Shown here: positions 1 to 64,000 of the stretch, piece after piece
How the letters are laid out: every line of letters begins with the position of its first letter
How positions within the stretch are numbered: the first letter of the stretch is position 1
Origin: a virus
Lineage: Duplodnaviria > Caudoviricetes
Virus record (IMG/VR): IMGVR_UViG_3300010162_000393
Location: 32,001-96,000 of that record
Strand: one strand, 5' to 3'
DNA: 64,000 bases
Made by a program: the position numbers and the translations under genes
Notes under the pieces: generated by a model
The model's database searches: none
Told to the model about the DNA's origin: nothing
What the model saw: only the letters and a program-made list of their open reading frames with translations

Positions 1-786
1 TCTAACATCACCAGATTTGTTATCAAATGTTTCAGGATCGTAGTCTTCCAGTGGGTTTTCAGGATCCCAAAATTTATCAATGACTTTGAAATATTGAACA
101 GTTCCGCTTGCTTTTGAGGTTTTTGTTCTTTTCTTTGGTCTAGTTAACTTTCTTTCTATAACATAATCTTCTTTGTTAATGGTAATACAACCTCGAACAA
201 TTACTTCTGTTTCGTTTTTAAGAAACCTGTTGAATATTTTATCTTGTGAATTTGTTCTATTTGTTTTTCCATATAAAAGATAACGAATTGCATCGCCTGT
301 TAACACGGATTTTCCAGCTTGATTTGGTGGTGAACCGCTTATAAGAACCAAACCATTTAGTTCACTCAAATCAAAACGTGTTATTTCGCTTCCGAATGAC
401 AGGAAATTTTTAACTTCTATCCATTTTATTGAAATTTTATTAAACTTATCGTATTGATTATAGTCAATATTTTGGTTAACTTCATCATCAATTTCGTTAA
501 TTTGTTCAAAGTTTATATTTTCAATATTGTTTATTTTAATATAATCTTGAAATAATTTTTTCTGAAAGTTTGGGTCGTGAATATTATCAATAACTTCTGT
601 TTTTACAGAAATTTCCCTACCTTCTTCGTCAACAACCTTAATATTTGGTTCAACCTTAATATTTTGTTTAGGAACGTTATATTTGCGACTAAAGGAATTT
701 ATAATTTGTCTTTCCAAATCCTTTGTGTATAAGTGTGAGAATGTATTCCACACTATTTTAATCTTCGATGTTCTTGAAATCTCCAT
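1..786 (-). CDS. Rad50/SbcC (T4 gp46-like) recombination ATPase, 5' part (runs off window)
   Basis: Manual translation from ATG at 786 gives ISIKWIEVKNFLSFG and Walker A-like GLVLISGSPPNQAGKS; lies directly downstream of the helicase. Not in the ORF track because it is truncated. Confidence 0.85.
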   Translation of the reverse strand, partial: MEISRTSKIKIVWNTFSHLYTKDLERQIINSFSRKYNVPKQNIKVEPNIKVVDEEGREISVKTEVIDNIHDPNFQKKLFQDYIKINNIENINFEQINEIDDEVNQNIDYNQYDKFNKISIKWIEVKNFLSFGSEITRFDLSELNGLVLISGSPPNQAGKSVLTGDAIRYLLYGKTNRTNSQDKIFNRFLKNETEVIVRGCITINKEDYVIERKLTRPKKRTKTSKASGTVQYFKVIDKFWDPENPLEDYDPETFDNKSGDVR

Positions 787-787
787 A

Positions 788-2254
788 TTATTCAAAATTA
801 TTTTCTTTCTTGTTATTTCTATTATTTAATAAATCAAATGCCGGTGTTGGTGGTGGCATATTGTTTAATATATCATATCCAGATTGTTTTTGTTTTGCTT
901 TGAGTTGGTCAATACTATCACAAACACCATCTACCATCAATTTTGGTATACCATTATTTAAATGTATACTAAATACTCTACCGGATTTTCCTTCACGATT
1001 TTTTGGTATAAAAAGTTCTGCTCTATTTTCTTCCGCATCTTTTTGTGTTCTATTTAAAGTCATTAACATGTGAGCAACTTGGTACTTACCTGCCGACCCC
1101 CCAATCTTGTCAAGTGTTAATAACATACCTTCAGCACTTTGTTTTGTACCTTGTGTGAAAACAATTGTAGTACAACCAAAATCTTTACATAGATTTTCTA
1201 ATTCTCTCATTTTTTGTGTTTCCAACTTCCATTCATTTTGTATATTTCTGTTTGTTGGGTTTGCCAAACACTCAAAATAATCTATTAAAACCATATCCGG
1301 CGTAAAACCACTATTTACTAATTTATGTATATATTGTTTGATCATTGAAGGTGTTACTTCACCATTTCTTAATCTGCATAACTTTAAATTATCTTTTATA
1401 AGTTCTTTGTGTTCGTAATCAACGGCAATTTTTTTCGCAATTTCGGAATATTCCATTGTGTTAATAAATCTCGCCTCAATTTCTGTTATCGTACCAAAAT
1501 GTTTTCGTCTAATAGCAGGAACATTATCTTCAAAGAATATTTGTAATGCTTTAAACCCGGAAATTGCTGCGCTATGCGCTAAGGATGTGGATATTGTAGT
1601 TTTTCCCACCCCGCTGCTGGCCGCCACCAGTACAAGATTCGTCTTAATTATACCCCCCTGTAAATACTCATCAATTTCCGGACATAGTGTTGGGATTCTA
1701 ATAATATTTTCTGGTGAAAATGTTTCTTCAAATTCGTCATATACTCCTGTAAAAACATCATCATGTGTTCCGATAGACATTATTTTTGAAATATCGCCTT
1801 GAAGATCTTTTGATGCAACGTCAATACCATTTCTAATATCTTCTAATTGCATATTAAAGAATTTTATTAACTCTTGTCTTTTAAAAAATTCTATTGATTC
1901 TTTCTTTACCCACTCTAGACCTTCTGAATTGAGATTTTTAATTTCATTTAGTGATGCTTGTGCTAATTGTAGGTCAATATCATCTGATATTCTTGCTAAC
2001 ATCAGAGAATTTAACAAATCATATGAAGGAATATATTCATATTCTATGGTATAATCTTTTATTATACCGGAAATAATTTTATATGTTGGGTCTGTAAAAG
2101 CATTTTGATTAATATATTGAATATCATTCTTAAATTTATCTCTATCTTCTATTAGGATTTTGATAAGTCTTTTTTGAAATTCGTTATCATACAAACCTCT
2201 TTCTGTCTTCGCAACTGTTTTTTTATTTTGAAAGGATCGTGGATATTGTTCCAT
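788..2254 (-). CDS. DnaB-like replicative helicase (T4 gp41-like)
   Basis: Walker A AASSGVGKT, Walker B VLIDY, KNREG motif, 488 aa. Confidence 0.9.
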   Translation of the reverse strand: MEQYPRSFQNKKTVAKTERGLYDNEFQKRLIKILIEDRDKFKNDIQYINQNAFTDPTYKIISGIIKDYTIEYEYIPSYDLLNSLMLARISDDIDLQLAQASLNEIKNLNSEGLEWVKKESIEFFKRQELIKFFNMQLEDIRNGIDVASKDLQGDISKIMSIGTHDDVFTGVYDEFEETFSPENIIRIPTLCPEIDEYLQGGIIKTNLVLVAASSGVGKTTISTSLAHSAAISGFKALQIFFEDNVPAIRRKHFGTITEIEARFINTMEYSEIAKKIAVDYEHKELIKDNLKLCRLRNGEVTPSMIKQYIHKLVNSGFTPDMVLIDYFECLANPTNRNIQNEWKLETQKMRELENLCKDFGCTTIVFTQGTKQSAEGMLLTLDKIGGSAGKYQVAHMLMTLNRTQKDAEENRAELFIPKNREGKSGRVFSIHLNNGIPKLMVDGVCDSIDQLKAKQKQSGYDILNNMPPPTPAFDLLNNRNNKKENNFE

Positions 2255-2276
2255 TATTTTTTTGAAATATTTATTT

Positions 2277-2285
2277 GAAATATAC
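2277..2285 (-). promoter_or_regulatory. Putative early/host-sigma promoter element GTATATTTC (Bacteroidota -7-like)
   Basis: GTAnATTTn recurs about 18-27 nt upstream of the first gene of minus-strand blocks. Confidence 0.45.
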
Positions 2286-2371
2286 CTCTACTTTTAGTTA
2301 TAATGAAAAATTACTCTCATTTTCTCATTAAATCTTTTGATAAGTTTGATTGTTCAAATGGAAATTATACA

Positions 2372-2379
2372 CTATTTAT
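2372..2379 (+). promoter_or_regulatory. Putative late promoter CTATTTAT
   Basis: Same octamer lies in sense orientation upstream of structural genes throughout the window. Confidence 0.7.
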
Positions 2380-2436
2380 TATAAAAATAAAATAATAGGT
2401 TAGTTAATGACTCTAAAAAATAAATAATATATAATT

Positions 2437-5400
2437 ATGGCATCAAAATTTTCTGTCAATCGTCATGCGACGCAAAAATACAGTGTGTATTCTCGCGTTG
2501 TTAATGATATTTCGCCCGTTGTTGTTGCAAGTACCGCTAAAAGTCCTAACGACATAATCTTCACGATAACATTTTACGTGACTGACTTCAATGATAAAAA
2601 AATTCCAGACGCTTCTGTTTCGATTGTATCACATGATTTCAAGATAATTAACCATTTCGATGGTAGTTATAAAGTTATAGATGTTCCGAATGGTAAATAT
2701 GAATACGTTGTTGAAAAAACGGGTTTTGTTGCGGTTGAAGGAGTAGTAACCGTAAGTGGAAGTGATTTAGAAGTACATGTAAAACTATGTGAGGTTCCAA
2801 GTAAAATCGTTAATGGTAATCTGAATTTCGTAATGAATGAGGAAATGTACCAGAAGTTTGGTTATGTTGGTAGCACACCGGGTACTTGGTCTGTTGTCAA
2901 AGGAGAACTTCCTAATGGTATTACATTTGATCATGATGGTATTCTTAGTGGTACGCCGAGAGCATTTGGTAAATTTGAAGTTACCGTAATGGTAGAAAAC
3001 TCTTGCGGTTCTGTAACAAAAGATTTACTAATTCAAGTATGTGCTGTTCCTGAAATTACAACTGTTGATTTTGTTCTACCTCACAAACAAACTGTGTCTG
3101 AACAATTAAGTTTTTATGGTAGTGAACCGGCAACATGGTCAGTAGAAGATGGTTTGTTACCAAAAGGTTTGTTACTTAATGGGCAAACTGGTGTTATTTC
3201 TGGTACTACAAAAGATTATGGAGATTTTGACGTTACGTTTAAGGTTGCCAATGCTTGTGGGGAAGATGTTAAAGAATTAAAAATAACAATATGTGCTAAA
3301 CCTAAAATTACGAGTAATGATGATACAAAATTCACTATGGGTGAAGAAGGTAGTGTACAATTAACTTCATACGGAAATCCTGGTGTATGGACTCTTTATA
3401 GCGGAAATTTACCTAATGGTTTAACATTATCAGAAGATGGTATTCTAAGTGGTACGCCGACAACTTTCGGAAAATTTGATTTTACTGTAAAAGTTGAAAA
3501 TGCTTGTGGTGAAGATAGACAATTTATGAAAGTTTGGATCTGCGGTAAACCTGAGGTGGTATCCGGTGATATGAGTTTTGTAATGGGGCAACCTGTGTCG
3601 CATCAATTACAATTTTCCGGTAGCAGACCTGGAACATGGTCAATTGTTGAAGGCGTATTACCAAAAGGATTAACATTGAACGCAGAAACAGGTGTAATTA
3701 GTGGAACACCGAAGGAATTTGGTGAAAGTAGTTTCACAGTAATGGTTGTTAACCCTTGTGGTGAAGCGACAAAGGTAGTAAACGCATCTTTGTGTGCTAA
3801 ACCAACCATTATGTCTTGTTGCAGCGGTTGTGACACAAACTTCGTTAAAGGACAAGAAGCGTCAATGCAATATGAAGCGTCTGGTTCTGCCGGTACATGG
3901 TCAGTTTTAGGTGGAATATTACCAACTGGTTTAACATTAGATCCTAACACAGGTATTATTAGTGGTACACCAACAGTAGGTGGTTACTATGAATTTACGT
4001 TGAAATTTACTAACCCTTGCGGCGAGGTAGAGAAATGTATGAGTTTATTCGTGTGTGCTGAACCTTCAATTAAAGGTAGTGGCGAAATTAGTTTTGCAAT
4101 GGGGCAACCCGGATCACATGAATTACATTTTGAAGGTAGTAGACCTGGTATATGGTCAGTATCAGAAGGTGTTTTACCGGCAGGAGTATCATTAAACGCT
4201 GAATTGGGAGTAATTAGTGGAACACCAACTGAATTTGGTGATTTTGATTTCACTTTAAAGGTTACTAACCATTGTGGTGAGTCAACAAAAGAAATGAATA
4301 TATCAATTTGTGGACAACCACAAATTACAAGTGCAGGAAATATCAATATATTGACGGGTGAATCTGTAAATATTCAATTAGAATCAAACGGAACACCTGG
4401 TGTATGGTCTGCCGAATACGGATTACCGGAAGGGTTATCTTTATCTGCCGACGGACTTATATCCGGTGAACCAACAGAATCTGGTAATTTTAATGTTTTA
4501 ATTACATTAACAAATGATTGCGGTGAAGCAAGTAGAAATTTCAACATTTTTGTATGCGCTGAACCGGAAATTTTAACAGGTGATTTTGATGTATTGCAAA
4601 ATACCCCAATGTCGAAACAATTACAGTTTGCTGGTAGCAGACCAGGAACTTGGAGTATTGAAGAAGGTTCTTTACCATGGGAATTGAAAATGGATTCTAA
4701 AGGGGTTGTTAGTGGTACACCTAAAAAAGTTGGATCGTTTAGCGTTCTTCTTAAAGTTAAAAATTATTGCGGTGAAGTAACTAAACCAATAGTTGTAACA
4801 TCGAAAAAAACATATAAAGCAACTTTCATTGTTAAAATGGAAGATGGTACAATGGTTCCGGATGCTAGTGTTGTTGTTGGTGGTTTTATTGTAACCAATA
4901 ATAATAACGGAACTTATGAAAGTTATCTAACTGACGGCGCACATGGTTTTACTGTTACAAAAGAAGGATACGAAGTAGAAGAAGGTGTTGTAGAAATAGA
5001 CGGAGAAGATGTAGTAGTAACTATAATATTATGTGTATTTCCAGAAATATTAAATGGGGATATGAGTTTTGTAATGGGAGTTGCTAAAGTTGTTCAATTG
5101 GAATCAACAGGTTCTGCCGGTGAATGGTCAATTCAAGGTGATTTACCGGAGGGTTTAACCTTTAATGCTACAACAGGTGTAATTAGTGGAACACCAGAAG
5201 AATTTGGTGAATTTGAGATTACATTAATAATGACAAATCCTTGCGGAAGCGTAAGTAAAGATATAGAAATTGTTATATGTGGCGCACCTGAAATTACAAG
5301 TTCAGACGAAATAGAGTTTGTAAAAGGTGAAAAATCTTCATATGAATTAGAATTTTTTGGAACAGACCCGGCAACTTGGGAAGTTTCAGAAGGAAGTTTA

Positions 5401-8400
5401 CCTGCTGGTCTAACGTTAGACGCTGCAACAGGTGAAATTAAAGGAACGCCGACAGTATTTGGTGATTTTGTATTTACTGTTAAGGTTACTAATGAATGTG
5501 GTTTTGACGAACAAGAAATTAGCATGTTTATATGTGCTGAACCGGAAGTTACAAGCAGTGGTACATTAAGTTTCGTAATGACAGAAGAACATTCGGAACA
5601 ATTAACATCTTCTGGAACACCAGGTGTTTGGTCAATCGTTACCGGTAATTTACCTGATGGTTTGTCTTTGAATGTAGCAACAGGTGTGATTAGTGGTACA
5701 GCAACCGAATTTGGTGATTTTACAGTAGTTGTGAGAGTTGTAAATGAATGTGGTGAAGCAACAAAAGAAACTGTTATTTCTGTTTGCGGATTACCTGTCG
5801 TTACAAGCGGTGATATGGAATTCGTAATGAATGAACCGGTATCACATCAATTAACTGCTGAAGGAACAGAAGGAACTTGGAGATTATTGTCAGGTAAATT
5901 ACCATTAGGATTAACATTAGATTCCGAAACAGGAATAATTAGTGGTACACCTACTGAATTTGGCGACTTCTCTATTGTATTGAGATTTACAAACGTTTGC
6001 GGTGTAGCAAGAAAAATACTGAACATATTCGTATGTGCAAAACCACAAATTACCAGTGCTAATAATATTAACTTTGCACTAAGCGATGAAGCATCATTCC
6101 AATTAGAATATACTGGTACACCAGGAACTTGGTCAGTAGTAGATGGTGATTTACCAGAAGGTGTTACATTGAAACCAACAACAGGTGTAATTAGTGGTAC
6201 TCCAGTAGAAGCAGGTAACTATTATGTTACACTAAAAATTGAAAATGCTTGCGGTGATGCAACTAAAAGCGTTAATATTTTTGTATGCGCTGAACCTGTT
6301 ATAATCGTTAGTAATATAGAATTTTTACAAAACGTATATGTATCGAAACAATTAGATTTTACCGGAAGTAGACCAGGAAAATGGGAAGTAGTTAGTGGTA
6401 GTTTCCCTGCTGGTATTACTTTGGCAACAAACGGTGTTGTTAGCGGAATTCCTACCGAAATGGGTAACTTTGAAGTTGTAGTAAAAGTTAAGAATCCTTG
6501 CGGTGAAGATACAAAAGAAATAAGTTTATTCTCTTGTGCAAAACCTGTTATTATTAATGATAATAATATAGCATTTGTAAAAGGTGAAGAATCTGCTGTT
6601 CAAATAGAAGCTATAGGAACAGAAGGAACATGGTCAATCGTAAGCGGTGCATTACCTAACGGTTTATCTCTCGACCCAAGTGGAGAAATTAGCGGTACTC
6701 CAACCGAAGGTGGAACATTTAAAGTAACTGTACAACTTGAAAATCCTTGCGGAGTAACCACCAAAATGATGGTTATCAACGTATGTGCAAAACCAATTAT
6801 CGTAAGCGGTGATTTGGACTTTGTACAAAATACTCCTGTATCTCACCAATTACGTTTTATTGGTAGCAGACCCGGAAAATGGTCAATAAGTGCAGGAAAT
6901 TTACCGGCAGGATTAAGTTTAGATCCTAATACAGGTATTATTAGTGGTTCAACACACGAATTTGGTGAATACAATCTAACAATTTCGGTTGAAAATGAAT
7001 GTGGTGTTGCAAATAAAGATATTATAATGAGCACCTGTTCTAAACCGGGAATTGTAAGCGGAGATATGAATTTTGTTATAAATGAAGAAGGATCTTCGTT
7101 GTTAGAAAATTCAGGGACAGCGGGTACTTGGTCAATTATAAGTGGTTCTCTACCTAATGGTTTAGAATTAGATGAAATTACCGGAGAAATTAGTGGTACA
7201 CCAACTGTATCTGGTATCTATACATTTACCGTAAAAGTAGTTAACTCTTGTGGTGAAGCAACCAAAGTAGTTAATTTATATGTTTGTGCAAAACCCGTAA
7301 TTTCGACTGGAGATTTATCCTTCGTGATGGGTGAAGCGGTATCACAAAAATTACAATATACTGGAACAAGACCTGGTGAATGGTCAATCGAAGGAGAGTT
7401 ACCTAATGGTTTAACTTTCAACGCAGAAACCGAAACTATCAGCGGAATTCCGAGTGAATTTGGTGAATTTGAAGTTATTTTAATAGTAAAGAATCCTTGT
7501 GGAGAAGCAAGTAAAACGATAGAAATTGTTATTTGTGCAAAACCGGTTATTACAAGCGACCATGCTGACTTTGTAATGGGAGAAGAATCTTCTGTTGAGT
7601 TGGAAGGAAATGGAACTGAAGGTGTATGGACAGTTGATAGCGGAGTATTACCTGAGGGATTGTCATTAAGTTCTGACGGTATTTTAAGTGGTACACCGGC
7701 GGTATCTGGAAACCATAGTTTTACTGTTAAATTCAAAAATGCTTGTGGTGAATCTATTAAAACTATCCTTATATACATTTGTGCTAAACCAACAATAGTT
7801 AGCGGAGATTTGAATATTGTGATGGGAACACCAATGTCACAACAACTAATATTTTCAGGAACAAGACCTGGAACTTGGAGTATCGAAAGTGGTAATTTAC
7901 CTACCGGTATAACATTAAGTGAAGATGGTGTTTTAAGCGGAACTACAACTGAATTTGGTGATTTTGATGTCGTTATAAGGGTGGAGAATCCTTGCGGCAT
8001 AGCATTGAAACCTATAACAATAGACACATGTGCTAAACCTACTATTACAAATAATAGTGATCTAACATTTGTAATGAATGAATATAGTAGCGATGAATTA
8101 ACCGCTTCTGGAACAGCAGGTGTTTGGTCAGTTATTGGTGGTAGTGTTTTACCGGATGGTTTAGAATTAGACGAAGAAACCGGTATAATTAGCGGAACAC
8201 CAACCGTTTCAGGTACATTCAATATAGTGGTAAAAATAGAAAACCATTGCGGTGAAGATATAAGATCAATTGCTATTCAAATATGTGCAAAACCTACTAT
8301 TACAAGCGGCGAATTAGATTTTGAAGTTGGAGTACATGGTTCTGAAACATTGACATTCACTGGTAGCAGACCCGGAACGTGGTCAATTGTAGAAGGTGCT

Positions 8401-11400
8401 TTACCTGCCGGATTGACATTGAATGGTGCAACTGGTGTGATTAGTGGAACACCTACCGAATTTGGTGAATTTTTTGTTGAAGTAAAAGTAGAAAACCATT
8501 GTGGTGAAGAAACAAAAGAAATTGAAATATTTGTTTGTTCAAAACCAGCTGTTACAAGTGGTAGTAATATGAACTTTGTAATGGGTGAAGCTGGTTCAGC
8601 ACAATTAACTTCTTCTGGAACAGAAGGTGAATGGGAAATATTCGCAGGAGAATTACCAGCAGGTTTAGAATTAGACGAAGAAACCGGTTTGATTTACGGT
8701 AATCCAACCGTATTTGGTAACTTCGCTTTCACTGTTATGGTTGTTAATCCTTGCGGATCGGCAACTCAAGAAATTAACATGTTCATTTGCGGAAAACCTG
8801 CCGTTATAAGCGGTGATATGGAATTTGTAATGGGTGAAGAATCAGAAGAACAACTAATGTTCTCTGGTAGCAGACCCGGAACATGGTCAGTCGTAGAAGG
8901 TGATTTACCAGAAGGATTAACATTAGACGCTGAAACTGGTGTAATTAGTGGAACGCCTACTGAATTTGGAGATATTGTATTCACGGTTAAGGTTGAAAAT
9001 CCTTGCGGTGAAGCAACAAAAGAAATAACCGCCGTTGTTTGTGGAAAACCTGTCGTTACGAGTGGAACTAATATGACTTTTGTAATGAACGAACATAGTT
9101 CAGAACAATTAACTTCTTCCGGAACCGAAGGTATTTGGTCAATCGACGATGGTGAACTCCCAATGGGATTAATATTAGATCCTGAAACAGGTGTAATTAG
9201 TGGAACACCATTGGTATTCGGAAACTTTGTTTTCACAGTAAAAGTTGAAAATCCTTGTGGAGAAGCAACCGAAGAAATTAACATGTTCATTTGCGGAAAA
9301 CCAGCTGTTTTGAATAGTACACATCCTAATTTTGTAATGGGTGAAGAAAATGAATTGCAGTTATTATTCTCTGGTAGCAGACCAGGAACATGGTCAATTG
9401 AAGAAGGTGAATTACCAGAAGGGGTAACGTTGGATCCTGAAACAGGTATAATTAGTGGTATTCCTACTGAATTTGGTGACTTTGAATTTACTGTAAAAGT
9501 TGAGAATCCTTGCGGTGAAGCAACAAAAGACTTTGAAATGTTTGTTTGTGCTAAACCTGAAATTATAAGTCCAGACAAATATGATTCTGTATTCGATGAA
9601 GAAATATTATTTCAATTAGAAAATACAGGTACTGAAGGTATATGGGAAATTACAGAGGGTGAATTACCTCTCGGATTAGAATTAGATGAAGAAGGTTTGA
9701 TTGTTGGTACACCAAGAGTATTTGGACACTTCAAGTTCAAGGTAATGGTTGTTAATCCTTGTGGAGAAGACGAAATGGAAATTGATATGTTCATTTGTAA
9801 GCTACCTGAAATTGTAAGTGAAGAATTTGATTTTGTATTAGGCGAAGAAAGTTCTGAAGAATTAACATTTATCGGTAGCAGACCAGGATCTTGGTCAGTT
9901 GTTGAAGGTGATTTACCGGCTGGGTTGGTATTAGACTCGGTAGAAGGAACAATCAGCGGAACAGCAACTGAAAAGGGTGATTTTAATATTACGCTAAAAG
10001 TTATTAACCCTTGTGGTGAAGATACAAAAGAAATAAAAATATTTGTTTGTGAAGAACCGGAGGTTACAAGCGGAGGATACTTTGAATTTGTAATGGGTAA
10101 TGAAGTTGAATTGCAATTAGAACATACTGGAACAGATGGTGAATGGTCGCTTGTTGAAGGTGATTATTTACCAGAGGGTTTAGAATTAAATTCTGAAACC
10201 GGATTAATTAGTGGAATAGCAACAGAATTTGGTAATTTCTACTTCACAGTAAAATTAACTAATTATTGTGGCGAAGCATATAAGGTAATTCAGATATTTA
10301 TGTGCGGATTACCTGAAATCCTAACAGAGTCTATGGGGTTTGTAATGGGTGAAGAAGATGATCATCAAATAGTAGCAACAGGTAGTATGCCTGGAACATG
10401 GTCAATTATAGAAGGTGTATTGCCAAATAGTTTTGTATTAAATACGAGCACAGGTATTATAAGTGGGACACTAACCGAACATGGAGAATTTCCTATAACA
10501 GTTAAACTTGTTAATTCTTGTGGTGAAACAACAAAAGAAATTATTATAACGGTTTGTCAAACTCCAACTATTACAAGCGAAAATGATCTTGAATTTGTAA
10601 TGGGTGAAAGAGTAACATTCCAGTTAACAAATGACGGAACAGCAGGTGAATGGGAAATTATAGACGGTGAATTACCAGAAGGTTTGAGATTAAACCCTTT
10701 AACGGGTGTAATTAGCGGAAGAGCAAGAGAATTTGGTAACTTTACTTTTACAGTGAAAATTGATAACCATTGTGGTTCAGACACACAAGTAATAGAAATG
10801 TTTATGTGTGGATTACCGGTTATTTTACACGGTAATATGAATTTCCAAATAAACGAACCGGGTTCTGATACATTTATTGGTGACGGAACACCAGGTACAT
10901 GGTCTATAGTTGGTGGTGGTTTATTACCAACAGGGTTAACATTGAATCCAACAACAGGTGAAGTTAGTGGAACTCCAACAGTAGCAGGGCATTTTGAACT
11001 TGTCGTAAAACTTGAAAATGATTGTGGAAGTATAATGCGCGATGTTGTGATATTTGTTTGCGCACCACCTGAAATTATTGGTGAAATTGATGATTTCTAT
11101 GTAATGGGTAGCGAAATATCACAAGAATTTCAATTTAGTGGTAGCAGACCTGGAGAATGGAGTGTTGTAGGTGGTGACTTACCAGAAGGTGTAACATTTG
11201 ATCCTGAAACAGGTATTTTGAGTGGTATTCCAACTGAACATGGTGAATTTATATTCACTGTTAAAGTAGAAAATCCTTGCGGTGAAGCAACAAAAGAAAT
11301 AAATATATTTATATGTCTTGAACCGGAAATTATAACAGGAGGGCTTGAATTTGATTTTAACGAATATGGAGAATTTGAGTTAGAGGTTATTGGTTCAGAA

Positions 11401-14400
11401 GGGGCATGGTCAATAGTAGACGGTGATTTACCAATTGGTTTATCGTTGAATGAAGAAACCGGTGTGATTAGTGGAACACCAACCGAAAACGGAGTATTCC
11501 CAATAACTGTAAAATTTGAAAACGATTGCGGTAGTGATGAAACGGAAATATTAATTGTTATTTGTAAAGAGCCGGAAATCACAACTGAAGAAATGACACC
11601 ATCATTAAATAACCCATATTCCCAAAACATAGAATATACCGGTACGGAACCTCATACATGGGCAATAGTAGGCGGTGACTTACCATTGGGATTAGTATTG
11701 AATGAATTTACAGGTGAAATTAGCGGAACGCCATTAGAATTTGGAGATTTTATAATCACTGTTAAAGCAGAAAATGACTGCGGTGAAGATGAAAAAAGTA
11801 TTTTAATATCTGTGTGCGCCGCACCAACTGTTATAACCACCGGTCTTGAATTTGTGGTGGGTCAAGAAGGTTCAGAAGTGTTAGAATCTTTTGGAACACC
11901 AGGAACATGGTCAATAGAAGATGGTGATTTACCAGAGGGGTTGCTATTAGACCCAGATACTGGTGAAATTAGCGGAACACCTACTGATTTAGATGTGTTT
12001 GGTGAAATAAAAATAACAGTTAAGGTTGAAAATGATTGTGGTGATGACGAAAAAGAAATAACCTTATTCATTTGTAGAGAACCTGAAATCACAACAGAAG
12101 ATATGTATGCTTTCGTAGACGAAGAATTTTCAGAATTTATTGTTTATGAAGGTAGTGAACCACATTCGTGGGAAATAGTAGACGGAGATTTGCCTGATGG
12201 TTTAGATTTAGACCCTGAAACAGGTGAAATTAGTGGAACACCAACCGAGTTTGGAGATTTTATATTCACCGTAAAAGTAGAAAATTACTGCGGTGAAGAT
12301 GAAAAAGAAATTCATATGTTCGTATGTGCTCCACCAGAAATTGAAATAGAAGATGACGAATATGATGCCGTAATGGGAGAAGAGTTCTCAATGCAACTAA
12401 CCGCTTACGGAACAGGAGGTGAGTGGTCAATCGAAGATGGTGATTTACCGGAAGGATTGACCTTGAACTCTGAAACAGGTGAAATTAGTGGAACCCCAAC
12501 AGAGTTTGGGGTTTTTACTATCACTTTTAAAATAGAAAATAATTGTGGTGAACAAAATGTTGAAGTCACTATATATGTTTGTGGAGAACCGGAAATTTCA
12601 ACCGGACAATATATCCACCTTGTACAATTAGAAGAATTTGAATTACAATTAGAATTTACTGGTACTCAACCAGGAACATGGTCTGCCGTTAATTTACCAG
12701 ACGGATTAGTATTATCAGAAGATGGTTTATTAAGCGGAATACCAACAGGACATGAAGATGTTACATCACAAATAACTGTTACCAACGACTGCGGTACAGA
12801 CACAAAATCTTTTTTTTTTGATGTAGATGATGTTCATCGACTTATATTTGAAGTAAAAGATATAAGAACTGGTGATCATATACCTGACGCAACTGTTTTA
12901 TGTCCAGGTCTCGATGCGGTAGAAAATGTTGGATCGGGATTTTACATAACAATATTAAATGACGGTACATATACTTGGAGTGTATCAAAAGAGGGGTATT
13001 ACCCAAAGAGTGGAACGGTCATAGTAGAAGGAGATGAAGCGGAAGATATTCACGTATTGGTAGAGCTTCAACCATTAACACATGAAATTAAATTTATCGT
13101 TACAGATGAAGATAGCGGCGACCCGATTATTGGTGCAACCATTGATGTTGTAAATAAAGAAAGTGGTGATACTGTATCTTTAACAGATAACGGTGACGGA
13201 ACATATACTGCATTTATAATCAACGGTGAATATGATTATGATGTGTCAAAAGAAAAATATATCCCAGCAGACGGAGAATTTGAAATCGACCATGATGATG
13301 AAGTGGTTGAAGTACAACTTAAACTTGCTTGCGTAGTTCCAACTATTACAAGTGGAGATAGTATGTATTTCGTAATGGATGAAGAAGGTTTTGAACTCTT
13401 AGAATATACCGGAACAGAAGGAGAGTGGTCAATAGTTGAAGGTGATTTACCTGACGGATTAGATTTAGATCCTGAAACAGGTGAAGTTAGCGGAACGCCA
13501 ACCGAATATGGAAACTTTATATTCACAGCGAAAATAATAAATGAGTGTGGTGAAGATGAAATAGAAATTGATTTATTCGTTTGTGCACCAGAAACAGAAA
13601 TAATAAGCGATGATGAATATGAGATTGTAAGCGGATCGCCTGTTTCGATACAATTAACCACATCGGCAACATTGGGTACGTGGGAAATTGTAGATGGTGG
13701 TTTACCAGCAGGTTTAACGTTAAGTGAAACTGGTTTGATTAGCGGTACAGCAACTGAAATTGGTGAGTTTTGGTTCACAGTAAAAATGGAGGCACCATGT
13801 TGTGAAGACGAAATGGAAATTTATATGTTTGTCTGCGGAACACCAACTATTACAAGTAGTAATAATATGTACTTTGTAATGGGTGAAGAAGACGACTTTC
13901 AATTAACTGCTACCGGATCAGAAGGTCTTTGGTCTATATCAACAGGTTCATTACCATCTGGATTAACATTAGATGCTGGAACTGGTGAGATTAGCGGAAC
14001 ACCTACTGTATATGGTAACTTTACATTCACGGTTAAAATTGTAAATCCTTGTGGTGAAGCAACTCAAAACGTTAATATGAGCATTTGCGGTAAGCCTGAA
14101 ATTACAAGTGCTAATCTTGGATTTGTAATGGATGAAGTTGGAGCGCGACAATTACAATATGACGGTAGTAGACCAGGAACATGGGCAATTGTAGACGGTG
14201 ATTTACCTGCCGGATTAGCATTGAATGCTTCAACAGGTATAATTATTGGTGTACCAACCGAATTTGGGGTATTTGAAGTAACAGTAAAAGTTACCAATGT
14301 TTGTGATGAAGATACAAAAGAAATTATTATAACGGTTTGCGCATCGCCTGAAATTACAAATGAAAATACAATGGAATTCACAATAGGCGAATCAGGTTCT

Positions 14401-17400
14401 GAACAATTAACATCTTCTGGAACAGCGGGAACTTGGTCAATCGAAACAGGTACATTACCTGCCGGATTGACATTAAACGGAACAACCGGTGTAATTAGTG
14501 GAACACCTACCGAATTTGGTGATAGTTTCAAGTTCACGGTGAAAGTTACTAATCCTTGTGGTAGTGATACAATGGAGATTGATATGTTTGTTTGTGGAAA
14601 ACCAGAAGTTACAACTACCGAAATGGAATTTGTAATGGGGGAAGAGAAAACTGAACACTTAACATTCACAGGGACTACACCAGGAACATGGACAATCGAA
14701 GACGGTGATTTACCGGAAGGGTTGGAATTAGATGAAGAAACTGGTGAAATTAGCGGTACACCGACCGAATTTGGCGAATTTTCAATAAGTGTAAAGGTTG
14801 AAAACCATTGCGGTGACGATATAAAAGAAATTGATATAATAGTATGTGGAGAACCGGAAATTACAAGTAGTAATACTATGGAATTTACAATGGGTGAACC
14901 GGGTTCTGAACAATTAACACATACAGGAACAGAAGGTACATGGTCAATTGTTAGCGGAGAAAGCGATGGAAGTTTTGATGACGACTTTGATGATGACTTC
15001 GATATTGGAGAAGAAGCAAGTGAATTACCAGATGGATTATCATTAAATCCGGAAACCGGTGTTATCAGCGGAACCCCAACTGAATTTGGAAACTTTACAA
15101 TTACGGTTAAAGTTGAAAATGATTGCGGTGAAGATGAAATGGAGGTTGAAATAATAATATGTGGTAAACCGGGAATTATAAGTGACGAATTTGACATTGT
15201 AATGGGTGAACCAGAATCTATCTTATTATTACACGAAGGTAGTGCTCCCGGAACTTGGAATATAGAAGATGGTGATCTACCAGATGGTTTAACATTGAAC
15301 GAGGCAACTGGTGAGATTAGCGGAACAGCAAGTGAATTTGGGGTATTTTCATTCACGGTTAAAGTAGTTAATGCTTGTGGTAGTGATACAAAAGAAATAG
15401 AAATAACTGTTTGTGCGGAACCAGAAATTACAAGTGACGATACGACAGATTTTGTAATGGGAAAACCGGGTTCTAAACAATTAACATATTCAGGTACAGA
15501 AGGTATTTGGTCAATATCAAATGGTATATTACCAAATGGGTTGGCGTTGAATACCATAACAGGTTTAATTAGCGGCACACCTACCGAATTTGGTGATTTT
15601 TCAGTTACAGTAAGAATAGTAAATGATTGTAACGAAGATAGTCAAGTAATTAATATGTTTGTTTGTGGAGAACCAGAAATTACAAGCGACGATGAAATGT
15701 TTTTTGTAATGGATGAAGAAGGTTCTAAACAATTAACATATGTTGGTTCACCTGGTGTTTGGTCAATATCAAATGGTGATTTACCAGAAGGTTTAGATCT
15801 AAACGGAGAAACAGGTTTAATTAGCGGAACAGCGACTGAATTTGGTGAATTTATGTTCACTGTAAAAATAACAAACGACTGTGGGGAAGACGAAATGGAG
15901 ATCGAACTATTCGTTTGTGCAACAGATTCTGAAATAACAAGTGATAATGAGTATGAAATTGAAACCGGAAAAACTGTTTCAATACAATTAACTGCTTCTA
16001 AAACATTAGGTGAGTGGGTAATCGTAGATGGTGGATTACCTATTGGGCTGACATTAAATAAAGAAACCGGTTTGATTAGCGGAACAGCAACAGAATTTGG
16101 TGATTTCAAATTCACTGTAAAAATGGAAACAATTTGCGGTGAAGATGAAATGGAAATTGATATATTTGTTTGCGGTGCACCCGTTATTACAAGTGGTAAT
16201 AGTATGAGTTTCGTAATTGATGAACCCGGTTCTGAAACATTAACATACACAGGAACAGAAGGTACATGGTCAATATCAGTTGGTTCATTACCAAACGGTT
16301 TATCACTAAACACTACAACCGGAGTTGTTAGTGGAACGCCCACTGTATACGGTAACTTTATGTTTACGGTAAAAATAACAAATCCTTGTGGTGAGGCATC
16401 TAGAAATATTAATATGTTCATTTGCGGAACACCTGAAATAACAAGTGGTGATAACATGTTTTTCGTAATGGGCGAGTCCAGTTCAGAAACATTAACATTT
16501 GACGGTAGTAGACCTGGAACATGGGCAATAGAAGAAGGGATATTACCAGGTGGTTTATTGTTAAACGGAACAACTGGTGTGATTACTGGAACTCCGACAG
16601 AGTATGGAGATTATGTTTTCACGGTGAAAATTACAAACCCTTGTGGTTGGGCAACAAAACAAATTAATATGTTGGTGTGCACCGAACCAGAAATAACAAC
16701 AAGTATTAATGAATATGATGGTGTAAAAGGTAATCCTATTTCAATAGAATTAGAATCAATCGGAACAGACGGTGTTTGGTCAGTATCAGCGGGTAAATTA
16801 CCTACAGGATTATTGTTAGATGATGAAACCGGAATAATTAGCGGAACACCAACAGAATTTGGTGACTTCACATTTACAGTAAAAATTACTAACCCTTGTG
16901 GAGTAGATACATTAGAGATAGAATTATTTATTTGTGGTCCAGCGGAAATTATAACAGGTCAGTATTTCCATTTTATACAAGAAGAAGAGGTTGAAGAAAC
17001 ATTAGAGTTTGAAGGAACTCATCCCGGTGTTTGGACAGCAGAAGATTTACCAGAAGGATTAGTGTTGTCAGAAGAAGGTAAATTAAGTGGCTCCCCAACA
17101 GAATTTGGTGAATTTAGAACACAAATAACTGTTAACAATGATTGTGGTGGAGATACAAAAGAATTTTTATTTGAAATAGATGATATTCATCGAATTATAT
17201 TTGAAGTAAAAGATATAAGGACTGGTGATCATATACCTGATGCAACTGTTGTTTGCCCTGATTTAGAAATAGAAAACGTTGGTTATGGTTTTTATGTGAC
17301 AAAATTGGTTGACGGAACGTATGATTGGACAGTTTCAAAAGAAGGTTATTATACTGAAACAGGTACGGTTATTGTAGAAGGAGATGAAGCAGAAGATATT

Positions 17401-19827
17401 CATGTATTAGTCTTACTCCAACCTTTGACACACGAAATTAAATTCATAGTAACAGATGAAGACAGTGGTGAACCGATTATTGGCGCAACCATTGATGTTG
17501 TAAATTCAATAAGTGAACAAGTTGTGTCTTTAACTGATAACGGCGATGGAACATACACGGCGTTTATAGTAAATGGAGATTATGATTATGATGTTTCAAA
17601 AGAAAAATATATACCAAAAGATGGTAGATTCAACATTAATCGTGATGATAAAGTAATTGAAGTACAACTTAAACTTGCATGTGAAATACCTGTTATTACA
17701 AGTAGTAATGAGATATTTTCCCTAATAGGTGAAGAAATTTTCTTACAATTGGAACAAGATGGTACACCGGGTGTATGGACATTGGTTGAGGTAACAGGTT
17801 ATGGTGGTGATTTTAATAACGATTTTAGTAACGATTTCAGTATCGGTAAAAACACTGGTAAATTACCTATTGGGGTAACATTTGATTCTGAAAACGCTAT
17901 TATTGGCGGTATACCAAATGAGTTTGGTATCTTTACCGTTACTGTAAAGTTGGAAAACGACTGTGGTGAAGATGAAATGGAAATTGAAATCTTTGTCTGT
18001 GCTGAATCCGAGATAACAAGTACTAATGAAATTATTAACGAAGAAGAGACTCTTCATACAGTAACACTTCTTACAACTATAGAGCGACGCACAAGTCAAA
18101 TTTTCAACGGAAAGTTGTATATGCCACAAGAACAAGGTACCACCCTTGAAATTTTTGATTTGATAACTGAATCTAGTCGCACGGTAACACTTACAAATAT
18201 GGGGCGATACACAAGTCAAATTTTCAACGGAAAGTTGTATATGCCACGAGCACATCAGTTTCCTACCGGTATCGGCACCCTTGAAATTTTTGATTTGGTA
18301 ACTGAAGTTAATCGCACGGTAACGCTTCCTACAAATAATATGATGCGATACACAAGTCATATTTTCAATGGAAAGTTATATATGCCACAAAGTTGGGGTA
18401 CAACCCTTGAGATTTTTGATTTGATAGAAGAAACTACTCGGACGATAACACTTCCTACAAGTATGGAACGATACACAAGTCAAATTTTCAACGGAAAGTT
18501 ATATATGCCACAAAGTTTGGGTACAACCCTTGAGATCTTTGATTTGGTGACAGAAACTACTCGGACGGTAGCACTTCCTACAAATATGTGGCGAAACACA
18601 AGTCAAATTTTCAATGGAAAGTTATATATGCCACAAAATAACGGTACCACCCTTGAGATTTTTGATTTAACGACAGAAACCACACGCACGGTAACACTCC
18701 CTATAGAAGTGTCTCAGGCAAGTCAAATTTACAATGGAAAGTTATGTATGCCACGTTCTGGTGGTGGAACCACCCTTGTGATTTTTGATTTGATAGAAGA
18801 AACCACTAACATGGTAACACTTTCAACTACAAATACGTTCCTATTAACAAGTCAAATTTACAATGGAAAGTTATATATGCCACAAACCAATGGTACCACC
18901 CTTGTGATTTTTACCACCACAATTATAAAATCAAGTTTATTTGAAATAGAAACAAATAAATATGTTTCAATACAATTAACCGCTTCTGCAACTCCTGGAA
19001 CATGGGTAATTACAGAAGGTGTATTACCACTTGGTTTAGTGTTAAATAATAAAACTGGGTTGATAAGTGGTATTGCAACCGAATTTGGAGAGTTTACATT
19101 TACGGTTGAATTGGAAACACCTTGTAGTATTGATACAACGGAAATTAACATGTTTGTTTGCGGCGCACCTGTTATTACAAGCGGTAATAGTATGTATTTC
19201 GTAATGGGAGAAGGTGACTATAGTGAACAATTAGAATATGTTGGCACAGAAGGTGAATGGTCGGTTTCAACAGGAACATTACCTAGTGGTTTATATTTAA
19301 ATCCAATAACCGGTGTTGTAGATGGTACCCCGAATGTATATGGTAACTTTACTTTCACAATTAAAATTGAAAACCCTTGTGGAGAAGCAACTAAAAACAT
19401 TAGTATGTTCATTTGCGGAAAACCAACCGTTATAACTAATCAGTTAAATTTTGTTAGAGGTGAATTTGGTTCAGAAGAATTAATATTTGCTGGTAGTAGA
19501 CCTGGATATTGGTCAATATTTGGTGGTAGTTTTGACGATGAGGATTTTGATGAATCCTTTGAGACAGAAGACGCTGAATTACCATATGGTTTATCATTAG
19601 ATCCAAATACCGGTATTATTAGCGGAACACCGATTGAAATAGGAAACTATGCAATTCTTGTTAAAGTTGTTAATCCTTGTGGTGAAGCAACAAAAGAAAT
19701 TAATATATTAATATGCGATGAATTTGATATAACAAATGATAATCAATATGATATTATAAAAGGTGATCCTATTTTAATACAATTAACAACTACTTTTGGT
19801 AAAAAAGATGAACCAATAGCACATTAA
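2437..19827 (+). CDS. Giant virion fibre/stalk protein: tandem putative-Ig (He_PIG-like) repeats, carboxypeptidase-regulatory-like domains, inserted beta-propeller
   Basis: 5796 aa; about 84-aa repeat C-x-x-P-x-I...W-S-I-x-x-G-x-L-P-x-G-L-x-L...G-x-I-S-G-T-P-T-x-x-G-x-F...N-x-C-G; no signal peptide; late motif upstream. Confidence 0.8.
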   Translation: MASKFSVNRHATQKYSVYSRVVNDISPVVVASTAKSPNDIIFTITFYVTDFNDKKIPDASVSIVSHDFKIINHFDGSYKVIDVPNGKYEYVVEKTGFVAVEGVVTVSGSDLEVHVKLCEVPSKIVNGNLNFVMNEEMYQKFGYVGSTPGTWSVVKGELPNGITFDHDGILSGTPRAFGKFEVTVMVENSCGSVTKDLLIQVCAVPEITTVDFVLPHKQTVSEQLSFYGSEPATWSVEDGLLPKGLLLNGQTGVISGTTKDYGDFDVTFKVANACGEDVKELKITICAKPKITSNDDTKFTMGEEGSVQLTSYGNPGVWTLYSGNLPNGLTLSEDGILSGTPTTFGKFDFTVKVENACGEDRQFMKVWICGKPEVVSGDMSFVMGQPVSHQLQFSGSRPGTWSIVEGVLPKGLTLNAETGVISGTPKEFGESSFTVMVVNPCGEATKVVNASLCAKPTIMSCCSGCDTNFVKGQEASMQYEASGSAGTWSVLGGILPTGLTLDPNTGIISGTPTVGGYYEFTLKFTNPCGEVEKCMSLFVCAEPSIKGSGEISFAMGQPGSHELHFEGSRPGIWSVSEGVLPAGVSLNAELGVISGTPTEFGDFDFTLKVTNHCGESTKEMNISICGQPQITSAGNINILTGESVNIQLESNGTPGVWSAEYGLPEGLSLSADGLISGEPTESGNFNVLITLTNDCGEASRNFNIFVCAEPEILTGDFDVLQNTPMSKQLQFAGSRPGTWSIEEGSLPWELKMDSKGVVSGTPKKVGSFSVLLKVKNYCGEVTKPIVVTSKKTYKATFIVKMEDGTMVPDASVVVGGFIVTNNNNGTYESYLTDGAHGFTVTKEGYEVEEGVVEIDGEDVVVTIILCVFPEILNGDMSFVMGVAKVVQLESTGSAGEWSIQGDLPEGLTFNATTGVISGTPEEFGEFEITLIMTNPCGSVSKDIEIVICGAPEITSSDEIEFVKGEKSSYELEFFGTDPATWEVSEGSLPAGLTLDAATGEIKGTPTVFGDFVFTVKVTNECGFDEQEISMFICAEPEVTSSGTLSFVMTEEHSEQLTSSGTPGVWSIVTGNLPDGLSLNVATGVISGTATEFGDFTVVVRVVNECGEATKETVISVCGLPVVTSGDMEFVMNEPVSHQLTAEGTEGTWRLLSGKLPLGLTLDSETGIISGTPTEFGDFSIVLRFTNVCGVARKILNIFVCAKPQITSANNINFALSDEASFQLEYTGTPGTWSVVDGDLPEGVTLKPTTGVISGTPVEAGNYYVTLKIENACGDATKSVNIFVCAEPVIIVSNIEFLQNVYVSKQLDFTGSRPGKWEVVSGSFPAGITLATNGVVSGIPTEMGNFEVVVKVKNPCGEDTKEISLFSCAKPVIINDNNIAFVKGEESAVQIEAIGTEGTWSIVSGALPNGLSLDPSGEISGTPTEGGTFKVTVQLENPCGVTTKMMVINVCAKPIIVSGDLDFVQNTPVSHQLRFIGSRPGKWSISAGNLPAGLSLDPNTGIISGSTHEFGEYNLTISVENECGVANKDIIMSTCSKPGIVSGDMNFVINEEGSSLLENSGTAGTWSIISGSLPNGLELDEITGEISGTPTVSGIYTFTVKVVNSCGEATKVVNLYVCAKPVISTGDLSFVMGEAVSQKLQYTGTRPGEWSIEGELPNGLTFNAETETISGIPSEFGEFEVILIVKNPCGEASKTIEIVICAKPVITSDHADFVMGEESSVELEGNGTEGVWTVDSGVLPEGLSLSSDGILSGTPAVSGNHSFTVKFKNACGESIKTILIYICAKPTIVSGDLNIVMGTPMSQQLIFSGTRPGTWSIESGNLPTGITLSEDGVLSGTTTEFGDFDVVIRVENPCGIALKPITIDTCAKPTITNNSDLTFVMNEYSSDELTASGTAGVWSVIGGSVLPDGLELDEETGIISGTPTVSGTFNIVVKIENHCGEDIRSIAIQICAKPTITSGELDFEVGVHGSETLTFTGSRPGTWSIVEGALPAGLTLNGATGVISGTPTEFGEFFVEVKVENHCGEETKEIEIFVCSKPAVTSGSNMNFVMGEAGSAQLTSSGTEGEWEIFAGELPAGLELDEETGLIYGNPTVFGNFAFTVMVVNPCGSATQEINMFICGKPAVISGDMEFVMGEESEEQLMFSGSRPGTWSVVEGDLPEGLTLDAETGVISGTPTEFGDIVFTVKVENPCGEATKEITAVVCGKPVVTSGTNMTFVMNEHSSEQLTSSGTEGIWSIDDGELPMGLILDPETGVISGTPLVFGNFVFTVKVENPCGEATEEINMFICGKPAVLNSTHPNFVMGEENELQLLFSGSRPGTWSIEEGELPEGVTLDPETGIISGIPTEFGDFEFTVKVENPCGEATKDFEMFVCAKPEIISPDKYDSVFDEEILFQLENTGTEGIWEITEGELPLGLELDEEGLIVGTPRVFGHFKFKVMVVNPCGEDEMEIDMFICKLPEIVSEEFDFVLGEESSEELTFIGSRPGSWSVVEGDLPAGLVLDSVEGTISGTATEKGDFNITLKVINPCGEDTKEIKIFVCEEPEVTSGGYFEFVMGNEVELQLEHTGTDGEWSLVEGDYLPEGLELNSETGLISGIATEFGNFYFTVKLTNYCGEAYKVIQIFMCGLPEILTESMGFVMGEEDDHQIVATGSMPGTWSIIEGVLPNSFVLNTSTGIISGTLTEHGEFPITVKLVNSCGETTKEIIITVCQTPTITSENDLEFVMGERVTFQLTNDGTAGEWEIIDGELPEGLRLNPLTGVISGRAREFGNFTFTVKIDNHCGSDTQVIEMFMCGLPVILHGNMNFQINEPGSDTFIGDGTPGTWSIVGGGLLPTGLTLNPTTGEVSGTPTVAGHFELVVKLENDCGSIMRDVVIFVCAPPEIIGEIDDFYVMGSEISQEFQFSGSRPGEWSVVGGDLPEGVTFDPETGILSGIPTEHGEFIFTVKVENPCGEATKEINIFICLEPEIITGGLEFDFNEYGEFELEVIGSEGAWSIVDGDLPIGLSLNEETGVISGTPTENGVFPITVKFENDCGSDETEILIVICKEPEITTEEMTPSLNNPYSQNIEYTGTEPHTWAIVGGDLPLGLVLNEFTGEISGTPLEFGDFIITVKAENDCGEDEKSILISVCAAPTVITTGLEFVVGQEGSEVLESFGTPGTWSIEDGDLPEGLLLDPDTGEISGTPTDLDVFGEIKITVKVENDCGDDEKEITLFICREPEITTEDMYAFVDEEFSEFIVYEGSEPHSWEIVDGDLPDGLDLDPETGEISGTPTEFGDFIFTVKVENYCGEDEKEIHMFVCAPPEIEIEDDEYDAVMGEEFSMQLTAYGTGGEWSIEDGDLPEGLTLNSETGEISGTPTEFGVFTITFKIENNCGEQNVEVTIYVCGEPEISTGQYIHLVQLEEFELQLEFTGTQPGTWSAVNLPDGLVLSEDGLLSGIPTGHEDVTSQITVTNDCGTDTKSFFFDVDDVHRLIFEVKDIRTGDHIPDATVLCPGLDAVENVGSGFYITILNDGTYTWSVSKEGYYPKSGTVIVEGDEAEDIHVLVELQPLTHEIKFIVTDEDSGDPIIGATIDVVNKESGDTVSLTDNGDGTYTAFIINGEYDYDVSKEKYIPADGEFEIDHDDEVVEVQLKLACVVPTITSGDSMYFVMDEEGFELLEYTGTEGEWSIVEGDLPDGLDLDPETGEVSGTPTEYGNFIFTAKIINECGEDEIEIDLFVCAPETEIISDDEYEIVSGSPVSIQLTTSATLGTWEIVDGGLPAGLTLSETGLISGTATEIGEFWFTVKMEAPCCEDEMEIYMFVCGTPTITSSNNMYFVMGEEDDFQLTATGSEGLWSISTGSLPSGLTLDAGTGEISGTPTVYGNFTFTVKIVNPCGEATQNVNMSICGKPEITSANLGFVMDEVGARQLQYDGSRPGTWAIVDGDLPAGLALNASTGIIIGVPTEFGVFEVTVKVTNVCDEDTKEIIITVCASPEITNENTMEFTIGESGSEQLTSSGTAGTWSIETGTLPAGLTLNGTTGVISGTPTEFGDSFKFTVKVTNPCGSDTMEIDMFVCGKPEVTTTEMEFVMGEEKTEHLTFTGTTPGTWTIEDGDLPEGLELDEETGEISGTPTEFGEFSISVKVENHCGDDIKEIDIIVCGEPEITSSNTMEFTMGEPGSEQLTHTGTEGTWSIVSGESDGSFDDDFDDDFDIGEEASELPDGLSLNPETGVISGTPTEFGNFTITVKVENDCGEDEMEVEIIICGKPGIISDEFDIVMGEPESILLLHEGSAPGTWNIEDGDLPDGLTLNEATGEISGTASEFGVFSFTVKVVNACGSDTKEIEITVCAEPEITSDDTTDFVMGKPGSKQLTYSGTEGIWSISNGILPNGLALNTITGLISGTPTEFGDFSVTVRIVNDCNEDSQVINMFVCGEPEITSDDEMFFVMDEEGSKQLTYVGSPGVWSISNGDLPEGLDLNGETGLISGTATEFGEFMFTVKITNDCGEDEMEIELFVCATDSEITSDNEYEIETGKTVSIQLTASKTLGEWVIVDGGLPIGLTLNKETGLISGTATEFGDFKFTVKMETICGEDEMEIDIFVCGAPVITSGNSMSFVIDEPGSETLTYTGTEGTWSISVGSLPNGLSLNTTTGVVSGTPTVYGNFMFTVKITNPCGEASRNINMFICGTPEITSGDNMFFVMGESSSETLTFDGSRPGTWAIEEGILPGGLLLNGTTGVITGTPTEYGDYVFTVKITNPCGWATKQINMLVCTEPEITTSINEYDGVKGNPISIELESIGTDGVWSVSAGKLPTGLLLDDETGIISGTPTEFGDFTFTVKITNPCGVDTLEIELFICGPAEIITGQYFHFIQEEEVEETLEFEGTHPGVWTAEDLPEGLVLSEEGKLSGSPTEFGEFRTQITVNNDCGGDTKEFLFEIDDIHRIIFEVKDIRTGDHIPDATVVCPDLEIENVGYGFYVTKLVDGTYDWTVSKEGYYTETGTVIVEGDEAEDIHVLVLLQPLTHEIKFIVTDEDSGEPIIGATIDVVNSISEQVVSLTDNGDGTYTAFIVNGDYDYDVSKEKYIPKDGRFNINRDDKVIEVQLKLACEIPVITSSNEIFSLIGEEIFLQLEQDGTPGVWTLVEVTGYGGDFNNDFSNDFSIGKNTGKLPIGVTFDSENAIIGGIPNEFGIFTVTVKLENDCGEDEMEIEIFVCAESEITSTNEIINEEETLHTVTLLTTIERRTSQIFNGKLYMPQEQGTTLEIFDLITESSRTVTLTNMGRYTSQIFNGKLYMPRAHQFPTGIGTLEIFDLVTEVNRTVTLPTNNMMRYTSHIFNGKLYMPQSWGTTLEIFDLIEETTRTITLPTSMERYTSQIFNGKLYMPQSLGTTLEIFDLVTETTRTVALPTNMWRNTSQIFNGKLYMPQNNGTTLEIFDLTTETTRTVTLPIEVSQASQIYNGKLCMPRSGGGTTLVIFDLIEETTNMVTLSTTNTFLLTSQIYNGKLYMPQTNGTTLVIFTTTIIKSSLFEIETNKYVSIQLTASATPGTWVITEGVLPLGLVLNNKTGLISGIATEFGEFTFTVELETPCSIDTTEINMFVCGAPVITSGNSMYFVMGEGDYSEQLEYVGTEGEWSVSTGTLPSGLYLNPITGVVDGTPNVYGNFTFTIKIENPCGEATKNISMFICGKPTVITNQLNFVRGEFGSEELIFAGSRPGYWSIFGGSFDDEDFDESFETEDAELPYGLSLDPNTGIISGTPIEIGNYAILVKVVNPCGEATKEINILICDEFDITNDNQYDIIKGDPILIQLTTTFGKKDEPIAH
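18050..18920 (+). repeat. Seven 120-141-nt tandem repeats encoding beta-propeller blades (TSQIFNGKLYMP...GTTLEIFDL)
   Basis: Repeat cores start at 18091, 18211, 18352, 18475, 18598, 18718 and 18847. Confidence 0.85.
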
Positions 19828-19830
19828 TAT

Positions 19831-19838
19831 CTATTTAT
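19831..19838 (+). promoter_or_regulatory. Putative late promoter CTATTTAT
   Basis: Lies in the 47-nt gap between the giant ORF and its continuation. Confidence 0.65.
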
Positions 19839-19874
19839 GAATAAAAGAAAAATAATATTTAAATATAAAAAATT

Positions 19875-22664
19875 ATGGATTCAAAATTAATAAACGAATG
19901 GACAATTATATACGGTAGATTACCAAATGGTTTGTTGTTGGATAAGGAAACCGGTGAAATAAGCGGTATCCCAACCGAAACAGGTAACTTCACATTTACT
20001 GTAAAGGTTGTAAATCTTTGTGGAGAAGAAACAATGGAGATAGAATTGTTTGTTTGCGCAATGCCTGAAATTACGACCGCACCATATTTTCATTTTATAC
20101 AATTAGAAGAAATTGAAGAAAAAATATTAGAGTTTGAAGGAACTCAACCAGGAGTATGGTCTGCTGTTAATTTGCCAGACGGGTTAATATTATCGGAAGA
20201 CGGAAAACTAACAGGAACACCAACCGGATATGGTGAAATAAAATCAGAAATAACTGTTACCAATGCCTGTGGAGCAGATACTGTAGAATTTCTTTTTGAT
20301 TTAGATGATGTTCATCAAATTATATTTGAAGTAAAAGATAAACGAACCGGTGAACATATACCTGACGCAACAGTTATTTGCCCTGATTTGGAAATAGAAA
20401 ATCATGATAATGGTTTTTATACAACAATACTGAATGACGGGGAGCATCCTTGGCATGTTTCAAAAGAAGGGTATTTTCCAGAAGAAGGGACCGTTGTAGT
20501 AGAAGGAGATGAGGGGGAAGATATTTATGTGTTGGTGGAACTTCAACCAACAACATATGAATTAAAGTTTATTGTTACATATGAAGATACAGGAAATCCG
20601 GTAACAGATGCTACTATTGGGGTTATAAATTCTGAAACTGAACAAATTATTTCTTTAACAAATAAAGGTGGTGGTGTGTACTCTACATTTGTTGAAAATG
20701 GTAAATATGATTGGGGCGTTTCAAAAGAAAGTTATATTCCAGTAGATGGTGACGTTACTATTAATTATGCGGACGAGGTAATTGAGGTTGCGCTTATCCA
20801 AACTACAAAAGAATTAATATTTAAGGTAATAAATAATGGTGGTAGTTTTAGTGAACTACATTTTGATAATTCTTTTGATGTTGGCGGAAGGTTAATTAAT
20901 GATGCGACGGTTGTTTCTGGTAATTCACTGATTGATTTAGATATAACAAACAACAATGACGGTACTTATAAAACAGAAGTGTTTTCTGGTACATATAACT
21001 ATGCAATATCAAAAGAGGGATTCATAACCGAAAAAGGTAGTGTAGTGGTGCAAAGTGAAAATGTTGAAGTTTCTGTCCCACTTTCTGAAATAGTTGGTAT
21101 TATAACAGTAAATGCGACTGTTGCCCTGAGTAATGCTACTTGTAGTGCAACAATATCAGCATCTCCTGTATTATCTGGTTATACATATGATTGGTCTTTA
21201 TGGAATATGGATACAGAAACTTTAATTTCACAATCTCTTAATCAAACAGGTACTACATGGAATATGGGAGCAATGAGTAGTGGAAATCAAAATGTACCTC
21301 TTGAAGTACGCTGTACTGTAAAAGAACCTGTTTCGTCCGGCACCGCTTCGTTTGTTTGTACCCCACTTCCTTTGTGGAGAGTAACACAATTAAACCCTAC
21401 TTTGACGGTAAATAGAGCAAATATAATAACAGGTGAAACATTTATTGCCACATGTACAAACACCGTCGGAATGTCGCCGTTTGAATATGTATTTGAGGTG
21501 ATTAACCGCAGTAACGGTGAAGTAATACACGGTCCAATAAATCAAGATGTGTTAAATATATTTGAATATACACCAGCGACATTAGGAAATTATGGTGTTC
21601 GTTGTAGAGTGAATGTAAAAAATATACCTGTTGAATTTTATGATCAAACAGATGGGTTAGCAACAAGACTCGCTACCGTTAGTGGTCAAACTGATAACAT
21701 TGCTAGGGTTGATGTATACGATCCTATTGTTGCGACAATATCAACACCAAAATTAGGTCTGATGGAAGATGAACCGTTTGTTGTAACATGTACTTGGTCT
21801 GGTGGTTTAAGTCCATTTAGTTTTATTTGGAGTATGTGGCGAAAAGATGGTAGTACTTATACACAAATTGGAGCAAATACCACTACTACATCTTTTCAAT
21901 ATGGTAATGGTACATCAGCTTTATTTCCTACTCAATTTGCAACGCTCTTTACAAGTGGTGAAGCGAGTGGAATTAAAGAGGTTGAATTTAGATGTAGAGT
22001 AGAGAGTACTTCAACTTTATTTAACCCTCGTTTATCATGTGATGTGGTTCCAATTGTTGTTCAAATAGAACGACCACCATTTCAGTTTGTTTCAATAACA
22101 TTGGAAGGTACTGAACCTGGAGATGGTGACGATGGGAAAAGTCCTAGTCATTTTTTTGGAACAACCATAAAGGCAACTATTAATTTTACTGGTGGTACAC
22201 TACCAATAACACGTTACCAAAGAAGATTATCAACCCTTACAAATACAAATGGAAATTTAATTGCACTTGGTGATATTACACCGCTATCACCAACATTTGA
22301 GTTTATATGGCCGGTGTCAAACGGATCAACAAGTGGTAATGTTGATCATGTTACCTTGTATTGTACAGTAAGAGATAATAAGAATAGAGAAATAAATGGT
22401 AGTATAATAATATATAATTATATGTTTGGTAAACTATCTGGTATTATCACTTACAATCAGAAAAAACCAACAGGTGATGAAACGCTACCATACGTTATAA
22501 CACCATATGGTGGTGTTGGAACAGTTTATTATAGTTGGAAAATATACGATAATGAAACCAATGAATTAGTTGCAACGATTCCATCAATTGGTACCCAAAC
22601 CGGTACAACTATTAATTATGCAATTCCCTCAAGTCTTGCTCATTATGATGCTTTGATAAAATAA
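19875..22664 (+). CDS. Fibre continuation protein: half Ig repeat, Ig, carboxypeptidase-regulatory-like and PKD-like domains
   Basis: Starts mid-repeat (EWTIIYGRLPNGL...NLCG); later GG-x-x-P-F/Y-x-Y-x-W...C-x-V PKD-like units. Confidence 0.75.
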   Translation: MDSKLINEWTIIYGRLPNGLLLDKETGEISGIPTETGNFTFTVKVVNLCGEETMEIELFVCAMPEITTAPYFHFIQLEEIEEKILEFEGTQPGVWSAVNLPDGLILSEDGKLTGTPTGYGEIKSEITVTNACGADTVEFLFDLDDVHQIIFEVKDKRTGEHIPDATVICPDLEIENHDNGFYTTILNDGEHPWHVSKEGYFPEEGTVVVEGDEGEDIYVLVELQPTTYELKFIVTYEDTGNPVTDATIGVINSETEQIISLTNKGGGVYSTFVENGKYDWGVSKESYIPVDGDVTINYADEVIEVALIQTTKELIFKVINNGGSFSELHFDNSFDVGGRLINDATVVSGNSLIDLDITNNNDGTYKTEVFSGTYNYAISKEGFITEKGSVVVQSENVEVSVPLSEIVGIITVNATVALSNATCSATISASPVLSGYTYDWSLWNMDTETLISQSLNQTGTTWNMGAMSSGNQNVPLEVRCTVKEPVSSGTASFVCTPLPLWRVTQLNPTLTVNRANIITGETFIATCTNTVGMSPFEYVFEVINRSNGEVIHGPINQDVLNIFEYTPATLGNYGVRCRVNVKNIPVEFYDQTDGLATRLATVSGQTDNIARVDVYDPIVATISTPKLGLMEDEPFVVTCTWSGGLSPFSFIWSMWRKDGSTYTQIGANTTTTSFQYGNGTSALFPTQFATLFTSGEASGIKEVEFRCRVESTSTLFNPRLSCDVVPIVVQIERPPFQFVSITLEGTEPGDGDDGKSPSHFFGTTIKATINFTGGTLPITRYQRRLSTLTNTNGNLIALGDITPLSPTFEFIWPVSNGSTSGNVDHVTLYCTVRDNKNREINGSIIIYNYMFGKLSGIITYNQKKPTGDETLPYVITPYGGVGTVYYSWKIYDNETNELVATIPSIGTQTGTTINYAIPSSLAHYDALIK

Positions 22665-22695
22665 TATAAAAATAATATAAAAAAATAATAATAAA

Positions 22696-25600
22696 ATGGC
22701 ACATTATCCATACAATGATTTACGTTTAGAATGTACAATAACCAATAGCGGAAATTCAAATGAATTTGTTGCAAAAGAGTGGGTTACACCAGCCGTACCG
22801 GTTGCAGCATGGGAGGGGACAAAAGAACCTATGTTAACTGGTTTAGCATTTCCCAAACCAACAAATTTGAGATATGCTAATATAACCAACCATGTCTATT
22901 CGCCAACAAGAAATACCGCATATTATTATAATAACCAAGTTATTCAATATTCAAGTGTATTAAGTCCAATTCGGTTAGTATATATATTGAAAATTACCGA
23001 TTTTATTATGACAAGTTGTACGGTTGGGTGTTTGCACCCAGACGGGGTAATATTTTTATGTAATAATAACACTAGTTCTTCAAGAGCAATATTAGTAAAG
23101 GAAATAAGTGAAGAACCATTTGCTGATTATGAAACAATACATAATTATCCGGGTGCTTTACCGGATACTAATGGTAATAGGAGACTTCATTTTGTTCATT
23201 ATTATGATAATAAATTCTATGCGCAAAATGGTGTAGTATATGATATGAATTATAACGAAATTGCTACCCATTTAGTTGATAACACAGCAAAAGTAGCACC
23301 CGTTAATCCAAAACTTCAACCAAATAGATGGTGGATTGGTACAGCTACTGCAAATGGTGGAACAAAATCGTGTTATATTTCAAATAATGATAGTGCGAAT
23401 AGTTATACAAATTCTTTATCTGTTTCCCATTTTTATCGTGATGTTGAAATTAATTCAACAACAACTGATCCAGCATCAATATCGTTTAATTGGAAAGGTG
23501 TTGGTGATACGACTTGGGGTTATTTACAGTTTCGTGTTATAGAAACTAGTGAAACGCCGGTACCAGGTACACTACCTTCAGGATCCTCTCTTGTTGGTAA
23601 TTTATTTAATAGTTCAGTGTGGATAAATAGAGTTGTTACTCTAGGTGAAATGTCTGGTGTAAAACGTATTGTGTTTACATGGCGTAATACCGCAAATACT
23701 ACTTACCAACCACCTGCTGCCGTAGATAACATTATTATTAAGACGAATGTTGGTCCAGATATTATTGAGGATTTTGAGAGCGGTGATGGTACAACACTTG
23801 ATAATTGGGTGTTTCCGGATCCTCTAGTTATATTACCACCAAATATATCATATTACGGTTTTAATACAGAAAGAGATATATTATATGGTTATAATGCTAA
23901 TCTATTGAATACAAATAATGGGGATGGAAAATTTCTTTGTAATATTCGTATTAATAATACCGGAAATTTAATTCTAGCTGTTTATGATGTTGTAAGTAAT
24001 AATGTTAAAGTGTTAAATAGCATAGTAACAAATAATATATCATATTTTGGTTATTATTTTGCGAATAATTGTGTTGTTGTATTAATGCATGATATTTTGG
24101 ACTCCCAAACACCAAGAATGGCAAAGGTTAAAATATATGATTTAATTTCCGATAATATAACGGAATTAGATATTAAACGATCAACCACTTTCACAACTTT
24201 TTATGTTAGACCAACATTTGATAAAAGATATGTAAACATTGCAACAAATCTTACTGTTGCTACTACACCACGCATATATGAAACATATTTTACATTTGTT
24301 GATACTATTGATAAGCGAATAATAACCAGAAACGGATCATATTCTTATAATAATAATTCTGGTAGTAACGATACTGCTCTTTCTTTTCATATGACTTATG
24401 CGTATGCTTTTATTGAATATGAAGGTGAATTTGTTGGTATCCATACAAAATTGAGTGATGGTAATGCGCTACATTCATTATGTGATGTTCCGGTAGTTCT
24501 TGGTGATAGAATATATTCATACGGACATACTTCAGCAAACCATCCTGTTTATTTTGTGGATAAAACGAATCAATTAACATTATTATCAACAAATGATAAT
24601 ACATATCAAGAACTTAATCCAACAACCACACCTGTATGGTTTTTACCTACTTCTAATCTTGTTTATTTACAATATAATAATAATATATATAAAATAGGTA
24701 TTTCTAATTTTTATGTTGGAACTAATAATTATAGCGTTTCGTTGGTTGTTTCGGTTTATGATGTTGCTTCTTATTCATGGAGTGTTGTTAATAAATTGAA
24801 TTTATCTAGTGGTAATAATAATAGTGATTTTAGAATTATTCGCGCATGTTTTGATGAAGATTATGTGTATTTATTAGTAAACTATGCAAATAGTACCGCA
24901 TTAAGAATAATTATATTTAATAAAATAACATACGAGTTAATATCAAATACTGATGCTCAACGTAATCAACCATTTTATATTAGTTTTAATAATACTCAAA
25001 CTGCTCTTTGGAATTTTAGTAGTAGATATGGAAATGGTAGTAGTAATTTGCGACCAACAATATCAACATCTAATATGTTTTATAACAATTTTTATCTTTT
25101 CTTTGACATTAGTTATACACCAGTCCCATTTATGATATATGATATGAAAACACGTATAATTCATCAAATGATGTGGGATGGTTGTAATAGTACAACCTCT
25201 GGACTATCTATACCAAGTAATACGGCTAGTAATTATACAATTACATTCGTTGAGTTGGATAATAATAAAATATTAGCTTCAGCGTTTTTTAATAATAATT
25301 TTAGTTTAATATTAGAACATGATTTATCTACAAGATCAACTATTTTGTTAAACCATTCAAACTGGAATGATAGTACTATGGGGCGTGAAAGAAAACTTGT
25401 ACTTGGTAATATTTATAGGGTTGCTGATCGTATATATATTAATACCACAGCAACCACAGGTGGTGTGGCATTTGATCTTGATTATAACCCTGTTTCTTTT
25501 AGTGGTATTACACCAACTCAAGATTATTCAGATTATTATCGTCTTAATTATAATAACATTACACCTCATTATTTTGTAAATTCAGATAACACAATAATAA

Positions 25601-28008
25601 AAGATAATGATGTTATAACTGTAACAAATATTGATTCCGGATATGTTTTAAGAACACATCTTTATGTGGATGGTATGTCATGTGTGTTATGTGGAAGAAC
25701 TAACGATAAACCAAGATTATATCTTTTAAATGAAGATTTTTCAGTTACATTTTTACGTGAATATAATGAAAGTAGTATTTCTCATACCAGTAATAATAAT
25801 ATTATTAATAGAAATGTTTGGAATATTGGAAAAAATGTTTTATATTCCGGTAGGATACCGAATACATTGCCTTTGAAAAGGATACCTTCAAACGTTTCCT
25901 CAATGAGTTATATCAACCCAATGAGAAATCATGATTCATTTTATCTTGTTTCATTCGCTAATGGTGGTATTATGAAACAAACTGGTCCAACAACATTTAC
26001 ATTAACTACTGCGCCTGTTGAATATACATATAGCGCATTTGGTATAAGCACAAATACAATACTTTTACGTGGAAGATATGCTGGTACTAGTAACGATTTG
26101 TGGTATAAATGGGATGAATTTAACACTCCTGCATGGGTTCAATGTGGTGGTACTAATCCATCTTCTCCAACACTTGTTACACAAAATACTTGTACTGATA
26201 GGATTTATATTATGAATAGTAGTCAAATATTTAAATATGATCGTAATACAAATACTATTAATTTATTTCAAACTTTGGGTGGTTTTATTGCTACTGATTT
26301 GTATATACAACATAAAGATCACAAAGAAGGTAGAATGTATTTTGTTAGAAATAATATACTATATAGAGAATCAGATGATTTATTATCAATAGTAGAAGTG
26401 TTAAGAAGCGAAACTAATATTGTTAATGTTATTATTTGTCCCGGAGATTTGTTGTATTATGCTAATACAAGGGATGTGTTTTCATTTAATGGAGTAACAC
26501 AAAATAGAATTGGTACAACAGGGTCAACGACTAATATTGTTGATATAGCAATTGATGGTGATGGAGTGATTTGGGGTATAACAGGTAGCACAACATTTAA
26601 TATTAAAAATGGTGTTATAAGTGAAAGTATTACAATGTGTAGATATATAACTGTATCAAGTCAAACTAATCAAAGAGAATTATCAGCGACTTATGGTGCA
26701 CTAACAAGACTTATAATTGAACCAGAACATAATAGAAGGTTTATGTTTAATACTAATTATCAATTTTATTGGTCTGATTTATACAATATTAATATAACAC
26801 GTACTCAACGAACTATTGATACCGGAAGGATAAGATTATTTTTATATAATAATTATATATTTAGTATTAGTGATACTGAAGTAGTGGTTTGGTTCGTAGA
26901 TGTCTACGGGAATCTCGTGTCTTCAGAATTTGATTGGCAAATGGGTAACGATAAAAGACATCTCGTTTGTTATAAACCGTTTGCGGTTGGTGCTGATACA
27001 CATATATGGGATAACCCTAACCCAAGTGGTGTAATTGAAAATATGCACACCAGTGATATAACTGATGTGATAACCGACCAGTATTCTGGTTGGATGCAAA
27101 TAGCTGGTAATTGGGAATCTTTTAATGCAATTGTACCTAGAAAGTCTAATGAATATTCATATAATAGTAGACCAAGATTTTGGGATCAAAATATTAAAAT
27201 TAATAATATGGAAGTTGCTAGCAGAGTTTCGATATGGACAGGAACTGAAAGTATATATTTACCACTTAATATTATTGCTGTAACAAATAAACTTGTTGGT
27301 TCAGGAAATGATTTAAGGATTTCATTGACTGTAAAGGGAAGTGGGTATATGTACCTTAGTTGGGGTGTAGATTCACCAATACAAGTAGAATTGACCGGTT
27401 CTGAACAAACATTCGATTATCAATACACAGCAAAAAATTTTCATACAATAACTATCTATGCAAATGATGTTACATACTTTAAATGTACTAAAGCTAAATT
27501 AATGCAGGTGGATATATCGAAAAATAAAACATTAACACGTATAGATGTTCAGGATAATTTATTATGGGAATATGAATTAAATCATATTATTGAACATCTA
27601 CCACCAGTAACAGGAGGAACAATTAAAATTTGTGATAATCCTGCTTCAGATACTTGTGATAGATTTAGTGTTATTGAAAAAGGATGGGATTTTGATGCAT
27701 ATCAGGATAATATTGATATCACAGAAGTCAATAATTCTATTGTAAATATTTATGATACACATGGTGATATAGATGATAATGAAAATAATGTTAAAACCAT
27801 TGAACAAGCAAGAGCAAGTGTTATGCGCATTCTTGCAACCACATATCCTGTGGATTTTAATGATGTGAAACCAACGTTAGAAGACATTGCGTTTGTTCCT
27901 GCCGGAGGTGGTGTAAACGGTTATTATGATTTTTATATGAAACTCAATAAGTGTGAGGGAGCAGAACAGATCGTAGGACCATTAAGATTAGATATTTGGG
28001 CAGTTTAA
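22696..28008 (+). CDS. Large beta-rich putative receptor-binding/virion surface protein with inserted adhesin-like domain and short C-terminal LRR
   Basis: 1770 aa, N/Y/T-rich, propeller-like segments; adhesin module 23323-23811; internalin-like VDISKNKTLTRIDVQDNLL near the C-terminus. Confidence 0.6.
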   Translation: MAHYPYNDLRLECTITNSGNSNEFVAKEWVTPAVPVAAWEGTKEPMLTGLAFPKPTNLRYANITNHVYSPTRNTAYYYNNQVIQYSSVLSPIRLVYILKITDFIMTSCTVGCLHPDGVIFLCNNNTSSSRAILVKEISEEPFADYETIHNYPGALPDTNGNRRLHFVHYYDNKFYAQNGVVYDMNYNEIATHLVDNTAKVAPVNPKLQPNRWWIGTATANGGTKSCYISNNDSANSYTNSLSVSHFYRDVEINSTTTDPASISFNWKGVGDTTWGYLQFRVIETSETPVPGTLPSGSSLVGNLFNSSVWINRVVTLGEMSGVKRIVFTWRNTANTTYQPPAAVDNIIIKTNVGPDIIEDFESGDGTTLDNWVFPDPLVILPPNISYYGFNTERDILYGYNANLLNTNNGDGKFLCNIRINNTGNLILAVYDVVSNNVKVLNSIVTNNISYFGYYFANNCVVVLMHDILDSQTPRMAKVKIYDLISDNITELDIKRSTTFTTFYVRPTFDKRYVNIATNLTVATTPRIYETYFTFVDTIDKRIITRNGSYSYNNNSGSNDTALSFHMTYAYAFIEYEGEFVGIHTKLSDGNALHSLCDVPVVLGDRIYSYGHTSANHPVYFVDKTNQLTLLSTNDNTYQELNPTTTPVWFLPTSNLVYLQYNNNIYKIGISNFYVGTNNYSVSLVVSVYDVASYSWSVVNKLNLSSGNNNSDFRIIRACFDEDYVYLLVNYANSTALRIIIFNKITYELISNTDAQRNQPFYISFNNTQTALWNFSSRYGNGSSNLRPTISTSNMFYNNFYLFFDISYTPVPFMIYDMKTRIIHQMMWDGCNSTTSGLSIPSNTASNYTITFVELDNNKILASAFFNNNFSLILEHDLSTRSTILLNHSNWNDSTMGRERKLVLGNIYRVADRIYINTTATTGGVAFDLDYNPVSFSGITPTQDYSDYYRLNYNNITPHYFVNSDNTIIKDNDVITVTNIDSGYVLRTHLYVDGMSCVLCGRTNDKPRLYLLNEDFSVTFLREYNESSISHTSNNNIINRNVWNIGKNVLYSGRIPNTLPLKRIPSNVSSMSYINPMRNHDSFYLVSFANGGIMKQTGPTTFTLTTAPVEYTYSAFGISTNTILLRGRYAGTSNDLWYKWDEFNTPAWVQCGGTNPSSPTLVTQNTCTDRIYIMNSSQIFKYDRNTNTINLFQTLGGFIATDLYIQHKDHKEGRMYFVRNNILYRESDDLLSIVEVLRSETNIVNVIICPGDLLYYANTRDVFSFNGVTQNRIGTTGSTTNIVDIAIDGDGVIWGITGSTTFNIKNGVISESITMCRYITVSSQTNQRELSATYGALTRLIIEPEHNRRFMFNTNYQFYWSDLYNINITRTQRTIDTGRIRLFLYNNYIFSISDTEVVVWFVDVYGNLVSSEFDWQMGNDKRHLVCYKPFAVGADTHIWDNPNPSGVIENMHTSDITDVITDQYSGWMQIAGNWESFNAIVPRKSNEYSYNSRPRFWDQNIKINNMEVASRVSIWTGTESIYLPLNIIAVTNKLVGSGNDLRISLTVKGSGYMYLSWGVDSPIQVELTGSEQTFDYQYTAKNFHTITIYANDVTYFKCTKAKLMQVDISKNKTLTRIDVQDNLLWEYELNHIIEHLPPVTGGTIKICDNPASDTCDRFSVIEKGWDFDAYQDNIDITEVNNSIVNIYDTHGDIDDNENNVKTIEQARASVMRILATTYPVDFNDVKPTLEDIAFVPAGGGVNGYYDFYMKLNKCEGAEQIVGPLRLDIWAV

Positions 28009-28041
28009 ATTTAAAAATAATACAATAAAAATATAATAAAA

Positions 28042-31000
28042 ATGATAAAACAGGATTTAATAGAATTTATTGAAACCAGAGTATTTCAAAATACAGATAA
28101 TACAATAAGAGCACAAGCTGTACAGGAAGCGTTATACGAAATTGTTAAAAATGTGTGTGGAAAAGCAAAATCACGCGAACCATACCTGATTACCAAAATC
28201 AATGAGTATATTTATCCAAATTTGACTTCTGATATTACAGATATTGTGTTGCAGGATATTCTTGTATTAATGGTTGATGAATTATGGTTTCATGAAGACT
28301 CAAAAAATGACCTTATAACATACATTCAAGAAAATGTTGTAGCAGAGATAACCGGTGATATTTTGAGCGTTGTGTTGGTTAAAATGGTTAACGATCTGTG
28401 GTATGATCCGGCAGAGTTTTGTTCTTGTGAAATACCGTTGGCAGCAGGAACCGTTGGGGATAATATTAGTTGGAAAATATGTTCTACATATAAAGCATTG
28501 TGTTTGGAAGGTGCCGGTGATATGTTAAATCTTGAACACGGACAATACGGGTGGGAGAGTTATAATAACGATATTAAAATAGTTGTTATTGATAATGGAA
28601 TTACTTCCATTGGAAATTCTGCCTTTTCGTTTAATACAAATCTAATTGATGTTGTTATTGGAAATTCTGTTAGAATAATAGGTGAGAAGGTTTTTCAAGG
28701 TTGTAATAAATTACCTTTAATAATTTTTCCGAATTCGGTTACTTCTCTTGGTCAATATATTTTTGATGGATGTAGTGAATTATCAATGATTGAAATGAGT
28801 GGTTCGATTAGATTTATTGGGGATTCTGCATTCCGTAATTGTATAAATTTAAGTGAAATAACCTTACCAAACTCAGTGACAACTATTGAATCATTTGCAT
28901 TCAAAGGTTGTATAAATTTAAGTGAAATAACCTTACCAAACTCAGTGACAACTATTGAAGACGGTGTTTTTGATGGTTGTAGCGGTTTGCTTGATGTTTA
29001 TATGGGATTTTCGACTACAAAAATTGGTGATTTTGCTTTTAATAATTGTATAAATTTAAGTAAAATTATAATACCGGATTTTGTAACCTATATTGGAACA
29101 TCATCTTTTCAAAATTGTGCTAATTTAATTGAAGTAATTATACCATTTTTAACGGAAGTAATAGGGGAATATGCCTTTATGGGTTGTGGTAAATTAACCA
29201 GATTAACTATTGGGGATTCGGTAACAACAATTGCTAATAATGCTTTCAGCGGTTGTGTAAATGTAGAAAGAATCGCAAATTATGCTATGGTACCACAAAT
29301 AATTAATATTAATGTGTTTGATGGTATAAATAAAAACACTTGTTTATTATTGGTTCCTGGGGAAGCATTTGATTTGTATAAAGAAACTGATGTTTGGAAA
29401 GATTTTATAAATATTGAAAAATTTGACGTTGAAGAAGAATTTTGTACATGTAATAACCCAATAGTAGAAAATATTCTTGGTTCACAATCCAATAAATGGT
29501 GGATTGGTACATCTACTGCAAATGGTGGAACAAAGTCATGTTATATTTCAGATAATAATAGTACAAATACTTATAATTCCACAACATCTATTTCACATTT
29601 TTATCGCGATGTTGAAATTAATTCAACAACAACAAATCAAGCAGTACTATCGTTTGATTGGAAGTGTGCCGGATGGTCATCTAGTAACGGTTACTTAAGT
29701 GTTCGTGTTATAGAGACTACTGAAACACCTATTCCCGGTGTGTTTCCTTCAGGGACATCAATTGTTGGTAATTTATGGAATAATCGGTCAACATGGTTAA
29801 ATAGGGTTGTTAATTTAGGTAATATGTCTGGTGTAAAACGTATTGTGTTTACATGGTATAATACTTCTGGTGTTGATAACCCACCTGCTGCCGTAGATAA
29901 CATTATTATTAAGACGAATGTTGGTCCAGATATTGTTGAGGATTTTGAGAGCGGTGATGGTACTACACTTGATAATTGGGTTATTAATGGGGAAACTGGA
30001 CCAAAATGGAAAATATGTCCAAATAATACTTTGTGTATCACTGGTAATGGTATTATACCCAATATACCAAATGGTACACTTTGGAAATCCACAAGTAATT
30101 CTGCTATTATTCAAAGAATTGTTATTGGAAAAAATATCACTTCTATTGCCGCTAATGCTTTTGAAAATCTTAAAAATGTAATGAGCGTAAGTATTGGAAA
30201 TTCTGTTACTGTTATCGGTAACTATGCTTTCAGTGGTTGTGATAATTTAAATGATGTGAATATTGGAAATTCTGTTATAAATATTAGTCAATATGCTTTT
30301 CAGAACTGTTTTAATTTACAGAGAATAATTATACCGAATTTGGTTATTACTATAGATAACTATGCTTTTAGTGGTTGTAGTAGTTTGATGAATGTAATTA
30401 TTGGTAACTCTGTTGCAAGTATTGGTAACTATGCTTTTAGTGGTTGTAGTAATTTACCAAGAGTAGTAATCCCTAATTCAGTAATAACTATTGGTAATTA
30501 TGCGTTTTCTAATTGTAGAAAATTAACAGAAATAACAATACCAGATTCTGTAACATCAATTGGTAGCAACACATTTTCTTATTGTACTAGTTTAACTAAT
30601 GCTATTATTGGAAATTCTGTAACATCAATTGGTAATTTGGTTTTTGAGGCATGTCGTGATTTAACAGAAATTACAATTGGAAGTTCTGTTAGTTCGATTG
30701 CATCAAACGCATTTTCAGGTGGTTCTAATTTAATATCTAATAGATGGCATGTTGGTACAGCAATAAATAATGGCGGTAATAAATCGTGTTACATTAGTAA
30801 TAATAATAAAGATAATACTACTTCAGGTATTTCATCTAGCGGAATGGTATATTTTTATCGAGACATTAATATTAATTCAACAGAACAAAATCGTGCAACA
30901 ATTTCATTTGATTGGATGTGCGTTGGACCAAATTGGGGTATAGATTTTGACGCATTGAGAGTGTATCTCGTAGATACCAATATAACCCCTGTGGCGAACA

Positions 31001-34000
31001 CCTTATTAACTAATGAATTTATTCTTCTAAATGGAAATCAACAAGGTACTAATAATACTTCATGGCAGAACTATAATTATGTGACACCAATAATGCAAAA
31101 GGAGATGCGCCTTATATTTGGTTGGAGAAAAAATAGTGGTTTAACTAGTAATTATACAGCAGCAATAGATAATGTTCGTATCAAAACAAATATCGGAGCA
31201 GATATTTTTGAAGATTTTGAAAATGGAAACGGTGATAGATTAGATGGTTGGGAAATTGTAAACGGTGGGTTTATGATGAATTTGAAAAAAATTACTATAG
31301 TAGATGGTGATAACCCTTTAACACTTAATAATATATTTCCGAATACAGTTGAAGAAGTATATATAGGTAGAAATATATATAATTCTTCAGCATCACCTTT
31401 TGGTGTCGGCGTTAAAAAAGTTACTATAAATAATAATGTTGCTGTACTTGGTGATTCTCTTTTTTCTAATTGTGTTAATTTATCTGAAATCACTCTTCCT
31501 AATTCACTTATATTAATTAATAGTTATACATTTAGCGGTTGTACTTCTTTATCTAGTATTATTATACCTAATTTAGTTGAGTATATTAATCCTAGTGCAT
31601 TCCAAAATTGTACTTCTTTATCTAGTGTTACCATTGGAAATTCGGTAAAAACTATTAGTACTTCTGCTTTTAGCGGTTGTACTTCTTTATCTAGTGTTAC
31701 CATTGGAAATTCGGTAGAAACTATTGGTACTTCTGCTTTTAGCGGTTGTACTTATTTATTTAGTGTTATCATTCCAAATTCGGTAGAAACTATTGGTACT
31801 TCTGCTTTTAGCGGTTGTACTTCTTTATCTAGTGTTACCATTGGAAATTCAGTAAAAACTATTAGTGCTTCTGCTTTTAACAATTGTAATAGTTTAGTAG
31901 AAATAACAATCCCTAGTTCCGTTTTATTAATTGAAAATAATTGTTTTAACGGGTGTACTAATTTGAAAAAACTAACTATAGATGGTACTAATAGCAGTGA
32001 TTTGGTGTTGAATAGTGTTGGTAGTACTGTTAATAACTCACCGTTTCCTAATAGCATACAAGAGGTATATGTAAATAGAAATATATCTCGTAGCAATGGT
32101 ATGTGGGCATTGTTTGGTATAAATGTGGTGAAATGTGTTGTTGATGTAGATGTTACATATATTGAAAATTATGCTTTTAATCGTTGCACTTTGTTAAAAG
32201 AATTGACTATACCATTGACTTTATCAAGAGTTAAAGAACATGCATTTAATAGTTGTATTTTATTAGAAAATATAGAAATACCAACTTCTATTGATGAAAT
32301 TGAAAATAGTGTTTTTTATAATTGTGTTAGTTTTACTTCGGTGATAATACCAACAAATATTAAAAAAATTGGTGTAAATTCCTTTAATAGTTGTAGGGGG
32401 TTAGTTTCAATAACGATACCTAATTCTGTTATAGAAATTGGTGAGGGTGCATTTAGTGCTTGTAATAGTTTACCTGAAATAACTATACCAAATTCAATTA
32501 CTTCAATTAGTAACGGTGTGTTACAATCATGTAAAAGTTTGAAAAAAGTTAATCTCCCAAATACAATTGTGTCAATTGGGAATTATGCTTTTTATGATTG
32601 TATTGTTTTAGATGATATAACAATACCATCTTTAGTTACATCTATTGGTGTTGGTGGATTTGGAAATTGTTATAATTTACCTTCACCAACCCTTCCAAAT
32701 ATTTTGGAAATAAATGACCACACTTTTCAAAATTGCGGTACTTTTACAAACATAACAATTCCAAATTCAGTAACGAGAATTGGTGTAAGTGCTTTTTTTG
32801 GTTGTAGTAAATTGGTTAGTGTAAACATAGGTAGTTTTGTAACAACAATCGAAGACAATGCTTTTTGGCAATGTATTTTTTTACCATCAATAACTATACC
32901 GAATTCGGTTAAAACAATTGGGGAGAATGTGTTTCTTGGTTGTTATAGTTTAACTTCTGTAACTATTCCAACATCTGTTATATCAATAGGTAGAAGTTGT
33001 TTTCAGGGGTGTTTAGCATTACCTTCAATTCAAATACCGAACTCAATTACTGTTCTTGAAGACAATCTTTTTCTTGGATGTACTAATTTAACCGTAGTAA
33101 ATTTACCTAACTCAATTTTAACGATTAAAGATTGTGTATTTAAAAATTGTGTTAAATTACCATCAATAGTAATCCCAAATTCTGTTATTACAATTGAAAG
33201 TAGTGTTTTTGAAAATTGTACAAGTTTAATTAGTGTTACGATTGGCACTTCTGTTGTAAAAATAGGTCATAACTGTTTTTTCAGATGTACTGCTTTGCCA
33301 TCAATTGTTTTTCCTAATTCTGTAACAACAATAGGACAATATTGTTTTTTTGAATGCGCATCTTTAACTTCGGTTACATTACCAAATACCCTTAAAGTGG
33401 TTGGTATGAAATCGTTTTATAATTGCACAGGATTACTTTCGATAACTTTCCCGAATACGGTTGAAATAATTGAAGAAGCTGCTTTCCAATTATGTTCAAA
33501 ATTGGAAGAAATAACAATACCAGATTCTGTTATTACTATTAGCGCACATGCTTTCAGAGTATGTACTAATGTAACCACATTGAGTCTTGGAAATTCAGTT
33601 GAAACTATTGGAGAATATGCTTTCCAAGGATGTAATAAAATAAATGGAATTACTATACCAAACTCTGTTATAACTATTAGAGAATACGCGTTCCAAGGAT
33701 GTACCGGAGTAACCTCCTTGTCTATAGGAAATTCAGTTGAAACTATTGGAGAATATACTTTCCACAATTGTAGAATGGTAAGTATAACAATTCCTTCATC
33801 AACTACAAGTATTGGGAGAAACGCTTTCCAAGGATGTAGTTCTGCGATCACTTTGGTTATTAATAACGGTCTTACTTTGATTAATACAGAATGTTTCAGT
33901 GGTTGTAGCGGATTAACTTCAGTATCTATACCAAATTCAATTACAACGATTGGAAATTATGCTTTTGCTACCACTTCCGCTTTAAGTACGATAACATTAC

Positions 34001-34728
34001 CAAATTCAATTACGGCGATTGGAAGTTATGCTTTTACAAATAGCGGATTAACTTCAGTAACAATACCGAGTAATAGTACCTTGAAAATAATATCTTCATA
34101 TTGTTTCAGTAGTTGTACTAAATTAACTTTAGTGACAATACCGGATACAATTACAACGATTGGAACTGGTGCTTTTACGAGTACTACCACTTTAAGTGCA
34201 ATAACATTACCAGATTCTATTACAAGGATTGAACCTTACGCATTTCAAAATAGCGGATTAGTTAGTATTGATCTTGGAGATTCGCTTACAACCATTGAGT
34301 ATGGTGCATTCCAGAATTGTACTAAATTAGAAAATATAATTCTACCAGAATCTTTAACAACATTAAGTTGGGATTATAATAATGACTGGGCGACTTATGG
34401 TGTTTTTAATAATTGTACTAGTTTGAAAAACATAAGTATTCCGTCTAAAGTTGTGTATTTACCTTCTAATATATTCCAGAGTTGTGCTGCGTTAGAAGCA
34501 GTGACACTTCCGGTTGGGTTATTGAGAATTTGGACGAGAGCATTTAGTGGTTGTACTGCTTTAAAGAATTTTTATAATTATTCAACACTTCCTCAAACAC
34601 TTGATGCAAATGTTATGGTTAATGTACCTGTTTCTACCTGTGTATTACATGTACCTGAAGGAAGGATTACAACATATCAATCATATGATATTTGGAAGGA
34701 CTTTACGAATATTGTTGAAATAGTCTAA
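28042..34728 (+). CDS. BspA-type (LRR_5) leucine-rich repeat protein with two inserted adhesin-like domains and a three-repeat helical N-terminus
   Basis: Dozens of 23-aa I-P-N-S-V-T-x-I-G-x-x-A-F-x-x-C repeats; two VP...Y...WKDF caps. Confidence 0.9.
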   Translation: MIKQDLIEFIETRVFQNTDNTIRAQAVQEALYEIVKNVCGKAKSREPYLITKINEYIYPNLTSDITDIVLQDILVLMVDELWFHEDSKNDLITYIQENVVAEITGDILSVVLVKMVNDLWYDPAEFCSCEIPLAAGTVGDNISWKICSTYKALCLEGAGDMLNLEHGQYGWESYNNDIKIVVIDNGITSIGNSAFSFNTNLIDVVIGNSVRIIGEKVFQGCNKLPLIIFPNSVTSLGQYIFDGCSELSMIEMSGSIRFIGDSAFRNCINLSEITLPNSVTTIESFAFKGCINLSEITLPNSVTTIEDGVFDGCSGLLDVYMGFSTTKIGDFAFNNCINLSKIIIPDFVTYIGTSSFQNCANLIEVIIPFLTEVIGEYAFMGCGKLTRLTIGDSVTTIANNAFSGCVNVERIANYAMVPQIININVFDGINKNTCLLLVPGEAFDLYKETDVWKDFINIEKFDVEEEFCTCNNPIVENILGSQSNKWWIGTSTANGGTKSCYISDNNSTNTYNSTTSISHFYRDVEINSTTTNQAVLSFDWKCAGWSSSNGYLSVRVIETTETPIPGVFPSGTSIVGNLWNNRSTWLNRVVNLGNMSGVKRIVFTWYNTSGVDNPPAAVDNIIIKTNVGPDIVEDFESGDGTTLDNWVINGETGPKWKICPNNTLCITGNGIIPNIPNGTLWKSTSNSAIIQRIVIGKNITSIAANAFENLKNVMSVSIGNSVTVIGNYAFSGCDNLNDVNIGNSVINISQYAFQNCFNLQRIIIPNLVITIDNYAFSGCSSLMNVIIGNSVASIGNYAFSGCSNLPRVVIPNSVITIGNYAFSNCRKLTEITIPDSVTSIGSNTFSYCTSLTNAIIGNSVTSIGNLVFEACRDLTEITIGSSVSSIASNAFSGGSNLISNRWHVGTAINNGGNKSCYISNNNKDNTTSGISSSGMVYFYRDININSTEQNRATISFDWMCVGPNWGIDFDALRVYLVDTNITPVANTLLTNEFILLNGNQQGTNNTSWQNYNYVTPIMQKEMRLIFGWRKNSGLTSNYTAAIDNVRIKTNIGADIFEDFENGNGDRLDGWEIVNGGFMMNLKKITIVDGDNPLTLNNIFPNTVEEVYIGRNIYNSSASPFGVGVKKVTINNNVAVLGDSLFSNCVNLSEITLPNSLILINSYTFSGCTSLSSIIIPNLVEYINPSAFQNCTSLSSVTIGNSVKTISTSAFSGCTSLSSVTIGNSVETIGTSAFSGCTYLFSVIIPNSVETIGTSAFSGCTSLSSVTIGNSVKTISASAFNNCNSLVEITIPSSVLLIENNCFNGCTNLKKLTIDGTNSSDLVLNSVGSTVNNSPFPNSIQEVYVNRNISRSNGMWALFGINVVKCVVDVDVTYIENYAFNRCTLLKELTIPLTLSRVKEHAFNSCILLENIEIPTSIDEIENSVFYNCVSFTSVIIPTNIKKIGVNSFNSCRGLVSITIPNSVIEIGEGAFSACNSLPEITIPNSITSISNGVLQSCKSLKKVNLPNTIVSIGNYAFYDCIVLDDITIPSLVTSIGVGGFGNCYNLPSPTLPNILEINDHTFQNCGTFTNITIPNSVTRIGVSAFFGCSKLVSVNIGSFVTTIEDNAFWQCIFLPSITIPNSVKTIGENVFLGCYSLTSVTIPTSVISIGRSCFQGCLALPSIQIPNSITVLEDNLFLGCTNLTVVNLPNSILTIKDCVFKNCVKLPSIVIPNSVITIESSVFENCTSLISVTIGTSVVKIGHNCFFRCTALPSIVFPNSVTTIGQYCFFECASLTSVTLPNTLKVVGMKSFYNCTGLLSITFPNTVEIIEEAAFQLCSKLEEITIPDSVITISAHAFRVCTNVTTLSLGNSVETIGEYAFQGCNKINGITIPNSVITIREYAFQGCTGVTSLSIGNSVETIGEYTFHNCRMVSITIPSSTTSIGRNAFQGCSSAITLVINNGLTLINTECFSGCSGLTSVSIPNSITTIGNYAFATTSALSTITLPNSITAIGSYAFTNSGLTSVTIPSNSTLKIISSYCFSSCTKLTLVTIPDTITTIGTGAFTSTTTLSAITLPDSITRIEPYAFQNSGLVSIDLGDSLTTIEYGAFQNCTKLENIILPESLTTLSWDYNNDWATYGVFNNCTSLKNISIPSKVVYLPSNIFQSCAALEAVTLPVGLLRIWTRAFSGCTALKNFYNYSTLPQTLDANVMVNVPVSTCVLHVPEGRITTYQSYDIWKDFTNIVEIV
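31528..31880 (+). repeat. Near-perfect 69-nt tandem repeats within the BspA LRR
   Basis: Repeated tttagcggttgtacttctttatctagtgttaccattggaaattcggta. Confidence 0.8.
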
Positions 34729-34742
34729 AATACCATTCCAAT

Positions 34743-34772
34743 AAAATCCCCATTACATTCAATGGGGATTTT
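34743..34772. terminator. Bidirectional intrinsic terminator
   Basis: aaaatccccatt-acattc-aatggggatttt perfect stem between convergent genes. Confidence 0.85.
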
Positions 34773-34776
34773 TGTT

Positions 34777-34923
34777 TTATGGATATTCTGGGTTATCGTG
34801 ATATAAGAGGAATGTAAAAATACACTCATCGCAACCCCAACCGAAGTCATCATACCAAAAACCAACCTTTGCTCCACAATCACTGCAATGGCGTTGAAAA
34901 AATAGTTTTATTTTTTTCCACAT
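34777..34923 (-). CDS. Small zinc-ribbon protein (48 aa)
   Basis: Manual translation MWKKIKLFFQRHCSDCGAKVGFWYDDFGWGCDECIFTFLLYHDNPEYP; own promoter-like motif at 34951-34959 and terminator downstream. Confidence 0.6.
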   Translation of the reverse strand: MWKKIKLFFQRHCSDCGAKVGFWYDDFGWGCDECIFTFLLYHDNPEYP

Positions 34924-34959
34924 AATTAAAAATTTTATTTTTGGTTTTAGTAAATATAC

Positions 34960-34994
34960 AAAAAACCCCGAAAAATTAAAATTTCGAGGTTTTT
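34960..34994 (-). terminator. Intrinsic terminator after tail sheath
   Basis: Minus-strand stem aaaaacctcgaaa...tttcggggttttt followed by a T-run. Confidence 0.7.
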
Positions 34995-35016
34995 ATTGTT
35001 ATTATAATAGTATTTG

Positions 35017-38000
35017 TTATACCATTTCCATGCCCTGTTGGGTTATAACCCATTCTATCTCAATGTATTCCAACATACTATTAGGTTTAATCCATATTTT
35101 TGCCGGTAGAGTTCTATTTTCACGAGCTTCAACTGAATTATCAACTTCAATACGATAGTCGCTGATACCTCTATTTGTACGAACATCGTTTAGAATTGTA
35201 CTAGTATTCGACTTGAATTTATTGGCAGTTGTCATATCATTTGGAGTGAATAACAATCCTCTGTTAGCGTGTTCTACCAGTTCTTTCATTCTAATCATCA
35301 TACGTCTTACACCAATTCTTGTCAATGGTTCTCTGTCGCCGTCGTAAGAAACCTTAAGATTCTTTTGTCCCCAAGAATAAACTCCCTGTTTGGAGAATTT
35401 AACGACTGGGTTGATACGACTTGCTGTAAGAGCATCAGTTTCTTCCATTTTCAGGATTTTACGTGGTCCAATACAATCAATTTGACCGTTGTTAATACCT
35501 GCGGCAGGATACCATGAATATGAGGTGTTATCAATTTGTGTCATTAATTTGATAATATCCTTTGTGATTGGTAAGAAAATTGCTTTATTTTCCGCCATAT
35601 CGTAGTATTGACACCATGGATAGTATGTTGCGGTATAAGAAGAGTCGGTTTCCGCTACTTCCAGATTACCTACAACATCAAGTGCTGAATACATATTTGC
35701 AGGATTATCGTTTGCACCAGAAGGTTTGTCTGGGGTTGTTACAATGTAAATTGTTTTTTGATTGTAATCCCTTTCAACAACGTCTAATGCTTCTTTGTAT
35801 AACAAAGTATCATTTACGTAGTCAATACCAGGTGTTGCGAAAACGTTTATTGGGGTTGCAAATGGGTTTGCCATTGTTTCATATCCTGCCCAGAAAGCAT
35901 AGAAGTCTGAAGTTATTCCTCCGGCAGGTATTCCGTAATCGTCGTGTAAAACACTAAATCTTGAACCGGCACCGGATACACCAGATATTCTTCCTCTGTA
36001 TTTGTTTCTCTTGAAATTATCAGAAGTTGTTCTTATTGTTCTGTAAGGATCCCAACCATCATAACCGCCGTAGAAACATACCGTAAATTTACGCATATTC
36101 ATATCTTCATATATAGTTCCCAATACATCTTCGGCAGTTGAAATCATAGGTGGTTCATCTTCGCTACCTTTCATTTCCAGAGGCGGAGTTTGCCACGTAA
36201 ATACACCTTTTGTATGAAGATCGGCGTTTGTACCTGTGCAATCTACATTCGGGTTTTCACCATCAACAATGGTATTACAATTAGATATTCTTGAATCTAA
36301 GTGGAAACCGTCTGTATAATATCCGTCCGTATATGCGCTTCTACCTTTGTATGAGAAAATATCAGTATCAATACCAGTTAAATCAGATAATCCGAAATAT
36401 TGGCGTTTTGGTTTCATTCCTTCATAAACTTGTGTGTTGTATGCTAATTGCGGTTTTTGAACATTTGAACCCAAATATCTTACAGGATAACCCAAAAATC
36501 CACAAGGAATAGCGTATTTGATAGTATCGTTATCAGCAACTTCAACCATAATAAATGAAGACCTCTGAATAGTACTTCCGTTTACATCACCAATTCTGTT
36601 TAGAATATATCCAGAACTTGCTGGATTAAGATTACAAGATTTAAATATTTCCAACGGTTTTGCTGAACCATCATTGTCATAGAAATCACGAACAACAACA
36701 TCAAAATTTAAGGTAGCAGGATTAATATTCTGTATACTTATCTTGTAAAGTGTGTTTGCGTTGGTTCCATCTGATATGGTAAAAAATCTGAACAACTTTT
36801 TAACCTCATTTATCGAGAAGTTACCCATCATTTGAGAAACAACCCAAGGTGTTACCGGTGTTCTATATGGTTCCATATAATCCGAAATATTACCGATTAC
36901 TCTTTGGATGACATTTATATCGTTTCCTATTTTTACCTCATACTCTTCACCGGGTATAAAACCGCTACCAGGATTAATTATATTTATTTCAACAACACTT
37001 TCTTCTTTAATAACCGCTTCTGCTATTGCTGGTGTTCCGTTTTCAGGGTGTTCTACAAAAACATACGGTTTAGATTTATAACCAGAACCACCATGATTTG
37101 TTATTTTTATTTCTTTTATTGATGCCCCAACTGTGTATGATAACTCTGCTTTATTATCACCTGTATGATTATCATCTACAAGATGATATTTGACTCCGTT
37201 AATAAATATTACTTTATCTTCATCTGGTTCTTCAGTTTCTTCAACCTCTTCACCAATAAACATAATATCTATATTTTCTACTAATTGATAACCACTTCCT
37301 CCGTTACGAACTGAAATCTTTATAATTTTTCCATCATCATCAACTATTATATCACCAGCAGCTGCTTGTTTATCGGTATCCTCACCTAATGTTGGACCAC
37401 TAATTTTAATAAATATTTTGTCAGAATCATATCCCAAACCACCCTTTTCAACAAGTATTTCCATTACAACACCAGGTGTAAGTTCTACTTCTGCTTTTGC
37501 AATGTCATTGGTACCACCAGATAAATCAACTATTTCATAAAATAGATTTTCATTGATAACAAAAACGGAACTTTCTGTTTCTCCGGTAATTTTATCGGTA
37601 GGTGTATTTACTAATTGTTCGCCTAACCAATGATAATTATAATCCATTCCACCACCGGGGTTTAATGTTCTCCTGACAACAAAAATTTTTCCATTATCTT
37701 CTTTAGGGTCAATTATTTGTGAATGTTCTATTGTTTCACCTCTGAAAAAGTCGGTTATAATAGATTCTTCTTTTGTATACAAATACCTTTCACCATTATT
37801 ATTAGCATCCAAACTATGATTTGGTATTGTTAAAATTCCATTAACCGGTCTAAATTTTGGTATAATAGTTTCTTCATAACCTTGCCCAACTAATCCGTTG
37901 TATAAAACTTCCGGTACACCAGCCGGTTGTTTTGCTATCGCCTTTCCTATCAAAATTCCCTCAATATAATTTACCGGGTCCGTTGATTTTTTAACAACTA

Positions 38001-38976
38001 AATTTTGAAGTGCAACATCATACAATTCTTCAATGAAAATAGGTGTTGTTCCTTGCGCTGTCCCACCCAACACATTATAAATGTAATCTGAAGATCCTGG
38101 ATTAAGGGATACTGTATATGCGATATACTTCGGTGATTCGCCTTTTAATTTGCAAACAAGTTTGAATGTCCCAAAATCTATCGGAGTACAGGGTACGCCG
38201 TAAGCATCTGTATTTTCAAATGTTCCTGCCAATCCGCAAGTAAAATTTGCGGCAGTTTCACCGGCGGTTGAGATATAAACCTCATCAACATCCCAGTCGA
38301 ATGTATCGTATTGATAACTGGTTCCACAATAACCATATACTGCCAAATCATCCTCACAAAGATTTGTGAATATACTTATATGTGTTCCAAAAAACTTTTG
38401 ACCAAGTCCATATCTTACACCATTATAAACAACACCACATGTAAGACTATCACTCAATGGTTCATCGCTGGTTTGATCTTTTCTACCAACAACGTATTGT
38501 ACATTTTTTTCAATTTGACCACTTAATACCACATCATCAGAATATTTTGGTAATCCGAGAGTTTCAACATAACGACCTCTTGATCTGATTACACCAACCA
38601 ACATGTTGTGTCCTTCACCTGATCCGATTGCTCTTATAAGCCATGCTTTACCTGCGTTATATCCAGATAAACCGAGTACTCTTGTTACGTATAGTTGTTG
38701 CGATTCTGGTAAATAATCCTGTGCAATGTAAGGAAGTTCATATCGTGGGTATTTTGAACCACTATATTGTTCGGTTGATGTTCCACCAAATACATTTACA
38801 AAGTTTCTCCAATTATCAATAAAAATAGGAGTAAAAGCGGGTCCTTGAAGAGTTTCTCCGACAAGACCTAAACTTGTTATTCCTCCTATACTTTCTCTGG
38901 TTGCTCTCATTTCAGTTTCTTTCTGATAGATACCAGGAGTTGTATGGAATCCTTTTACATTAGTTAACAATGCCAT
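35017..38976 (-). CDS. Contractile tail sheath protein with large insertions
   Basis: N-terminal TPGIY..E, GLVGETLQGPAF, YVTRVLG; C-terminal WYPAAG, RINPV, WGQK, RIGVRR, IKPNSMLEYIEI. Confidence 0.92.
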   Translation of the reverse strand: MALLTNVKGFHTTPGIYQKETEMRATRESIGGITSLGLVGETLQGPAFTPIFIDNWRNFVNVFGGTSTEQYSGSKYPRYELPYIAQDYLPESQQLYVTRVLGLSGYNAGKAWLIRAIGSGEGHNMLVGVIRSRGRYVETLGLPKYSDDVVLSGQIEKNVQYVVGRKDQTSDEPLSDSLTCGVVYNGVRYGLGQKFFGTHISIFTNLCEDDLAVYGYCGTSYQYDTFDWDVDEVYISTAGETAANFTCGLAGTFENTDAYGVPCTPIDFGTFKLVCKLKGESPKYIAYTVSLNPGSSDYIYNVLGGTAQGTTPIFIEELYDVALQNLVVKKSTDPVNYIEGILIGKAIAKQPAGVPEVLYNGLVGQGYEETIIPKFRPVNGILTIPNHSLDANNNGERYLYTKEESIITDFFRGETIEHSQIIDPKEDNGKIFVVRRTLNPGGGMDYNYHWLGEQLVNTPTDKITGETESSVFVINENLFYEIVDLSGGTNDIAKAEVELTPGVVMEILVEKGGLGYDSDKIFIKISGPTLGEDTDKQAAAGDIIVDDDGKIIKISVRNGGSGYQLVENIDIMFIGEEVEETEEPDEDKVIFINGVKYHLVDDNHTGDNKAELSYTVGASIKEIKITNHGGSGYKSKPYVFVEHPENGTPAIAEAVIKEESVVEINIINPGSGFIPGEEYEVKIGNDINVIQRVIGNISDYMEPYRTPVTPWVVSQMMGNFSINEVKKLFRFFTISDGTNANTLYKISIQNINPATLNFDVVVRDFYDNDGSAKPLEIFKSCNLNPASSGYILNRIGDVNGSTIQRSSFIMVEVADNDTIKYAIPCGFLGYPVRYLGSNVQKPQLAYNTQVYEGMKPKRQYFGLSDLTGIDTDIFSYKGRSAYTDGYYTDGFHLDSRISNCNTIVDGENPNVDCTGTNADLHTKGVFTWQTPPLEMKGSEDEPPMISTAEDVLGTIYEDMNMRKFTVCFYGGYDGWDPYRTIRTTSDNFKRNKYRGRISGVSGAGSRFSVLHDDYGIPAGGITSDFYAFWAGYETMANPFATPINVFATPGIDYVNDTLLYKEALDVVERDYNQKTIYIVTTPDKPSGANDNPANMYSALDVVGNLEVAETDSSYTATYYPWCQYYDMAENKAIFLPITKDIIKLMTQIDNTSYSWYPAAGINNGQIDCIGPRKILKMEETDALTASRINPVVKFSKQGVYSWGQKNLKVSYDGDREPLTRIGVRRMMIRMKELVEHANRGLLFTPNDMTTANKFKSNTSTILNDVRTNRGISDYRIEVDNSVEARENRTLPAKIWIKPNSMLEYIEIEWVITQQGMEMV

Positions 38977-39008
38977 TTGCTTTATTTTTTTATTTAAATT
39001 ATTTATAT

Positions 39009-39046
39009 ATAAATAGAGGGAAATTTTTGGTTTAACGTCTATTTAT
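39009..39046. promoter_or_regulatory. Divergent pair of CTATTTAT late motifs (39009-39016 minus; 39039-39046 plus)
   Basis: One motif faces the sheath gene, the other the nuclease gene. Confidence 0.65.
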
Positions 39047-39059
39047 GGAAAATTCTCCT

Positions 39060-39587
39060 ATGAGACAACCATCAAAAATAGCGAATGTACCACAATCTGA
39101 TAAACCGAATAAGAAGAAAAGTGTGAAAACACAGAAACTACCTATAAAGGCGGATATCAAGTTCTGGCTGTATAAAAAGGTTGCAATTTCTAAAAAAGGA
39201 AAAGATTTAGAGCTTGGTGTTACCACATCAAAATTAGAAGTTTTATTTAAAGAACAGTTTCTTGATAGGTTGGGTATAAAGTATATATACCAATGGAAGG
39301 CACCAACTAAAAGAGTATATGATTTTGCAATTTTAACGAAGGATGGTGGAATGATAGATTATCTGATCGAAATACAAGGGACGTTTTATCATGCTGATCC
39401 ACGAGTTTATGACCGTAAAAACTTGAAATATAACAACCAGAAAAGACAGATTATCATTGATGAACAGAAATTGACATGGGCGAACCAAAATGGGTTTGTA
39501 TTACTGCAAATTTTTGAAGATGATATAAAAAATCACCCCAAAAAAGTTTTGAAATTGTTGCGATCAAAAAGTGAGTGCGGAAACTAA
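39060..39587 (+). CDS. DUF559/Vsr-like PD-(D/E)xK endonuclease
   Basis: YDFAI...IEIQGTFYH motif; start moved to ATG 39060 because ATG 39045 overlaps the promoter motif. Confidence 0.65.
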   Translation: MRQPSKIANVPQSDKPNKKKSVKTQKLPIKADIKFWLYKKVAISKKGKDLELGVTTSKLEVLFKEQFLDRLGIKYIYQWKAPTKRVYDFAILTKDGGMIDYLIEIQGTFYHADPRVYDRKNLKYNNQKRQIIIDEQKLTWANQNGFVLLQIFEDDIKNHPKKVLKLLRSKSECGN

Positions 39588-39607
39588 AATGTGATGTAAT
39601 TTTGTTG

Positions 39608-40732
39608 TCATTTCTGTAAATTTTTAATTTTATCATCATAATAACTAACTAACATTGGACTACCATCTATCATTCCCATAAACATAATATGTTTTAGTTT
39701 ATTTCTTTTACAATATGATTGAAGGTAGTTATATAGATCCATAATTATATATTGATGCTCTGATAATATTAGTTCAATATCATTTTCTTTCTTTATAATA
39801 AGGTTTTTATCATACACCATAATTTGTTTACTATCATCATCTAACAGTAAAATATTATTTATAATATGATTAACATCTATTTTATCATCATTACCCATAA
39901 TATTGAACTTTTGTTCGGAATGGTAGGGGTGTTTATCAATGATTATTAACTTGTTAAATTTACTTGTTGATTTAACTTTTGTGTTTATTAGTTTTCCGAG
40001 TTCATTTTTTTCTTTTAATGATATTGTACTATCTTCATTTCGTTCAATAAGTAGAATTTCATTATTTATCTTAACCGCCTTGTCTTTTTTAATAACATAT
40101 TTTTGTGGTAATGTTATTAAAGTATTATCTAATACGAGTTTTTTGAATAATTTAACAGCATCTTTTTTCAAAATGAATTGTTCGATTACTTCTTTCTTTT
40201 TTCTAAATTCAGATAAAACCAAAAGATATTTGTGTTTTAATTTTTCATCAATGAGTTTTTTATTATATTCCTCTATCAGACATTTATATGAACAATATTT
40301 TCCAATGTATCCTATATAATATTCCTTTCTTTTAAATTTCTTGTTGCAGAAAACACATTTATAGGTACGAACTTTACAAAACACCCTTCTTGTTTTAAAT
40401 CTATCCCTATATTTTGGCATTTCTTTTTCTTTCAACCAGTACTTATGTCTGTGTCTTTTTTTCTGTAATCGTTTATGTTCTTTCCAATGATATTCCGACA
40501 TATCATTTGGGAATTTTCGTTCTAATCCGTTTTTATGAGTACCCTTAAACTGAAAGTGGTTCTGAGGTCTTTGCCACAATTCTTTTTTACCTAACAGAAT
40601 ACATACCTTTGAGAATTTATTGATATAATATACCTTAGAATAATCAAACCTATCACCATGTATAGATTTTGCTCTTTTTATAAAAGTGTTTTGCCTTTCT
40701 AAACGATCTGCTTCGGTTACTATTTTTGGCAT
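39608..40732 (-). CDS. Homing-endonuclease-associated DNA-binding protein (Hef/DUF723-like N-terminus, Zn finger)
   Basis: FIKRAKSIHGDRFDYSKVYY repeat type; CVFC...YCSYKC; no clear catalytic motif seen. Confidence 0.45.
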   Translation of the reverse strand: MPKIVTEADRLERQNTFIKRAKSIHGDRFDYSKVYYINKFSKVCILLGKKELWQRPQNHFQFKGTHKNGLERKFPNDMSEYHWKEHKRLQKKRHRHKYWLKEKEMPKYRDRFKTRRVFCKVRTYKCVFCNKKFKRKEYYIGYIGKYCSYKCLIEEYNKKLIDEKLKHKYLLVLSEFRKKKEVIEQFILKKDAVKLFKKLVLDNTLITLPQKYVIKKDKAVKINNEILLIERNEDSTISLKEKNELGKLINTKVKSTSKFNKLIIIDKHPYHSEQKFNIMGNDDKIDVNHIINNILLLDDDSKQIMVYDKNLIIKKENDIELILSEHQYIIMDLYNYLQSYCKRNKLKHIMFMGMIDGSPMLVSYYDDKIKNLQK

Positions 40733-40785
40733 GTTGTTTATTTATGATTGTTTATCCAACACCATTGGATATTTAGATCTATCTA

Positions 40786-41481
40786 TTATTTTTTTTCTCG
40801 CCATTTAAAATAGTTAACCGGTTTTGTTTTTACTTTTCCATCTGGTTTTTGAAATACTAAAAAATGACTATGAAAACATCTGGCATGTTCCTGTTTTTTT
40901 ATATTTCCTATAAGACGACTTTTTGCAAGTAATAAAAACTCATCCTGTGGGTAAAAACCTATTTCTTCTGCTATTTTCCAACTATAATATGGTGTAAAAT
41001 ATTTTTTACTTCCTGATATAGTGGACTGTGTCTTGAACACACAAAATCCACCAGGTTTCAAATATTTAAAAGCATTATATAAAAAGTGATAATAACTTTT
41101 GAATAATTCGTCAATAGGGTAATAACCTTGAAATCTCTTAACAATAATACAAGAATGTGGATCACCCATTTGTTCTTCTTTAACACTACCGGAACAAACA
41201 AATGGTAAATCAATGTTAATACTCTTCAATGAGTTTATTTCTAGTGGCCACTTTCCAAATGGTTCAATTTTTTCAACACCTTCTACTATCGGATAAACAT
41301 CAAACTTATATTTAGGTGGATTTAAATTAAATTCACCACCTTTATTATAATATCCGCCTTTTGAATATGTTGGATCGCACTCAAAATCTTCACCATTAAG
41401 ATAAAGTTTTTGAATATTATACATAATCTCAAACTGATTTTCCGATATACTTTTAATAATATCTTTGTATTCGACTCCCAT
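40786..41481 (-). CDS. Putative DNA methyltransferase
   Basis: DPTYSKG, DLPF (DPPF-like) and LKPGG motifs. Confidence 0.6.
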   Translation of the reverse strand: MGVEYKDIIKSISENQFEIMYNIQKLYLNGEDFECDPTYSKGGYYNKGGEFNLNPPKYKFDVYPIVEGVEKIEPFGKWPLEINSLKSINIDLPFVCSGSVKEEQMGDPHSCIIVKRFQGYYPIDELFKSYYHFLYNAFKYLKPGGFCVFKTQSTISGSKKYFTPYYSWKIAEEIGFYPQDEFLLLAKSRLIGNIKKQEHARCFHSHFLVFQKPDGKVKTKPVNYFKWREKK

Positions 41482-41867
41482 TACGTATTTGTTTCTTGAA
41501 GTTTTTCCATTAATGTTACCGCCAATTCCAAATGTTGTTCAACGTTGTGATTGAGAATGAAATTTACATTAGCAACTCCGTCATCATAATCACATTTCTG
41601 TTTTATTTTAAGTTCGTAAATTGCGCGCTCATCTTGTGGTCGATAAGTATCTATATCATAGAAAATATCAAAATCCGGATTTACATTAGAAAGTTTATGT
41701 ATAATATCTTCTAATTTTTCTGTAAAATCTTCGATAGAGATTAGTTTTAATTTTGCGACATACCATAAGTTTATTTGAATACGGTAATCACCTTCTTCCC
41801 ACAAAGGTACTGTAATGAAATTTTCACTACAATATGGAATAATTTTTTGAATTAATTTTTGACACAT
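41481..41867 (-). CDS. Hypothetical protein
   Basis: 128-aa ORF, stop overlaps next start. Confidence 0.6.
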   Translation of the reverse strand: MCQKLIQKIIPYCSENFITVPLWEEGDYRIQINLWYVAKLKLISIEDFTEKLEDIIHKLSNVNPDFDIFYDIDTYRPQDERAIYELKIKQKCDYDDGVANVNFILNHNVEQHLELAVTLMEKLQETNT

Positions 41868-41868
41868 A

Positions 41869-42048
41869 TTATTTTATTTTTTTAAAATTACAATTTTTAC
41901 AATATAGGGTTTTGTTGTTATCGGTATTTATCATAAAACTACCACACAATGGACATTTTTCTCGTTTATACAAACTAAGTACAAAAAATACGCATAACAT
42001 TGCTAATGATATACGAATAAGTACCGATATTATTGTTGCGGTGTTCAT
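41869..42048 (-). CDS. Small membrane-anchored zinc-ribbon protein (59 aa)
   Basis: Manual translation MNTATIISVLIRISLAMLCVFFVLSLYKREKCPLCG...YCKNC; fills the operon gap exactly. Confidence 0.65.
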   Translation of the reverse strand: MNTATIISVLIRISLAMLCVFFVLSLYKREKCPLCGSFMINTDNNKTLYCKNCNFKKIK

Positions 42049-42722
42049 TAATTTTTACCTGTGTGACCAAAACCACCTGCACCACGTTGAGTATCCTCTG
42101 ATAAACTATCAATCGGTACTAATTTAGTAAAAGACTCTCCAGACACGGGACATAAAACACCTTGTGCGATTCTATCACCATTACGTATTTTAAATGGTTC
42201 ATAAGAATGGTTTGTTAAGATAACGCATACTTCACCTCTATAAGACACATCTATCGTTCCCGGTGAATTTAACACTCCAATACCATTTCTTAATGCTAAT
42301 CCACTTCTCGGTCTTATTTGAACTTCAAACCCCTTTGGTATCTCCATATAAAGACCGGTGTGTATCATTTTTACATCTCTTGGTTCCAGTGTAATGGTAT
42401 TAGCATCCCCTGTTGGTTCAAAGTCTACTATCCATGCCCTAATATCAAAACCTGAATCGCCTTCGGTCGCATACGCGGGAAATGGGTTAGGTGATTTGTT
42501 CACTATCTTCAAAATGTTTTTACCATATTCTGATAACTCACCACCTCTTTTAATAATCTCCAATCGTAAAAGTCTTTCGGTTTCATCATCTTCAAGATAG
42601 AAGAAATCTCCCCTACCAAACACATAGTTTTGGAGTAATTGGGAAAGACGCTGATCCGGATAAATATTCCAAAGCGTTTTTACCTCACCTAATATTCTGT
42701 CTATTCTTTTTGGATCTCTCAT
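42048..42722 (-). CDS. dut: Trimeric dUTPase with N-terminal YihD/DUF1040-like extension
   Basis: SGFDIRA, RPRSGLA, GTIDVSYRGE, RIAQGV and RGAGGFGHTG motifs. Confidence 0.93.
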   Translation of the reverse strand: MRDPKRIDRILGEVKTLWNIYPDQRLSQLLQNYVFGRGDFFYLEDDETERLLRLEIIKRGGELSEYGKNILKIVNKSPNPFPAYATEGDSGFDIRAWIVDFEPTGDANTITLEPRDVKMIHTGLYMEIPKGFEVQIRPRSGLALRNGIGVLNSPGTIDVSYRGEVCVILTNHSYEPFKIRNGDRIAQGVLCPVSGESFTKLVPIDSLSEDTQRGAGGFGHTGKN

Positions 42723-42973
42723 TCGTCGTCAAAATTATCTTCGTCGTTATATTCAACATCAACATCGCCGTATTTCATTATTTTGATAATGAAATCAATT
42801 GCGTCTATTTCACCATGTGTTAGGGAGATGTTTTTATCCTCAAACTGGATATCGTACCCTTCACCATTCGTCCACTCTGTTACTTCTATGTAATCTCTCT
42901 CTTTTGAAAGAATACAAAAAGGTGCTAATTTAGAATGGATAGTTTTTCTTTTGTTTACTGTTATTGTTACCAT
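42719..42973 (-). CDS. Hypothetical phage protein
   Basis: 84-aa ORF overlapping the dut start. Confidence 0.6.
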   Translation of the reverse strand: MVTITVNKRKTIHSKLAPFCILSKERDYIEVTEWTNGEGYDIQFEDKNISLTHGEIDAIDFIIKIMKYGDVDVEYNDEDNFDDE

Positions 42974-42978
42974 AATAT

Positions 42979-43848
42979 TTATTTTTTAATGTACATTATT
43001 TCTTCAACCTCAACTTGTTTTCCATTTAATCTGGAATACGAACTGTTTTTCTTTTCTAAATTTACAATATTTACCCCATTTAATGAAATTTTATTTGCCT
43101 TATTTTCGCCCCTATCACCATCAAACGTTAATGCGTAATCACATTTTAGATTATTACAATATTCAATTAATTCATTTGTGTTTATTCCACCATGATACAT
43201 ACTCTTTTTCCCTTTGCTGTTTCCAACAGACGAATACGGAGGATCCATAAATACAAAATCATTATAATCTGGTATGAAATCTTTATAATCTCCACATAAG
43301 AATAACACATTATATTCATTCAATAATTCCGATGCTTTAATTATTATTTTTTTCATTTTATCAGGGTGAATACCGGGTCTGGTAAAATGACATGAAGAAT
43401 TGTAAACACCTGAACTATTGTATCTTACCAACCCAGAAAAGGAAGTTCTCAAAAGAAATAGAAAGTAAATAGAATTTGTTAAATTGGAGTGTAATTTACT
43501 GTTAAATTCATTCCTAATATAATTAAAATAAAATTTACGATGTCCTTCAATAGTTTCTTCTTGACGTTGTTTGAAATCTTTCCACAACCTTTCATATCCA
43601 CCTATCAATAAATTAGGTGTTCTTTTAATATAATTCCACAAGTGCATTAAATCTTCGTTGTTATCAACACAAATTATATTTTCATACTCACGAGCTTTAT
43701 CAGGATATTTTAATATTAGTTCTAATGTGATTGAACAACCACCACAGAACAATTCATAAAATTTACCTGTTTTTCCTTCTGGAAAATGTGATATTATTTG
43801 ATTTGCGAGAAGGCGTTTGCTTCCACTCCACTTAATCGGGTTTTCCAT
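42979..43848 (-). CDS. Dam-family (D12 class) DNA adenine methyltransferase
   Basis: PIKWSGSK, ELFCGG and DPPY motifs. Confidence 0.88.
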   Translation of the reverse strand: MENPIKWSGSKRLLANQIISHFPEGKTGKFYELFCGGCSITLELILKYPDKAREYENIICVDNNEDLMHLWNYIKRTPNLLIGGYERLWKDFKQRQEETIEGHRKFYFNYIRNEFNSKLHSNLTNSIYFLFLLRTSFSGLVRYNSSGVYNSSCHFTRPGIHPDKMKKIIIKASELLNEYNVLFLCGDYKDFIPDYNDFVFMDPPYSSVGNSKGKKSMYHGGINTNELIEYCNNLKCDYALTFDGDRGENKANKISLNGVNIVNLEKKNSSYSRLNGKQVEVEEIMYIKK

Positions 43849-43890
43849 TATAAATAATTTTTGTAGTAAATCTACAAAAAAACATCTTAT

Positions 43891-45030
43891 TTACCGAATG
43901 GAACGATTGTATACATATAAATAATTGCGAAGATCATATAATTTTTTCAATCTATCTGTTCTTCTAATCACCTTAAAAATAATATTCATAGAGTCGTTTT
44001 CTCCACCACGCTTAATACCCTCTTTCCTCATACCTTTAATTTTTGTCCACAGTTTATTACATTTTTGTGTTAAATGTAACATCTTTTCGTCGTTTTCTTC
44101 GGATTTAAATTGTTCAAATTCTTCACAGTATTTGTCAATGATATTAATAAATTTTGCCGATTTGGTTTTTATTAACGCTTTTTGGTATGTAATTGGTTCC
44201 GGTTTTGTTGGTTGTTGTATCCATGTATTTGATTCTAACGAATATCTTCCATTACTTTCTGCCGGATTTGAAATATCCTCAACATATAATTCAACATCAT
44301 ATCCATATATTCTTATTTTTTTGGTTTCATTCCATATTGTTTTTTTACTGTCAACATATTCTCTTACGAAATTTGTTCTTTTGTCAATATCATTGAAATC
44401 ATAAATAATATGTAAATCTACGTCAGAATATTTTGACCAATTGTATCCTACAATACTTCCTACAATATGAATATCCTTTGGATTAGCGAATGGTAGGTTA
44501 AGTTCATCTGTAAAATCATCAGCAACCTCTAACAAACGAAGTCTTGTTCTTTTCAATAACTTTTCACCATCCGGGAAAAATCTTGGATTCAATTCTGATT
44601 TTGGTTGAAATGAATTGAGATTAATTTGTGAAGCATCAACGGTTTCTTCGTAATTATTTTCAACTAATAGTTTTGTTGCTGATCTTGTTTCACCCTCAAA
44701 AAGTTTTATAAACATTCGTTTTATTTTTCTCTCAAAGTTGTTATTCAGTAATTTGTAAGTTATTTCTAATTGTGGTCCATCAATATTATCCGTATTGACT
44801 TTTTCGTCTTTATCCAAGACACCAACTTTAAGTAAATATTCTATCATCTTATTTTTAGAAAACCCTCGTGATTTCCAAAATTCTCCGATATTACTTTTTA
44901 CAGGATGATCTAATAATGACCTTAAAAATGTTTGGATTTCGTTCTTAAATTCATAGAACGTTACCTCATTGGATTCCTCTTTCAGAATCATGTTCAACTG
45001 TTTTTCGGATATTATTACTTTTTTTGCCAT
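43891..45030 (-). CDS. Pol-beta superfamily nucleotidyltransferase with N-terminal putative capsid-targeting region
   Basis: GS...YSDVDLH and VELY catalytic pattern; N-terminus KKVIISEKQLNMILKEE; late motif upstream. Confidence 0.7.
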   Translation of the reverse strand: MAKKVIISEKQLNMILKEESNEVTFYEFKNEIQTFLRSLLDHPVKSNIGEFWKSRGFSKNKMIEYLLKVGVLDKDEKVNTDNIDGPQLEITYKLLNNNFERKIKRMFIKLFEGETRSATKLLVENNYEETVDASQINLNSFQPKSELNPRFFPDGEKLLKRTRLRLLEVADDFTDELNLPFANPKDIHIVGSIVGYNWSKYSDVDLHIIYDFNDIDKRTNFVREYVDSKKTIWNETKKIRIYGYDVELYVEDISNPAESNGRYSLESNTWIQQPTKPEPITYQKALIKTKSAKFINIIDKYCEEFEQFKSEENDEKMLHLTQKCNKLWTKIKGMRKEGIKRGGENDSMNIIFKVIRRTDRLKKLYDLRNYLYVYNRSIR

Positions 45031-45044
45031 TGTTTCACTTTCCT

Positions 45045-45079
45045 ATAAATAGTTAAATTTAAAAATCGCCACTATTTAT
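45045..45079. promoter_or_regulatory. Divergent pair of CTATTTAT late motifs (45045-45052 minus; 45072-45079 plus)
   Basis: Each faces its adjacent gene. Confidence 0.65.
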
Positions 45080-45098
45080 AACAAAATACATTAATTTT

Positions 45099-45485
45099 AT
45101 GTCAAAATCAAATTTGAAAGAATACATAGATAATACGGTTAAGGATTTGTTGAAGGAAAATAAAAACTCTGTCAAACCCAGTATTATAGCAGAAAATATT
45201 CATTCAATGAAAGAAAATTACAGGTTGCTTCGCGAATATGTTGAATACGCAAATGAAGGTGAATATGATGGGGATGTTATGTTGGATAATGAAATATCTG
45301 ATATTGATTCCAATGAACCTGAAATTAATAAATTCATTGAGAATATTAAATCGGAGGCGCTGGATGCTATGGCACAACTGTCAAAAAATGGTGAGAGTGG
45401 TAGTGAAACATTTAATACACTTAAAAAGGTGTTTGATGTTTGTCATAACACACAGAAAAAAGAAAAAGAAGGTAAAGTAGAATAA
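45099..45485 (+). CDS. Putative internal virion protein
   Basis: Late motif; repeated L/I-x-E motifs (LKE, IAE, LRE). Confidence 0.45.
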   Translation: MSKSNLKEYIDNTVKDLLKENKNSVKPSIIAENIHSMKENYRLLREYVEYANEGEYDGDVMLDNEISDIDSNEPEINKFIENIKSEALDAMAQLSKNGESGSETFNTLKKVFDVCHNTQKKEKEGKVE

Positions 45486-45535
45486 GAAAAAGTTCTATTT
45501 ATTATTAAAATAAATGACAATAAAAAATAAATAAT

Positions 45536-47002
45536 ATGAACCAATATAAAGTATATTGTATCAACGAACAAAGAGGTTTAATTATTAAAGGATTTAATAC
45601 GGATGATAAATCAAAAATAAAAAACGAAGTAAAATCTTACTTATCCAAAGTATATCCTGGTAGAAAGTTAAACGAAAATATTGTCGTAACATCAAACCCG
45701 CAAGGATACGGATTAAATCCAAAAGATCGTTCTTCATGGATAAACATGGAAAAAGAAATGAAAAATGAATCTATTGTAAGGTATTTTACTGACAAGATAT
45801 ACGAATCTATGGTTGAAGGTGGGTATTTGTCTGATAAATTAAACCAAAAATATAATGTTTTACCCAGAGAAGTAACAGAAAAAAGAAAAGATTTTGAGAG
45901 GGCATTAACCAGTTGGTTAAAAGATCAAGATCAAAATCTTGGTACCGAAGAATTGGCGGCAAGAGTTAAAGCAAAAATAGATGAAATAATTGCCGAAGAA
46001 GAAGTAGAAGACGGTGAAGAAGAAATGCCTAGACTTACAAGTGGTGATATGAAAAATTTCAGAGAAAGTGTTCAAAAAATGGTTAGTCAAAATATCAATG
46101 AACTTTTAACTGAATCATATACCCAAGCAATCAATGAAAAATTTGGTGATAGGGTTGGAACTGGTATAAGAAACATGTTCAGTTGGGGTGGTAAGGGAAC
46201 TATACCCCCTAAAACATATGAAGCGGCAAGAGAATTTGGTAGAGCATGGGCATCGTTTAAAGGGGCGTGGGAAAAATGGGCTCCGCTTTTGGGTCATAAT
46301 CCTCATCAACCAGACGCGACACTTGCTAGTAAATTGCCGGTTGTTGAAAAAAGTATTCAAAAAGTGTTACCAAGACTTGAAGGTGTTGCTGATATTACAA
46401 GACCAAGGAGGCCAGAATTAATTGGAAAACATTTTGTGTCAAACAAAAACTATCAAGCGAATGTAGAAGCGCAAGCTCAAATATTGTCTCAACAACAAAT
46501 TGATATGGCAAATCAAGAAGTCACTAGTTTACAAAAAGAATTAGATGTTTTAGAACAACAATATTCCCAAAGTCAAAATCAAAATCGGCAAAGTAAACTG
46601 CGTATTGCCGCTTTAGAAAAGGATGTAAATACTTATACACAAAAAATTACTGAATTAGAGGCAGGTAAAGAAATTGATGAAAAAACAATTAAATTCCTTG
46701 AATCTTATTCTGCCTCTATAGTGGCGAAACTAGATGAACTAAAAAAAGATCAAAGTATTAATCAGAATCTTATATCAAGTTTAGAAAAAAGACTTAAAAC
46801 AGTGACCGGATTATTTACAAAAGCACAAACAGCAAAAAGAGATTATAAAAAACAACGTGATGTTGCCACAGGACAAGTAAATGATCTTACTGGGAAACTT
46901 GACGCTAAAGACGCAGAACTACAAAAAGAAAAGGGTTTACGAGGGAAAGCAGAAGCAGATTTAGATGCTCATTATAAAATTGCTGATTTTAATCCAACTT
47001 AA
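45536..47002 (+). CDS. Putative internal virion protein with C-terminal coiled coil
   Basis: CTATTTAT at 45495-45502; INE/LNE/LTE motifs; heptad-rich C-terminal half. Confidence 0.5.
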   Translation: MNQYKVYCINEQRGLIIKGFNTDDKSKIKNEVKSYLSKVYPGRKLNENIVVTSNPQGYGLNPKDRSSWINMEKEMKNESIVRYFTDKIYESMVEGGYLSDKLNQKYNVLPREVTEKRKDFERALTSWLKDQDQNLGTEELAARVKAKIDEIIAEEEVEDGEEEMPRLTSGDMKNFRESVQKMVSQNINELLTESYTQAINEKFGDRVGTGIRNMFSWGGKGTIPPKTYEAAREFGRAWASFKGAWEKWAPLLGHNPHQPDATLASKLPVVEKSIQKVLPRLEGVADITRPRRPELIGKHFVSNKNYQANVEAQAQILSQQQIDMANQEVTSLQKELDVLEQQYSQSQNQNRQSKLRIAALEKDVNTYTQKITELEAGKEIDEKTIKFLESYSASIVAKLDELKKDQSINQNLISSLEKRLKTVTGLFTKAQTAKRDYKKQRDVATGQVNDLTGKLDAKDAELQKEKGLRGKAEADLDAHYKIADFNPT

Positions 47003-47007
47003 CCAAC

Positions 47008-47535
47008 TCATGTAAAATTGATATGAATAAGTGGGGCAAGGTCTTTTGAGATTATTGCCCCATTTTCTATATCAAATGATATCAATGTGTTTTCTTTATC
47101 ATTTTCGTTCCAAAAGTTTAACATACCCTTATAACAATGGTGAAAACTTCCAGATTCATCTTCTACGAGTTCTTCGGTAGAAGACCAAGAATCATATATT
47201 GGTGGTATTAAAATTCTCTTTTCAAGATCACGTTTATTCATATATCGTTGAATAAGACCAAACTTTCCTATATCCGTTTTAAAGTAGTTATTCCAATATA
47301 TATCGTATTTCTCACATAATTTAGAAACCTTTTCCTCAACAGGCATTGTATAACCACTAAACGGACCGTTGTAATTATCTTCGGATAACTGTCTTCTATA
47401 TTCTTCAGACATATCACAACCGCGAATAACATTTACAGAGTAAATATTTCGATCCCCCAAACAAATCGAATTTTCGGTGTGGTAAATCCAATAATTACCA
47501 TCCACATCTTTCATCTTATATCTATTAACAATCAT
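47008..47535 (-). CDS. Hypothetical protein
   Basis: 175-aa ORF with GTATATTTC motif at 47561-47569. Confidence 0.6.
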   Translation of the reverse strand: MIVNRYKMKDVDGNYWIYHTENSICLGDRNIYSVNVIRGCDMSEEYRRQLSEDNYNGPFSGYTMPVEEKVSKLCEKYDIYWNNYFKTDIGKFGLIQRYMNKRDLEKRILIPPIYDSWSSTEELVEDESGSFHHCYKGMLNFWNENDKENTLISFDIENGAIISKDLAPLIHINFT

Positions 47536-47616
47536 TTTTTTAATTTTTTAATATTTTAGTGAAATATACATTCTATATAATTTTCTGATCACCTATTTAT
47601 AGAAAATACTATTTTA

Positions 47617-48867
47617 ATGCAAACATTCGTTAATGGTGGTAAAAACAATATAAACCCAACACGCGGAGATTTTCCGCGCAGTTATGGTGATACATGGAAA
47701 AAACTATTGACTCTTGAAGCATTTCTTGACCAAGCAAATAACCCAAAACTTATGTCTTTGGAAGATATAGATGCGAGTTTCAAGGAATGGGTTGAGCGTA
47801 ATTTAGAAATAACATATGCCGGACAACTTATACCAACACAATTTTTATTATCAATACAAAGATTAAGTGAGTTCGGAAAAAACTGGAAGATAACAAATAA
47901 TGAAGGGGAATTAATACTATCATTCAAAACAATATCCAGAGAATTGGCACCACAACAAGGTACAATGTATGATAAGATATATAACATACCTGGAGAACCA
48001 ACGTGGCCGGTATGTTATATACCTATTATTGAAAATGGTATTGAGGGATATGATGTTATTTCAATGAAACAACCAAACCAGGTTGATCTTAAATACACTG
48101 TATCTATTTTTAGTACTAAAATGGATACTGTTAATAAGTTTAATACATTGGTTATTGATAGATTCAAATCATTGCAAGCATATTTAAGGGTTAGGGATAC
48201 ATATTATGTTTCAATGGTATTAGAAAAGGTTAGCGATGAAACTAAAATGGAAATAGAAGAAAGGCGTTATTATGTTCAAAATTATGAAATACTTGTCAAA
48301 GCATATTTGTTACAAGAATCAGATTTTAAAAGAGAACGTCTTCAAAACAGAGTATTGGTTTCGGTTGATACGGAGGCAAAGTTTAAACCATGTGCTACAA
48401 TTATGGAAGATGATTGTTGTCCCGGTGCAATAGTTTTAACCATTGATTTTCCGCTTGAATCTAAAAGTTATGTAAAATTCAGAATAGACGAAAATGTATA
48501 TATTAAATCTGTTTCAAGTGATAATATTCGTTCATTTTCATTGAAACGAAATGATGAACCAGTACATAATGCCTGTGTTGGCGGATTTGATTTACGTGAA
48601 AATGATAGAGTAGAAATTCATTTTAAAAAATGGGATAATTATCTACCTGCAAGAATTAGATTTAGTGGTCAAATCGTTTGTTGTGAAGAACCAAAAAGCG
48701 TTTTTGATTGTACTATACCTGAAATAGAAGGTGAGGATATAATATTTGAGGAAGCTGATCCATGTATTTTACCAGAAATAGATAGTGATGAAATATCATT
48801 TGATTATATTGACCCATGTATTGTTCCGGAAATATTATCTAATTCAGTTTCTTTTGTATTATCGTGA
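47617..48867 (+). CDS. Putative tail completion/sheath-stabiliser (gp15-like) protein with C-terminal CxxPEI repeats
   Basis: CTATTTAT at 47593-47600; SLEDIDASF...P-x-x-VDLKYTVSIF pattern resembles jumbo-phage tail terminators. Confidence 0.55.
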   Translation: MQTFVNGGKNNINPTRGDFPRSYGDTWKKLLTLEAFLDQANNPKLMSLEDIDASFKEWVERNLEITYAGQLIPTQFLLSIQRLSEFGKNWKITNNEGELILSFKTISRELAPQQGTMYDKIYNIPGEPTWPVCYIPIIENGIEGYDVISMKQPNQVDLKYTVSIFSTKMDTVNKFNTLVIDRFKSLQAYLRVRDTYYVSMVLEKVSDETKMEIEERRYYVQNYEILVKAYLLQESDFKRERLQNRVLVSVDTEAKFKPCATIMEDDCCPGAIVLTIDFPLESKSYVKFRIDENVYIKSVSSDNIRSFSLKRNDEPVHNACVGGFDLRENDRVEIHFKKWDNYLPARIRFSGQIVCCEEPKSVFDCTIPEIEGEDIIFEEADPCILPEIDSDEISFDYIDPCIVPEILSNSVSFVLS

Positions 48868-51020
48868 ATCAGTTTATTTAACTTTTTCGTATACCCATAA
48901 TCAACCTTTTCATTTACACTTATCAGTTTACTAACATCTATATTTGAATATTTACGGATATATTCCTTTAATTTAGATTGAGATATGGATGTATGTTTAG
49001 TTAAATATTTACCGATTTGTAATAAAAGAGTTATGTGATTAGATAGTATTAAAATGGTGTTATCCATAATATTTCTCAACTCTTCATTTACATCTTGTTG
49101 GATAGTATAATTTTCATATTCCTTTAATAAAGTATCGTCATCAGATGCTAATGTTGTAACGCCTAAATTATATCTTAATCCATATTTTCTGTATGATTCA
49201 ACAATCAAAGAGGTTGCTTCTTCCAAGTCGTTAGATGCACCAACACTAACTAAAGCATCTTCAAAAACAATACTTTCTGCTGCCATACCGGCAAGTAAAA
49301 CACTAACCTTTTTAATTATAATTTCTTTATTTATAATACCATCTTCTTCTGATCCTTGAACTGTTATACCAATAGAAGTTGGGTCACTGGTAACAGATAG
49401 AACTTGTAGTGGGAGTTTGTTGAAAAGTGCAATAGACGCAACAGTATGTCCTGCTTCATGTACGGCAGTGAGGGTTTGTAAATCGTTTCCTTTGTTATTT
49501 CTCAAACTCTCTAAACGCAAATGAATTTTATGTTCGGTAGAGTCACATAAAACACCTTCCTTATAAAAATAAACTATTATTTTTTTATTCTTATACGAAT
49601 ATTCAATAGTATCACAATCTATGTTATTTGAACTTTTATATAATAATGTGTTTGCAAAATTAGATTTTATTAAGTCATTAATACCGGTTTGTAACGGTCT
49701 AACACCTAACACAGGAAATACATTCTCTTTGTACACAATAGTATGTATTGAATCATCATATTTCAAATTTACATTATATACTTCTTTAATATAATTTGAA
49801 TAATTATTAAGAATATTTTTAATAATAGTTTTATATGATTTTGAATCTAATGATGGGTAAATAATGAACGTATTACCTAACCTTGATACATGTTCTGCCC
49901 TGTATCTATTCATTAATGCCTCTTTTATTTCGACAATAGTGATTTTTTTAGATATTTTTGAAAATTCATCGGCAGATATATCAGCATTGAAGTCGGAGTG
50001 CATTCCGTGATACGCCTCATCAAGATTTAGTAGAACAAATATTAAACTTCGTTTATAATTTATTTGTGGTTTTTTTAATCCATCTATAATATCAGTACGA
50101 ATTGTAGTTAGAAAATCTATCATATCTCCTATTAACATTTCTGACATATCGTCATATAATCTATTAAGATCAATAATTTTATCTAAACCATACAATTTTA
50201 TGATATTACCAATTTCAGTAATAAATTCATGTTTGAATGTATATGTATAGTTGTTATTAATAGGGTTTGATTTAAGATTGAACACACCTAATAAATCTAA
50301 CATAACTTCATCAGATACTGTTACAACCATCTTGGTTTCGTTGGTTTCTACTAATATTGATTTGTTAACGTCTTTACAATTTTCGGCATAGTTATGAATA
50401 TCTTCAAGAAGTTTATATTCTTCTTCGGTTAGAGTAAATGATAAGTTTTTATATGTTCTGTTTTTCAAATACAAAATTGCCTTTAATACCCTAATAGCAG
50501 CAGACACACCATCATTATTATAACCGCTCTCAATTTTTCCCTCATATTTTAATAACCCGGTATCCATGAATAACCATAAACTGGAATTATATGAATCTAT
50601 TTCCCCATCTTTATCTTTTGCTTTATAGTTTTGAAACTCATCCAAAATAATTATTGGGTGGTCAATAAGTCTATTATGGTCATAAAGTAAAAACTTCAAT
50701 GGGGTTTCGCTATTTAATTCGGAACCATTAACAGTATGAGCATGAAATTCTAATCCTAATAAGGATATTAGTCTGTTAACCAGTGCTGTTTTACCACAGC
50801 CGGTTAATCCAACTAAATTAATTACTAATGGTTTTTCCAACGAATCTTTAAAAAACAACCATGGTTTAACAGCGTTGATTAACTCATCAATTTGTTTGTC
50901 AATGCCGATAAATTCAGATTTTAATACACCGGATATTTCTGTAAGTTGTTCACTTGTGGTTACTATTTCAAACTTTTTTTTACTATTAATAAAATCTTTA
51001 ATATCCTTTGTCTTTATCAT
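48804..51020 (-). CDS. AAA+ ATPase fused to M41 (FtsH-type) metallopeptidase, no membrane anchor
   Basis: GLTGCGKT, IIILDE, GVRPL (Clp D2-like), HEAGH, LAGMAAE, GASNDL. Confidence 0.85.
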   Translation of the reverse strand: MIKTKDIKDFINSKKKFEIVTTSEQLTEISGVLKSEFIGIDKQIDELINAVKPWLFFKDSLEKPLVINLVGLTGCGKTALVNRLISLLGLEFHAHTVNGSELNSETPLKFLLYDHNRLIDHPIIILDEFQNYKAKDKDGEIDSYNSSLWLFMDTGLLKYEGKIESGYNNDGVSAAIRVLKAILYLKNRTYKNLSFTLTEEEYKLLEDIHNYAENCKDVNKSILVETNETKMVVTVSDEVMLDLLGVFNLKSNPINNNYTYTFKHEFITEIGNIIKLYGLDKIIDLNRLYDDMSEMLIGDMIDFLTTIRTDIIDGLKKPQINYKRSLIFVLLNLDEAYHGMHSDFNADISADEFSKISKKITIVEIKEALMNRYRAEHVSRLGNTFIIYPSLDSKSYKTIIKNILNNYSNYIKEVYNVNLKYDDSIHTIVYKENVFPVLGVRPLQTGINDLIKSNFANTLLYKSSNNIDCDTIEYSYKNKKIIVYFYKEGVLCDSTEHKIHLRLESLRNNKGNDLQTLTAVHEAGHTVASIALFNKLPLQVLSVTSDPTSIGITVQGSEEDGIINKEIIIKKVSVLLAGMAAESIVFEDALVSVGASNDLEEATSLIVESYRKYGLRYNLGVTTLASDDDTLLKEYENYTIQQDVNEELRNIMDNTILILSNHITLLLQIGKYLTKHTSISQSKLKEYIRKYSNIDVSKLISVNEKVDYGYTKKLNKLIHDNTKETELDNISGTIHGSI

Positions 51021-51030
51021 ACATTCTTTT

Positions 51031-51312
51031 TTATTTATATTTATATTCTATTTTCAAAATAGATAATTTGTTAAAAATTTCAACTAATTCAGATAATGAT
51101 TTTTCGTTTTCAATTCTTAACCAATTCCAAGAAGTAGTGTCAGCAAGTCCACCAAAAGTGTATAACCTATTACTTCCTTCACCATAATCAAATTCTTTCA
51201 CAAAAAAATTAGCATCTGGGTATTTTTCTTCCAAAAACGGATCACAATACTTTTTCACCAATGGTTTCAGAAGACACATTACTTCTTCTTTTGTTTTAAC
51301 CTCAATTTTCAT
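51031..51312 (-). CDS. Hypothetical protein
   Basis: 93-aa ORF in a tightly packed operon. Confidence 0.55.
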   Translation of the reverse strand: MKIEVKTKEEVMCLLKPLVKKYCDPFLEEKYPDANFFVKEFDYGEGSNRLYTFGGLADTTSWNWLRIENEKSLSELVEIFNKLSILKIEYKYK

Positions 51313-51318
51313 TTCCTT

Positions 51319-51645
51319 TTAATTTGTTTGTAAATACCTATTTACTATATCATTTATTTCAAATAAAAACTTTTCACCCCATATTGCTCTGCGCTTCTTG
51401 CGTAATAAGAAATCAAAACGACCATTTTCACAAAATCTACTATTATCACTCATTTGTTCTAACGGAACGTTTTCAAATAAATCTTTTAATGCGGCAAAAA
51501 GTTTCTTTTCTTCCTTATCAAGTTCTGATTTAGAAACATAATATTTTAAATTAGTTCTTATATAATTCAAAATATTAGCCTTAATTATCCTTCTTTTGCT
51601 ATCTTCTGCTGTCATAATATCCTCGTTTATATTGTTGCTACACAT
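51319..51645 (-). CDS. Hypothetical protein
   Basis: 108-aa ORF in a tightly packed operon. Confidence 0.55.
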   Translation of the reverse strand: MCSNNINEDIMTAEDSKRRIIKANILNYIRTNLKYYVSKSELDKEEKKLFAALKDLFENVPLEQMSDNSRFCENGRFDFLLRKKRRAIWGEKFLFEINDIVNRYLQTN

Positions 51646-51656
51646 AAAAATACATT

Positions 51657-52460
51657 TTATTTTTCTTTCTCAGAAATTGCCCCAATTTCTAACAAAATTG
51701 TTTTAACCTGAACAATCAAATAATTAATGGTTCCGTTGTTATCAATAACAAAATCATATTCTTTATATTCGTTTTGTTCTGTTTCTGAAGAATGTGTGTG
51801 GGCAACACCCTTATCCCTTTCTACTTTGATAACATAACCACCCCTTTCTTTAATTGCTTCAATTTCGTTTAAAAATCTACAGTCGGCAATAATCCAATTT
51901 GGATGAACTATTTTTGACCAACATTCTCTACAAATTCTACAATACTTATCGGTATTTAATTCTTGTTTTCCACAAATAGTACAAAGATTCGTATAATTTC
52001 CTGTTGGGTATTCTCCGGTGTTTTCTACACCTTTATAACCACTTAGTGTGGCGTTTACCCATGTATTTTTGTTCCACATATCCCTAAACATTTCTGTTCC
52101 TATACGTTGATGCGCATAACGATATGTTAAGGTTGTGTCTGGTATTATTTGCCATATGTCAGGCAACGCAGAATTTTTGAAATCAATATCATGTAATTGT
52201 TCGATTGTGCAATCAAATAATATTGACAAAACCTCTTTAAGTTTATCGGCATACGCTCTCTTTTCCCATGAAGTGTAAAAATTTACAACATTAAATAAAT
52301 CACTATCATTCAACACTAATTTTACAAACTCTATATCTGTATAATCACTGTAATCGTTTGTTCGATTAAATTTCTCATTATACCAACAATCAAGTGATTG
52401 TATAATTTTTGCAACGGTATCCTTACCAGATTGCATTTGTCCTGCTATTCCTATTAACAT
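51657..52460 (-). CDS. Deoxynucleoside monophosphate kinase (T4 gp1-like) with Zn-finger insertion
   Basis: GIAGQMQSGKDT, ADKLKE, QRIGTE, DCRFLNE, HSSE; CTIC...CRICREC insert. Confidence 0.88.
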   Translation of the reverse strand: MLIGIAGQMQSGKDTVAKIIQSLDCWYNEKFNRTNDYSDYTDIEFVKLVLNDSDLFNVVNFYTSWEKRAYADKLKEVLSILFDCTIEQLHDIDFKNSALPDIWQIIPDTTLTYRYAHQRIGTEMFRDMWNKNTWVNATLSGYKGVENTGEYPTGNYTNLCTICGKQELNTDKYCRICRECWSKIVHPNWIIADCRFLNEIEAIKERGGYVIKVERDKGVAHTHSSETEQNEYKEYDFVIDNNGTINYLIVQVKTILLEIGAISEKEK

Positions 52461-53284
52461 TTTTTTAAGGTATTAATTAATTTTTTGGTATGATCATCCA
52501 TTTTATATTTTCCGTAACTCTCTTTACTTTCATTCAAATATATTAATATTCTATCTAAAACTTTACATCCAATACTTTCTAGCGGAACTTGGTAAAGGGA
52601 AATTTGTAACTGGTAGTGTCCTTCCGCAGGTGAATCTCGCATATCTTCAAATGGTGGTAACATTCTTTGATCGTTGAAATTCTTGAATAAATCCTTATTC
52701 GTTTTAAAATCTAATAAAATAAGCGACTCTTTCAGTGGTATATTCGGTCTATCCCAAGCACATAATAAATCAAATGTTCCAGAATATTTTAAATTTTCAT
52801 TATATACTCTACACTCACTTAATATTGGAATATAAGAAACCGGTAAATCTTCCCAAAATCTTATACTATTCCAACCCATATAATCATCTTCTTTTGGTAA
52901 TTCTATTTCATCAATTTTTCCTGTGTAGAAATCAAATAGAACTTCATTATATGAGTGTTGCTCATGACCGATATCACACGACTTTTTATTATTAACTTTC
53001 CATTCTTTCAATATTTGGTTTGGGGTTTTACCATAATATTTTGAATTAACATCGTTATAATATCTCTGATAACATCTTTCTGCTTGTGATTTAGCATCAA
53101 ATTTAGGGGCAAAACTTTCAACAACTTTTGATACCGATTTCAATTCTTTACCATTCAAAAAATATTGGTGGGTCTTTTCTTTAAACACCAAATCCTTGAA
53201 AGAACTTGTTATATATTCTCTCAATTCCTGAACGTCTTCCCTATTGATAACGTTAGACCATTTATTTTTGTTAAGTTCTACCAT
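52454..53284 (-). CDS. PD-(D/E)xK exonuclease (Cas4-like)
   Basis: SVSKV, GTFDLL, LLDFKTNK and YQLQISLY motifs. Confidence 0.8.
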   Translation of the reverse strand: MVELNKNKWSNVINREDVQELREYITSSFKDLVFKEKTHQYFLNGKELKSVSKVVESFAPKFDAKSQAERCYQRYYNDVNSKYYGKTPNQILKEWKVNNKKSCDIGHEQHSYNEVLFDFYTGKIDEIELPKEDDYMGWNSIRFWEDLPVSYIPILSECRVYNENLKYSGTFDLLCAWDRPNIPLKESLILLDFKTNKDLFKNFNDQRMLPPFEDMRDSPAEGHYQLQISLYQVPLESIGCKVLDRILIYLNESKESYGKYKMDDHTKKLINTLKKC

Positions 53285-53287
53285 CTT

Positions 53288-53560
53288 CTATGAATCAGAA
53301 TTTAAAGTTGTTCTTAAATCTCTAACTTCGTTTATCAGAGAATTGTTTTTTTGTTTAGTTCTGTAAACTTCCATTAAATCTTGTAAATTAGAGTCTGGAT
53401 GACAAAAAACATTAATCCACTCCTCTTCTAATGGCGTTTCCTTTATACTTACACTTATACCAGAGTTTAACGCCTTTGCAATATTTATACCACGAATAAG
53501 TGCTGCTGTGGAATCTAAACTACCTTTTATTAAAATTTGAAATTCTCCTGTTACTGCCAT
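53288..53560 (-). CDS. Hypothetical protein
   Basis: 90-aa ORF with GTAAATTTA motif at 53580-53588. Confidence 0.55.
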   Translation of the reverse strand: MAVTGEFQILIKGSLDSTAALIRGINIAKALNSGISVSIKETPLEEEWINVFCHPDSNLQDLMEVYRTKQKNNSLINEVRDLRTTLNSDS

Positions 53561-53603
53561 AGTTTTTAGAATTTTTAACTAAATTTACATAACTTTTTTG
53601 TAA

Positions 53604-53638
53604 AAACAAAAAACACATAAGTCTTTGCCTATGCGTTT
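53604..53638 (-). terminator. Intrinsic terminator
   Basis: Minus strand aaacgcatagg-caaaga-cttatgtgttt followed by a T-rich tail. Confidence 0.7.
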
Positions 53639-53676
53639 CTCGATTGGGTTCTTTCAAATGATAGATCCACTCAACC
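53604..53676 (-). ncRNA. Candidate small RNA (about 70 nt)
   Basis: Bounded by CTATTTAT (53677-53684, minus) and a terminator; internal imperfect hairpin. Confidence 0.35.
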
Positions 53677-53740
53677 ATAAATAGACACAAATGTATTATT
53701 TAAAACAAATAAATCTATTTATATAAAAATATTTAATAAT

Positions 53741-54877
53741 ATGAGAACATGCGGTCGTAACGTCAGTATCCAGATTCCACATCTCGGTCAAGATATTGAT
53801 TATGGGTATCTTATCGCTTCCGAATATTTCAAAACCGGAATGCTTGTTGATAACTGTGGAAATCCGAGAATAGTGTTTCTTCCTGATCCGTGCGTACCTC
53901 TGACCGGTGAAGAAGATTGTGAGGATACACCATTAGAAACTATTGTAAAAGGAAATATGCACGTTGAGTGCAGATTATCTGCTGGTTCGTTGAAGGTTGA
54001 TGATATTTCCGGTAACGGTTGTAATCTAACCAATACTGATGATACTAAAATAATAGAATTTGAATATGATGAAGAAGCAGAGGAAATCGTAATAAGACAA
54101 CAAAATTCAAAAGAATGTGAAATTGAAGAAGAGGGTGAAATAATTGAAGAATTTAGATTATCTGCTGAACCATTTGTTAAAAACACAATAATTGAAGATT
54201 TCAGTTTTGGTGAAGAAAGTGAAATTGAAGAAGAAGATGAATCTGATTTACTAACGATATACGATAGTGACGAAAGAACATTTACTGTGGATCTTAGTAA
54301 ATATAGTAATAGAGATGAGCGATATGTTGCACCCGGAAATTATACCGCCACACGCGAAGGTCTCATAAGTTTACCTTATAATATTGAAACAGACGAAACG
54401 GTTGAAATTGATATATCAGAAGCAGTTCATGGTTTCAGAGATATGGAGTTTGATAGGTGTAAAGGTATTTTGACGATTAGAACAAGTTTGGGAGATGTTG
54501 TGAATGTAACTGGTTTTCCAACTAATATTTCAATAGATGGTCAGGTTACACCTGTAAATTTTAATGGGGCAATTCATTATACAATCGAAAATAAGGTGAT
54601 ACATGTTAATTGTAATTTTTATGTGAGATCAACTGTTGGTGGTTTTGGTTCTCTTGGATATCTCCCAATTAGATTAAAAAGACCATCATATGTTTGGTTG
54701 TCTTCTATGCACGGAACATCATATAGTAGAGTAAATCGTGTTCAATTAACTATAAATGTAGATGGTGAAATTCAATTACGACAATGGCAACGTCCAGAAC
54801 ATGTTCAAGATTCTTTCTGTTTAGTATTTGATAGTCTTGATCCAAATCTTCTTGACGACTATTGTAATAATCTATAA
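53741..54877 (+). CDS. Putative virion structural protein
   Basis: CTATTTAT at 53715-53722; acidic, beta-rich; co-oriented with the neck gene. Confidence 0.5.
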   Translation: MRTCGRNVSIQIPHLGQDIDYGYLIASEYFKTGMLVDNCGNPRIVFLPDPCVPLTGEEDCEDTPLETIVKGNMHVECRLSAGSLKVDDISGNGCNLTNTDDTKIIEFEYDEEAEEIVIRQQNSKECEIEEEGEIIEEFRLSAEPFVKNTIIEDFSFGEESEIEEEDESDLLTIYDSDERTFTVDLSKYSNRDERYVAPGNYTATREGLISLPYNIETDETVEIDISEAVHGFRDMEFDRCKGILTIRTSLGDVVNVTGFPTNISIDGQVTPVNFNGAIHYTIENKVIHVNCNFYVRSTVGGFGSLGYLPIRLKRPSYVWLSSMHGTSYSRVNRVQLTINVDGEIQLRQWQRPEHVQDSFCLVFDSLDPNLLDDYCNNL

Positions 54878-54888
54878 ATCATATTATA

Positions 54889-55407
54889 ATGCAAGTTGGA
54901 GGTAAATATCCTATAACAAGAAATTCATTGCATTTTGATGAAAGTATGTTCAATATGTTCTCTGAATGGGCGCAAGATTATACTGAAACTTGGATTAATC
55001 AAAAGGTTGTTTTATATCAGGTAGATTATATAAGAACCAATGCCGATGATTTGTATGGAGAAACACATACTGACGAAGTTAGATATAAAACTCCTATTGA
55101 ACTACCATGTAGATATAAGATAGATAAAAGTACGAATGAAGCGTACACAGCAACTAAAAAAGCACGTTACAAAAAGATAGGAAATATAAGTCTTTCAGTA
55201 TTTGAAAAAACATTTAAAGAATATAATTGTGATATTAAATACGGAGATTTAATAGGTGTTGCCGCCGATGAAAAAACACTGATATTCTTCGAGATAGTGG
55301 ATGACGGAAAATCAAATTTCAGTAATATGGAAACAATGTTTGGTTATAAGAGATTATATCGAAACATTAAGGGGTGTACTATTGATGAATCTGTCTTCAA
55401 CGGTTGA
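54889..55407 (+). CDS. Putative neck/head-closure protein (gp14-like)
   Basis: VVLYQVD...DDLYGE...PIEL pattern. Confidence 0.6.
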   Translation: MQVGGKYPITRNSLHFDESMFNMFSEWAQDYTETWINQKVVLYQVDYIRTNADDLYGETHTDEVRYKTPIELPCRYKIDKSTNEAYTATKKARYKKIGNISLSVFEKTFKEYNCDIKYGDLIGVAADEKTLIFFEIVDDGKSNFSNMETMFGYKRLYRNIKGCTIDESVFNG

Positions 55408-56737
55408 ATTCCAGAGGCATAGTTATAGGTTTTTGCATAAGTGTTCCACTGAGATACACTAATGTTCCGTTTACAAATGTGTGTGTAACCGTAGATCTAA
55501 ATCTATAATTTACAAATGACGACCATTTACATTTATGAATAATTGTATTAGGTAATACATACCATCCATACTCCAAGTCTACTAATATTAAATCTGCCCA
55601 ATAACCTGGTCGAATAAAACCTCTGTCCTTAATACTAAATAATCTTGCTGGACCGTGACACATTTTTTCAACTATTTGTTCAATTGTTATTTTATCGTCA
55701 TGATAAAATTCTAACATTGCTTGTAATGAGTGTTGAATTGAAGGAATTCCTGACGGTGCTTTGAAGTATGTGTTACTTTTTTCCTCCAAAGTATGTGGTG
55801 CATGATCTGTTGATATTGTGCTAATAGTATTATCTAATAACCCCTCAAATAGTGATAACCTATCCTCTTTTGTTTTAAAAGATGGGTTGCATTTGATCCA
55901 TGTTCCAAAATTATCATAATTTGAATTATCAAATATTAAATAGTTTACACACACTTCACCTGTAACAAAATCTTTATTAGCACGTATTAAATCCAATTCT
56001 TTTTTTGTGGACACATGTAATATATGTAATTTCGTGTTATATTTTTTCGCTAATTCAACTGCTAATGAACTTGATTTATAACACGCTTCTTCACTACGAA
56101 TATCCGAATGGTATTTAATTGGCATGTTTTCACCATATTTTTCACGAAACAATTCTGTGTTTTTAACAATAATATCCTCATCTTCACAATGTACTGCTAT
56201 AATAGATGGTACTTGTGAAAATATCTTCTCAATGGTAGAAATATCTTCTACCAACATATTTCCTGTTGAAGACCCCATGAATAATTTAACACCACATACT
56301 TTTGAAAAATCTGTTTTTAAAAGTTCATCAATATTATCATTTGTTGCTCCGATATAGAACGAATAATTAGCAAATGAATTTTCTGCTGCTAACGCAAATT
56401 TTTCTGAAAGTGCTTCTTGTGTAACAGTTTGTGGTATTGTGTTCGGCATTTCCATATATGATGTTACGCCACCAGCAACTGCTGCATGTGTTTCACTAGC
56501 AATGTCCCCCTTTCTGGTTAGACCTGGTTCACGAAAATGAACATGTGTATCAATAACACCTGGAAGTAAATATTTTCCTTCGGCATTAATTATTTGACAC
56601 TCTTGAAGTATGTGATAACCACTTTCACAAACCCCTACAATTTTTCCATCTTCTATAAGGACATCGCCTTCTTGTATTGTTCCTTCGTTGACAACCTTTG
56701 CATTTCGTATCAACGTCTGTTTTTTTGTATTTGACAT
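55397..56737 (-). CDS. pyrC: Dihydroorotase
   Basis: PGVIDTHVHFREPG, EMPNT, KLFMGSSTGNM, KCNP and TDHAPH motifs. Confidence 0.93.
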   Translation of the reverse strand: MSNTKKQTLIRNAKVVNEGTIQEGDVLIEDGKIVGVCESGYHILQECQIINAEGKYLLPGVIDTHVHFREPGLTRKGDIASETHAAVAGGVTSYMEMPNTIPQTVTQEALSEKFALAAENSFANYSFYIGATNDNIDELLKTDFSKVCGVKLFMGSSTGNMLVEDISTIEKIFSQVPSIIAVHCEDEDIIVKNTELFREKYGENMPIKYHSDIRSEEACYKSSSLAVELAKKYNTKLHILHVSTKKELDLIRANKDFVTGEVCVNYLIFDNSNYDNFGTWIKCNPSFKTKEDRLSLFEGLLDNTISTISTDHAPHTLEEKSNTYFKAPSGIPSIQHSLQAMLEFYHDDKITIEQIVEKMCHGPARLFSIKDRGFIRPGYWADLILVDLEYGWYVLPNTIIHKCKWSSFVNYRFRSTVTHTFVNGTLVYLSGTLMQKPITMPLEFNR

Positions 56738-56739
56738 AT

Positions 56740-57792
56740 TTAATTATATAATTGATTTCTCATTTCAACTAAAACTCTTTCAATAAATTCAACATCCGGT
56801 GTTTCTTGTAATGTACATTTTTCGTATAGGATATCTATTTCTTCTATCATTGTTTTTGCACGACTTACCAAATCATCATATTCAGCATCACCACGACGTA
56901 TTGATAATAATTCTTCACGATTTGGAACACGAACAATTAGATTTCCATTAGATAATATTTCTTTGGATTGTTGTAACAACCTGATAGTATGACACATATT
57001 CTTAGCATCGTATCGTTTTCCATGTGACATAGTATTATTAAATCTTACTTCACTTCGTTTATCAACCCACTCCCAATATTCTTTATATTCTTTACAATAT
57101 GCTGAATATCCGTCTTTATTAAAATATAATCTATTATCTGGTGTTATCCATTTAGGTATAGAACTAAGAGCAACTTCATTAGCATCTGGACATGACATTA
57201 TTCCTCTGAATTTGTCTTTATAATAATACAAATCGTAAATGTCCTTCATATTATTTATGGAAGATAATCCACAATCTTCTTGTTTGTATCCGTAATTTGA
57301 CAACCATGTGTTAAGTGATACAGATCCGCCATTATCATTAAGAACATAACAAAAATCAAGTATATTTTTTCTTTCCTTATCCATTGGGTTTAGGATTTTT
57401 TTGTTCAACCCTCTCGCCTTTTTAATTTGAGATATGGCGTATCCGGCAAACGTGTTTTTACACAACTTTGATAAAAACATATCAACCGTAAGATTATCCA
57501 TAATATTATTTCGATACAATATACAATCTTCTGGTGTTGCTAACAATTCCAACATATTAGGATTGTTTTTTAATAATAGTTCAACGAATCTCCCAATCTC
57601 ATAATATACTTTGTCGTTTTTTTCGTCTTCTATTTGTTGGGTATAAGTCAAACCATATAACTTATCTTTTGGTAAATAAAAAACACCTCGAATATCTGTA
57701 TCCGATTCAGGGGTATCTATTCCATATGCTTTACTACCGCTGATACATTCAAACAGTAAAAGGTTATTTTTTTTTATGTATTCTATCGACAT
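56740..57792 (-). CDS. Nucleotidyltransferase (YcgL/PF10127-like)
   Basis: GSKAYG...SDTDIRGVF, NPNMLELL, YDAKNMCH.IRLL. Confidence 0.85.
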   Translation of the reverse strand: MSIEYIKKNNLLLFECISGSKAYGIDTPESDTDIRGVFYLPKDKLYGLTYTQQIEDEKNDKVYYEIGRFVELLLKNNPNMLELLATPEDCILYRNNIMDNLTVDMFLSKLCKNTFAGYAISQIKKARGLNKKILNPMDKERKNILDFCYVLNDNGGSVSLNTWLSNYGYKQEDCGLSSINNMKDIYDLYYYKDKFRGIMSCPDANEVALSSIPKWITPDNRLYFNKDGYSAYCKEYKEYWEWVDKRSEVRFNNTMSHGKRYDAKNMCHTIRLLQQSKEILSNGNLIVRVPNREELLSIRRGDAEYDDLVSRAKTMIEEIDILYEKCTLQETPDVEFIERVLVEMRNQLYN

Positions 57793-57839
57793 TTTTTGTT
57801 TAATATTTGAAATATACTATATTCGATTATATTTTTGAT

Positions 57840-58184
57840 ATGAGTGGTTTTGTTTATCTAATACTTGAATGGGATAAAATTGAAGAAAACCTTGTCCCAA
57901 GTAAAATAGGTGTTACCAGAGGGTGTATTGAAAAACGTATCAAAAAACTCCAAACCGGAAATACCTCTAATCTACATCTCTTCACACATTTCAAATCTGA
58001 ACATCCGTTTAGGTTAGAAAAAATGTTACACAACCATTACCAAAAATATAAAACAAATGGTGAATGGTTTAACCTACCAAATGAAACTGTATTAGGATTC
58101 AAAACCATTTGTGAAGAAAAAGAAGAACTTATTAAATTTCTACTAAAAGAAAACCATTTTTTCGGAAAAAAAACAGGTTTCTAA
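57840..58184 (+). CDS. GIY-YIG/T5orf172-domain protein
   Basis: GFVYLI, KIGVT, RIKKLQTGN, LEKMLH, GEWF; ATG 57840 preferred over TTG 57807. Confidence 0.8.
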   Translation: MSGFVYLILEWDKIEENLVPSKIGVTRGCIEKRIKKLQTGNTSNLHLFTHFKSEHPFRLEKMLHNHYQKYKTNGEWFNLPNETVLGFKTICEEKEELIKFLLKENHFFGKKTGF

Positions 58185-58187
58185 TTT
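58178..58187 (+). repeat. Target-site duplication, left copy (tttctaattt)
   Basis: Identical 10-mer at 59455-59464; each copy directly abuts a TIR. Confidence 0.85.
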
Positions 58188-58209
58188 ATGATTTTCCGCA
58201 AACATACCC

Positions 58210-59403
58210 CTAAAAGTTATTTGTTTTTAGAATTGACGCTTCAACGGGTTCGTAACCTCTTCCCTCCACGTCCACTACCCCCCACATCGGGGGTGATATA
58301 CCTATATTCCTTATGTTTATGGAAGCGTTAAAATCCCTGTCATGTAAAATGCTACACGAAGGACATATCCACTCCCTTACACGTAAATCCTTTACCTCAA
58401 CATTCTTATAACCACACCTGTTACACAACTGCGAGGAAGCAACAAACCTACCAATCTTGATAAGATTCTTACCTTGCCACTCACTTTTGTATCCCAACTG
58501 CCGTACAAACTCACTCCAACTTACCGACTGAATACTTCGCGCAAGTTTGTGGTTTTTGACCATTCCGCTTACGTTCAAATCCTCAATACAAATGGTGTCG
58601 TAATTATCCAACAAATACGTGGACAAATTATGCAACCAATGGTTTCGTTGAAATGTGATTTTTTGGTGAATTTTTGCAACCTTCAACCTTTGCTTTTCTC
58701 TACGATGACTTCCTTTTTGTCTTCGACACAACACCTTTTGGGCGTGTGCTAAACGTAAATGAGTCTTTTCAAGAAATTTTGGGTTTCCAAAACATTCACC
58801 ATTTGAGGTAACAGCAAATTCCTTAATTCCCAAGTCAATACCTATGGTTTTATTAGAATCTTCCACTTTGGTTTTCGGTGGAATTGGTTCTAGCGTATCG
58901 CATAGGATACTTACGAAATAATAACCTGCCTGTGTTTTTGATACTGTCATAGACTTGATTTTTCCTTTTGGGAGTCTTGACAATATCACTACTATATTTC
59001 CACATTTTCCTAATCTTACGGTGGATTTCTCCACGTTCAGGTTGAAACAATCTGGAAATGTACAAGTTTGTTTGTTACATTTTTTCTTATAATTTGGGTA
59101 TCCTGCTGGTTTCCCTTGTTTTACATTTCTGAAAAAATTGTTGTATGCTGAATCGACGTTGTTCAGAGTAACGTTCAGGGTATGTGCGGTGGTGTCTTTC
59201 AACCATTCATGTTCTAACGTTAATTCGTTTCGCAACATTTTTCCCAAATCGAAAGAAGATAATGACTTCTTTTCAGTTTCCCACAACGTTTTCTTTTTGT
59301 TCACTGCCCAATTATAGATAAACCGAGAACAACCAAAATGTTGTGCAAGGGCAACTTTTTGGTTATCGGTTGGGTATATTCTATATTTGAACGCCTTTAA
59401 CAT
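58210..59403 (-). CDS. tnpB: TnpB RNA-guided endonuclease (IS200/IS605 OrfB family)
   Basis: HTH KAFKYRIYPT, RuvC GIDLG / IEDL / DRDFNA, Zn finger CNRC...CPSC; catalytic D-E-D intact. Confidence 0.95.
   Translation of the reverse strand: MLKAFKYRIYPTDNQKVALAQHFGCSRFIYNWAVNKKKTLWETEKKSLSSFDLGKMLRNELTLEHEWLKDTTAHTLNVTLNNVDSAYNNFFRNVKQGKPAGYPNYKKKCNKQTCTFPDCFNLNVEKSTVRLGKCGNIVVILSRLPKGKIKSMTVSKTQAGYYFVSILCDTLEPIPPKTKVEDSNKTIGIDLGIKEFAVTSNGECFGNPKFLEKTHLRLAHAQKVLCRRQKGSHRREKQRLKVAKIHQKITFQRNHWLHNLSTYLLDNYDTICIEDLNVSGMVKNHKLARSIQSVSWSEFVRQLGYKSEWQGKNLIKIGRFVASSQLCNRCGYKNVEVKDLRVREWICPSCSILHDRDFNASINIRNIGISPPMWGVVDVEGRGYEPVEASILKTNNF
58213..58330 (-). ncRNA. Predicted omega/reRNA scaffold overlapping the tnpB 3' end plus 20-nt guide (5' boundary approximate)
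   Basis: GC-rich hairpins (ccccc-gatgt-ggggg) and GAAGCGTCAA ending at 58233, like IS200/IS605 right ends. Confidence 0.6.
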
Positions 59404-59454
59404 ATTTCAAATTTACACTTTTTATACGATAGGGGTATTATTGCGGAAAATCAT

Positions 59455-59464
59455 TTTCTAATTT
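59455..59464 (+). repeat. Target-site duplication, right copy (tttctaattt)
   Basis: Identical to 58178-58187. Confidence 0.85.
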
Positions 59465-60531
59465 CTGTAAAACAAAACATCATCCGCCTCAATTGGATAT
59501 GGAAAATCCATTTCCTTCATCATATTCATAATGGTATTAGGATGTACTTGTCCTTCCCTTCTATCAATATGGTTTTGTTTTGTGGTTTCATGATATTCAA
59601 TTGTTATGTGAGGATTATATGGGGATACCATTTGAATGAATTCGTCACGGTATTTTTTTCTTATAAAAAGATTATCTGAAACAAAGTTTTGTCTTCGTTC
59701 ACATAATTCTATTATCTGTTTATGTTCAACATGTGTCACCTTGTCTTCCTGAATTTTGTTCCCCTTTAATTTTCCACCATGTTCAACCATACCTAATTCC
59801 GCTCTAATAATGTCGCGTGATATTAGTTCAAACCCAAATTGTTTATATCGTCTTTCATATGCCGTTGTTTTTCCACCACCAGCAACTCCGCATAAAATTG
59901 TAATATAAAAACCAGATTCTTCTTTTGTTTCAATTTTTGGTTCGCAATTCCAAACACCTAATTGTTTAGCATAATCTTTTAATGTTTCGCAATGTTGAAT
60001 TTCATTTTCTTTATCAATGGATATTGCACCCATTACATCAAACAGATTAAGATAATATAACAAACGACAATCTGAATTGCGTGATATGTTGGTTACATTT
60101 TTTTCAATATCTTCCATTTTGAAACGCAAATATTTTGGTTTCATGTGGTGTTTTATCAACGAACATATTTTCTCTCTCAAAGGTAGTGGTTCATCCCACA
60201 ACATAAATCGTGTCAATCGCTCTCCTTCAATAGCATGATATGCTGCTGACCAGTTACCATCTTCTTTTAGTTTTGCAACTTTTCCTTTACCAATATCATG
60301 AAATAATGAGGCGGAAACCAAAACCAATTTTTCAAAATCTGAAAATTCTTTTGGATTTTGTTTCAAATAATCTTGACACGCTTTTACCACCATTTTGGTA
60401 TGTACCATTGTACTACCCTCCTGATGCCATTCACTATGATATCCACCTTCATTGAGACGTTGAAATTCTGGTATTTCTTCTACCAAGTTCCAATTAACCT
60501 TTGTATTACCAATTATTAATCTATCTAACAT
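59458..60531 (-). CDS. HD-domain phosphohydrolase fused to P-loop (polynucleotide kinase-like) domain
   Basis: WHQEG...HT, LFHDIGK, HHM; GVAGGGKTT, ISRDIIR. Confidence 0.8.
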   Translation of the reverse strand: MLDRLIIGNTKVNWNLVEEIPEFQRLNEGGYHSEWHQEGSTMVHTKMVVKACQDYLKQNPKEFSDFEKLVLVSASLFHDIGKGKVAKLKEDGNWSAAYHAIEGERLTRFMLWDEPLPLREKICSLIKHHMKPKYLRFKMEDIEKNVTNISRNSDCRLLYYLNLFDVMGAISIDKENEIQHCETLKDYAKQLGVWNCEPKIETKEESGFYITILCGVAGGGKTTAYERRYKQFGFELISRDIIRAELGMVEHGGKLKGNKIQEDKVTHVEHKQIIELCERRQNFVSDNLFIRKKYRDEFIQMVSPYNPHITIEYHETTKQNHIDRREGQVHPNTIMNMMKEMDFPYPIEADDVLFYRN

Positions 60532-60668
60532 TTTTTCAATTTTTTAAAACAAAACGTTATAATTATCAAAAACGAAATAACAACAATAGCAACAGCACAC
60601 AATTCTACCAAATATGACCAAGACGCTTGCGATTGCCACCATTTTTCATCAAACATTAAATTCCACAT
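60525..60668 (-). CDS. Small single-pass membrane protein (47 aa)
   Basis: Manual translation MWNLMFDEKWWQSQASWSYLVELCAVAIVVISFLIIITFCFKKLKKC. Confidence 0.55.
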   Translation of the reverse strand: MWNLMFDEKWWQSQASWSYLVELCAVAIVVISFLIIITFCFKKLKKC

Positions 60669-60709
60669 ACTTTTTTATTAAATTTTTTACAAAACAATAA
60701 AAAAGCAAA

Positions 60710-61234
60710 CTAATTTTCTGATCGCACTTCTGGACCACCTTGACAAACGTAAATGAACTTACTATCATCATTGACAACATCCAAAAACTCATCTATCATT
60801 CTTTCGTTTGTTTCATCAAACGGTTTAGTGGAATAACTTCCAAACATTTCATTGAAGTCGAATTTGTTGGATTCTTTTGTTTTAGAAGTAAAAATATATT
60901 TATCTCCCATTACAACACCGTCGAATGGGATTTTTGATATAATGTAGTTGATTGCTTTATCTACATTTCCAACGTTTTTTTCAACACCTTCTATTTCATT
61001 TGTGAAATTATTCGCGTATAATAACAATAAACACGATTTTTCTGACGTTGTGTACGCTCTCCATTGTTTCAATTCACCAATGATAGAATTTACCCTGATG
61101 TGTTGTTCATAGAAAATACTCGGATGTAATATGTTATCACAAGATAATATACATCCCTCAAATTTCTTTTTTATTTTTATTCTGTGTATAAAACTACTAC
61201 TCTGTTCGGTAGAGGTTATTTTCTTTTTTTTCAT
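60710..61234 (-). CDS. Hypothetical protein
   Basis: 174-aa ORF in operon. Confidence 0.55.
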   Translation of the reverse strand: MKKKKITSTEQSSSFIHRIKIKKKFEGCILSCDNILHPSIFYEQHIRVNSIIGELKQWRAYTTSEKSCLLLLYANNFTNEIEGVEKNVGNVDKAINYIISKIPFDGVVMGDKYIFTSKTKESNKFDFNEMFGSYSTKPFDETNERMIDEFLDVVNDDSKFIYVCQGGPEVRSEN

Positions 61235-61248
61235 ATTATTAAAATTTT

Positions 61249-61884
61249 CTAAATTACTAATTCATTGAAAATAAGGTCTTTTGGTAATACACCTCTACAA
61301 ATAAAAATAGAAGCAAAGTGGTTTGTCATACCTATCTCTTCCCATCTTTTTTCTCTTGTGCTGTATGGTATTCTTTTATCAAATATCAATACTTGTGTAT
61401 CCCCTTTTGAAAAAACATCGTTGAAACGTCCAATTGATTGAAGTGTTGGTAATGGTAATAAGAGCGCATACGGAATATCTAAACAATAACAATGTTTTAA
61501 TATTTCGTTTTTTAAAGAAAATGGTGGGTTAGATATTATATAATCAATACCTAATTGACACATATCTTCTTTTGTATAACTGAAAAAATCTTTTCCTTCA
61601 CCGGTTTCAGGATCAAAGTGTGTGTTAATCACATCAAATCCTAACTCATTAAATACTTTCGGAAAAGCATGTTCATCCTTATCAAATGGACATAATATTT
61701 TTGTTTTTTTTGTTATTGCTTTATAGTCTCCTAATTCTGGAGTATCTTTAAAAATCATAAGTTTACATCCAAAAGTTTCTTTTGGAACATACTTCGCGAT
61801 GTTGTGAACAACAAATTCCGGTGTAAAACAATTATCACTTTCCGGAGTTTTTTTTGATGTTAAATATCCTATATTACGTGCCAT
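61249..61884 (-). CDS. Putative N6-adenine methyltransferase
   Basis: DNCFTP, ILCPFD, GKDFF and ISNPPFS motifs. Confidence 0.75.
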   Translation of the reverse strand: MARNIGYLTSKKTPESDNCFTPEFVVHNIAKYVPKETFGCKLMIFKDTPELGDYKAITKKTKILCPFDKDEHAFPKVFNELGFDVINTHFDPETGEGKDFFSYTKEDMCQLGIDYIISNPPFSLKNEILKHCYCLDIPYALLLPLPTLQSIGRFNDVFSKGDTQVLIFDKRIPYSTREKRWEEIGMTNHFASIFICRGVLPKDLIFNELVI

Positions 61885-61885
61885 A

Positions 61886-62374
61886 TTATTCTTTATTTAA
61901 AATTTTAATTGCGTTTTCTACGTCTGCTTCGTCAATACCATCCAATGGGTGCGTATTAATGAAATATGGTATTTGTTCTTTCAGAAAATCTATATCGTCA
62001 TCAAGAATAACATAATTACCATCAAAATGGTTATCATCAATCCACTTCTTAACTTCAACACCGCGTATTCTTGTTTTAAACTTTCCATCTTCACCTTCAT
62101 AATAAAGTCTTTCGGTTACACCAATAATCCTATCACAAAATGGAAATTTCATACCATTCATATAAAATTCAGTATCATCTGAAAGATATTCAATAGTTTT
62201 TTCAAGGGTGTGTTTACGCCATGATGATGAGATTACTAAACAGCAGTCGGTAGCATCTATAATTTTACCGAGTAAATCCAATTTATCTTTATTTAATTTG
62301 AATCTACTATCACAATTTGTGATTACACCATCAAAATCAAGAAATAAAATTTTCTTTCTGTTCATCTCTAACAA
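61886..62374 (-). CDS. HAD-superfamily phosphatase (Swiss Army Knife RNA-repair type)
   Basis: FLDFDGVI, VISSSWR, RGVEV and YVILDD motifs. Confidence 0.85.
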   Translation of the reverse strand: MLEMNRKKILFLDFDGVITNCDSRFKLNKDKLDLLGKIIDATDCCLVISSSWRKHTLEKTIEYLSDDTEFYMNGMKFPFCDRIIGVTERLYYEGEDGKFKTRIRGVEVKKWIDDNHFDGNYVILDDDIDFLKEQIPYFINTHPLDGIDEADVENAIKILNKE

Positions 62375-62819
62375 AATTATAGTGTGTTTCTATTTTTTTC
62401 CGTTCTTCCACTCTAACAGATGTTCTATTTTGATACCACTTTTTAGGGTCTACTTGCTTTAGTCTTTTCTGTTTTCTTCTTTTGGTTTCACATCGCCTTA
62501 TTATATTGTTGTTATCAATATAATATGGGAAACTCCTTGAACATTTTACTTTTTCTGAAACTATTAGGTTTCTAAAAAAGAATTTATATTCCATTAAAAG
62601 ATCATTATGTTTACATCTTGATGATAAATCACTAAAAAAATCATCAAAATTTTTATCAATATAATGTGATAATAACCTATGTGCTAATTTATATGGGTTT
62701 CTCTCATTCGCCGTGTGCCATGATCTACGTGAGATATTAGTGTTATACATATTACCATATCTTCTTGTCAGATATTTCGCCCTATTTTCTTTTAAAGGTA
62801 GTTTATCACAATTTTCCAT
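62337..62819 (-). CDS. Hypothetical basic protein
   Basis: 160-aa ORF. Confidence 0.5.
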   Translation of the reverse strand: MENCDKLPLKENRAKYLTRRYGNMYNTNISRRSWHTANERNPYKLAHRLLSHYIDKNFDDFFSDLSSRCKHNDLLMEYKFFFRNLIVSEKVKCSRSFPYYIDNNNIIRRCETKRRKQKRLKQVDPKKWYQNRTSVRVEERKKIETHYNFVRDEQKENFIS

Positions 62820-62821
62820 GT

Positions 62822-63613
62822 CTATTCAACAATAAAATTGTTAGGAACATAAAATTCATGATCTGGATATTCAAGATATTCGTTCAGCGGATAAATAACA
62901 TCTTCTGATGAAAATTCGTTTATATTCAAATTAAAATTCCATTTTCCATTAATTACGTTACATTTGAAACAAACCATTTCTTTTACTGTTCCGTCATCTT
63001 GTTTTATTTTTAGATTAAAATGGCGAGTAATATCCATTGCTCCTAAAAATTTCTGCCATGGTTTATCATCTATTTTTTCATTTCCGAAACGCATTGACAT
63101 ATAATTGTTATCCTTAAAATTTAAATATTCTTTTAAGTCATTAGCAATAATATTCTTCTGTTCTTCGGACATATACTTGTATCTATTTTTAATAATACTT
63201 GGTGGTAACGATGCGCTAGCAATGGTTTGTCTTTTACAAGCATATATAACAGCGAGTCTAATTAATGAAAACTCAAATTCATCGCATTTAGGGTATGGTA
63301 TAAATGGTACATCTTCATCAAATACTTCGTTTGCTTCTTTGTAAGTATCAAGTAATTTTTTAGTACGATTCTTTGTGTCCGACCAATCGTAATCAATTTC
63401 TCGACTGCAATCAAGAATAAGTCTTTCCTTTTGATTATGTGATAATCCGGACCAATATCTCTTAACTAATTTCAAAGGATAACTTGGTTCAAAATCCTGA
63501 ACAGTATCAGATGGTGTCCACATCCACTGTCTTGCACTCATCCACATAATCGTGTTTTCAAAATCACCTAACATGTTTTCGACCATATTGTCGTTAATCT
63601 TCTTCGTTGACAT
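62822..63613 (-). CDS. Hypothetical protein
   Basis: 263-aa ORF. Confidence 0.6.
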   Translation of the reverse strand: MSTKKINDNMVENMLGDFENTIMWMSARQWMWTPSDTVQDFEPSYPLKLVKRYWSGLSHNQKERLILDCSREIDYDWSDTKNRTKKLLDTYKEANEVFDEDVPFIPYPKCDEFEFSLIRLAVIYACKRQTIASASLPPSIIKNRYKYMSEEQKNIIANDLKEYLNFKDNNYMSMRFGNEKIDDKPWQKFLGAMDITRHFNLKIKQDDGTVKEMVCFKCNVINGKWNFNLNINEFSSEDVIYPLNEYLEYPDHEFYVPNNFIVE

Positions 63614-63995
63614 GACATTCTATTGATTTATTGAGTTTATCTTGTACTACTTTTAAATTTTCACCATAATGAAGCACTAACCGATATTCAGGATATTCTT
63701 CATAAAAAGATAAATCTTGCCACGCTAGTGCCAAAATATTATCCGTAACATCAGTCATTGACAATGAATTATTATTCTGTGCCAATTTTAATAATATTGG
63801 TAATCGTATTTCAATTTTATCATCGATGGTAGATGGATGTGGTTTTTTTTGATCTTTTGAACACATTCCTATTGGAAGTACATCCCAAAAATCACCAAAT
63901 ACCAATGTAGGGTCTTTGGCAACATACAATTCGTAAAGATATTGATCATTACCATCTTTTCCAACAAAATCTATATATACCAAATATTCATCCAT
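63594..63995 (-). CDS. Hypothetical phage protein
   Basis: 133-aa ORF overlapping the next start. Confidence 0.6.
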   Translation of the reverse strand: MDEYLVYIDFVGKDGNDQYLYELYVAKDPTLVFGDFWDVLPIGMCSKDQKKPHPSTIDDKIEIRLPILLKLAQNNNSLSMTDVTDNILALAWQDLSFYEEYPEYRLVLHYGENLKVVQDKLNKSIECHVNEED

Positions 63996-64000
63996 TTTTA

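Follow-up and report, generated by a model that had tools for sequence, protein, structure and literature searches.

The window, a stretch of 64,000 nucleotides from a termite-gut jumbo phage (Caudoviricetes), contains four neighbouring genes, the first of which encodes a giant fibre protein (Table 1). This protein, P0001, consists of about 60 immunoglobulin-like (Ig) repeats of the He_PIG type, together with spacers that resemble CarboxypepD_reg domains and seven propeller-like repeats in one block. The He_PIG profile (PF05345) is matched by P0001 in precomputed assignments and also by P0002 (E 4.9e-11), which takes up the Ig domain left incomplete where P0001 ends. The third product, P0003, lacks a C-terminal DF tail and has a domain of about 160 aa in common with P0004, the BspA-type leucine-rich repeat (LRR) protein, which in turn matches the LRR_5 family (PF13306) over 14 stretches with 1228 bits, above the gathering score. 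Translational bypassing or frameshifting was considered for the ORF1/ORF2 and ORF2/ORF3 junctions; both have an A/T-rich spacer followed by a separate ATG for the downstream ORF.

Table 1. Genes and sequence features of the fibre locus, in window positions
Feature	Positions	Strand	Basis or remarks
P0001 gene (5796-aa giant fibre protein, proposed scaffold)	2437..19827	+	sequence, self-profile, Pfam PF05345 and PF13620 (precomputed)
Candidate plug 1, class A (Phe spacing 4,4)	14965..15009	+	He_PIG loop insert, P0001 aa 4177-4191
Candidate plug 2, class A (Phe spacing 4,4)	17803..17847	+	He_PIG loop insert, P0001 aa 5123-5137
Candidate plug 3, class B (spacing 5,4; SF-x4-F-D-E-SF-E)	19522..19566	+	insert in last complete He_PIG repeat, P0001 aa 5696-5710
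P0002 gene (929-aa protein)	19875..22664	+	carries candidate plug 4
Candidate plug 4, class B (Phe spacing 5,4)	20838..20885	+	P0002 aa 322-337, first loop of third CarboxypepD_reg-like domain
P0003 gene (1770-aa protein)	22696..28008	+	no Pfam family match
P0004 gene (2228-aa BspA-type LRR protein, proposed docked adhesin)	28042..34728	+	PF13306 LRR_5
Triple helical-hairpin domain, proposed single-chain socket	28042..28416	+	profile match, AlphaFold2 model
P0004 hairpin repeats	28048-28155, 28186-28281, 28318-28395	+	module profile

The initial annotation of this DNA had singled out four acidic peptides with periodic phenylalanines, and translation reproduces all four exactly. Each copy is an acidic or Asn-rich peptide preceded by glycine, in which three aromatics recur about every 4 residues. 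That description stands as regards their acidity, periodicity and sites, but the peptides fall into two classes rather than one: peptides 1 and 2 have the 4,4 spacing of the canonical tails described below, whereas in 3 and 4 the spacing is 5,4. Peptides 1-3 had further been assigned to one and the same loop of the Ig repeat, and here a self-profile of P0001 and an alignment of its repeats agree. Inserts of 15-20 residues break up only three of the approximately 60 He_PIG repeats, in each case at profile position ~38 and between the W-S/T-x-x-G and LPxG motifs. Candidate plug 2 comes close to a canonical C-terminal tail of the form G-DFNNDF-x-NDF-SI, from which it differs by one core residue. 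Candidate plug 4 is inserted in a different domain, between strand 1 and the strand with the G-x-[PL]-[IV]-x-D-A-T-[IV] signature of a CarboxypepD_reg-like unit. All four are thus internal loop inserts, unlike the canonical versions, which occupy the extreme C-terminus of their carriers. An AlphaFold2 model of the He_PIG domain bearing candidate plug 3 predicts a confident β-sandwich (pLDDT 86), from which the plug emerges as a loop with no regular structure and a pLDDT below that of the rest of the domain.

A strict Phe-periodic pattern, run over the six frames of the whole 136,864-bp contig, matches within real ORFs only peptides 1 and 2; looser patterns add peptide 3, and there are no further convincing sites in the six frames of this contig. 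DF loops are likewise absent from five giant He_PIG homologues, including the nearest one (P0011, 31% identity), so the inserts are lineage-specific, and a function for the loops draws no backing from conservation. The lack of inserts in these homologues, taken together with the general knowledge that Asp/Asn-rich loops may bind calcium, would fit a reading of the loops as metal-binding, adhesive or simply tolerated inserts acquired by recombination with DNA that encodes DF tails, with the pairing seen in other phages (see below) marking only the edges of swappable cassettes. We regard this as decidedly improbable; the four independent inserts have retained both their Gly flanks and their aromatic period in two types of domain, and further evidence against it comes from the wider distribution of the peptide.

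DF tails and hairpin modules across Bacteroidota phages

The initial annotation had also put forward a rule by which, in Bacteroidota phages, a structural gene ending in GDFNNDFNNDF is often followed by one starting with an N-x3-I-T-x3-L-Q helical module. This rule is borne out by searches from either side of the pair and for carriers of unrelated families. A DNA pattern for DFNNDFNNDF matches more than 119 IMG/VR contigs, and in about 110 of these an ORF carries the peptide with 0-12 residues between it and the C-terminus. The following gene starts 1-17 nt further on and, by pattern, has the hairpin module at its N-terminus in 92 of 110 loci; in its canonical form the module is a hairpin of about 35 residues with the motif NGNxEITGxxLQ. 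In the reverse search, for which loci were chosen by a DNA pattern for NGNNEITG, the upstream ORF has a terminal aromatic-periodic tail in 48 of 54 cases under a strict pattern and in 52 of 54 by eye. Most of the paired loci belong to a single siphophage lineage of ~45 kb, so the raw counts overstate the independence of the pairs.

The diversity of the proteins on either side of the pair is considerable. The carriers of the DF tail form 15 families that are mutually unrelated by BLAST and represent tail or baseplate proteins (P2 gpI-like, J-like, wedge and others), while the downstream hairpin proteins comprise 30 unrelated bodies, including versions with GDSL, CotH, metallophosphatase and CBM5/12 domains. 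The same ten residues of the tail are encoded by 56 different DNA versions, which points to selection at the level of the peptide. All hosts of the cultured phages with the pair are Bacteroidota; culturable examples, with a carrier of ~290 aa, are Parabacteroides phage PD491P1, phiPDS1, Croceibacter phage P2559Y and Elizabethkingia phage TCUEAP2. Three phages (B124-14, BF503P2 and PD691P6) have carrier domain and fibre joined in one protein, and these lack tail and hairpin alike. This joint loss, in conjunction with the genomic context of the tandem-module relatives described in the next section, argues that the tail and the hairpin work as a pair. Protein-level selection on a peptide found in 15 unrelated carriers likewise speaks against its being merely a metal-binding, adhesive or tolerated insert, and a model in which the pair only marks cassette edges predicts no joint loss upon fusion. 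The association has exceptions, in that J-like carriers with a DF tail are followed by a gene that has no hairpin module. Internal copies of the motif in real-looking ORFs were seen in only two of the database loci (L025 and L043), and none of the approximately 11,400 ORFs of the retrieved loci holds both plug and hairpin in a single chain. Text searches of the literature with the motif strings and phage names returned no description of the pair.

The triple hairpin of the BspA-type protein and its relatives

The three tandem helical repeats that had been proposed at the N-terminus of P0004 are reproduced in the translation, and a profile built from the N-terminal modules of other phages matches there three times (aa 3-38, 49-80 and 93-118). 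The module begins at residues 1-3 of the protein and displays the characteristic N, I-T and L-Q positions, with N17, I22 and L31 being invariant in the hairpin alignment (A1). Run against every ORF of the 136,864-bp contig, the canonical hairpin profile detects P0004 alone (E 3e-9, three domains). These profile matches indicate that the three repeats are homologous to the canonical N-terminal hairpin module. An AlphaFold2 model of aa 1-135 predicts six helices arranged as three hairpins (pLDDT 78, pTM 0.74).

The strength of the module match bears on a further alternative, namely that the resemblances are chance low-complexity matches of no biological meaning. The peptides are indeed short and biased in composition, and a few of the DNA-pattern matches in the databases fall in Asn-rich low-complexity ORFs (L010, L032, L192-L196). 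Such an origin is contradicted by the module match itself and by the loops, which stand out as clean indels when set against about 57 sister repeats; pattern matches in the contig are, moreover, confined to the fibre protein. We therefore give it practically no credence.

The 129-aa triple module has no match in cultured phages (tblastn) or in IMG/VR and no significant match in Pfam or PHROGs, and a feature search of the ESM Atlas yields scores of at most 0.80. In the PDB neither a sequence match to the module profile nor a Foldseek match with E <=0.001 was found, and a wide structural search with the triple-hairpin model recovers only generic helical bundles (best Z 8.3). The hairpin module lies outside any Pfam, PHROG-annotated or PDB family searched. 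Like the P0004 model, gp41-5 (PDB: 3O3X), in which a peptide binds the groove left by a missing helix of a single-chain six-helix bundle, has a six-helix architecture; it is recovered (3o3x_A) with a Z of 6.8, but scores of 5-8 are usual among helical bundles in general, and the likeness is a geometric analogy for peptide capture that implies no relationship.

A search of 1.8 billion representative proteins yielded only two relatives with tandem modules (P0005 and P0006). P0005 has three hairpins and is encoded directly 3' of the gene for a 412-aa protein with a terminal SF-x4-F-D-E-SF-E tail; its repeats and those of P0004 are positional orthologues, and the starts of the two proteins align. 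P0006 has two hairpins, is preceded by a homologous 413-aa protein with a terminal SF-x4-Y-D-E-SF-E tail, and is followed by the gene for an LRR_5 protein. Thus, an SF-x4-[FY]-D-x-SF signature is common to peptides 3 and 4 of the window and to the tails preceding both tandem-hairpin relatives.

The arrangement in the window departs from the canonical one, in which the hairpin gene lies no more than about 20 nt from the stop of the plug gene. The P0004 gene begins 33 nt after P0003, and the nearest plug is 7 kb upstream rather than in the adjoining gene. This separation lends itself to a reading in which the pair is real elsewhere and the loops of the window recruit another partner, such as a canonical single-hairpin fibre encoded beyond the scanned part of the genome, or join fibre chains to each other, the BspA-type protein being docked at some other site such as the baseplate. 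It would also accommodate the 4,4 signature of loops 1 and 2, which in other phages is paired with single hairpins, and the fact that the contig represents just part of a genome that measures at least 269 kb. On the other side, loops 3 and 4 carry the signature of the tails that precede both tandem-hairpin relatives, and no other module or DF tail is present in the 137 kb of the contig and ~12 kb of flanks, a scan that covers about 150 kb of the genome of at least 269 kb. Short walks past both contig ends enter only non-structural genes, and the far-end flank holds no further plug or module. On this evidence we consider it unlikely that the loops recruit another partner in place of the BspA-type protein.

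A putative docking system and its bearing on phage tails

Given the above observations on sequence and gene order, the four peptides are, on balance, probably copies of a docking plug, and the N-terminus of the BspA-type protein the matching socket by which this adhesin would be mounted on the fibre. The docking interpretation offered in the initial annotation is thus supported in part, by the pairing rule and by the homology of the BspA repeats to the module. Its likeness to the cohesin-dockerin system is functional and does not extend to membership. P0004 aa 1-125 was modelled once in complex with the candidate plug 3 He_PIG domain; this prediction, run without controls, scored 0.00 and counts neither way.

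The mechanism that we envisage takes as its starting point the many Bacteroidota phages in which the tail-tip or baseplate protein encoded just before the receptor-binding protein ends in a flexible G-(D-F/Y-N-N)x3 tail, and the receptor-binding protein has at its N-terminus a single hairpin of about 35 residues. In a fibre that is presumably trimeric, the hairpins may then associate as a six-helix bundle that directly grips the three aromatics of one tail. In the termite-gut jumbo phage, copies of the plug appear to have been placed in loops exposed on a giant fibre built of Ig repeats, and the hairpin to have been triplicated within one chain, which would form a pseudo-trimer. By virtue of this single-chain triplication a monomeric LRR solenoid could dock, and be present in the virion, without trimerising. 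Candidate plugs 3 and 4 are the likeliest sites for the BspA-type protein, since theirs is the signature found alongside tandem hairpins in other genomes. Candidate plugs 1 and 2, with the canonical signature, may serve the same protein, which would then use all four loops, or a second fibre encoded elsewhere in the genome. More tentatively, a portable attachment standard, namely a three-aromatic peptide held in a three-hairpin bundle, could have been turned here into a scaffoldin-like arrangement, with two perhaps orthogonal types of plug, a single-chain socket, and the adhesin and possibly other fibres displayed side by side.

Phage tail fibres and tailspikes are attached through conserved N-terminal anchors to adaptor or baseplate proteins, as in T7 gp17, G7C gp66/gp63.1, CBA120 TSP1-4 and the K1-5 adaptors. 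The proposed system resembles these in combining a conserved N-terminal element with diverse receptor-binding bodies, in the placement of the gene right after that for a tail-tip or baseplate protein, and in allowing several binding proteins per virion. It differs from them in that the putative socket is a hairpin of only about 35 residues and its presumed ligand a linear peptide of 10-13 residues rather than a folded interface. In the window, a further difference is that the candidate plug occurs in several internal copies and the proposed socket as three hairpins in one chain. With the cellulosomal scaffoldins it shares a long multi-domain scaffold and several proposed docking sites for modular cargo. 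However, there is no homology to cohesin-dockerin pairs: the plug is a loop peptide and not a calcium-binding duplicated F-hand, the socket is helical and not a β-sandwich, and neither cohesin (PF00963) nor dockerin (PF00404) is among the Pfam matches of P0001-P0004. The proposed system of the window is a functional analogue of cohesin-dockerin and stands outside that family. A common short N-terminal handle on many binding bodies is reportedly also found in the MAT fibres of Bdellovibrio and in other fibre families; the handle of the MAT fibres is similarly short, conserved and joined to varied bodies but differs in sequence, and we know of no partner peptide described for it.

The window adds to the wider pattern a case in which the plug has at least persisted after its transfer to loops of two domain types with unrelated folds and, if the docking interpretation is correct, one in which a trimer-type socket has been made single-chain, a natural instance of protein engineering. 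If the binding is real, one tiny sequence-defined interface would explain how host-recognition proteins are mounted on very different Bacteroidota phage tails, from siphophage tips and P2-like baseplates to the giant termite-gut fibre. It would then become possible to predict the exchange of fibres in phages that infect Bacteroides and Parabacteroides of the gut or marine Flavobacteriia, and the annotation of viromes would gain a simple handle, with the receptor-binding gene being that which follows a DF tail. The same peptide could likewise serve as a tag for the display of proteins on such phages.

Pairing of the DF tail with the hairpin module

The initial annotation had stated that structural genes of Bacteroidota phages ending in a DFNNDFNNDF-like sequence (the DF tail) are often followed by genes starting with a helical hairpin module, and searches from both sides bear this out. 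A degenerate DNA pattern encoding DFNNDFNNDF, run on IMG/VR, matches more than 119 contigs; among the matches listed, about 110 have the motif preceded by Gly and 0-12 residues before the ORF end, and the module is present by pattern in the next gene at 92 of 110 loci, the paired loci being mostly from one siphophage lineage. This next gene begins after 1-17 nt and nearly always starts with the consensus L-x3-I-x3-I-x-T-N-G-N-x-E-I-T-G-x2-L-Q-x2-L; where the tail is carried by J-like proteins, the next gene lacks the module. In the reverse search, loci were chosen by the NGNNEITG pattern, and among the 54 new loci having an upstream ORF, this ORF ends in an aromatic-periodic tail in 48 by a strict pattern and in 52 by eye.

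The DF tail is found on 15 carrier families, mutually unrelated by BLAST; the carriers are proteins of the tail or the baseplate (P2 gpI-like, J-like, baseplate wedge and phrog_35885). The ten tail residues are the same in 56 DNA versions, indicating that the constraint acts on the peptide. The hairpin-headed proteins comprise 30 unrelated bodies, including GDSL esterase, CotH, metallophosphatase and CBM5/12 domains, as is usual for receptor-binding proteins. The cultured phages in which the pair occurs have Bacteroidota as hosts, namely Parabacteroides, Bacteroides, Alistipes, Croceibacter and Elizabethkingia, and share the gene order tape measure, ~830-aa protein, ~290-aa DF-tailed carrier and hairpin-headed protein.

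A single 1839-2006-aa fibre starts with the ~290-aa carrier domain in the Bacteroides phages B124-14 and BF503P2 and the Parabacteroides phage PD691P6. Nowhere in these loci is there a DF tail or a hairpin; the two are thus dispensable together once the link is covalent. Joint loss of this kind is what would be predicted for a non-covalent linker pair; it is not a prediction of a third-party binding site or of a cassette edge. No counterpart of the hairpin module was found in Pfam, among annotated PHROGs or in the PDB, and 8.4 million papers and preprints, searched by motif strings and phage names, yielded no description of the tail/hairpin pair.

Fibre genes and loop peptides of the window phage

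The 136,864-bp contig (G000), of which the window represents bases 32001-96000, belongs to a contractile-tailed phage encoding a sheath, a DnaB-like helicase, a Dam methylase and an FtsH-like protease. The resemblance of this sheath to known sheaths is confined to its last ~300-600 residues, with a best match of 26% identity. The contig terminates in a 30-nt tandem repeat and lacks terminal overlap; this, taken together with the presence of the same phage on 180,245-bp and 268,981-bp contigs of other termite-gut assemblies, marks it as a fragment. The flanks on the longer contigs encode ribonucleotide reductase, ClpB, DnaJ and sigma factors, which mark this as a jumbo phage, and the ~120 kb of its genome beyond the scanned part may encode further docking partners.

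The structure of four co-oriented genes (Table) is found again, with 99.99% identity, in four termite-gut assemblies that are independent of one another, and is therefore no assembly artefact. P0001, a giant fibre, and P0002 consist of He_PIG Ig repeats and CarboxypepD_reg-like spacer domains, while PF13306 in 14 stretches identifies P0004 as a BspA-type LRR protein. The latter is called at 2159 aa in two ENA assemblies, as against 2228 aa in a JGI assembly as well as here, which suggests that LRR copy number varies within the population.

Table. Features of the fibre region and of related loci (window coordinates unless stated otherwise)
Feature	Position	Strand	Description
Fibre gene cluster	2437-34728		four co-oriented genes
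P0001			5796 aa, first gene
P0002			929 aa, second gene
P0003			1770 aa, third gene
P0004	28042-34728		2228 aa, fourth gene
P0004 hairpins	aa 3-38, 49-80, 93-118		canonical-module profile
Tandem repeats in P0001	18025-18909		seven, ~42 residues
P0001/P0002 junction	19710-20060		interrupts a domain
P0002/P0003 junction	22600-22760		interrupts a domain
~160-residue domain	23323-23808		P0003
~160-residue domain	29491-29979, 30739-31251		P0004
Tail sheath	35017-38976	-	1319 aa, unusually long
Single-hairpin protein	L123 3928-4176		82 aa, on P0005 contig

Four acidic Phe-periodic peptides had been read from the two fibre proteins, and translation matches all of them exactly. The placement of the first three in the same Ig loop likewise stands: in a self-profile of P0001 just three of ~60 Ig repeats are interrupted, each at profile position ~38, by clean 15-20-residue inserts placed after the W-S/T-x-x-G strand and before LPxG. 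Peptide 4 is inserted behind strand 1 of a CarboxypepD_reg-like domain, so peptides of one kind have been grafted into two different folds, each time in a loop. Aromatic spacing is 4,4 in peptides 1 and 2 (class A) and 5,4 in peptides 3 and 4 (class B), the latter sharing the signature SF-x4-F-D-x-SF. AlphaFold2 models the Ig repeat with peptide 3 as a confident beta-sandwich (pLDDT 86); the insert itself is unstructured and less confidently modelled than the rest of the domain, as an exposed flexible loop would be. A six-frame scan of the 136,864-bp contig detected no further convincing Phe-periodic site, and the nearest giant homologues lack comparable loops.

Both gene junctions split a domain: the Ig repeat begun at the P0001 end continues into P0002, whose residues 1-69 (profile positions 32-91) complete it, and the P0003 start completes the last repeat of P0002, with A-H-Y on either side. 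As the junctions are identical in the four independent assemblies, the splits are real. The Ig chain of P0001 is also broken by tandem repeats (Y-T-S-Q-I-F-N-G-K-L-Y-M-P-Q ... T-L-E-I-F-D-L) that look like a beta-propeller. A domain shared by P0003 and P0004 (W-W-I-G-T ... D-N-I-I-I-K-T-N ... E-D-F-E) matches no Pfam family and may be a common binding or jelly-roll module.

The triple hairpin of P0004 and its relatives

Of the contig ORFs, P0004 alone is matched by a profile made from 71 canonical modules (E 3e-9), in three domains that retain N, I and L at the invariant positions, and AlphaFold2 models residues 1-125 as six helices forming three hairpins (pTM 0.74), in agreement with the three N-terminal helical repeats noted earlier. 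Searched exhaustively, 1.8 billion representative proteins yielded only two tandem-hairpin relatives, namely P0005 with three hairpins and P0006 with two. These are immediately preceded by a 412-aa fibre-like protein and its 413-aa homologue, respectively, with the C-terminal sequences SF-x4-F-D-E-SF-E and SF-x4-Y-D-E-SF-E; a third homologue of this carrier ends in SF-x4-F-D-G-SF-E. Their class-B signature is that of window peptides 3 and 4. Each P0004 repeat finds its nearest match in the P0005 repeat of the same number, so the triplication is old and each position has been maintained separately, which would fit an asymmetric socket for an asymmetric peptide. On the P0005 contig an 82-aa single-hairpin protein follows the triple-hairpin gene, placing two hairpin-bearing genes behind one DF tail. 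P0006 is adjoined downstream by a 327-aa LRR_5 protein, and its contig also encodes a Kelch-like protein close to the fibre genes.

A putative docking scheme

In canonical phages, the hairpins at the fibre start would capture one DF tail with its three aromatic residues, presumably as a trimeric six-helix bundle. In the window phage, the monomeric LRR adhesin P0004 would itself provide all three hairpins and dock onto the class-B loops 3 and 4, on either side of the P0001/P0002 junction; the class-A loops 1 and 2 might accept the same protein or a different fibre. Each scaffold chain could carry as many as four cargo proteins. Here the peptides are internal and the BspA gene is not directly 3' of any gene bearing them. 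Of the scaffoldin/dockerin-like system suggested initially, the scaffoldin-like mode of working is retained as a proposal, whereas the Pfam matches show no relation to cohesin-dockerin. Fibre anchoring via conserved N-terminal elements is an already known principle, to which the window phage, with its putative docking, would add an unusual natural re-engineering.

Follow-up and report, generated by a model that had tools for sequence, protein, structure and literature searches.

A single He_PIG repeat of a giant phage fibre protein is divided between two adjacent genes, and same-loop splits recur at other repeats in a related phage

The window, the whole 64,000-nt stretch of phage DNA that was analyzed, carries on its plus strand a giant fibre-like ORF of 5796 residues (g1; 2437–19827, frame 1) and, next to it, an ORF of 929 residues (g2; 19875–22664, frame 3, ATG at 19875), which cannot be longer because an in-frame stop lies three codons 5' of its ATG. 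All features of the window described here are on this strand. g1 encodes 58 complete He_PIG repeats of about 84–86 residues each and one N-terminal half-repeat at the C-terminus, and g2 encodes a C-terminal half-repeat, one terminal-type He_PIG repeat, CarboxypepD_reg-like domains, and PKD-like units. The last complete g1 repeat (residues 5660–5761; 19414–19719) has an acidic insert in its C–C' loop. The N-terminal half of the split repeat (residues 5760–5788; 19714–19800) comprises the linker Cys (codon TGC, 19714–19716) and the strands A, A', and B; the g1 product ends with ...ILICDEFDIT...IQLTTTFG, and an eight-codon tail, KKDEPIAH, leads to the TAA stop at 19825–19827 (tail and stop together 19801–19827). 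The g2 product starts with a new N-terminal head, MDSKLIN (19875–19895), which is continued by EWTIIYGRLPNGL...VVNLCG, and its residues 8–62 (19896–20060) form the C-terminal half with strands C, C', E, F, and G and the Cys of the F–G turn (codon TGT, 20019–20021). An earlier note on this DNA had claimed that g1 ends after the first half of a repeat, that g2 opens with the missing half, and that the joined halves match intact repeats. All of these elements were found where they had been placed, with the g1 tail corresponding to positions 1–27 and the g2 head to positions 31–86 of an 86-position HMM trained on the repeats of these ORFs themselves. It is thereby confirmed that a single repeat of the giant fibre protein is shared out over two adjacent genes. 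In the open literature, no published description of such a split was found.

The divided repeat is a He_PIG domain, a cadherin-like Ig domain of 86 residues. Matches to He_PIG (PF05345)/dystroglycan-type cadherin-like domains have E-values down to 2.5e-36, PDB profile hits reach 1e-11, and the fold matches those of BF1418 (4nzj), BF4189 (4ogz), and the SraP CDHL modules (4m00–4m03) with TM values of 0.78–0.81 and an rmsd of 1.3–2.3 Å. Unlike the phage repeat, none of these structures has been reported as gene-split, and the Cys that is invariant at the F–G turn position of the phage repeats is missing from 4nzj and SraP in the stretches aligned by profile. According to the model of an intact paralog (pLDDT 96), the break falls in the loop between strand B (positions 24–27) and strand C (36–42). 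The g2 half scores 88 bits against the repeat HMM (rank 41 of 60, above the median of intact repeats) and is therefore not decayed. The g1 half has a low score of 8.0 bits, the second lowest of 60, which we take as lying inside the range of its own subtype (8.3–13.6 bits), a subtype without the Pro that is conserved in other repeats.

When the junction is aligned as DNA to intact paralogs of the repeat, about 89 nt in the B–C loop (19795–19883) have no counterpart. This insert holds the eight extra codons, the stop, CTATTTAT, an A-rich leader, and the ATG, so that each component listed for the gap in the earlier note is present, and its size matches the frame change from g1 to g2, since 89 equals 2 modulo 3. 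The CTATTTAT element (19831–19838, 36 nt before the g2 ATG) is a copy of a promoter-like motif that is found upstream of genes of this phage: of its 22 copies in the 136.9-kb record, 18 fall within intergenic DNA, which makes up 5% of the total (binomial P about 3e-20), and these sit mostly 15–60 nt ahead of an ATG. It is a genuine upstream motif of the phage. The A/T-rich leader (19839–19874; RNA fold z = −0.10) contains no hairpin or terminator, and beyond the 8-mer motif no other copies of the insert were found in the 136.9-kb record.

The split recurs, at other repeats, in the related phage contig L009, where two more splits (geneA/geneB and geneB/geneC) each affect a different repeat. The breaks, at HMM positions 30/33 and 30/28, respectively, lie in the B–C loop as in the window, and two more breaks placed at random would both come this close to the first (±3 positions) with a probability of about 0.007. 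geneB encodes a 291-residue protein with a C-half in front of two whole repeats and an N-half behind them, and a protein of this type makes sense mainly as a link. P0173, its 75%-identical ortholog, retains the half-domains at both ends, with identities of 76–79% in the half-domains, 71–76% in the whole repeats, and 16/16 in the acidic tail, a sequence conservation that is shown for this one relative. The two gaps of L009 span 80 and 134 nt, and one has a terminator-like hairpin; gap 1 contains tandem AATAATCAATAAATTAAAA, and gap 2 a perfect 13-bp hairpin and then ATATTTAT. The syntenic relative L005 has no break at either site, and in L008 one 5195-residue protein carries 49 whole repeats. 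Homologous phages thus include both the fused and the split form, as the earlier note had asked, and because unsplit relatives exist, the unsplit form is likely the ancestral state and the split derived.

We consider it rather likely that the two halves re-form one β-sandwich that joins both chains. Fold complementation, already proposed in the earlier note, is the best explanation, and the predicted co-folding of the two halves is consistent with it: with custom paralog alignments as input, the ipSAE was 0.41 in three of three runs and 0.00 in the best of three controls, and the runs agreed in at least 89% of contacts with a partner pLDDT of at least 74. In the calibration, 58 of 80 solved complexes and 2 of 110 mismatched pairs attained the mark used, but a value of 0.41 belongs to the weak band of this calibration, as only 7 of the 80 solved complexes and both passing mismatches lie at an ipSAE of 0.60 or below, and halves of one domain may pass merely by resembling solved whole domains. 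We infer that both chains are produced and that the g1 and g2 halves co-fold. The additional inter-chain disulfide predicted in the earlier note appears possible, if somewhat doubtful. Both Cys1 and Cys73 occur in 128 of 137 repeats, most apparent exceptions being alignment offsets (three window cases checked by eye), and all split halves retain their Cys. In eight of eight array-boundary cases, the linker Cys belongs to the following repeat (four terminal repeats without a following linker Cys, four first repeats with one), and because of this pattern Cys1 is expected to pair with Cys73 of its own repeat; here, each chain would contribute one Cys of this conserved pair. If the order of secondary-structure elements in the model is mapped on the standard Ig fold, the split loop, the N-terminal Cys, and the Cys of the F–G turn would all come to lie at one pole of the domain. 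The formation of the disulfide is uncertain because virion assembly takes place in the cytoplasm and the gut that receives the released virions is mostly anoxic.

That the split reflects an artefact of assembly or sequencing, with an indel or chimera at 19795–19883, has a negligible likelihood. The g1/g2 junction is letter-identical across contigs of the ENA, JGI, and Logan assemblies, which come from different assemblers and different samples, and the Logan contigs of four termite-gut runs (three studies), some of which may be the source sample, show neither differences nor indels. An 89-nt insert with a bona fide upstream motif is also unlike a homopolymer-type error, and no support for an artefact was found. 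With the junction reproducible, the motif copy genuine, and same-loop splits in a relative whose half-domains are conserved in a 75%-identical ortholog, the view that the gap evolved and is not a frameshift is well supported. The short distance of 47 nt from stop to ATG could speak for translational bypassing or frameshifting over the gap in the manner of T4 gene 60, resulting in one polypeptide, but this is highly improbable, given stops in each of the three frames of the gap, RNA structure not above that of shuffled controls (z = −0.10), no matched take-off/landing codon pair (by eye), a promoter-like motif inside the gap, and the L009 gaps with their lengths of 80 and 134 nt and the hairpin in one of them.

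The recurrence in the same loop could partly stem from a mutational hot spot and not from selection of a joint that works. A small regulatory cassette that is mobile or recombines may favor B–C-loop coding sequence, so that structural tolerance would not be the cause, and this would fit a working and a non-working joint alike. The three breaks are only a few residues apart, and regulatory-looking sequence occurs in every gap (CTATTTAT in the window, ATATTTAT and AATAATCAATAAATTAAAA in L009), but we regard such a cassette as quite improbable, as the three inserts, tails, and heads have no evident similarity by eye, the window insert is otherwise unique in the record, and neither inverted repeats nor a clear target-site duplication were seen. 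Less improbable, yet still unlikely, is a real split without a joint. In that case, g2 would have survived the interruption of the gene through the start and promoter that it gained, and the half-repeats would be unstructured leftovers, with g2 bound to the virion by other contacts or absent. There is a precedent in lambda PaPa, whose stf gene is split by a frameshift and whose side tail fibres are simply missing. The low score of the N-half and the weak co-folding result are in line with this, and so is the fact that the window's split lacks evolutionary depth and could be recent, because every copy of its junction is at least 99.9% identical. Against it stand the one loop shared by three junctions, the half-domains and tail that the L009 link protein shares with its 75%-identical ortholog, two half-domains around two repeats that are otherwise hard to explain, the above-median score of the g2 half, and the retention of both Cys residues.

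Fold complementation between chains has parallels in other systems. Donor-strand complementation or exchange is known from chaperone-usher pili, Bacteroidia type V pili, and archaeal thread or bundling pili, where, as proposed for the phage, an incomplete Ig-like β-sandwich is completed by strands of another chain, in pili giving a very stable filament joint. In pili, the donated element is one strand, passed between homologous pilin copies, and a chaperone, usher, or protease takes part, whereas in the phage three short strands (A, A', B) would meet five (C–G) of a different fibre protein, there is no evident chaperone, and the arrangement goes back to a cut through one member of a tandem repeat array. 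Split CnaB/Ig-like domains of the SpyTag/SpyCatcher kind likewise consist of two reassembling fragments, but they are engineered and locked by an isopeptide bond, whereas the phage split is natural and recurrent, and its lock would be a putative disulfide. Classical cadherin EC1 domains, which have a cadherin-type fold, trade their N-terminal A strand with a partner in strand-swap dimers; this exchange is reversible and adhesive in function, and both partners are complete domains, whereas each phage chain has a partial domain only. Natural phage gene splits with reassembling products include T4 topoisomerase genes 39 and 60 and Aeh1 DNA polymerase gene 43. There too, inserted DNA breaks up a gene whose two products presumably cooperate without a covalent bond; those cases concern enzymes and larger inserts or mobile elements, unlike the structural repeat of g1/g2, whose loop is cut by about 89 nt, the same loop being hit repeatedly.

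We propose that a giant fibre gene of this termite-gut jumbo myophage, once continuous, was interrupted within one He_PIG repeat, and that the insertion into the B–C loop provided the stop, the promoter-like motif, the leader, and the start codon. After translation, strands A, A', and B of g1 and strands C–G of g2 would complement each other, and this plug-and-socket joint would fix the 929-residue g2 segment on the C-terminus of the 5796-residue g1 stalk, to which g3 and g4 are probably attached via g2. The halves thus probably snap together, joining separately made fibre segments.

The sequence model built from the repeats of this large, contractile-tailed phage bears out the observation of the earlier note that one Ig-like domain is divided between two genes. 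The first of four successive large ORFs on the plus strand, g1 (2437-19827, 5796 aa), encodes a string of He_PIG (PF05345) repeats with 58 complete copies of 86 positions, and the second, g2 (19875-22664, 929 aa), contains one complete copy. Against the Pfam profile itself, the C-terminal 999 aa of g1 reach 124 bits (E 2.5e-36; cut-off 24) and g2 reaches 43 bits (E 4.9e-11), with residues 14-47 of g2 matching profile positions 46-81 of 96. The end of g1 comprises repeat positions 1-27 (CDEFDIT...IQLTTT), followed by FG-KKDEPIAH and a stop codon at 19825-19827, and g2 starts with MDSKLIN and continues with positions 31-86, which makes the two ends complementary, non-overlapping parts of one domain model. 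The two genes are in different frames, and the gap between them has stops in all three frames. Two internal stretches of g1, in which the corresponding repeat is whole, share 62-64% identity with residues 8-307 of g2, and aligning the junction DNA with these two paralogs revealed ~89 extra bases in a single block (19795-19883). No second copy of this insert longer than 15 nt was found within the record, and it is thus not a repeated cassette.

An assembly error at the junction can effectively be excluded. Four runs, belonging to three studies, have Logan contigs that span 19500-20200 (some of the runs are possibly the source sample, with one run not flagged as such), and these contigs show no differences, indels, or relevant joints, including around 19800-19900, where the earlier note had asked for read support. 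Gene calls on five contigs give exactly the g2 protein, and the three with readable DNA (ENA ERZ27257295, JGI 3300010882, and Logan SRR5215140) match the window exactly across the junction, with 0-1 mismatch over 4.8-8.8 kb. In the phage collection, blastn found nothing matching 19000-21000. All sequencing runs holding the stretch are labeled as termite gut metagenome; the IMG/VR record has 136.9 kb (38% complete according to CheckV) and a G+C content of 32.5%.

The gap between g1 and g2 looks like an ordinary gene start of this phage. The motif CTATTTAT occurs 22 times in the record, and 18 of these copies are intergenic, although intergenic DNA makes up 5% of the sequence (binomial P ~3e-20). 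The intergenic copies typically lie 15-60 nt 5' of an ATG on the same strand, including the starts of g1 and of the tail sheath gene, and the copy at 19831-19838 is positioned 36 nt 5' of the g2 ATG, with the 3' A-rich stretch that is typical of other copies; an AAA is seen 3 nt after the motif. In the window, the motif is found at 2372, 19831, 39039, 45072, 45495, 47593, and 53715 on the plus strand and at 39009, 45045, and 53677 on the minus strand. As it precedes the giant fiber and tail sheath genes, it may be a promoter of structural, perhaps late, genes. Since the g1|g2 gap lacks a terminator and has no more RNA structure than shuffled controls, and g2 has its own upstream element, g2 is probably transcribed by read-through from g1 as well as from this element. 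Translational bypass or recoding across the gap is effectively excluded, as neither a structure nor a terminator nor matched codons were found. The two further large ORFs on this strand are g3 (22696-28008, 1770 aa) and g4 (28042-34728, 2228 aa), and PHROGs gave no family for g2 or g3. Pfam and PHROGs matches elsewhere include a DnaB-like helicase and three genes on the minus strand: a tail sheath homolog (35017-38976), which is unusually long with 1319 aa and is covered by the sheath match only at residues ~990-1317, a 738-aa FtsH-like AAA/M41 protease (48804-51020; AAA, ClpB_D2-small, and Peptidase_M41 matches), and, within the phage genome, an IS605 OrfB/TnpB-type gene (58210-59403; HTH_OrfB_IS605, OrfB_IS605, and Cas12f1-like TNB domains).

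The closest intact paralog was modeled by AlphaFold2 with a pLDDT of 96, and its strands comprise residues 8-9, 15-19, 24-27, 36-42, 48-50, 56-59, 65-75, and 78-89. In this model, the g1|g2 break falls into the loop between strands B and C, leaving strands A/A'/B to g1 (the N-half) and C-G to g2 (the C-half). Foldseek aligned the model with 4nzj (TM 0.81, rmsd 1.3 Å), and the fold also matches 4ogz, the SraP CDHL modules (4m02/4m03), dystroglycan, and E-cadherin. Elsewhere in g1, at aa ~5190-5492 (window ~18004-18912), a β-propeller-like stretch of ~300 aa with IYNGKLYMPQ-type blades is nested in one He_PIG repeat, between the A strand (CAESEITSTNE) and the rest of the repeat (FEIETNKYVSIQL...), and the repeat evidently tolerates large discontinuities close to its N-terminal strands. 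A few repeats carry an acidic, Phe-periodic insert in the C-C' loop (for example GGSFDDEDFDESFE), as seen at 19522-19566, at the paralogous sites g1 aa ~4160-4185 and ~5125-5140, and similarly in the relative P0111.

The earlier note had raised the question of whether homologous phages have fused or split forms, and both exist. A profile-free search, exhaustive over representatives, that used the last 630 aa of g2, which are free of repeats, as query found three relatives, P0002, P0111, and P0112. P0002, on contig L005, is syntenic and 43% identical across the entire g2, and its next gene is 66% identical to g3; its frame is open to the 5' end of the contig, and its counterpart of the split repeat of the window is whole. 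P0112 lies on a 367-kb IMG/VR contig (L008), directly upstream of a g3 homolog, and comprises 49 whole repeats and a g2-like C-terminal region in one protein of 5195 aa; an earlier word-index search for longer proteins containing this region had found none. In the 11.9-kb contig of P0111 (L006/L009), the array is cut twice. Its geneA stops after repeat positions 1-30 and the residues QI, 80 nt before geneB, a "link" protein of 291 aa that starts with MEGW at position 33, continues through two whole repeats, and closes with positions 1-30 and a 16-residue acidic tail; 134 nt further on, geneC (P0111 itself, 938 aa) starts with MANNNGW at position 28. In terms of the repeat model, positions 1-30 thus face 33-86 at one junction and 28-86 at the other. 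The geneB-geneC gap (L006 3867-4000) contains a perfect 13-bp inverted repeat (GGATTCATCATCA...TGATGATGAATCC) and then ATATTTAT, which looks like a terminator and a promoter within a former single repeat.

An alignment of g2, P0111, and P0002 places the window split and the geneB|geneC split in adjacent repeats, not in the same one, and within the extent of its contig, L005 has neither split. The three junctions lie in three different repeats, with all breaks within repeat positions 27-33, and by eye, no similarity is evident among their tails, heads, or intergenic sequences; with breaks placed randomly over 86 positions, P is ~0.007 for two more breaks within ±3 of the first. Both the more distant L008 and the ingroup contig L005 are unsplit, and the best reading of the splits is therefore that they are derived and arose independently. 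Scans of viral contigs with g2 alone and with the L009 link protein as queries found nothing. A boundary of another kind, g2|g3 (window 22600-22760), is conserved in all four lineages, that is, also in L005, L006, and L008. In g2, the four earlier PKD-like units close with an x-x-C-x-V strand that is missing from the last one, the g3 start MAHYPYNDLRLECTIT resembles this strand, and AHY is present on either side; judged from these sequences, the boundary may be a second, older strand-donation joint.

A word-index search also retrieved P0173 from a different assembly, a 290-aa ortholog of geneB with 75% identity, the same MEGWKVIS start, and the same C-terminal half-repeat and tail. The C-halves of the two proteins share 79% identity, the whole repeats 76% and 71%, and the N-halves 76%, and the tail agrees in 16 of 16 residues. 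With 79% and 76% set against 76% and 71%, the half-domains are conserved at least as well as complete repeats, which is unexpected for leftovers. In the 7059-nt contig of P0173 (ENA ERZ27257344), the He_PIG array is distributed over genes of 717+, 432, 595, 178, and 290 aa with gaps of 26-83 nt, the 595-aa gene having a weak BACON match, and going by this gene table, fragmentation of the array appears to be more extensive in that lineage. The recurrent splits in the same loop, the conserved half-domains, and the motif in the gap support the opinion of the earlier note that the window junction has evolved as such and is not a frameshift.

How, then, are these halves to be understood? The g1 N-half and the g2 C-half would re-form one sandwich and thereby hold successive fiber segments together. 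Because the break recurs in one loop, the half-domains are conserved, and geneB has a half-domain at each end, such a fold complementation is the simplest reading, and we regard it as the best explanation and as somewhat likelier than all others combined. For complex prediction, g1 aa 5757-5796 and g2 aa 1-64 were used, each chain accompanied by 51 aligned paralogous pieces. The predicted pairing of the halves had an ipSAE of 0.41 in three of three runs, as compared to 0.00 in three of three controls, a score that the tool labels "weak support", that was obtained with our own alignments outside the calibration, and that halves of a known fold can achieve through likeness to solved whole domains. 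The runs agreed in at least 89% of contacts, and the partner pLDDT was at least 74. In the calibration of the tool, 58 of 80 solved complexes passed the mark, as did 2 of 110 mismatched pairs; scores up to 0.60 comprise only 7 of the 80 solved complexes together with both false passes. We take this prediction as mild support for the joint. Of the earlier claim that the two chains join by fold complementation, the complementarity of the halves has thus stood and is strengthened by recurrence, and physical co-folding has the status of a prediction.

It is possible that the half-repeats at the window junction are a non-functional leftover; the available copies of this junction show no sequence divergence, and the g1 N-half has the second lowest of 60 scores against the repeat model, but this score is inside the range of its own subtype. 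Recurrence could also partly result from a mutational hot spot, but no shared sequence, repeat, or second insert copy was found. Fold complementation remains our preferred reading for the window junction. The wider idea that split He_PIG repeats are a general plug-and-socket connector in this clade of termite-gut jumbo phages, by which giant fibers would be assembled from separately encoded segments, with disulfide-locked joints of three plus five strands and link proteins included, we consider rather unlikely in this full form.

Each repeat has two near-invariant cysteines, one in the linker (position 1) and one in the N-x-C-G turn that links strands F and G (position 73). Of 137 repeats from four phages, 128 have the two cysteines, and the apparent exceptions are mostly alignment offsets, as checked by eye for three cases in the window. 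Seven repeats seemed to lack the N-terminal cysteine; those checked turned out to be such offsets, and one is the propeller-nested repeat, in which the cysteine and the A strand precede the ~300-aa propeller. Terminal repeats that precede non-repeat sequence have no next linker cysteine (4/4), and first repeats do have a linker cysteine (4/4); therefore, Cys1 belongs with Cys73 of its own repeat. Judging from the strand order of the model and standard Ig-fold topology, the N-terminus, the B-C loop, and the F-G turn should lie at one pole of the sandwich. The split repeat retains C5760 in g1 (19714-19716) and C49 in g2 (20019-20021), and the cysteine is kept in all six half-domains seen. As the two cysteines belong to the same repeat, would be at one pole, and are kept by the halves, the logic of the earlier note is sound: a disulfide formed by this pair in whole repeats would, at g1|g2, connect two chains. 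The putative lock itself is plausible but somewhat less likely than not, and a structural or metal-binding role of the pair is possible instead. The cytoplasm is where the particles assemble, and most of the termite hindgut is anoxic.

The proposed joint resembles the donor-strand complementation of pili in its mechanism, as an incomplete Ig-like sandwich would be completed in trans. It differs in that three short strands would complement five, in that it originates from one cut repeat of a tandem array, in that the partners are two different phage fiber proteins, and in that there is no evident chaperone; a Pfam scan of the neighboring ORFs found phage replication and tail proteins only. Split phage genes are known, as enzymes, and in the full-text literature we found no report of a split Ig-like repeat that joins phage fiber proteins. 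The clade-wide connector, if it exists, would amount to a new assembly principle for phage fibers and to a natural equivalent, modular at the gene level, of split Ig domains of the SpyCatcher type. For protein engineering, co-folding halves would offer a family of small split Ig domains that are possibly orthogonal and possibly covalently lockable. Co-folding is directly testable with two short recombinant fragments. For annotation, the finding is a warning that a partial domain at a gene end is not necessarily a pseudogene. If the halves co-fold, very long virion fibers could be made from separately translated pieces with an ordinary repeat as connector, which would explain how giant phage genes can be fragmented with preservation of function. 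Distal fiber modules could then be swapped at the intergenic breaks, which would bear on the evolution of host range.

Follow-up and report, generated by a model that had tools for sequence, protein, structure and literature searches.

The window, meaning the whole 64,000-nucleotide stretch analysed here, is part of a virus record that is 136.9 kb long and 38% complete. The source is a giant phage from termite gut. A tail sheath gene at 35017–38976 (phrog_23, E = 4e-36) identifies it as a contractile-tail phage, and its clade is made up of jumbo phages whose complete members are 360–367 kb. The features considered here lie in the gene for a predicted tail terminator and in two fibre genes (Table 1).

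Table 1. Features of the terminator and fibre genes, in window positions.
Feature	Position	Strand	Basis
Giant fibre gene, 5796 aa, about 60 He_PIG repeats of about 84 aa; bears the motif copied by the terminator tail	2437..19827	+	Repeat HMM, 60 domains
Fibre continuation, 929 aa, N-terminal He_PIG domain without strands A–B	19875..22664	+	Repeat HMM, G001 comparison
Predicted tail terminator gene, 416 aa: gp15-like core, extra beta domain, Cys-Cys and three donor-like repeats	47617..48867	+	ORF list, homologues, fold matches
Predicted gp15/gpU-type terminator core, residues 39–239	47731..48333	+	Structural alignment, Foldseek
Extra C-terminal beta domain, residues 258–354	48388..48678	+	Eight predicted strands, pLDDT about 67–76
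Cys-Cys pair and shorter, degenerate 'zeroth' copy Cys-x-x-Pro-Lys-x-Val-Phe-Asp, residues 355–364	48679..48708	+	Homologue alignment
Donor-like repeat 1, 18 aa	48709..48762	+	Sequence, position matrix
Donor-like repeat 2, 18 aa, 72% DNA identity to repeat 1	48763..48816	+	Sequence, position matrix
Donor-like repeat 3, 16 aa, continuing through Phe-Val-Leu-Ser	48817..48864	+	Sequence, position matrix

The terminator protein belongs to no Pfam or PHROG family at E ≤ 0.01, and tblastn against 50,697 phage records returned no match. The core aligned with T4 gp15 (4huh_C) at Z 13.1 and rmsd 3.9 over 152 residues (VIA-align), all 50 of the top 50 rows for the core were tail terminators or caps from contractile and non-contractile tails, and Foldseek placed the protein with the T4 neck structure 9mkb (E = 6e-6), with a probability of 1.00 to 9mkb, 8fvh, 8jan and 4hud. 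Neighbours in BFVD bear the name 'tail sheath stabilizer and completion protein'. Although the monomer model is a moderate one (mean pLDDT 58, core 65–85), these matches predict a T4 gp15-type tail terminator, and the label 'tail-completion protein' given in the first-pass annotation thus agrees with the fold. Thirteen homologues (44–89% identity) were found, and the wider family comprises 436 representative clusters, without annotation. The extra beta domain is kept throughout this family, most members of which stop just past it. T4 gp15 (4hud/4huh, 9mkb) has the same fold and presumably the same position between sheath and neck, but has neither the extra beta domain nor any repeats.

Beyond the beta domain, the window protein ends in three repeats whose Cys codons (48709, 48763 and 48817) are spaced by 54 nt (18 aa) and in phase, exactly as the first-pass annotation had quoted them. 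Their consensus is Cys-x-x-Pro-Glu-Ile-x-(Ser/Gly)-x-x-(Ile/Val)-x-Phe. The third, which is followed by the stop codon (48865–48867), overlaps the 3' end of a convergent gene for an FtsH-like protease (48804–51020). In the monomer model the tail (residues 356–416) is disordered, with pLDDT below 30 and no contact to the beta domain even when an alignment was supplied, as would be expected of a segment that folds only on a partner.

The same motif recurs through the fibre genes. A two-domain piece of the fibre matched Pfam He_PIG (PF05345) at E = 3.7e-22, and an AF2 model of two repeats (pLDDT 94.8) shows what the motif is: the boundary Cys ends strand G of the preceding domain, Pro-Glu-Ile forms strand A, the next five-residue strand, ending Phe-Val, is A', and a second conserved Cys sits in the F-G turn. 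The Pfam profile begins about two residues ahead of the boundary Cys, and the tail repeats match the N-terminal segment of He_PIG in register, from the Cys (position -3) to position +12; the end of repeat 3, Phe-Val-Leu-Ser, is the counterpart of Phe-Val-Met-Gly in the fibre. Hence the tail does copy the start of the fibre domain without the remainder, as had been noted on first reading with reference to fibre repeats that we locate at 5032 and 9796 in the giant ORF, and what is copied is the boundary Cys with strands A and A'. The Cys and the Pro are invariant at 101 of 101 fibre junctions and in 20 of 20 tail repeats. The tail is nonetheless a fragment of He_PIG, not a member of the domain family: neither Pfam nor the repeat HMM found a He_PIG domain on the terminator protein, and each repeat has 16–18 residues against the 85–96 of a complete sandwich.

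This pattern is not due to chance. Searched in six frames, the whole 136.9-kb record holds 28 matches to Cys-x-x-Pro-Glu-(Ile/Leu/Val), of which 24 are in the giant ORF, one is in ORF 19875–22664 and three are in the terminator tail; the tail sites are thus the only ones in the 116.6 kb outside the fibre genes. Locally shuffled sequence gave a mean of 0.8 matches and reversed sequence none. When a position matrix built from 54 fibre junctions was run over about 119,000 non-fibre positions, the tail repeats took ranks 1, 3 and 4. A further high-scoring match, Cys-x-x-Pro-x-Ile at 48013 in the terminator core, was judged a chance one because its Cys is not conserved among homologues.

Since the tail motif is the fibre-repeat motif, the tail might complete a strand-deficient domain of the 5796-aa fibre, or of the 929-aa continuation, and so fix the fibre directly to the neck. 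ORF 19875 does start with an N-truncated He_PIG domain (HMM 39–93, without strands A, A' and B), and this N-terminus had been put forward as the acceptor in the first-pass annotation. The missing strands, however, lie 48 nt upstream, where the giant ORF closes with a 44-residue piece that brings a boundary Cys of its own, and in the relative G001 the two ORFs are a single gene. The other fibre domains all bring an A strand of their own, and the fibre begins with a 37-residue leader, continues with a CarboxypepD_reg-like domain and then reaches a He_PIG domain that is complete. With no socket at either end, the giant fibre gives no indication of being anchored directly. The tail repeats are, moreover, systematically unlike the strands inside the fibre: Ile or Val stands at +7 in 90% of the tails vs 5% of the fibre strands, and Asp, Glu or Asn at +5 in 90% vs 31%. 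Even though fibre and tail co-occur, we regard this route as very unlikely, and small separate proteins as likelier partners. Of the original proposal, pilus-like donor strands with a Cys that anchor the fibre at the neck/tail junction, the presence of A/A' donor-like copies on the terminator thus stands, but the giant fibre as their partner does not.

Candidate partners of the kind foreseen at first reading, Ig domains deficient in a strand, were found in G001, a complete relative of 367 kb whose terminator is 72% identical to that of the window. Two of its proteins, P0014 (95 aa; HMM 24–93) and P0016 (229 aa; HMM 30–91), carry He_PIG domains that lack exactly strands A and A' and begin directly after strand A' (Phe-Val-Met-Gly). 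Both have a stop codon 3–5 codons upstream of the start and no upstream split partner, and both retain the Cys of the F-G turn. A third, P0015, comes from another sample and is 76% identical to P0014, with the same start and the same end. The donor repeats span the stretch from Cys to Phe(-Val-Leu-Ser), and the matching segment is what these putative sockets are without. The three sockets also have in common residues that are rare among fibre domains.

Two of these proteins carry a donor of their own. P0014 and P0015 end in Cys-x-x-Pro-Glu-Ile-Leu-Ser-Asp-Glu-Ile-Ile-Phe and an acidic tail, and this segment resembles the terminator repeats more than it resembles the fibre: a mean of 6.95 of 14 positions (maximum 10) are identical to the 20 terminator repeats, vs 4.4–5.3 for 101 fibre-internal strands. 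It also has the tail-type residues at +5 and +7, and a Phe followed by an acidic residue is a further mark common to this donor and the tails. Outside the fibre, complete G001 has the motif only in the terminator tail and in P0014. In P0016, a singleton with a GTG start, no donor strand is present and an unrelated distal domain follows the socket; the ESM Atlas gave weak leads for this domain, Ig-like or surface-glycan-binding, with scores below 0.9.

So far, a single phage lineage and one short contig have yielded socket genes, and a viral scan with P0015 returned only fragments of the G001 lineage. The window's 136.9-kb record, at 38% completeness, contains no socket besides the fibre's own split joint, and stretches syntenic with the socket genes of G001 are absent from it. 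Searched by tblastn with P0014, P0015, P0016 and their neighbours, G000 gave matches to fibre repeats only, and the neighbour genes were absent; the contig therefore does not cover the socket-syntenic region. A complex prediction for the P0014 socket (residues 1–68) with the window tail (residues 355–416) scored 0.32 against 0.14 for the best control, with a required margin of 0.20, and so speaks neither for nor against binding.

Where the tail occurs, He_PIG occurs as well. Tail repeats and He_PIG are found together in G000 (55 matches) and G001 (48 matches), and both are absent from G004 (100% complete) and G003 (74%). In the wider terminator family no tail repeats turned up among 148 representatives, and most family members, including ones 45% identical, are without the tail. 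The expectation that the tail would go only with the Cys-Ig fibre thus agrees with the finding that relatives without it hold no He_PIG domain, with the qualification that presence and absence correspond to two clades, not to independent events; the relatives of the terminator (six loci from a metagenome scan, four from a viral scan) are too few for an independent co-occurrence test.

Among close relatives the tail is present in 1–4 copies, with the motif retained while spacers and copy number differ, and close homologues P0006 and P0007 stop directly after the Cys-Cys; should both be complete, a terminator can do without the tail. In phages without He_PIG, distant terminators have a single Cys-x-x-Pro-(Asp/Lys)-(Val/Phe) boundary after the beta domain, so that the repeats may have arisen from a boundary that the terminator already had. 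To judge from these sequences, Ig-type domain boundaries in general may account for part of the likeness between repeat and fibre. We considered, and rejected, a recent gene conversion by fibre sequence: in blastn-short searches of the tail against the fibre genes the best score equalled that of codon-shuffled tails, so the tail is not a recent copy. Also dropped was the idea that the terminator's beta domain is a divergent He_PIG, as hhalign of the domain against the He_PIG repeat profile gave a probability of 0.5%, with nothing aligned beyond an 8-residue Cys-x-x-Pro stretch.

Could the tail be without present function, either as the relic of a lost C-terminal Ig-type domain or as a neutral tandem duplication of the terminator's boundary motif? 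A copy number that varies from one to four, and is possibly zero, would fit, as would the other domains that some distant homologues bear after their single Cys-x-x-Pro site, and the near-identical repeats that are common inside single terminator proteins indicate recent duplication or homogenisation. Against this, homologues with cores no more than 67–89% identical retain the motif positions while their spacers drift, the same class-specific residues appear in the donor of P0014 and P0015, which is a different gene, and the tail is confined to the He_PIG-bearing clade. The relic of a truncated Ig fusion, which had been the alternative at first reading, is thus disfavoured by motif conservation in diverged homologues, by the lack of DNA similarity to the fibre and by the features that the tail has in common with another free donor strand, and we hold loss of function in either form to be improbable, much as we do direct anchoring of the fibre.

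Somewhat less improbable, though still doubtful, is a short linear motif common to fibre and neck, in which Cys-x-x-Pro-Glu-Ile is read by one modifying, cross-linking or folding enzyme, or in which the Cys residues form disulfide or metal bridges that tie fibre to neck. This would account for the invariance of Cys and Pro, for the Cys-Cys pair ahead of the repeats and for the one Cys-x-x-Pro site kept in distant terminators of phages without He_PIG. It would not account for proteins whose start coincides exactly with the end of the motif segment. Conservation also extends 10 residues past the Pro with alternating hydrophobics (Ile at +2, Ile/Val at +7, Phe/Ile at +9), which an enzyme site would not need, and no candidate enzyme was identified.

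Lastly, the strands might form a neck collar by pairing with the beta domain of the terminator itself or with subunits next to it, the likeness to the fibre being convergent. The tail terminators gp15 and gpU form hexamers, and the beta domain just ahead of the repeats closes its last strand with a Cys, as strand G of He_PIG does. By profile, however, that beta domain does not resemble He_PIG, the model leaves the tail disordered and without contact to it, and most family members end after the beta domain with no tail at all; of the explanations set out here, self-assembly seems to us the least likely.

The reading that we prefer, at a probability of about 0.5, is that the terminator tail consists of plugs in tandem, onto which strand-deficient He_PIG sockets dock at the neck. 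Six terminator subunits would sit atop the sheath with their flexible tails directed outward, and each plug would insert into a He_PIG domain encoded without that segment and so complete its beta sandwich. The plug Cys could form a disulfide bond with the otherwise unpaired Cys in the F-G turn of the socket, a suggestion for which Ig topology is the sole basis. The plugs recur every 16–18 residues, a spacing close to the size of the missing segment, so that one tail could string three sockets head to tail in the manner of the beads in the covalent fibre. We infer binding, disulfide and stoichiometry, as well as sockets in the 62% of the window phage's genome beyond the record, and it is from the relative G001 that we infer the partner of its tail.

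In G001, the proteins would make up a polar set: the terminator, with plugs only, as the anchor; the 95-aa P0014, with socket and plug, as a stalk or adaptor unit; and the 229-aa P0016, with a socket, an unrelated distal domain and no plug, as the tip. An extension of the plug-and-socket reading, which we consider unlikely but less so than the alternatives weighed above, has the terminator tail anchor a donor-strand polymer, in which each of the three plugs would start a P0014-type chain with a P0016-type cap and a disulfide between plug Cys and F-G-turn Cys at each joint, so that a particle would bear as many as 18 self-assembling whiskers at its neck. Two points count against the disulfide: such bonds are not expected in the cytoplasm, and the gut of the host is largely anoxic.

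A solved precedent comes from the baseplate of the Lactococcus siphovirus Tuc2009, in whose tripod a C-terminal hairpin of BppU completes domain 2 of BppA, which is Ig-like (titin-like) (PMC4742702). As with BppU, a structural virion protein is here proposed to complete, by a short extension at its C-terminus, a separately encoded Ig-like accessory and thereby tether it to the virion. The Tuc2009 extension is a single two-strand hairpin at the baseplate, whereas here three tandem A/A' plugs would be carried by the tail terminator of a jumbo myovirus, each plug has a Cys and one socket protein has a plug of its own; the Tuc2009 arrangement is solved, and ours comes from sequence and models.

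In chaperone-usher pili (Fim, Pap, Caf1), an Ig-like subunit that lacks one strand is completed by a strand of its neighbour. There the missing strand is the C-terminal G and the donor an N-terminal extension, whereas here the N-terminal strands A/A' are missing; those pili also need a periplasmic chaperone and an usher, neither of which is seen here, and a virion assembled in the cytoplasm would be expected to have no such helper and no strand-removing protease. In the type V pili of Bacteroidia (FimA, Mfa1), a C-terminal donor strand replaces the N-terminal strand of the next subunit in a protease-mediated step, and subunits fall into anchors (which donate but cannot accept), stalks (which do both) and tips (which only accept) (PMC13655056). 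Anchor, stalk and tip are mirrored by the terminator tail, P0014 and P0016, respectively, with no homology implied. Type V pilins are synthesised whole, and a gingipain then removes the N-terminal strand, whereas the sockets here are encoded without the strand; their fold is transthyretin-like and they assemble extracellularly on lipoproteins, in contrast to the He_PIG fold here.

At the neck itself, fibres are known from myoviruses; A-1(L) has bead-chain fibres self-assembled from several proteins (PMC10966104). Known neck fibres, including these and the fibritin whiskers of T4, are mounted by folded N-terminal domains on neck or collar proteins, not by a repeat tail on the terminator. Nearer at hand, the split joints of the phage's own fibre locus follow the same principle with the same domain family, one He_PIG domain being divided over two polypeptides. 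Those joints lie between adjacent genes and are cut at the B-C loop or after strand E, whereas the plug-socket cut falls after A', the donor and its putative acceptors are tens to hundreds of kilobases apart, and the donor stands in tandem on a protein that is not a fibre.

If the plug-and-socket reading is true, the tail terminator, normally a plain cap, would be a docking rail that recruits separately encoded Ig-like modules to the neck. The split-Ig principle, solved in one phage baseplate, would gain a new site, the neck, and a new cut point, the N-terminal strands A/A', as well as a new format of tandem plugs on one protein together with a socket-and-plug subunit, which in principle permits pilus-like polymerisation. 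The compact natural pair of peptide and domain could also be tried as a protein-ligation tag. For uncultivated giant phages, orphan first strands, together with domains that start one strand late, would offer a sequence rule for finding accessory virion proteins.

The protein that ends in the cysteine repeats (hereafter the terminator) had no match in Pfam, in PHROGs or by tblastn against phage records, and a protein search recovered 13 homologues. An AlphaFold2 model built from the homologue alignment (mean pLDDT 58, core 65–85) placed residues 39–239 on T4 gp15 (Z 13.1, rmsd 3.9, 152 residues), and 50 of the best 50 structure matches were tail terminators or caps from phages, pyocins and injection systems. 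Given this fold and the name carried by its viral structure neighbours (tail sheath stabilizer/completion protein), the tail-completion label of the first-pass annotation was right. The tail that follows the core and beta domain is disordered in the model (pLDDT < 30). Searching 1.84 billion representatives with a profile put the family at 436 clusters; among the 148 representatives fetched from it, most terminate directly after the beta domain and none carries the tail repeats.

The virus record containing the window (the record's bases 32001–96000) spans 136.9 kb at 38% completeness (CheckV), and the window encodes a 1319-aa tail sheath, DNA-metabolism genes and a run of giant ORFs of 5796, 929, 1770 and 2228 aa. 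Complete relatives measure 360–367 kb with terminal repeats, and the phage is therefore a jumbo myovirus. Its sheath is unusually long: the sheath-profile match is confined to the last ~330 residues, and the middle weakly matches head-closure and baseplate-wedge profiles. The terminator gene shares 64 nt, covering repeat 3, with the convergent gene for a 738-aa AAA+/Peptidase_M41 (FtsH-like) protein. The larger overlap looks incidental, because the related genome G001 has an overlap of only 4 nt and a protease shorter by 16 residues.

Coordinates of the features discussed (window positions unless a genome, locus or residue is named)
Feature	Position	Strand	Remark
Giant fibre ORF	2437-19827	+	
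Fibre N-terminus	2437-2790		
Fibre repeat with insertion	14959-15019		
Fibre repeat with insertion	17788-17854		
Split He_PIG domain	19705-20030		
ORF 19875	19875-22664	+	fibre continuation
Tail sheath	35017-38976	-	
Terminator	47617-48867	+	416 aa
Cys-x-x-Pro-x-Ile in terminator core	48013		
Beta domain after core	residues 258-354		~95 residues; common to most of the family
Cys-Cys pair	residues 355-356		then short degenerate copy
Repeat 1	Cys 365, codon 48709	+	
Repeat 2	Cys 383, codon 48763	+	
Repeat 3	Cys 401, codon 48817	+	continues via Phe-Val-Leu-Ser to stop
Terminator/protease overlap	48804-48867		
P0014	G001:7097-7384 (= L005:7097-7384)	-	95 aa; He_PIG from HMM 24
P0016	G001:22266-22952 (= L006:2266-2952)	-	229 aa; He_PIG HMM 30-91; GTG start, same JGI call

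All three in-phase tail repeats follow the consensus Cys-x-x-Pro-Glu-Ile-x-(Ser/Gly)-x-x-(Ile/Val)-x-Phe. The pattern Cys-x-x-Pro-Glu-(Ile/Leu/Val) has 28 matches in the six-frame translation of the 137-kb record, of which 24 fall in the giant ORF, one in ORF 19875 and three in the tail. Once the fibre genes are taken out, the tail copies are the sole matches in 116.6 kb; shuffles averaged 0.8 and the reversed sequence gave 0. Scored with a position matrix from 54 fibre junctions, they rank first, third and fourth among ~119,000 non-fibre positions, and the three repeats originally noticed at this C-terminus are confirmed as more than chance. The second-ranked position lies in the terminator core and is probably a chance match, as its Cys is not conserved in homologues.

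The 84-residue unit of the fibre belongs to the He_PIG family (Pfam E 3.7e-22). In a confident two-domain model from 38 repeat pairs (pLDDT 94.8), an invariant boundary Cys is the final residue of strand G, Pro-Glu-Ile forms a short strand A, a five-residue strand with a Phe-Val end forms A', and a second invariant Cys sits in the F-G hairpin turn. In ordinary Ig topology the F-G turn adjoins the start of strand A, so that the most likely partner of the boundary Cys is the F-G Cys one domain further on. The tail repeats keep the register of the fibre segment from the Cys (-3) through +12 and hold nothing else of He_PIG, which agrees with their first description as the start of a fibre repeat without the rest of the domain. 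Tail and fibre DNA show no similarity above codon-shuffled controls, which argues that the likeness is old or convergent and has been maintained at the protein level. That the repeats are instead a relic, left by a truncated Ig fusion, is improbable; among close homologues the motif positions are conserved while the spacers vary. Repeats inside one protein are often near-identical, pointing to ongoing duplication or homogenisation.

The acceptor first proposed for these strands, the N-terminus of ORF 19875, proved not to fit. It is a truncated He_PIG domain (repeat-HMM 39–93) lacking strands A, A' and B, and the missing 44 residues, including their own boundary Cys, form the C-terminus of the giant ORF, which stops 48 nt upstream in another frame. 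The domain is thus split, with strands A–B ending one ORF and C–G beginning the next across an AT-rich spacer and a frame change; in G001 the two counterparts are a single gene. Two fibre repeats carry ~20-residue insertions in the same loop as the gene split (repeat-HMM 45–46), which seems a permissive site. At its other end the fibre opens with a 37-residue leader, which is conserved, and a CarboxypepD_reg-like domain, likely the virion-attachment end rather than an acceptor, followed by complete He_PIG domains. The giant fibre thus has no empty slot for the tail strands. Direct anchoring of the giant fibre by the repeats is accordingly rated quite unlikely.

We fetched three related genomes whole (G001 and G004, complete; G003, 74%) and scanned all stop-to-stop frames with the repeat HMM. 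G001 contains a giant fibre with 49 He_PIG domains, a terminator 72% identical to ours with three repeats, and two further matches, P0014 and P0016. P0014 starts at the residue directly after the Phe-Val-Met-Gly position, and a stop lies three codons upstream of that start. It retains the F-G Cys, and its C-terminus consists of strand G, Cys, Pro-Glu-Ile-Leu-Ser-Asp-Glu-Ile-Ile-Phe and a final acidic stretch; P0015, from another sample, is 76% identical with the same start point and end. P0016, a singleton, begins at the same point and keeps the F-G Cys, but after strand G has neither boundary Cys nor donor, continuing into an unrelated, beta-rich domain of ~150 residues. Both genes lie ~165–180 kb from the G001 terminator gene among unrelated genes, and neither has an upstream partner there able to supply the missing strand. 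The P0014 donor probably falls short of the opposite end of its own domain, since only two residues separate it from strand G and the same linker in the tandem model leads to the next domain. Outside the fibre, the extended motif occurs in G001 only in the terminator tail and P0014. Beyond the split fibre joint, the 136.9-kb, 38% complete record of the window itself yielded no such strand-deficient domain.

When 20 terminator repeats from eight proteins were compared with 101 fibre-internal strands, the P0014/P0015 donor matched the former at a mean of 6.95 of 14 positions (maximum 10) and the latter at 4.4–5.3. It carries features typical of tail repeats and rare in the fibre: Ile/Val at +7 (90% versus 5%), Asp/Glu/Asn at +5 (90% versus 31%), a hydrophobic residue at +3 (80% versus 41%), and an acidic residue after Phe in place of Val-Met-Gly. 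The three strand-deficient domains likewise have in common residues that fibre domains seldom carry (Ile in strand B and the Arg/Lys that follows it, a Val preceding Leu-Pro, a Pro following the conserved Phe, and Ile in strand G), although these could reflect common descent. A shared linear or cysteine motif acting without strand insertion is a doubtful explanation of the likeness.

Repeat number varies among relatives: one in L059 (with a real stop), two in P0001, P0005 and L058, three in the window, P0002/G001 and P0004, and four in P0003. P0006 and P0007, possibly partial sequences, end after Cys-Cys, and some relatives may be able to do without the tail. Distant homologues (44–52% identical) carry a single Cys-x-x-Pro-Lys-Phe site or none before other domains or the protein end, and G004 and G003, which have terminators of this type, gave no He_PIG match with the repeat HMM. 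Tail, fibre and strand-deficient proteins thus occur together or not at all, a co-occurrence that covers only two clades and is not phylogenetically independent; among the genomes compared, the tail was seen only in phages with the Cys-Ig fibre. In some distant family members (P0031 and P0060) the beta domain closes on a lone (Cys/Tyr)-x-Asn-Pro-Asp-Val-Val-(Tyr/Phe)-Asp boundary, like the window's degenerate copy. This motif, a possible evolutionary seed, suggests that duplication of a domain boundary within the terminator itself may have given rise to the repeats.

We propose, with a probability of about 0.5, that the tail of the terminator consists of putative plugs in a row (boundary Cys plus strands A/A') that would complete sockets, the He_PIG domains encoded without that segment, and so hold small accessory proteins where the sheath meets the neck. 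As the repeat period (16–18 residues) equals the missing-segment length, successive plugs would arrange their sockets head to tail, like the covalent fibre beads, and each plug Cys may lock to the socket's unpaired F-G Cys. Use of the repeats in self-assembly of the terminator hexamer is very unlikely. Under plug-and-socket assembly the G001 proteins would form a polar series, in which the terminator supplies nothing but plugs, P0014 combines a socket with a plug, and P0016 has a socket and a distal domain but no plug. The arrangement would parallel type V pili, which are built from anchor, stalk and tip subunits and in which a C-terminal donor takes the place of the next subunit's N-terminal strand (PMC13655056). 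A phage precedent is the solved BppU-BppA complex of Tuc2009, where a C-terminal extension completes the Ig-like domain of another protein in trans (PMC4742702), and in A-1(L) several proteins self-assemble into neck fibres (PMC10966104). A full-text literature search returned no paper on donor strands carried by a tail terminator. The plug-and-socket principle itself is not new; what would be new here is the site, a tail terminator, with the cut falling after strands A/A', and the format, tandem plugs together with one subunit combining the roles of socket and plug.

Follow-up and report, generated by a model that had tools for sequence, protein, structure and literature searches.

Comparison between copies shows that a single set of terminal inverted repeats packages two unrelated TnpB lineages within one phage. 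The first of these units, cassette A, covers 1.27 kb of a giant termite-gut phage genome (G000), at positions 58188–59454 of the window, that is, of the whole 64-kb stretch of DNA analyzed here, while the second, cassette B, is carried by the same phage (G000:C1:13979–15308). With moderate confidence, we read cassette A as a non-autonomous transposon of the cut-and-paste type, whose repeats would enclose a promoter, tnpB, and an omegaRNA, which would be moved in trans, and whose nuclease would take its guide from the flanking DNA and thereby sustain homing. On the usual view, TnpB assists IS200/IS605 and IS607 elements by cutting the vacated site, whereupon the element is copied back.

A mobile unit bounded by inverted repeats and flanked by direct repeats

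Both sequence reading and a repeat search found the two repeat arms of cassette A to be identical at 23 of 25 positions, and the direct repeat that flanks them is identical at 10 of 10 fixed positions, for which the chance probability is 3.5e-6 at the local base composition (table 1). These results confirm the 25-bp inverted repeats and the perfect 10-bp direct repeat reported by the first-pass annotation, together with its description of tnpB as the only open reading frame between the repeats, in the sense that it is the sole long one. The stop codon of tnpB itself sits inside the repeat at 58188–58212. The repeat pattern occurred at just these two places in the window and in none of 100 shuffles. 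The genes on either side are convergent and their stop codons, TAA at 58182–58184 for the T5orf172 gene and TAG at 59458–59460 for the HD/AAA_33 gene, both fall within the direct repeat; both genes are therefore intact. Relatives of the HD/AAA_33 neighbor were absent from IMG/VR and from G001. The empty site, as reconstructed, reads TTTTACAG-AAATTAGAAA-CCTGTTTTTT; a check for such sites in the contigs of four termite-gut runs revealed none, with no join across cassette A. Between the left repeat and the start codon, the short leader contains TAAATTTG, which fits TAnnTTTG, the −7 box of promoters in Bacteroidota, and its 18-nt core CAAATTTACACTTTTTAT occurs once in the genome and is also present in L005, the tnpB-less remnant of a cassette in a related phage.

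Table 1. Coordinates, within the window, of the components of cassette A and of the adjoining genes.
Feature	Positions	Strand	Remarks
T5orf172/MUG113-domain gene	57807–58184	+	Neighbor, outside the cassette
Left direct repeat TTTCTAATTT	58178–58187		Copy of the target-site duplication, 10 bp; contains the T5orf172 stop codon, TAA
Terminal inverted repeat ATGATTTTCCGCAAACATACCCCTA	58188–58212		3′ (right) end in tnpB orientation; includes the tnpB stop, 58210–58212
tnpB, 397 aa	58210–59403	-	Intact RuvC D-E-D, C4 zinc finger; purifying selection
20-nt stretch TTCTAAAAACAAATAACTTT	58213–58232	-	Proposed guide; differs between copies, partly complementary to the adjoining repeat
omegaRNA scaffold helices P1 and P2	58233–58304	-	Overlap the 3′ end of tnpB; covariance-model match
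Short leader, left repeat to ATG	59404–59429	-	Contains TAAATTTG; 18-nt core CAAATTTACACTTTTTAT
Terminal inverted repeat (reverse complement ATGATTTTCCGCAATAATACCCCTA)	59430–59454		5′ (left) end in tnpB orientation
Right direct repeat TTTCTAATTT	59455–59464		Contains the TAG stop of the HD/AAA_33 gene (minus strand)
HD + AAA_33 gene	59458–60531	-	Neighbor, outside the cassette

Further copies of the ends were recovered in the same phage, in a related phage, and in a separate termite-gut study. Cassette B has the same repeats at 24 of 25 positions and its own flanking direct repeat (TTAGAAATAA / TTAGAAATAT; 9 of 10 identical, i.e., 9–10 bp; chance probability 8.7e-5). Across 136 kb, the repeat motif is found in only four copies, forming two inverted pairs, each placed around a tnpB with direct repeats flanking it. 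Inside their ends, cassettes A and B share no nucleotide similarity, and their TnpBs are 24% identical. For the left end of cassette B, a composite of two tiny elements with decayed repeat pairs was considered and dropped; the apparent inner copy there is the phage's own GATCAGAAAA promoter-like motif. The L005 remnant retains 41 nt of scaffold identical to those of cassette A, along with the repeat at 24 of 25 positions, and it alone was matched in a search with a conserved scaffold 25-mer. The variant from the separate study (X6) is ~92% identical to cassette A, its homology ends exactly at 59455, and a different flank follows directly on the outer end of the repeat; likewise, a contig from run X5 diverges from the window at 59456, and L005-type contigs from runs X4 and X5 diverge just outside the right repeat, at 58186. 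As for the target duplication at independent insertions, it is seen at two complete ones (10/10 in cassette A, 9/10 in cassette B), one flank having been recovered for X6. Taken over these copies, sequence comparison shows that the repeats are the true boundaries of the mobile unit. The earlier proposal of a non-autonomous element with terminal inverted repeats and a target-site duplication, carrying tnpB and an omegaRNA scaffold, is thus supported by cassette B, by the X6 boundary, and by the homology of the scaffold.

With regard to the cargo, the TnpB of cassette A harbors the HTH_OrfB_IS605 (PF12323), OrfB_IS605 (PF01385), and TNB (PF07282) domains, all well above cut-off, and it displays the hallmarks of the family, namely the RuvC-like D-E-D triad, the HTH/REC N-terminus, and the TNB zinc finger: in an alignment with 11 relatives, D190, E274, D357, C327, C330, C347, and C350 all occupy invariant columns. 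The codon changes that separate cassette A from the X6 variant comprise 21 synonymous and 13 nonsynonymous ones. Comparisons of this kind show TnpB and the two scaffold helices to be kept under selection, and both TnpBs, that of cassette A and that of cassette B, appear to be maintained as functional. A search of GTDB genomes for the single-TnpB locus gave no match. The relatives of the cassette A TnpB (44–51% identity) are without inverted repeats and some of them adjoin a Y1 transposase (L083), and relatives of the cassette B TnpB adjoin a serine recombinase (L017, L024); by sequence, the former TnpB groups with IS200/IS605 (Y1) relatives and the latter with IS607 (serine recombinase) relatives. 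Since TnpBs of two lineages are found within the same ends, the end set was packaged around a TnpB on two independent occasions.

The omegaRNA scaffold and the stretch before the right repeat

A covariance model (R1), built solely from repeat-less relatives, matched the minus strand at 58188–58304 (35.5 bits, E 3.4e-6), where the omegaRNA overlaps tnpB at its 3′ end. The scaffolds of repeat-less IS605/Y1-type relatives contain homologs of helices P1 and P2: the GACG/CGTC stem of P2 covaries, being CCTG/CAGG and CTTG/CAAG in relatives, and P1 shows a compensatory change from C-G to T-A (58282/58290) in the X6 variant. In ~50 relatives, a terminal hairpin and an 8-nt tail ending in TCA(A/C/T) always stand between P2 and the guide, and every one of them has about 33 nt of further scaffold beyond P2. 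In the best model alignment of cassette A, that 8-nt tail falls on the outer end of the repeat, AAAATCAT, and no clear canonical P3 hairpin follows P2. The match scores 35.6 bits with the repeat versus 34.7 bits without it, a gain of 0.9 bit, so that the model does not fix where the scaffold ends; homology of structure at the 3′ end is hence putative, which counts against the explanation that we favor. An Rfam scan of 57900–59700 matched zero families, and a third match to the model, at 8627–8721 of the window (E 0.13), lies inside a 5,796-aa open reading frame and was taken as chance. A tRNA search of the window and of the whole record came back empty, and a tRNA fragment was accordingly rejected as an explanation of the conserved 41 nt. 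As to the target-adjacent motif (TAM), the left ends of the relatives, which measure only 0–28 nt, yielded no consensus.

In cassette A, 20 nt separate GAAGCGTCAA from the repeat. The first-pass annotation had counted exactly 20 nt between scaffold and repeat and had seen in them a built-in, fixed guide; the count holds for cassette A, but the spacing is not conserved. Indeed, between an identical 41-nt scaffold and a 24/25 repeat, L005 has a stretch of 17 nt with a different sequence, so that copies differ after TCAA in the number as well as the identity of their nucleotides, an outcome that the first-pass annotation had named as refuting its model; a fixed guide inside the repeat is thus not supported. 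These 17 nt correspond to part of the repeat in inverted orientation (14 of 17 identical; 16 of 5,000 shuffles score as high), and the stretch that precedes the repeat in cassette B is likewise an inverted copy of it, with a gap; the complementarity of the 20 nt to the repeat in cassette A is not significant. The inner arms also track the variable positions of their own repeat, with CAAATA versus TGTTTG in cassette A and AAAAA versus TTTTT in L005 and in cassette B. Positions 58213–58232 may belong to a terminal hairpin, as its loop and arm, an internal guide being the less likely reading. The guide itself probably lies outside the repeat, as judged by analogy with known systems, by the variability of this stretch between copies, and by the complementarity seen in L005 and cassette B. 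A TTTCTAA core is common to the duplications of cassettes A and B, at two sites, and resembles the TTCTAA that opens the 20-mer.

Probable mobilization in trans and competing readings

The combination of inverted repeats and a duplication suggests, at the level of sequence, a transposase of the DDE type. The first-pass annotation had envisaged an autonomous DDE partner; searches of the genome fragment, IMG/VR, GTDB genomes, and JGI metagenomes recovered no transposase with such ends, the phage record being 38% complete. Cassettes A and B and the L005 remnant, none of which is an autonomous element, were the only loci to match the repeat pattern: GTDB genomes had zero matches, and in JGI metagenomes the matches were to copies of the L005 locus or apparently due to chance. 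In the latter data set, an AT-rich intergenic repeat match at L061/L068 was doubtful, and GC-rich matches without a partner repeat were judged to be chance. A Pfam scan of 86 open reading frames gave no transposase, Y1 included, among the best 25 of 57 matched families. Elements of the IS1595 family make an 8-bp duplication and encode a DDE_Tnp_IS1595 transposase (PF12762). This domain is absent from the G000 fragment and, among 47 other phage records, was found in one unrelated record only (L079), with ends unlike these; the duplication of cassette A is 10 bp long, and an 8-bp reading would require unequal ends. Overall, the cassettes are probably moved in trans by a borrowed transposase encoded elsewhere.

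According to the explanation that we favor, this transposase would act in trans and could originate from the missing ~60% of the phage genome, from the host, or from another element. The omegaRNA would most likely read through the right repeat, which would fold back on the stretch just upstream, and the guide would be drawn from the flank, comprising the duplicated 10 bp and the next bases, by analogy with Fanzor. In co-infecting phage genomes, TnpB would then cleave the site wherever it is unoccupied, and recombinational repair would copy the cassette into the cut site, that is, homing would take place. Against this explanation stands the fact that the same 25 nt, immediately upstream of the guide, would have to be compatible with two very different scaffolds, and that neither a transposase with these ends nor an empty site was found in the data searched; a search for RNA runs containing this stretch also came back empty.

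A different reading, which we entertain tentatively and regard as somewhat unlikely, is that the tnpB-omegaRNA unit was captured along with ~20 nt of its old flank, in which case the scaffold would end in ...GCGTCAA (58233) and the guide would travel with the cassette. P2 does end in ...GAAGCGTC, with AGCGTCAA resembling the AGTGTCAA tail of one subfamily of relatives, and the lack of a clear canonical P3, as well as the small difference that the repeat makes to the model score, would suit such a capture, which would moreover retain the native scaffold–guide junction of each TnpB. However, it sits poorly with the 17 different nucleotides that L005 has at this place, in the form of an inverted repeat copy amid conserved neighbors, with the 10–12 nt that separate the last conserved scaffold hairpin from the repeat in repeat-bearing relatives of the cassette B TnpB (L041, L055), with the additional scaffold past P2 in all of the ~50 relatives, and with the precedent of Fanzor, whose guide lies outside the repeat. 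A search for targets of the supposed guide did return an exact match to the 20-mer, at a single site, homologous across five contigs (L160–L164) of ~350-kb phages, within a conserved 261-aa gene of unknown function, when a reversed control 20-mer had zero matches, but this is within chance expectation: the Markov probability of the 20-mer is ~5e-11 per position, matches at 20 of 21 positions also occur in unrelated Staphylococcus phages within 2.3 Gb only, and the phages matched by the 20-mer share almost nothing with the cassette-bearing phage. The exact match is therefore about at chance level, and we consider it unlikely that an internal 20-nt guide after GCGTCAA makes the cassette a mobile weapon, programmed in advance to attack rival jumbo phages (L160–L164), instead of a homing device.

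The complementarity between the right repeat and the preceding stretch may also be read as acting mainly at the level of DNA, as a binding site for the transposase or a folded end, or as a sign that the RNA recognizes the repeat itself, so that TnpB would act on the ends of the cassette. The inverted copies of the repeat in L005 and, gapped, in cassette B are compatible with this, as are the inner arms that track the variable positions of their own repeat, and at the left end of cassette B the promoter-like motif leaves its consensus exactly where it is complementary to the repeat; the similarity in cassette A is not significant, however, the left ends of relatives give no readable TAM, and homing predicts purifying selection on TnpB equally well, and we deem such a role very unlikely. 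Finally, that the repeats are a regulatory or recombination motif of the phage which brackets tnpB by chance, the direct repeat being local sequence, seems highly improbable to us. The failure to find either a transposase or an empty site would fit this view, and so would the core shared by the two duplications, but the motif always forms inverted pairs round a tnpB with direct repeats, the flank of the X6 variant differs directly after the repeat, and the two cargoes are unrelated.

Relation to known TnpB and Fanzor elements

The principle that transposons with inverted repeats can house TnpB, also as solo copies that are mobilized in trans, is already published (2023, PMC10691335). Within this frame, two TnpBs of different backgrounds under the same foreign ends in one giant phage show that the module of nuclease and guide RNA can change its transposon chassis more than once, and cassettes A and B offer a natural pair for asking how a guide-RNA scaffold accommodates transposon ends of foreign origin. 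With a guide outside the repeat, every guide would include duplicated target bases, which leads to testable rules of self-avoidance; with a guide inside it, the module would be a weapon with a fixed target, and a hard-wired guide would make this a prokaryotic TnpB with a fixed target, shuttled by a borrowed transposase.

The closest published systems are the DDE-associated TnpBs (DDE-1 to DDE-6), which have inverted ends, and the solo TnpBs with the same ends, for which mobilization in trans is presumed (Altae-Tran et al. 2023, PNAS, PMC10691335). Cassette A resembles them in the inverted repeats round tnpB, in the position of the tnpB 3′ end at the transposon end, in its occurrence in a virus, in the absence of a transposase inside the cassette, and in the trans mobilization deduced from it; a guide outside the repeat is also the published view for them (PMC10691335). 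It differs from them in its 10-bp duplication and in that no partner transposase or autonomous element was found here, and the TnpBs of cassettes A and B group by sequence with relatives associated with Y1 transposases and serine recombinases. With canonical IS200/IS605 elements (IS1341-type solo TnpB), cassette A has in common the TnpB domains, the catalytic residues, and the homology of P1 and P2. Such elements carry subterminal hairpins and insert 3′ of a short target motif. They have, however, no terminal inverted repeats and no target duplication (PMC13565253), and their scaffold ends in a conserved hairpin and ...TCAC or ...TCAA before the flank begins, whereas cassette A has 25-bp inverted repeats, a perfect 10-bp duplication, and no clear terminal hairpin.

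The first-pass annotation had likened its captured tnpB-omegaRNA-guide cassette to the capture of Fanzor by inverted-repeat transposons, a parallel that does not extend to an internal guide, as the mapped Fanzor omegaRNA has a scaffold that spans the 3′ inverted repeat and a 14–15-nt guide beyond it (Saito et al. 2023, PMC10432273). Fanzor1 SpuFz1 is also eukaryotic and its omegaRNA has been mapped, whereas cassette A is known from sequence alone. The likeness nonetheless extends to the architecture, with one RNA-guided nuclease gene between inverted repeats of about 30 nt in SpuFz1, and Fanzor1 “ghost” elements without the nuclease invite comparison with the tnpB-less L005 remnant (PMC10432273).

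Cassette A, its ends and its nuclease

The inverted-repeat/duplication cassette is real and mobile. Its sequence (58178-59464) reads TTTCTAATTT / ATGATTTTCCGCAAACATACCCCTA ... TAGGGGTATTATTGCGGAAAATCAT / TTTCTAATTT, and the terminal inverted repeats and perfect 10-bp direct repeat that the first-pass annotation had described are borne out: in a repeat search of the region, no inverted pair ranked above the 25-nt arms, the repeat pattern matches the window only at these two arms (0 matches in 100 shuffles), and 10/10 identity of the flanks at fixed positions has a chance probability of 3.5e-6 given base composition. Each of the two convergent neighbouring genes has its stop codon within the duplicated bases, so both remain whole. 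A 37-nt stretch inside one of them recurs in other contigs of the same samples with unrelated sequence on both sides; paralogous homing-endonuclease-like genes may share it as a conserved motif.

The view that an intact D-E-D tnpB is the only ORF between the repeats likewise holds. The protein has all three TnpB Pfam domains, the alignment is invariant at its catalytic D190, E274 and D357 and at four zinc-finger cysteines, and its reading frame stays open up to a stop codon inside the repeat. Contigs of four termite-gut runs were aligned to the region. A ~92% identical version of cassette A from a different study (the X6 variant) matches it up to 59455, beyond which its sequence is unrelated, and one further termite-gut contig parts from the window sequence at 59456; no contig of the four runs bridged an empty site. 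Relative to cassette A, the X6 variant carries 21 synonymous and 13 nonsynonymous codon changes, as well as a C-G to T-A double change in scaffold helix P1; the gene and its RNA are thus under selection in moved copies.

Features of the cassettes and related loci (G000, whole record; L003, a locus of G000; other L-numbers, loci in other phage records; coordinates without a handle refer to the window)
Feature	Coordinates	Strand	Remarks
Cassette A	58188-59454
Cassette A tnpB	58210-59403	minus	397 aa; sole long ORF inside cassette A
Cassette A neighbours			T5orf172/MUG113 gene and HD+AAA_33 gene, convergent
37-nt stretch	58097-58133		inside T5orf172 gene
20 nt before right repeat	58213-58232	minus
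Cassette B	G000:C1:13979-15308 (L003:1501-2830)		outside the window
Cassette B TnpB			412 aa; without zinc-finger cysteines
Single-repeat locus	L005:6935-8549
TTCTAAAAACAAATAACTTT match, 20/20	L160-L164, e.g. L161:4741-4760	minus	conserved 261-aa gene, function unassigned
5,796-aa ORF	2437-19824	plus	single ORF
Phage tnpB-only unit	L041:2882-4229		own 29-nt inverted ends; possible 9-bp direct repeat GGTATTTAT
Phage tnpB-only unit	L030:2898-4227		own 15-nt inverted ends; possible 9-bp direct repeat ATTTTCACC

A second cassette and the search for a partner transposase

The search for further repeat copies suggested by the first reading yielded a second inverted pair in G000 and, beyond that record, one lone repeat, on a different jumbo-phage fragment from termite gut (G001, locus L005); other matches to the pattern appear to be chance. 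The second pair, 24/25 identical to that of cassette A and flanked by TTAGAAATAA and TTAGAAATAT (9/10 identical), delimits cassette B, whose interior does not resemble cassette A at the nucleotide level. TnpB is again the sole coding content, in the same orientation and with its stop codon likewise at the repeat, and the two proteins share 24% identity. The two target duplications (58178-58187 for cassette A) have in common the 7-mer TTTCTAA / TTAGAAA, at differing offsets and orientations, which may reflect a target preference, seen at two sites only. At L005, the right repeat adjoins 17 nt and then some 80 nt of scaffold of the cassette A type, with the leader core of 18 nt, CAAATTTACACTTTTTAT, 1.5 kb off; in place of tnpB there are small ORFs and a Band_7/SPFH gene, and the second repeat is absent. 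The locus is a derivative that arose either by exchange of cargo or by recombination.

Of the proposed non-autonomous element mobilised by a DDE transposase, the element itself stands, on its repeats, its duplication and the second cassette, but neither the ORFs nor the repeat matches revealed a partner. In a Pfam scan of 86 ORFs from G000, the 25 top families listed, of 57 matched, included no transposase. An assignment of the ends to the IS1595 family was not reproduced: its transposase domain, PF12762, is absent from this 38% complete record, 47 other phage records hold a single PF12762 gene, its ends unlike the cassette repeats, and the duplication of cassette A is 10 bp long, not the 8 bp of IS1595. 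The inverted repeats together with the duplication suggest a candidate partner of DDE type.

The IMG/VR record (136.9 kb, rated 38% complete), of which the window is G000:C1:32001-96000, is of an AT-rich phage (31.6% GC) that is found in termite-gut samples and encodes a T4-type capsid protein; its 5,796-aa ORF is followed downstream by further ORFs of 1,770 aa and 2,228 aa. The minus strand carries all 14 copies of a GATCAGAAA(A)ATTnTTAAAATTATTTTG-like motif (e.g. G000:C1:15274, 16279, 17239, 23447), most of them a short way 5' of genes, a placement suggestive of a phage-specific promoter; the left end of cassette B contains the phage's GATCAGAAAA promoter-like motif.

Location of the guide

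Seven relatives without repeats served to build a covariance model, in the order P1, P2, P3, 8-nt tail and guide, which has a full-length match in cassette A (E 3.4e-6). P1 and P2 stand out clearly; relatives have CCTG...CAGG and CTTG...CAAG where cassette A has GACG...CGTC as its P2 stem. All of about 50 relatives have some 33 nt more 3' of P2, namely a CTTTAG-loop hairpin and a tail ending in TCA(A/C/T), in place of which cassette A has AA, 20 nt and the repeat. The best alignment forms P3 as UUC...GGA with a 32-nt insert and matches the tail to AAAATCAT, at the outer end of the repeat; without the repeat, the loss is only 0.9 bit, too little for the model to favour either placement.

We lean towards a guide taken from the flank. 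The 20 nt inside the repeat had instead been read as a fixed internal guide carried with the cassette, which is not supported and seems unlikely. Between a repeat 24/25 identical to that of cassette A and 41 nt of identical scaffold, L005 has not these 20 nt but the 17 nt TTTCCAAAAAAACACCC, so that the stretch varies between copies; moreover, these 17 nt repeat positions 6-22 of the repeat in inverted form (14/17; as good in only 16/5000 shuffles). Before the repeat of cassette B the pattern recurs, with a gap (215/5000 shuffles), the stretch of cassette A alone has no significant likeness, and in RNAfold predictions for cassette B and L005, TTTCC plus an A-run pairs with the repeat's TTTTT..GGAAA. 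In inverted-repeat-bearing relatives of the cassette B TnpB, only 10-12 nt separate the last scaffold hairpin from the repeat. Precedent also speaks against an internal guide: in mapped Fanzor RNA, the 3' inverted repeat lies within the scaffold and the 14-15 nt beyond it are the guide (PMC10432273), and a 2023 survey (PMC10691335) likewise assumed that DDE-associated TnpBs take their guides from the element's end.

What speaks for an internal guide is that IMG/VR contains the 20-mer TTCTAAAAACAAATAACTTT exactly five times and the reversed 20-mer not at all. All five matches fall at one homologous site, on contigs of ~350-kb phages, in a gene adjoining a dNMP kinase gene, with TATGAG or TATCAG before the match; this site is the sole candidate target. 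However, the count is about that expected by chance (Markov ~5e-11 per position in AT-rich phage DNA), 20/21 matches already occur in unrelated Staphylococcus phages within a 2.3-Gb GenBank phage set, and the matching phages have almost nothing in common with the G000 phage, so the target search produced a lead rather than a finding.

Lineages of the two nucleases and known systems

Relatives of the cassette A TnpB (44-51% identity) are not bracketed by inverted repeats and end in a conserved hairpin and ...TCAC or ...TCAA, followed by variable flank; some sit after a Y1 transposase gene. Relatives of the cassette B TnpB (40-54% identity) sit in some cases after a serine recombinase gene, and a few (L041, L030) appear to bear inverted ends and direct repeats of their own, the ends being unrelated in sequence to the cassette repeat. 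Taken together, these lineages show that an IS605-type and an IS607-type nuclease have each been combined with one set of ends. A phage contig of 161 kb carries a relative of the cassette B TnpB in three copies, ~82% identical (L014, L016, L022). Each is laid out like the cassettes: a conserved scaffold end, GAATAAATAGTTTT, then 6-20 variable nt, then a conserved terminus with the motif (C)TGATACGAT, and flank.

In the literature searched, we did not find a phage genome in which one set of ends surrounds both a Y1-type and a serine-type TnpB, with a 10-bp duplication; the underlying principle, TnpB within inverted-repeat/duplication elements, was published in 2023.
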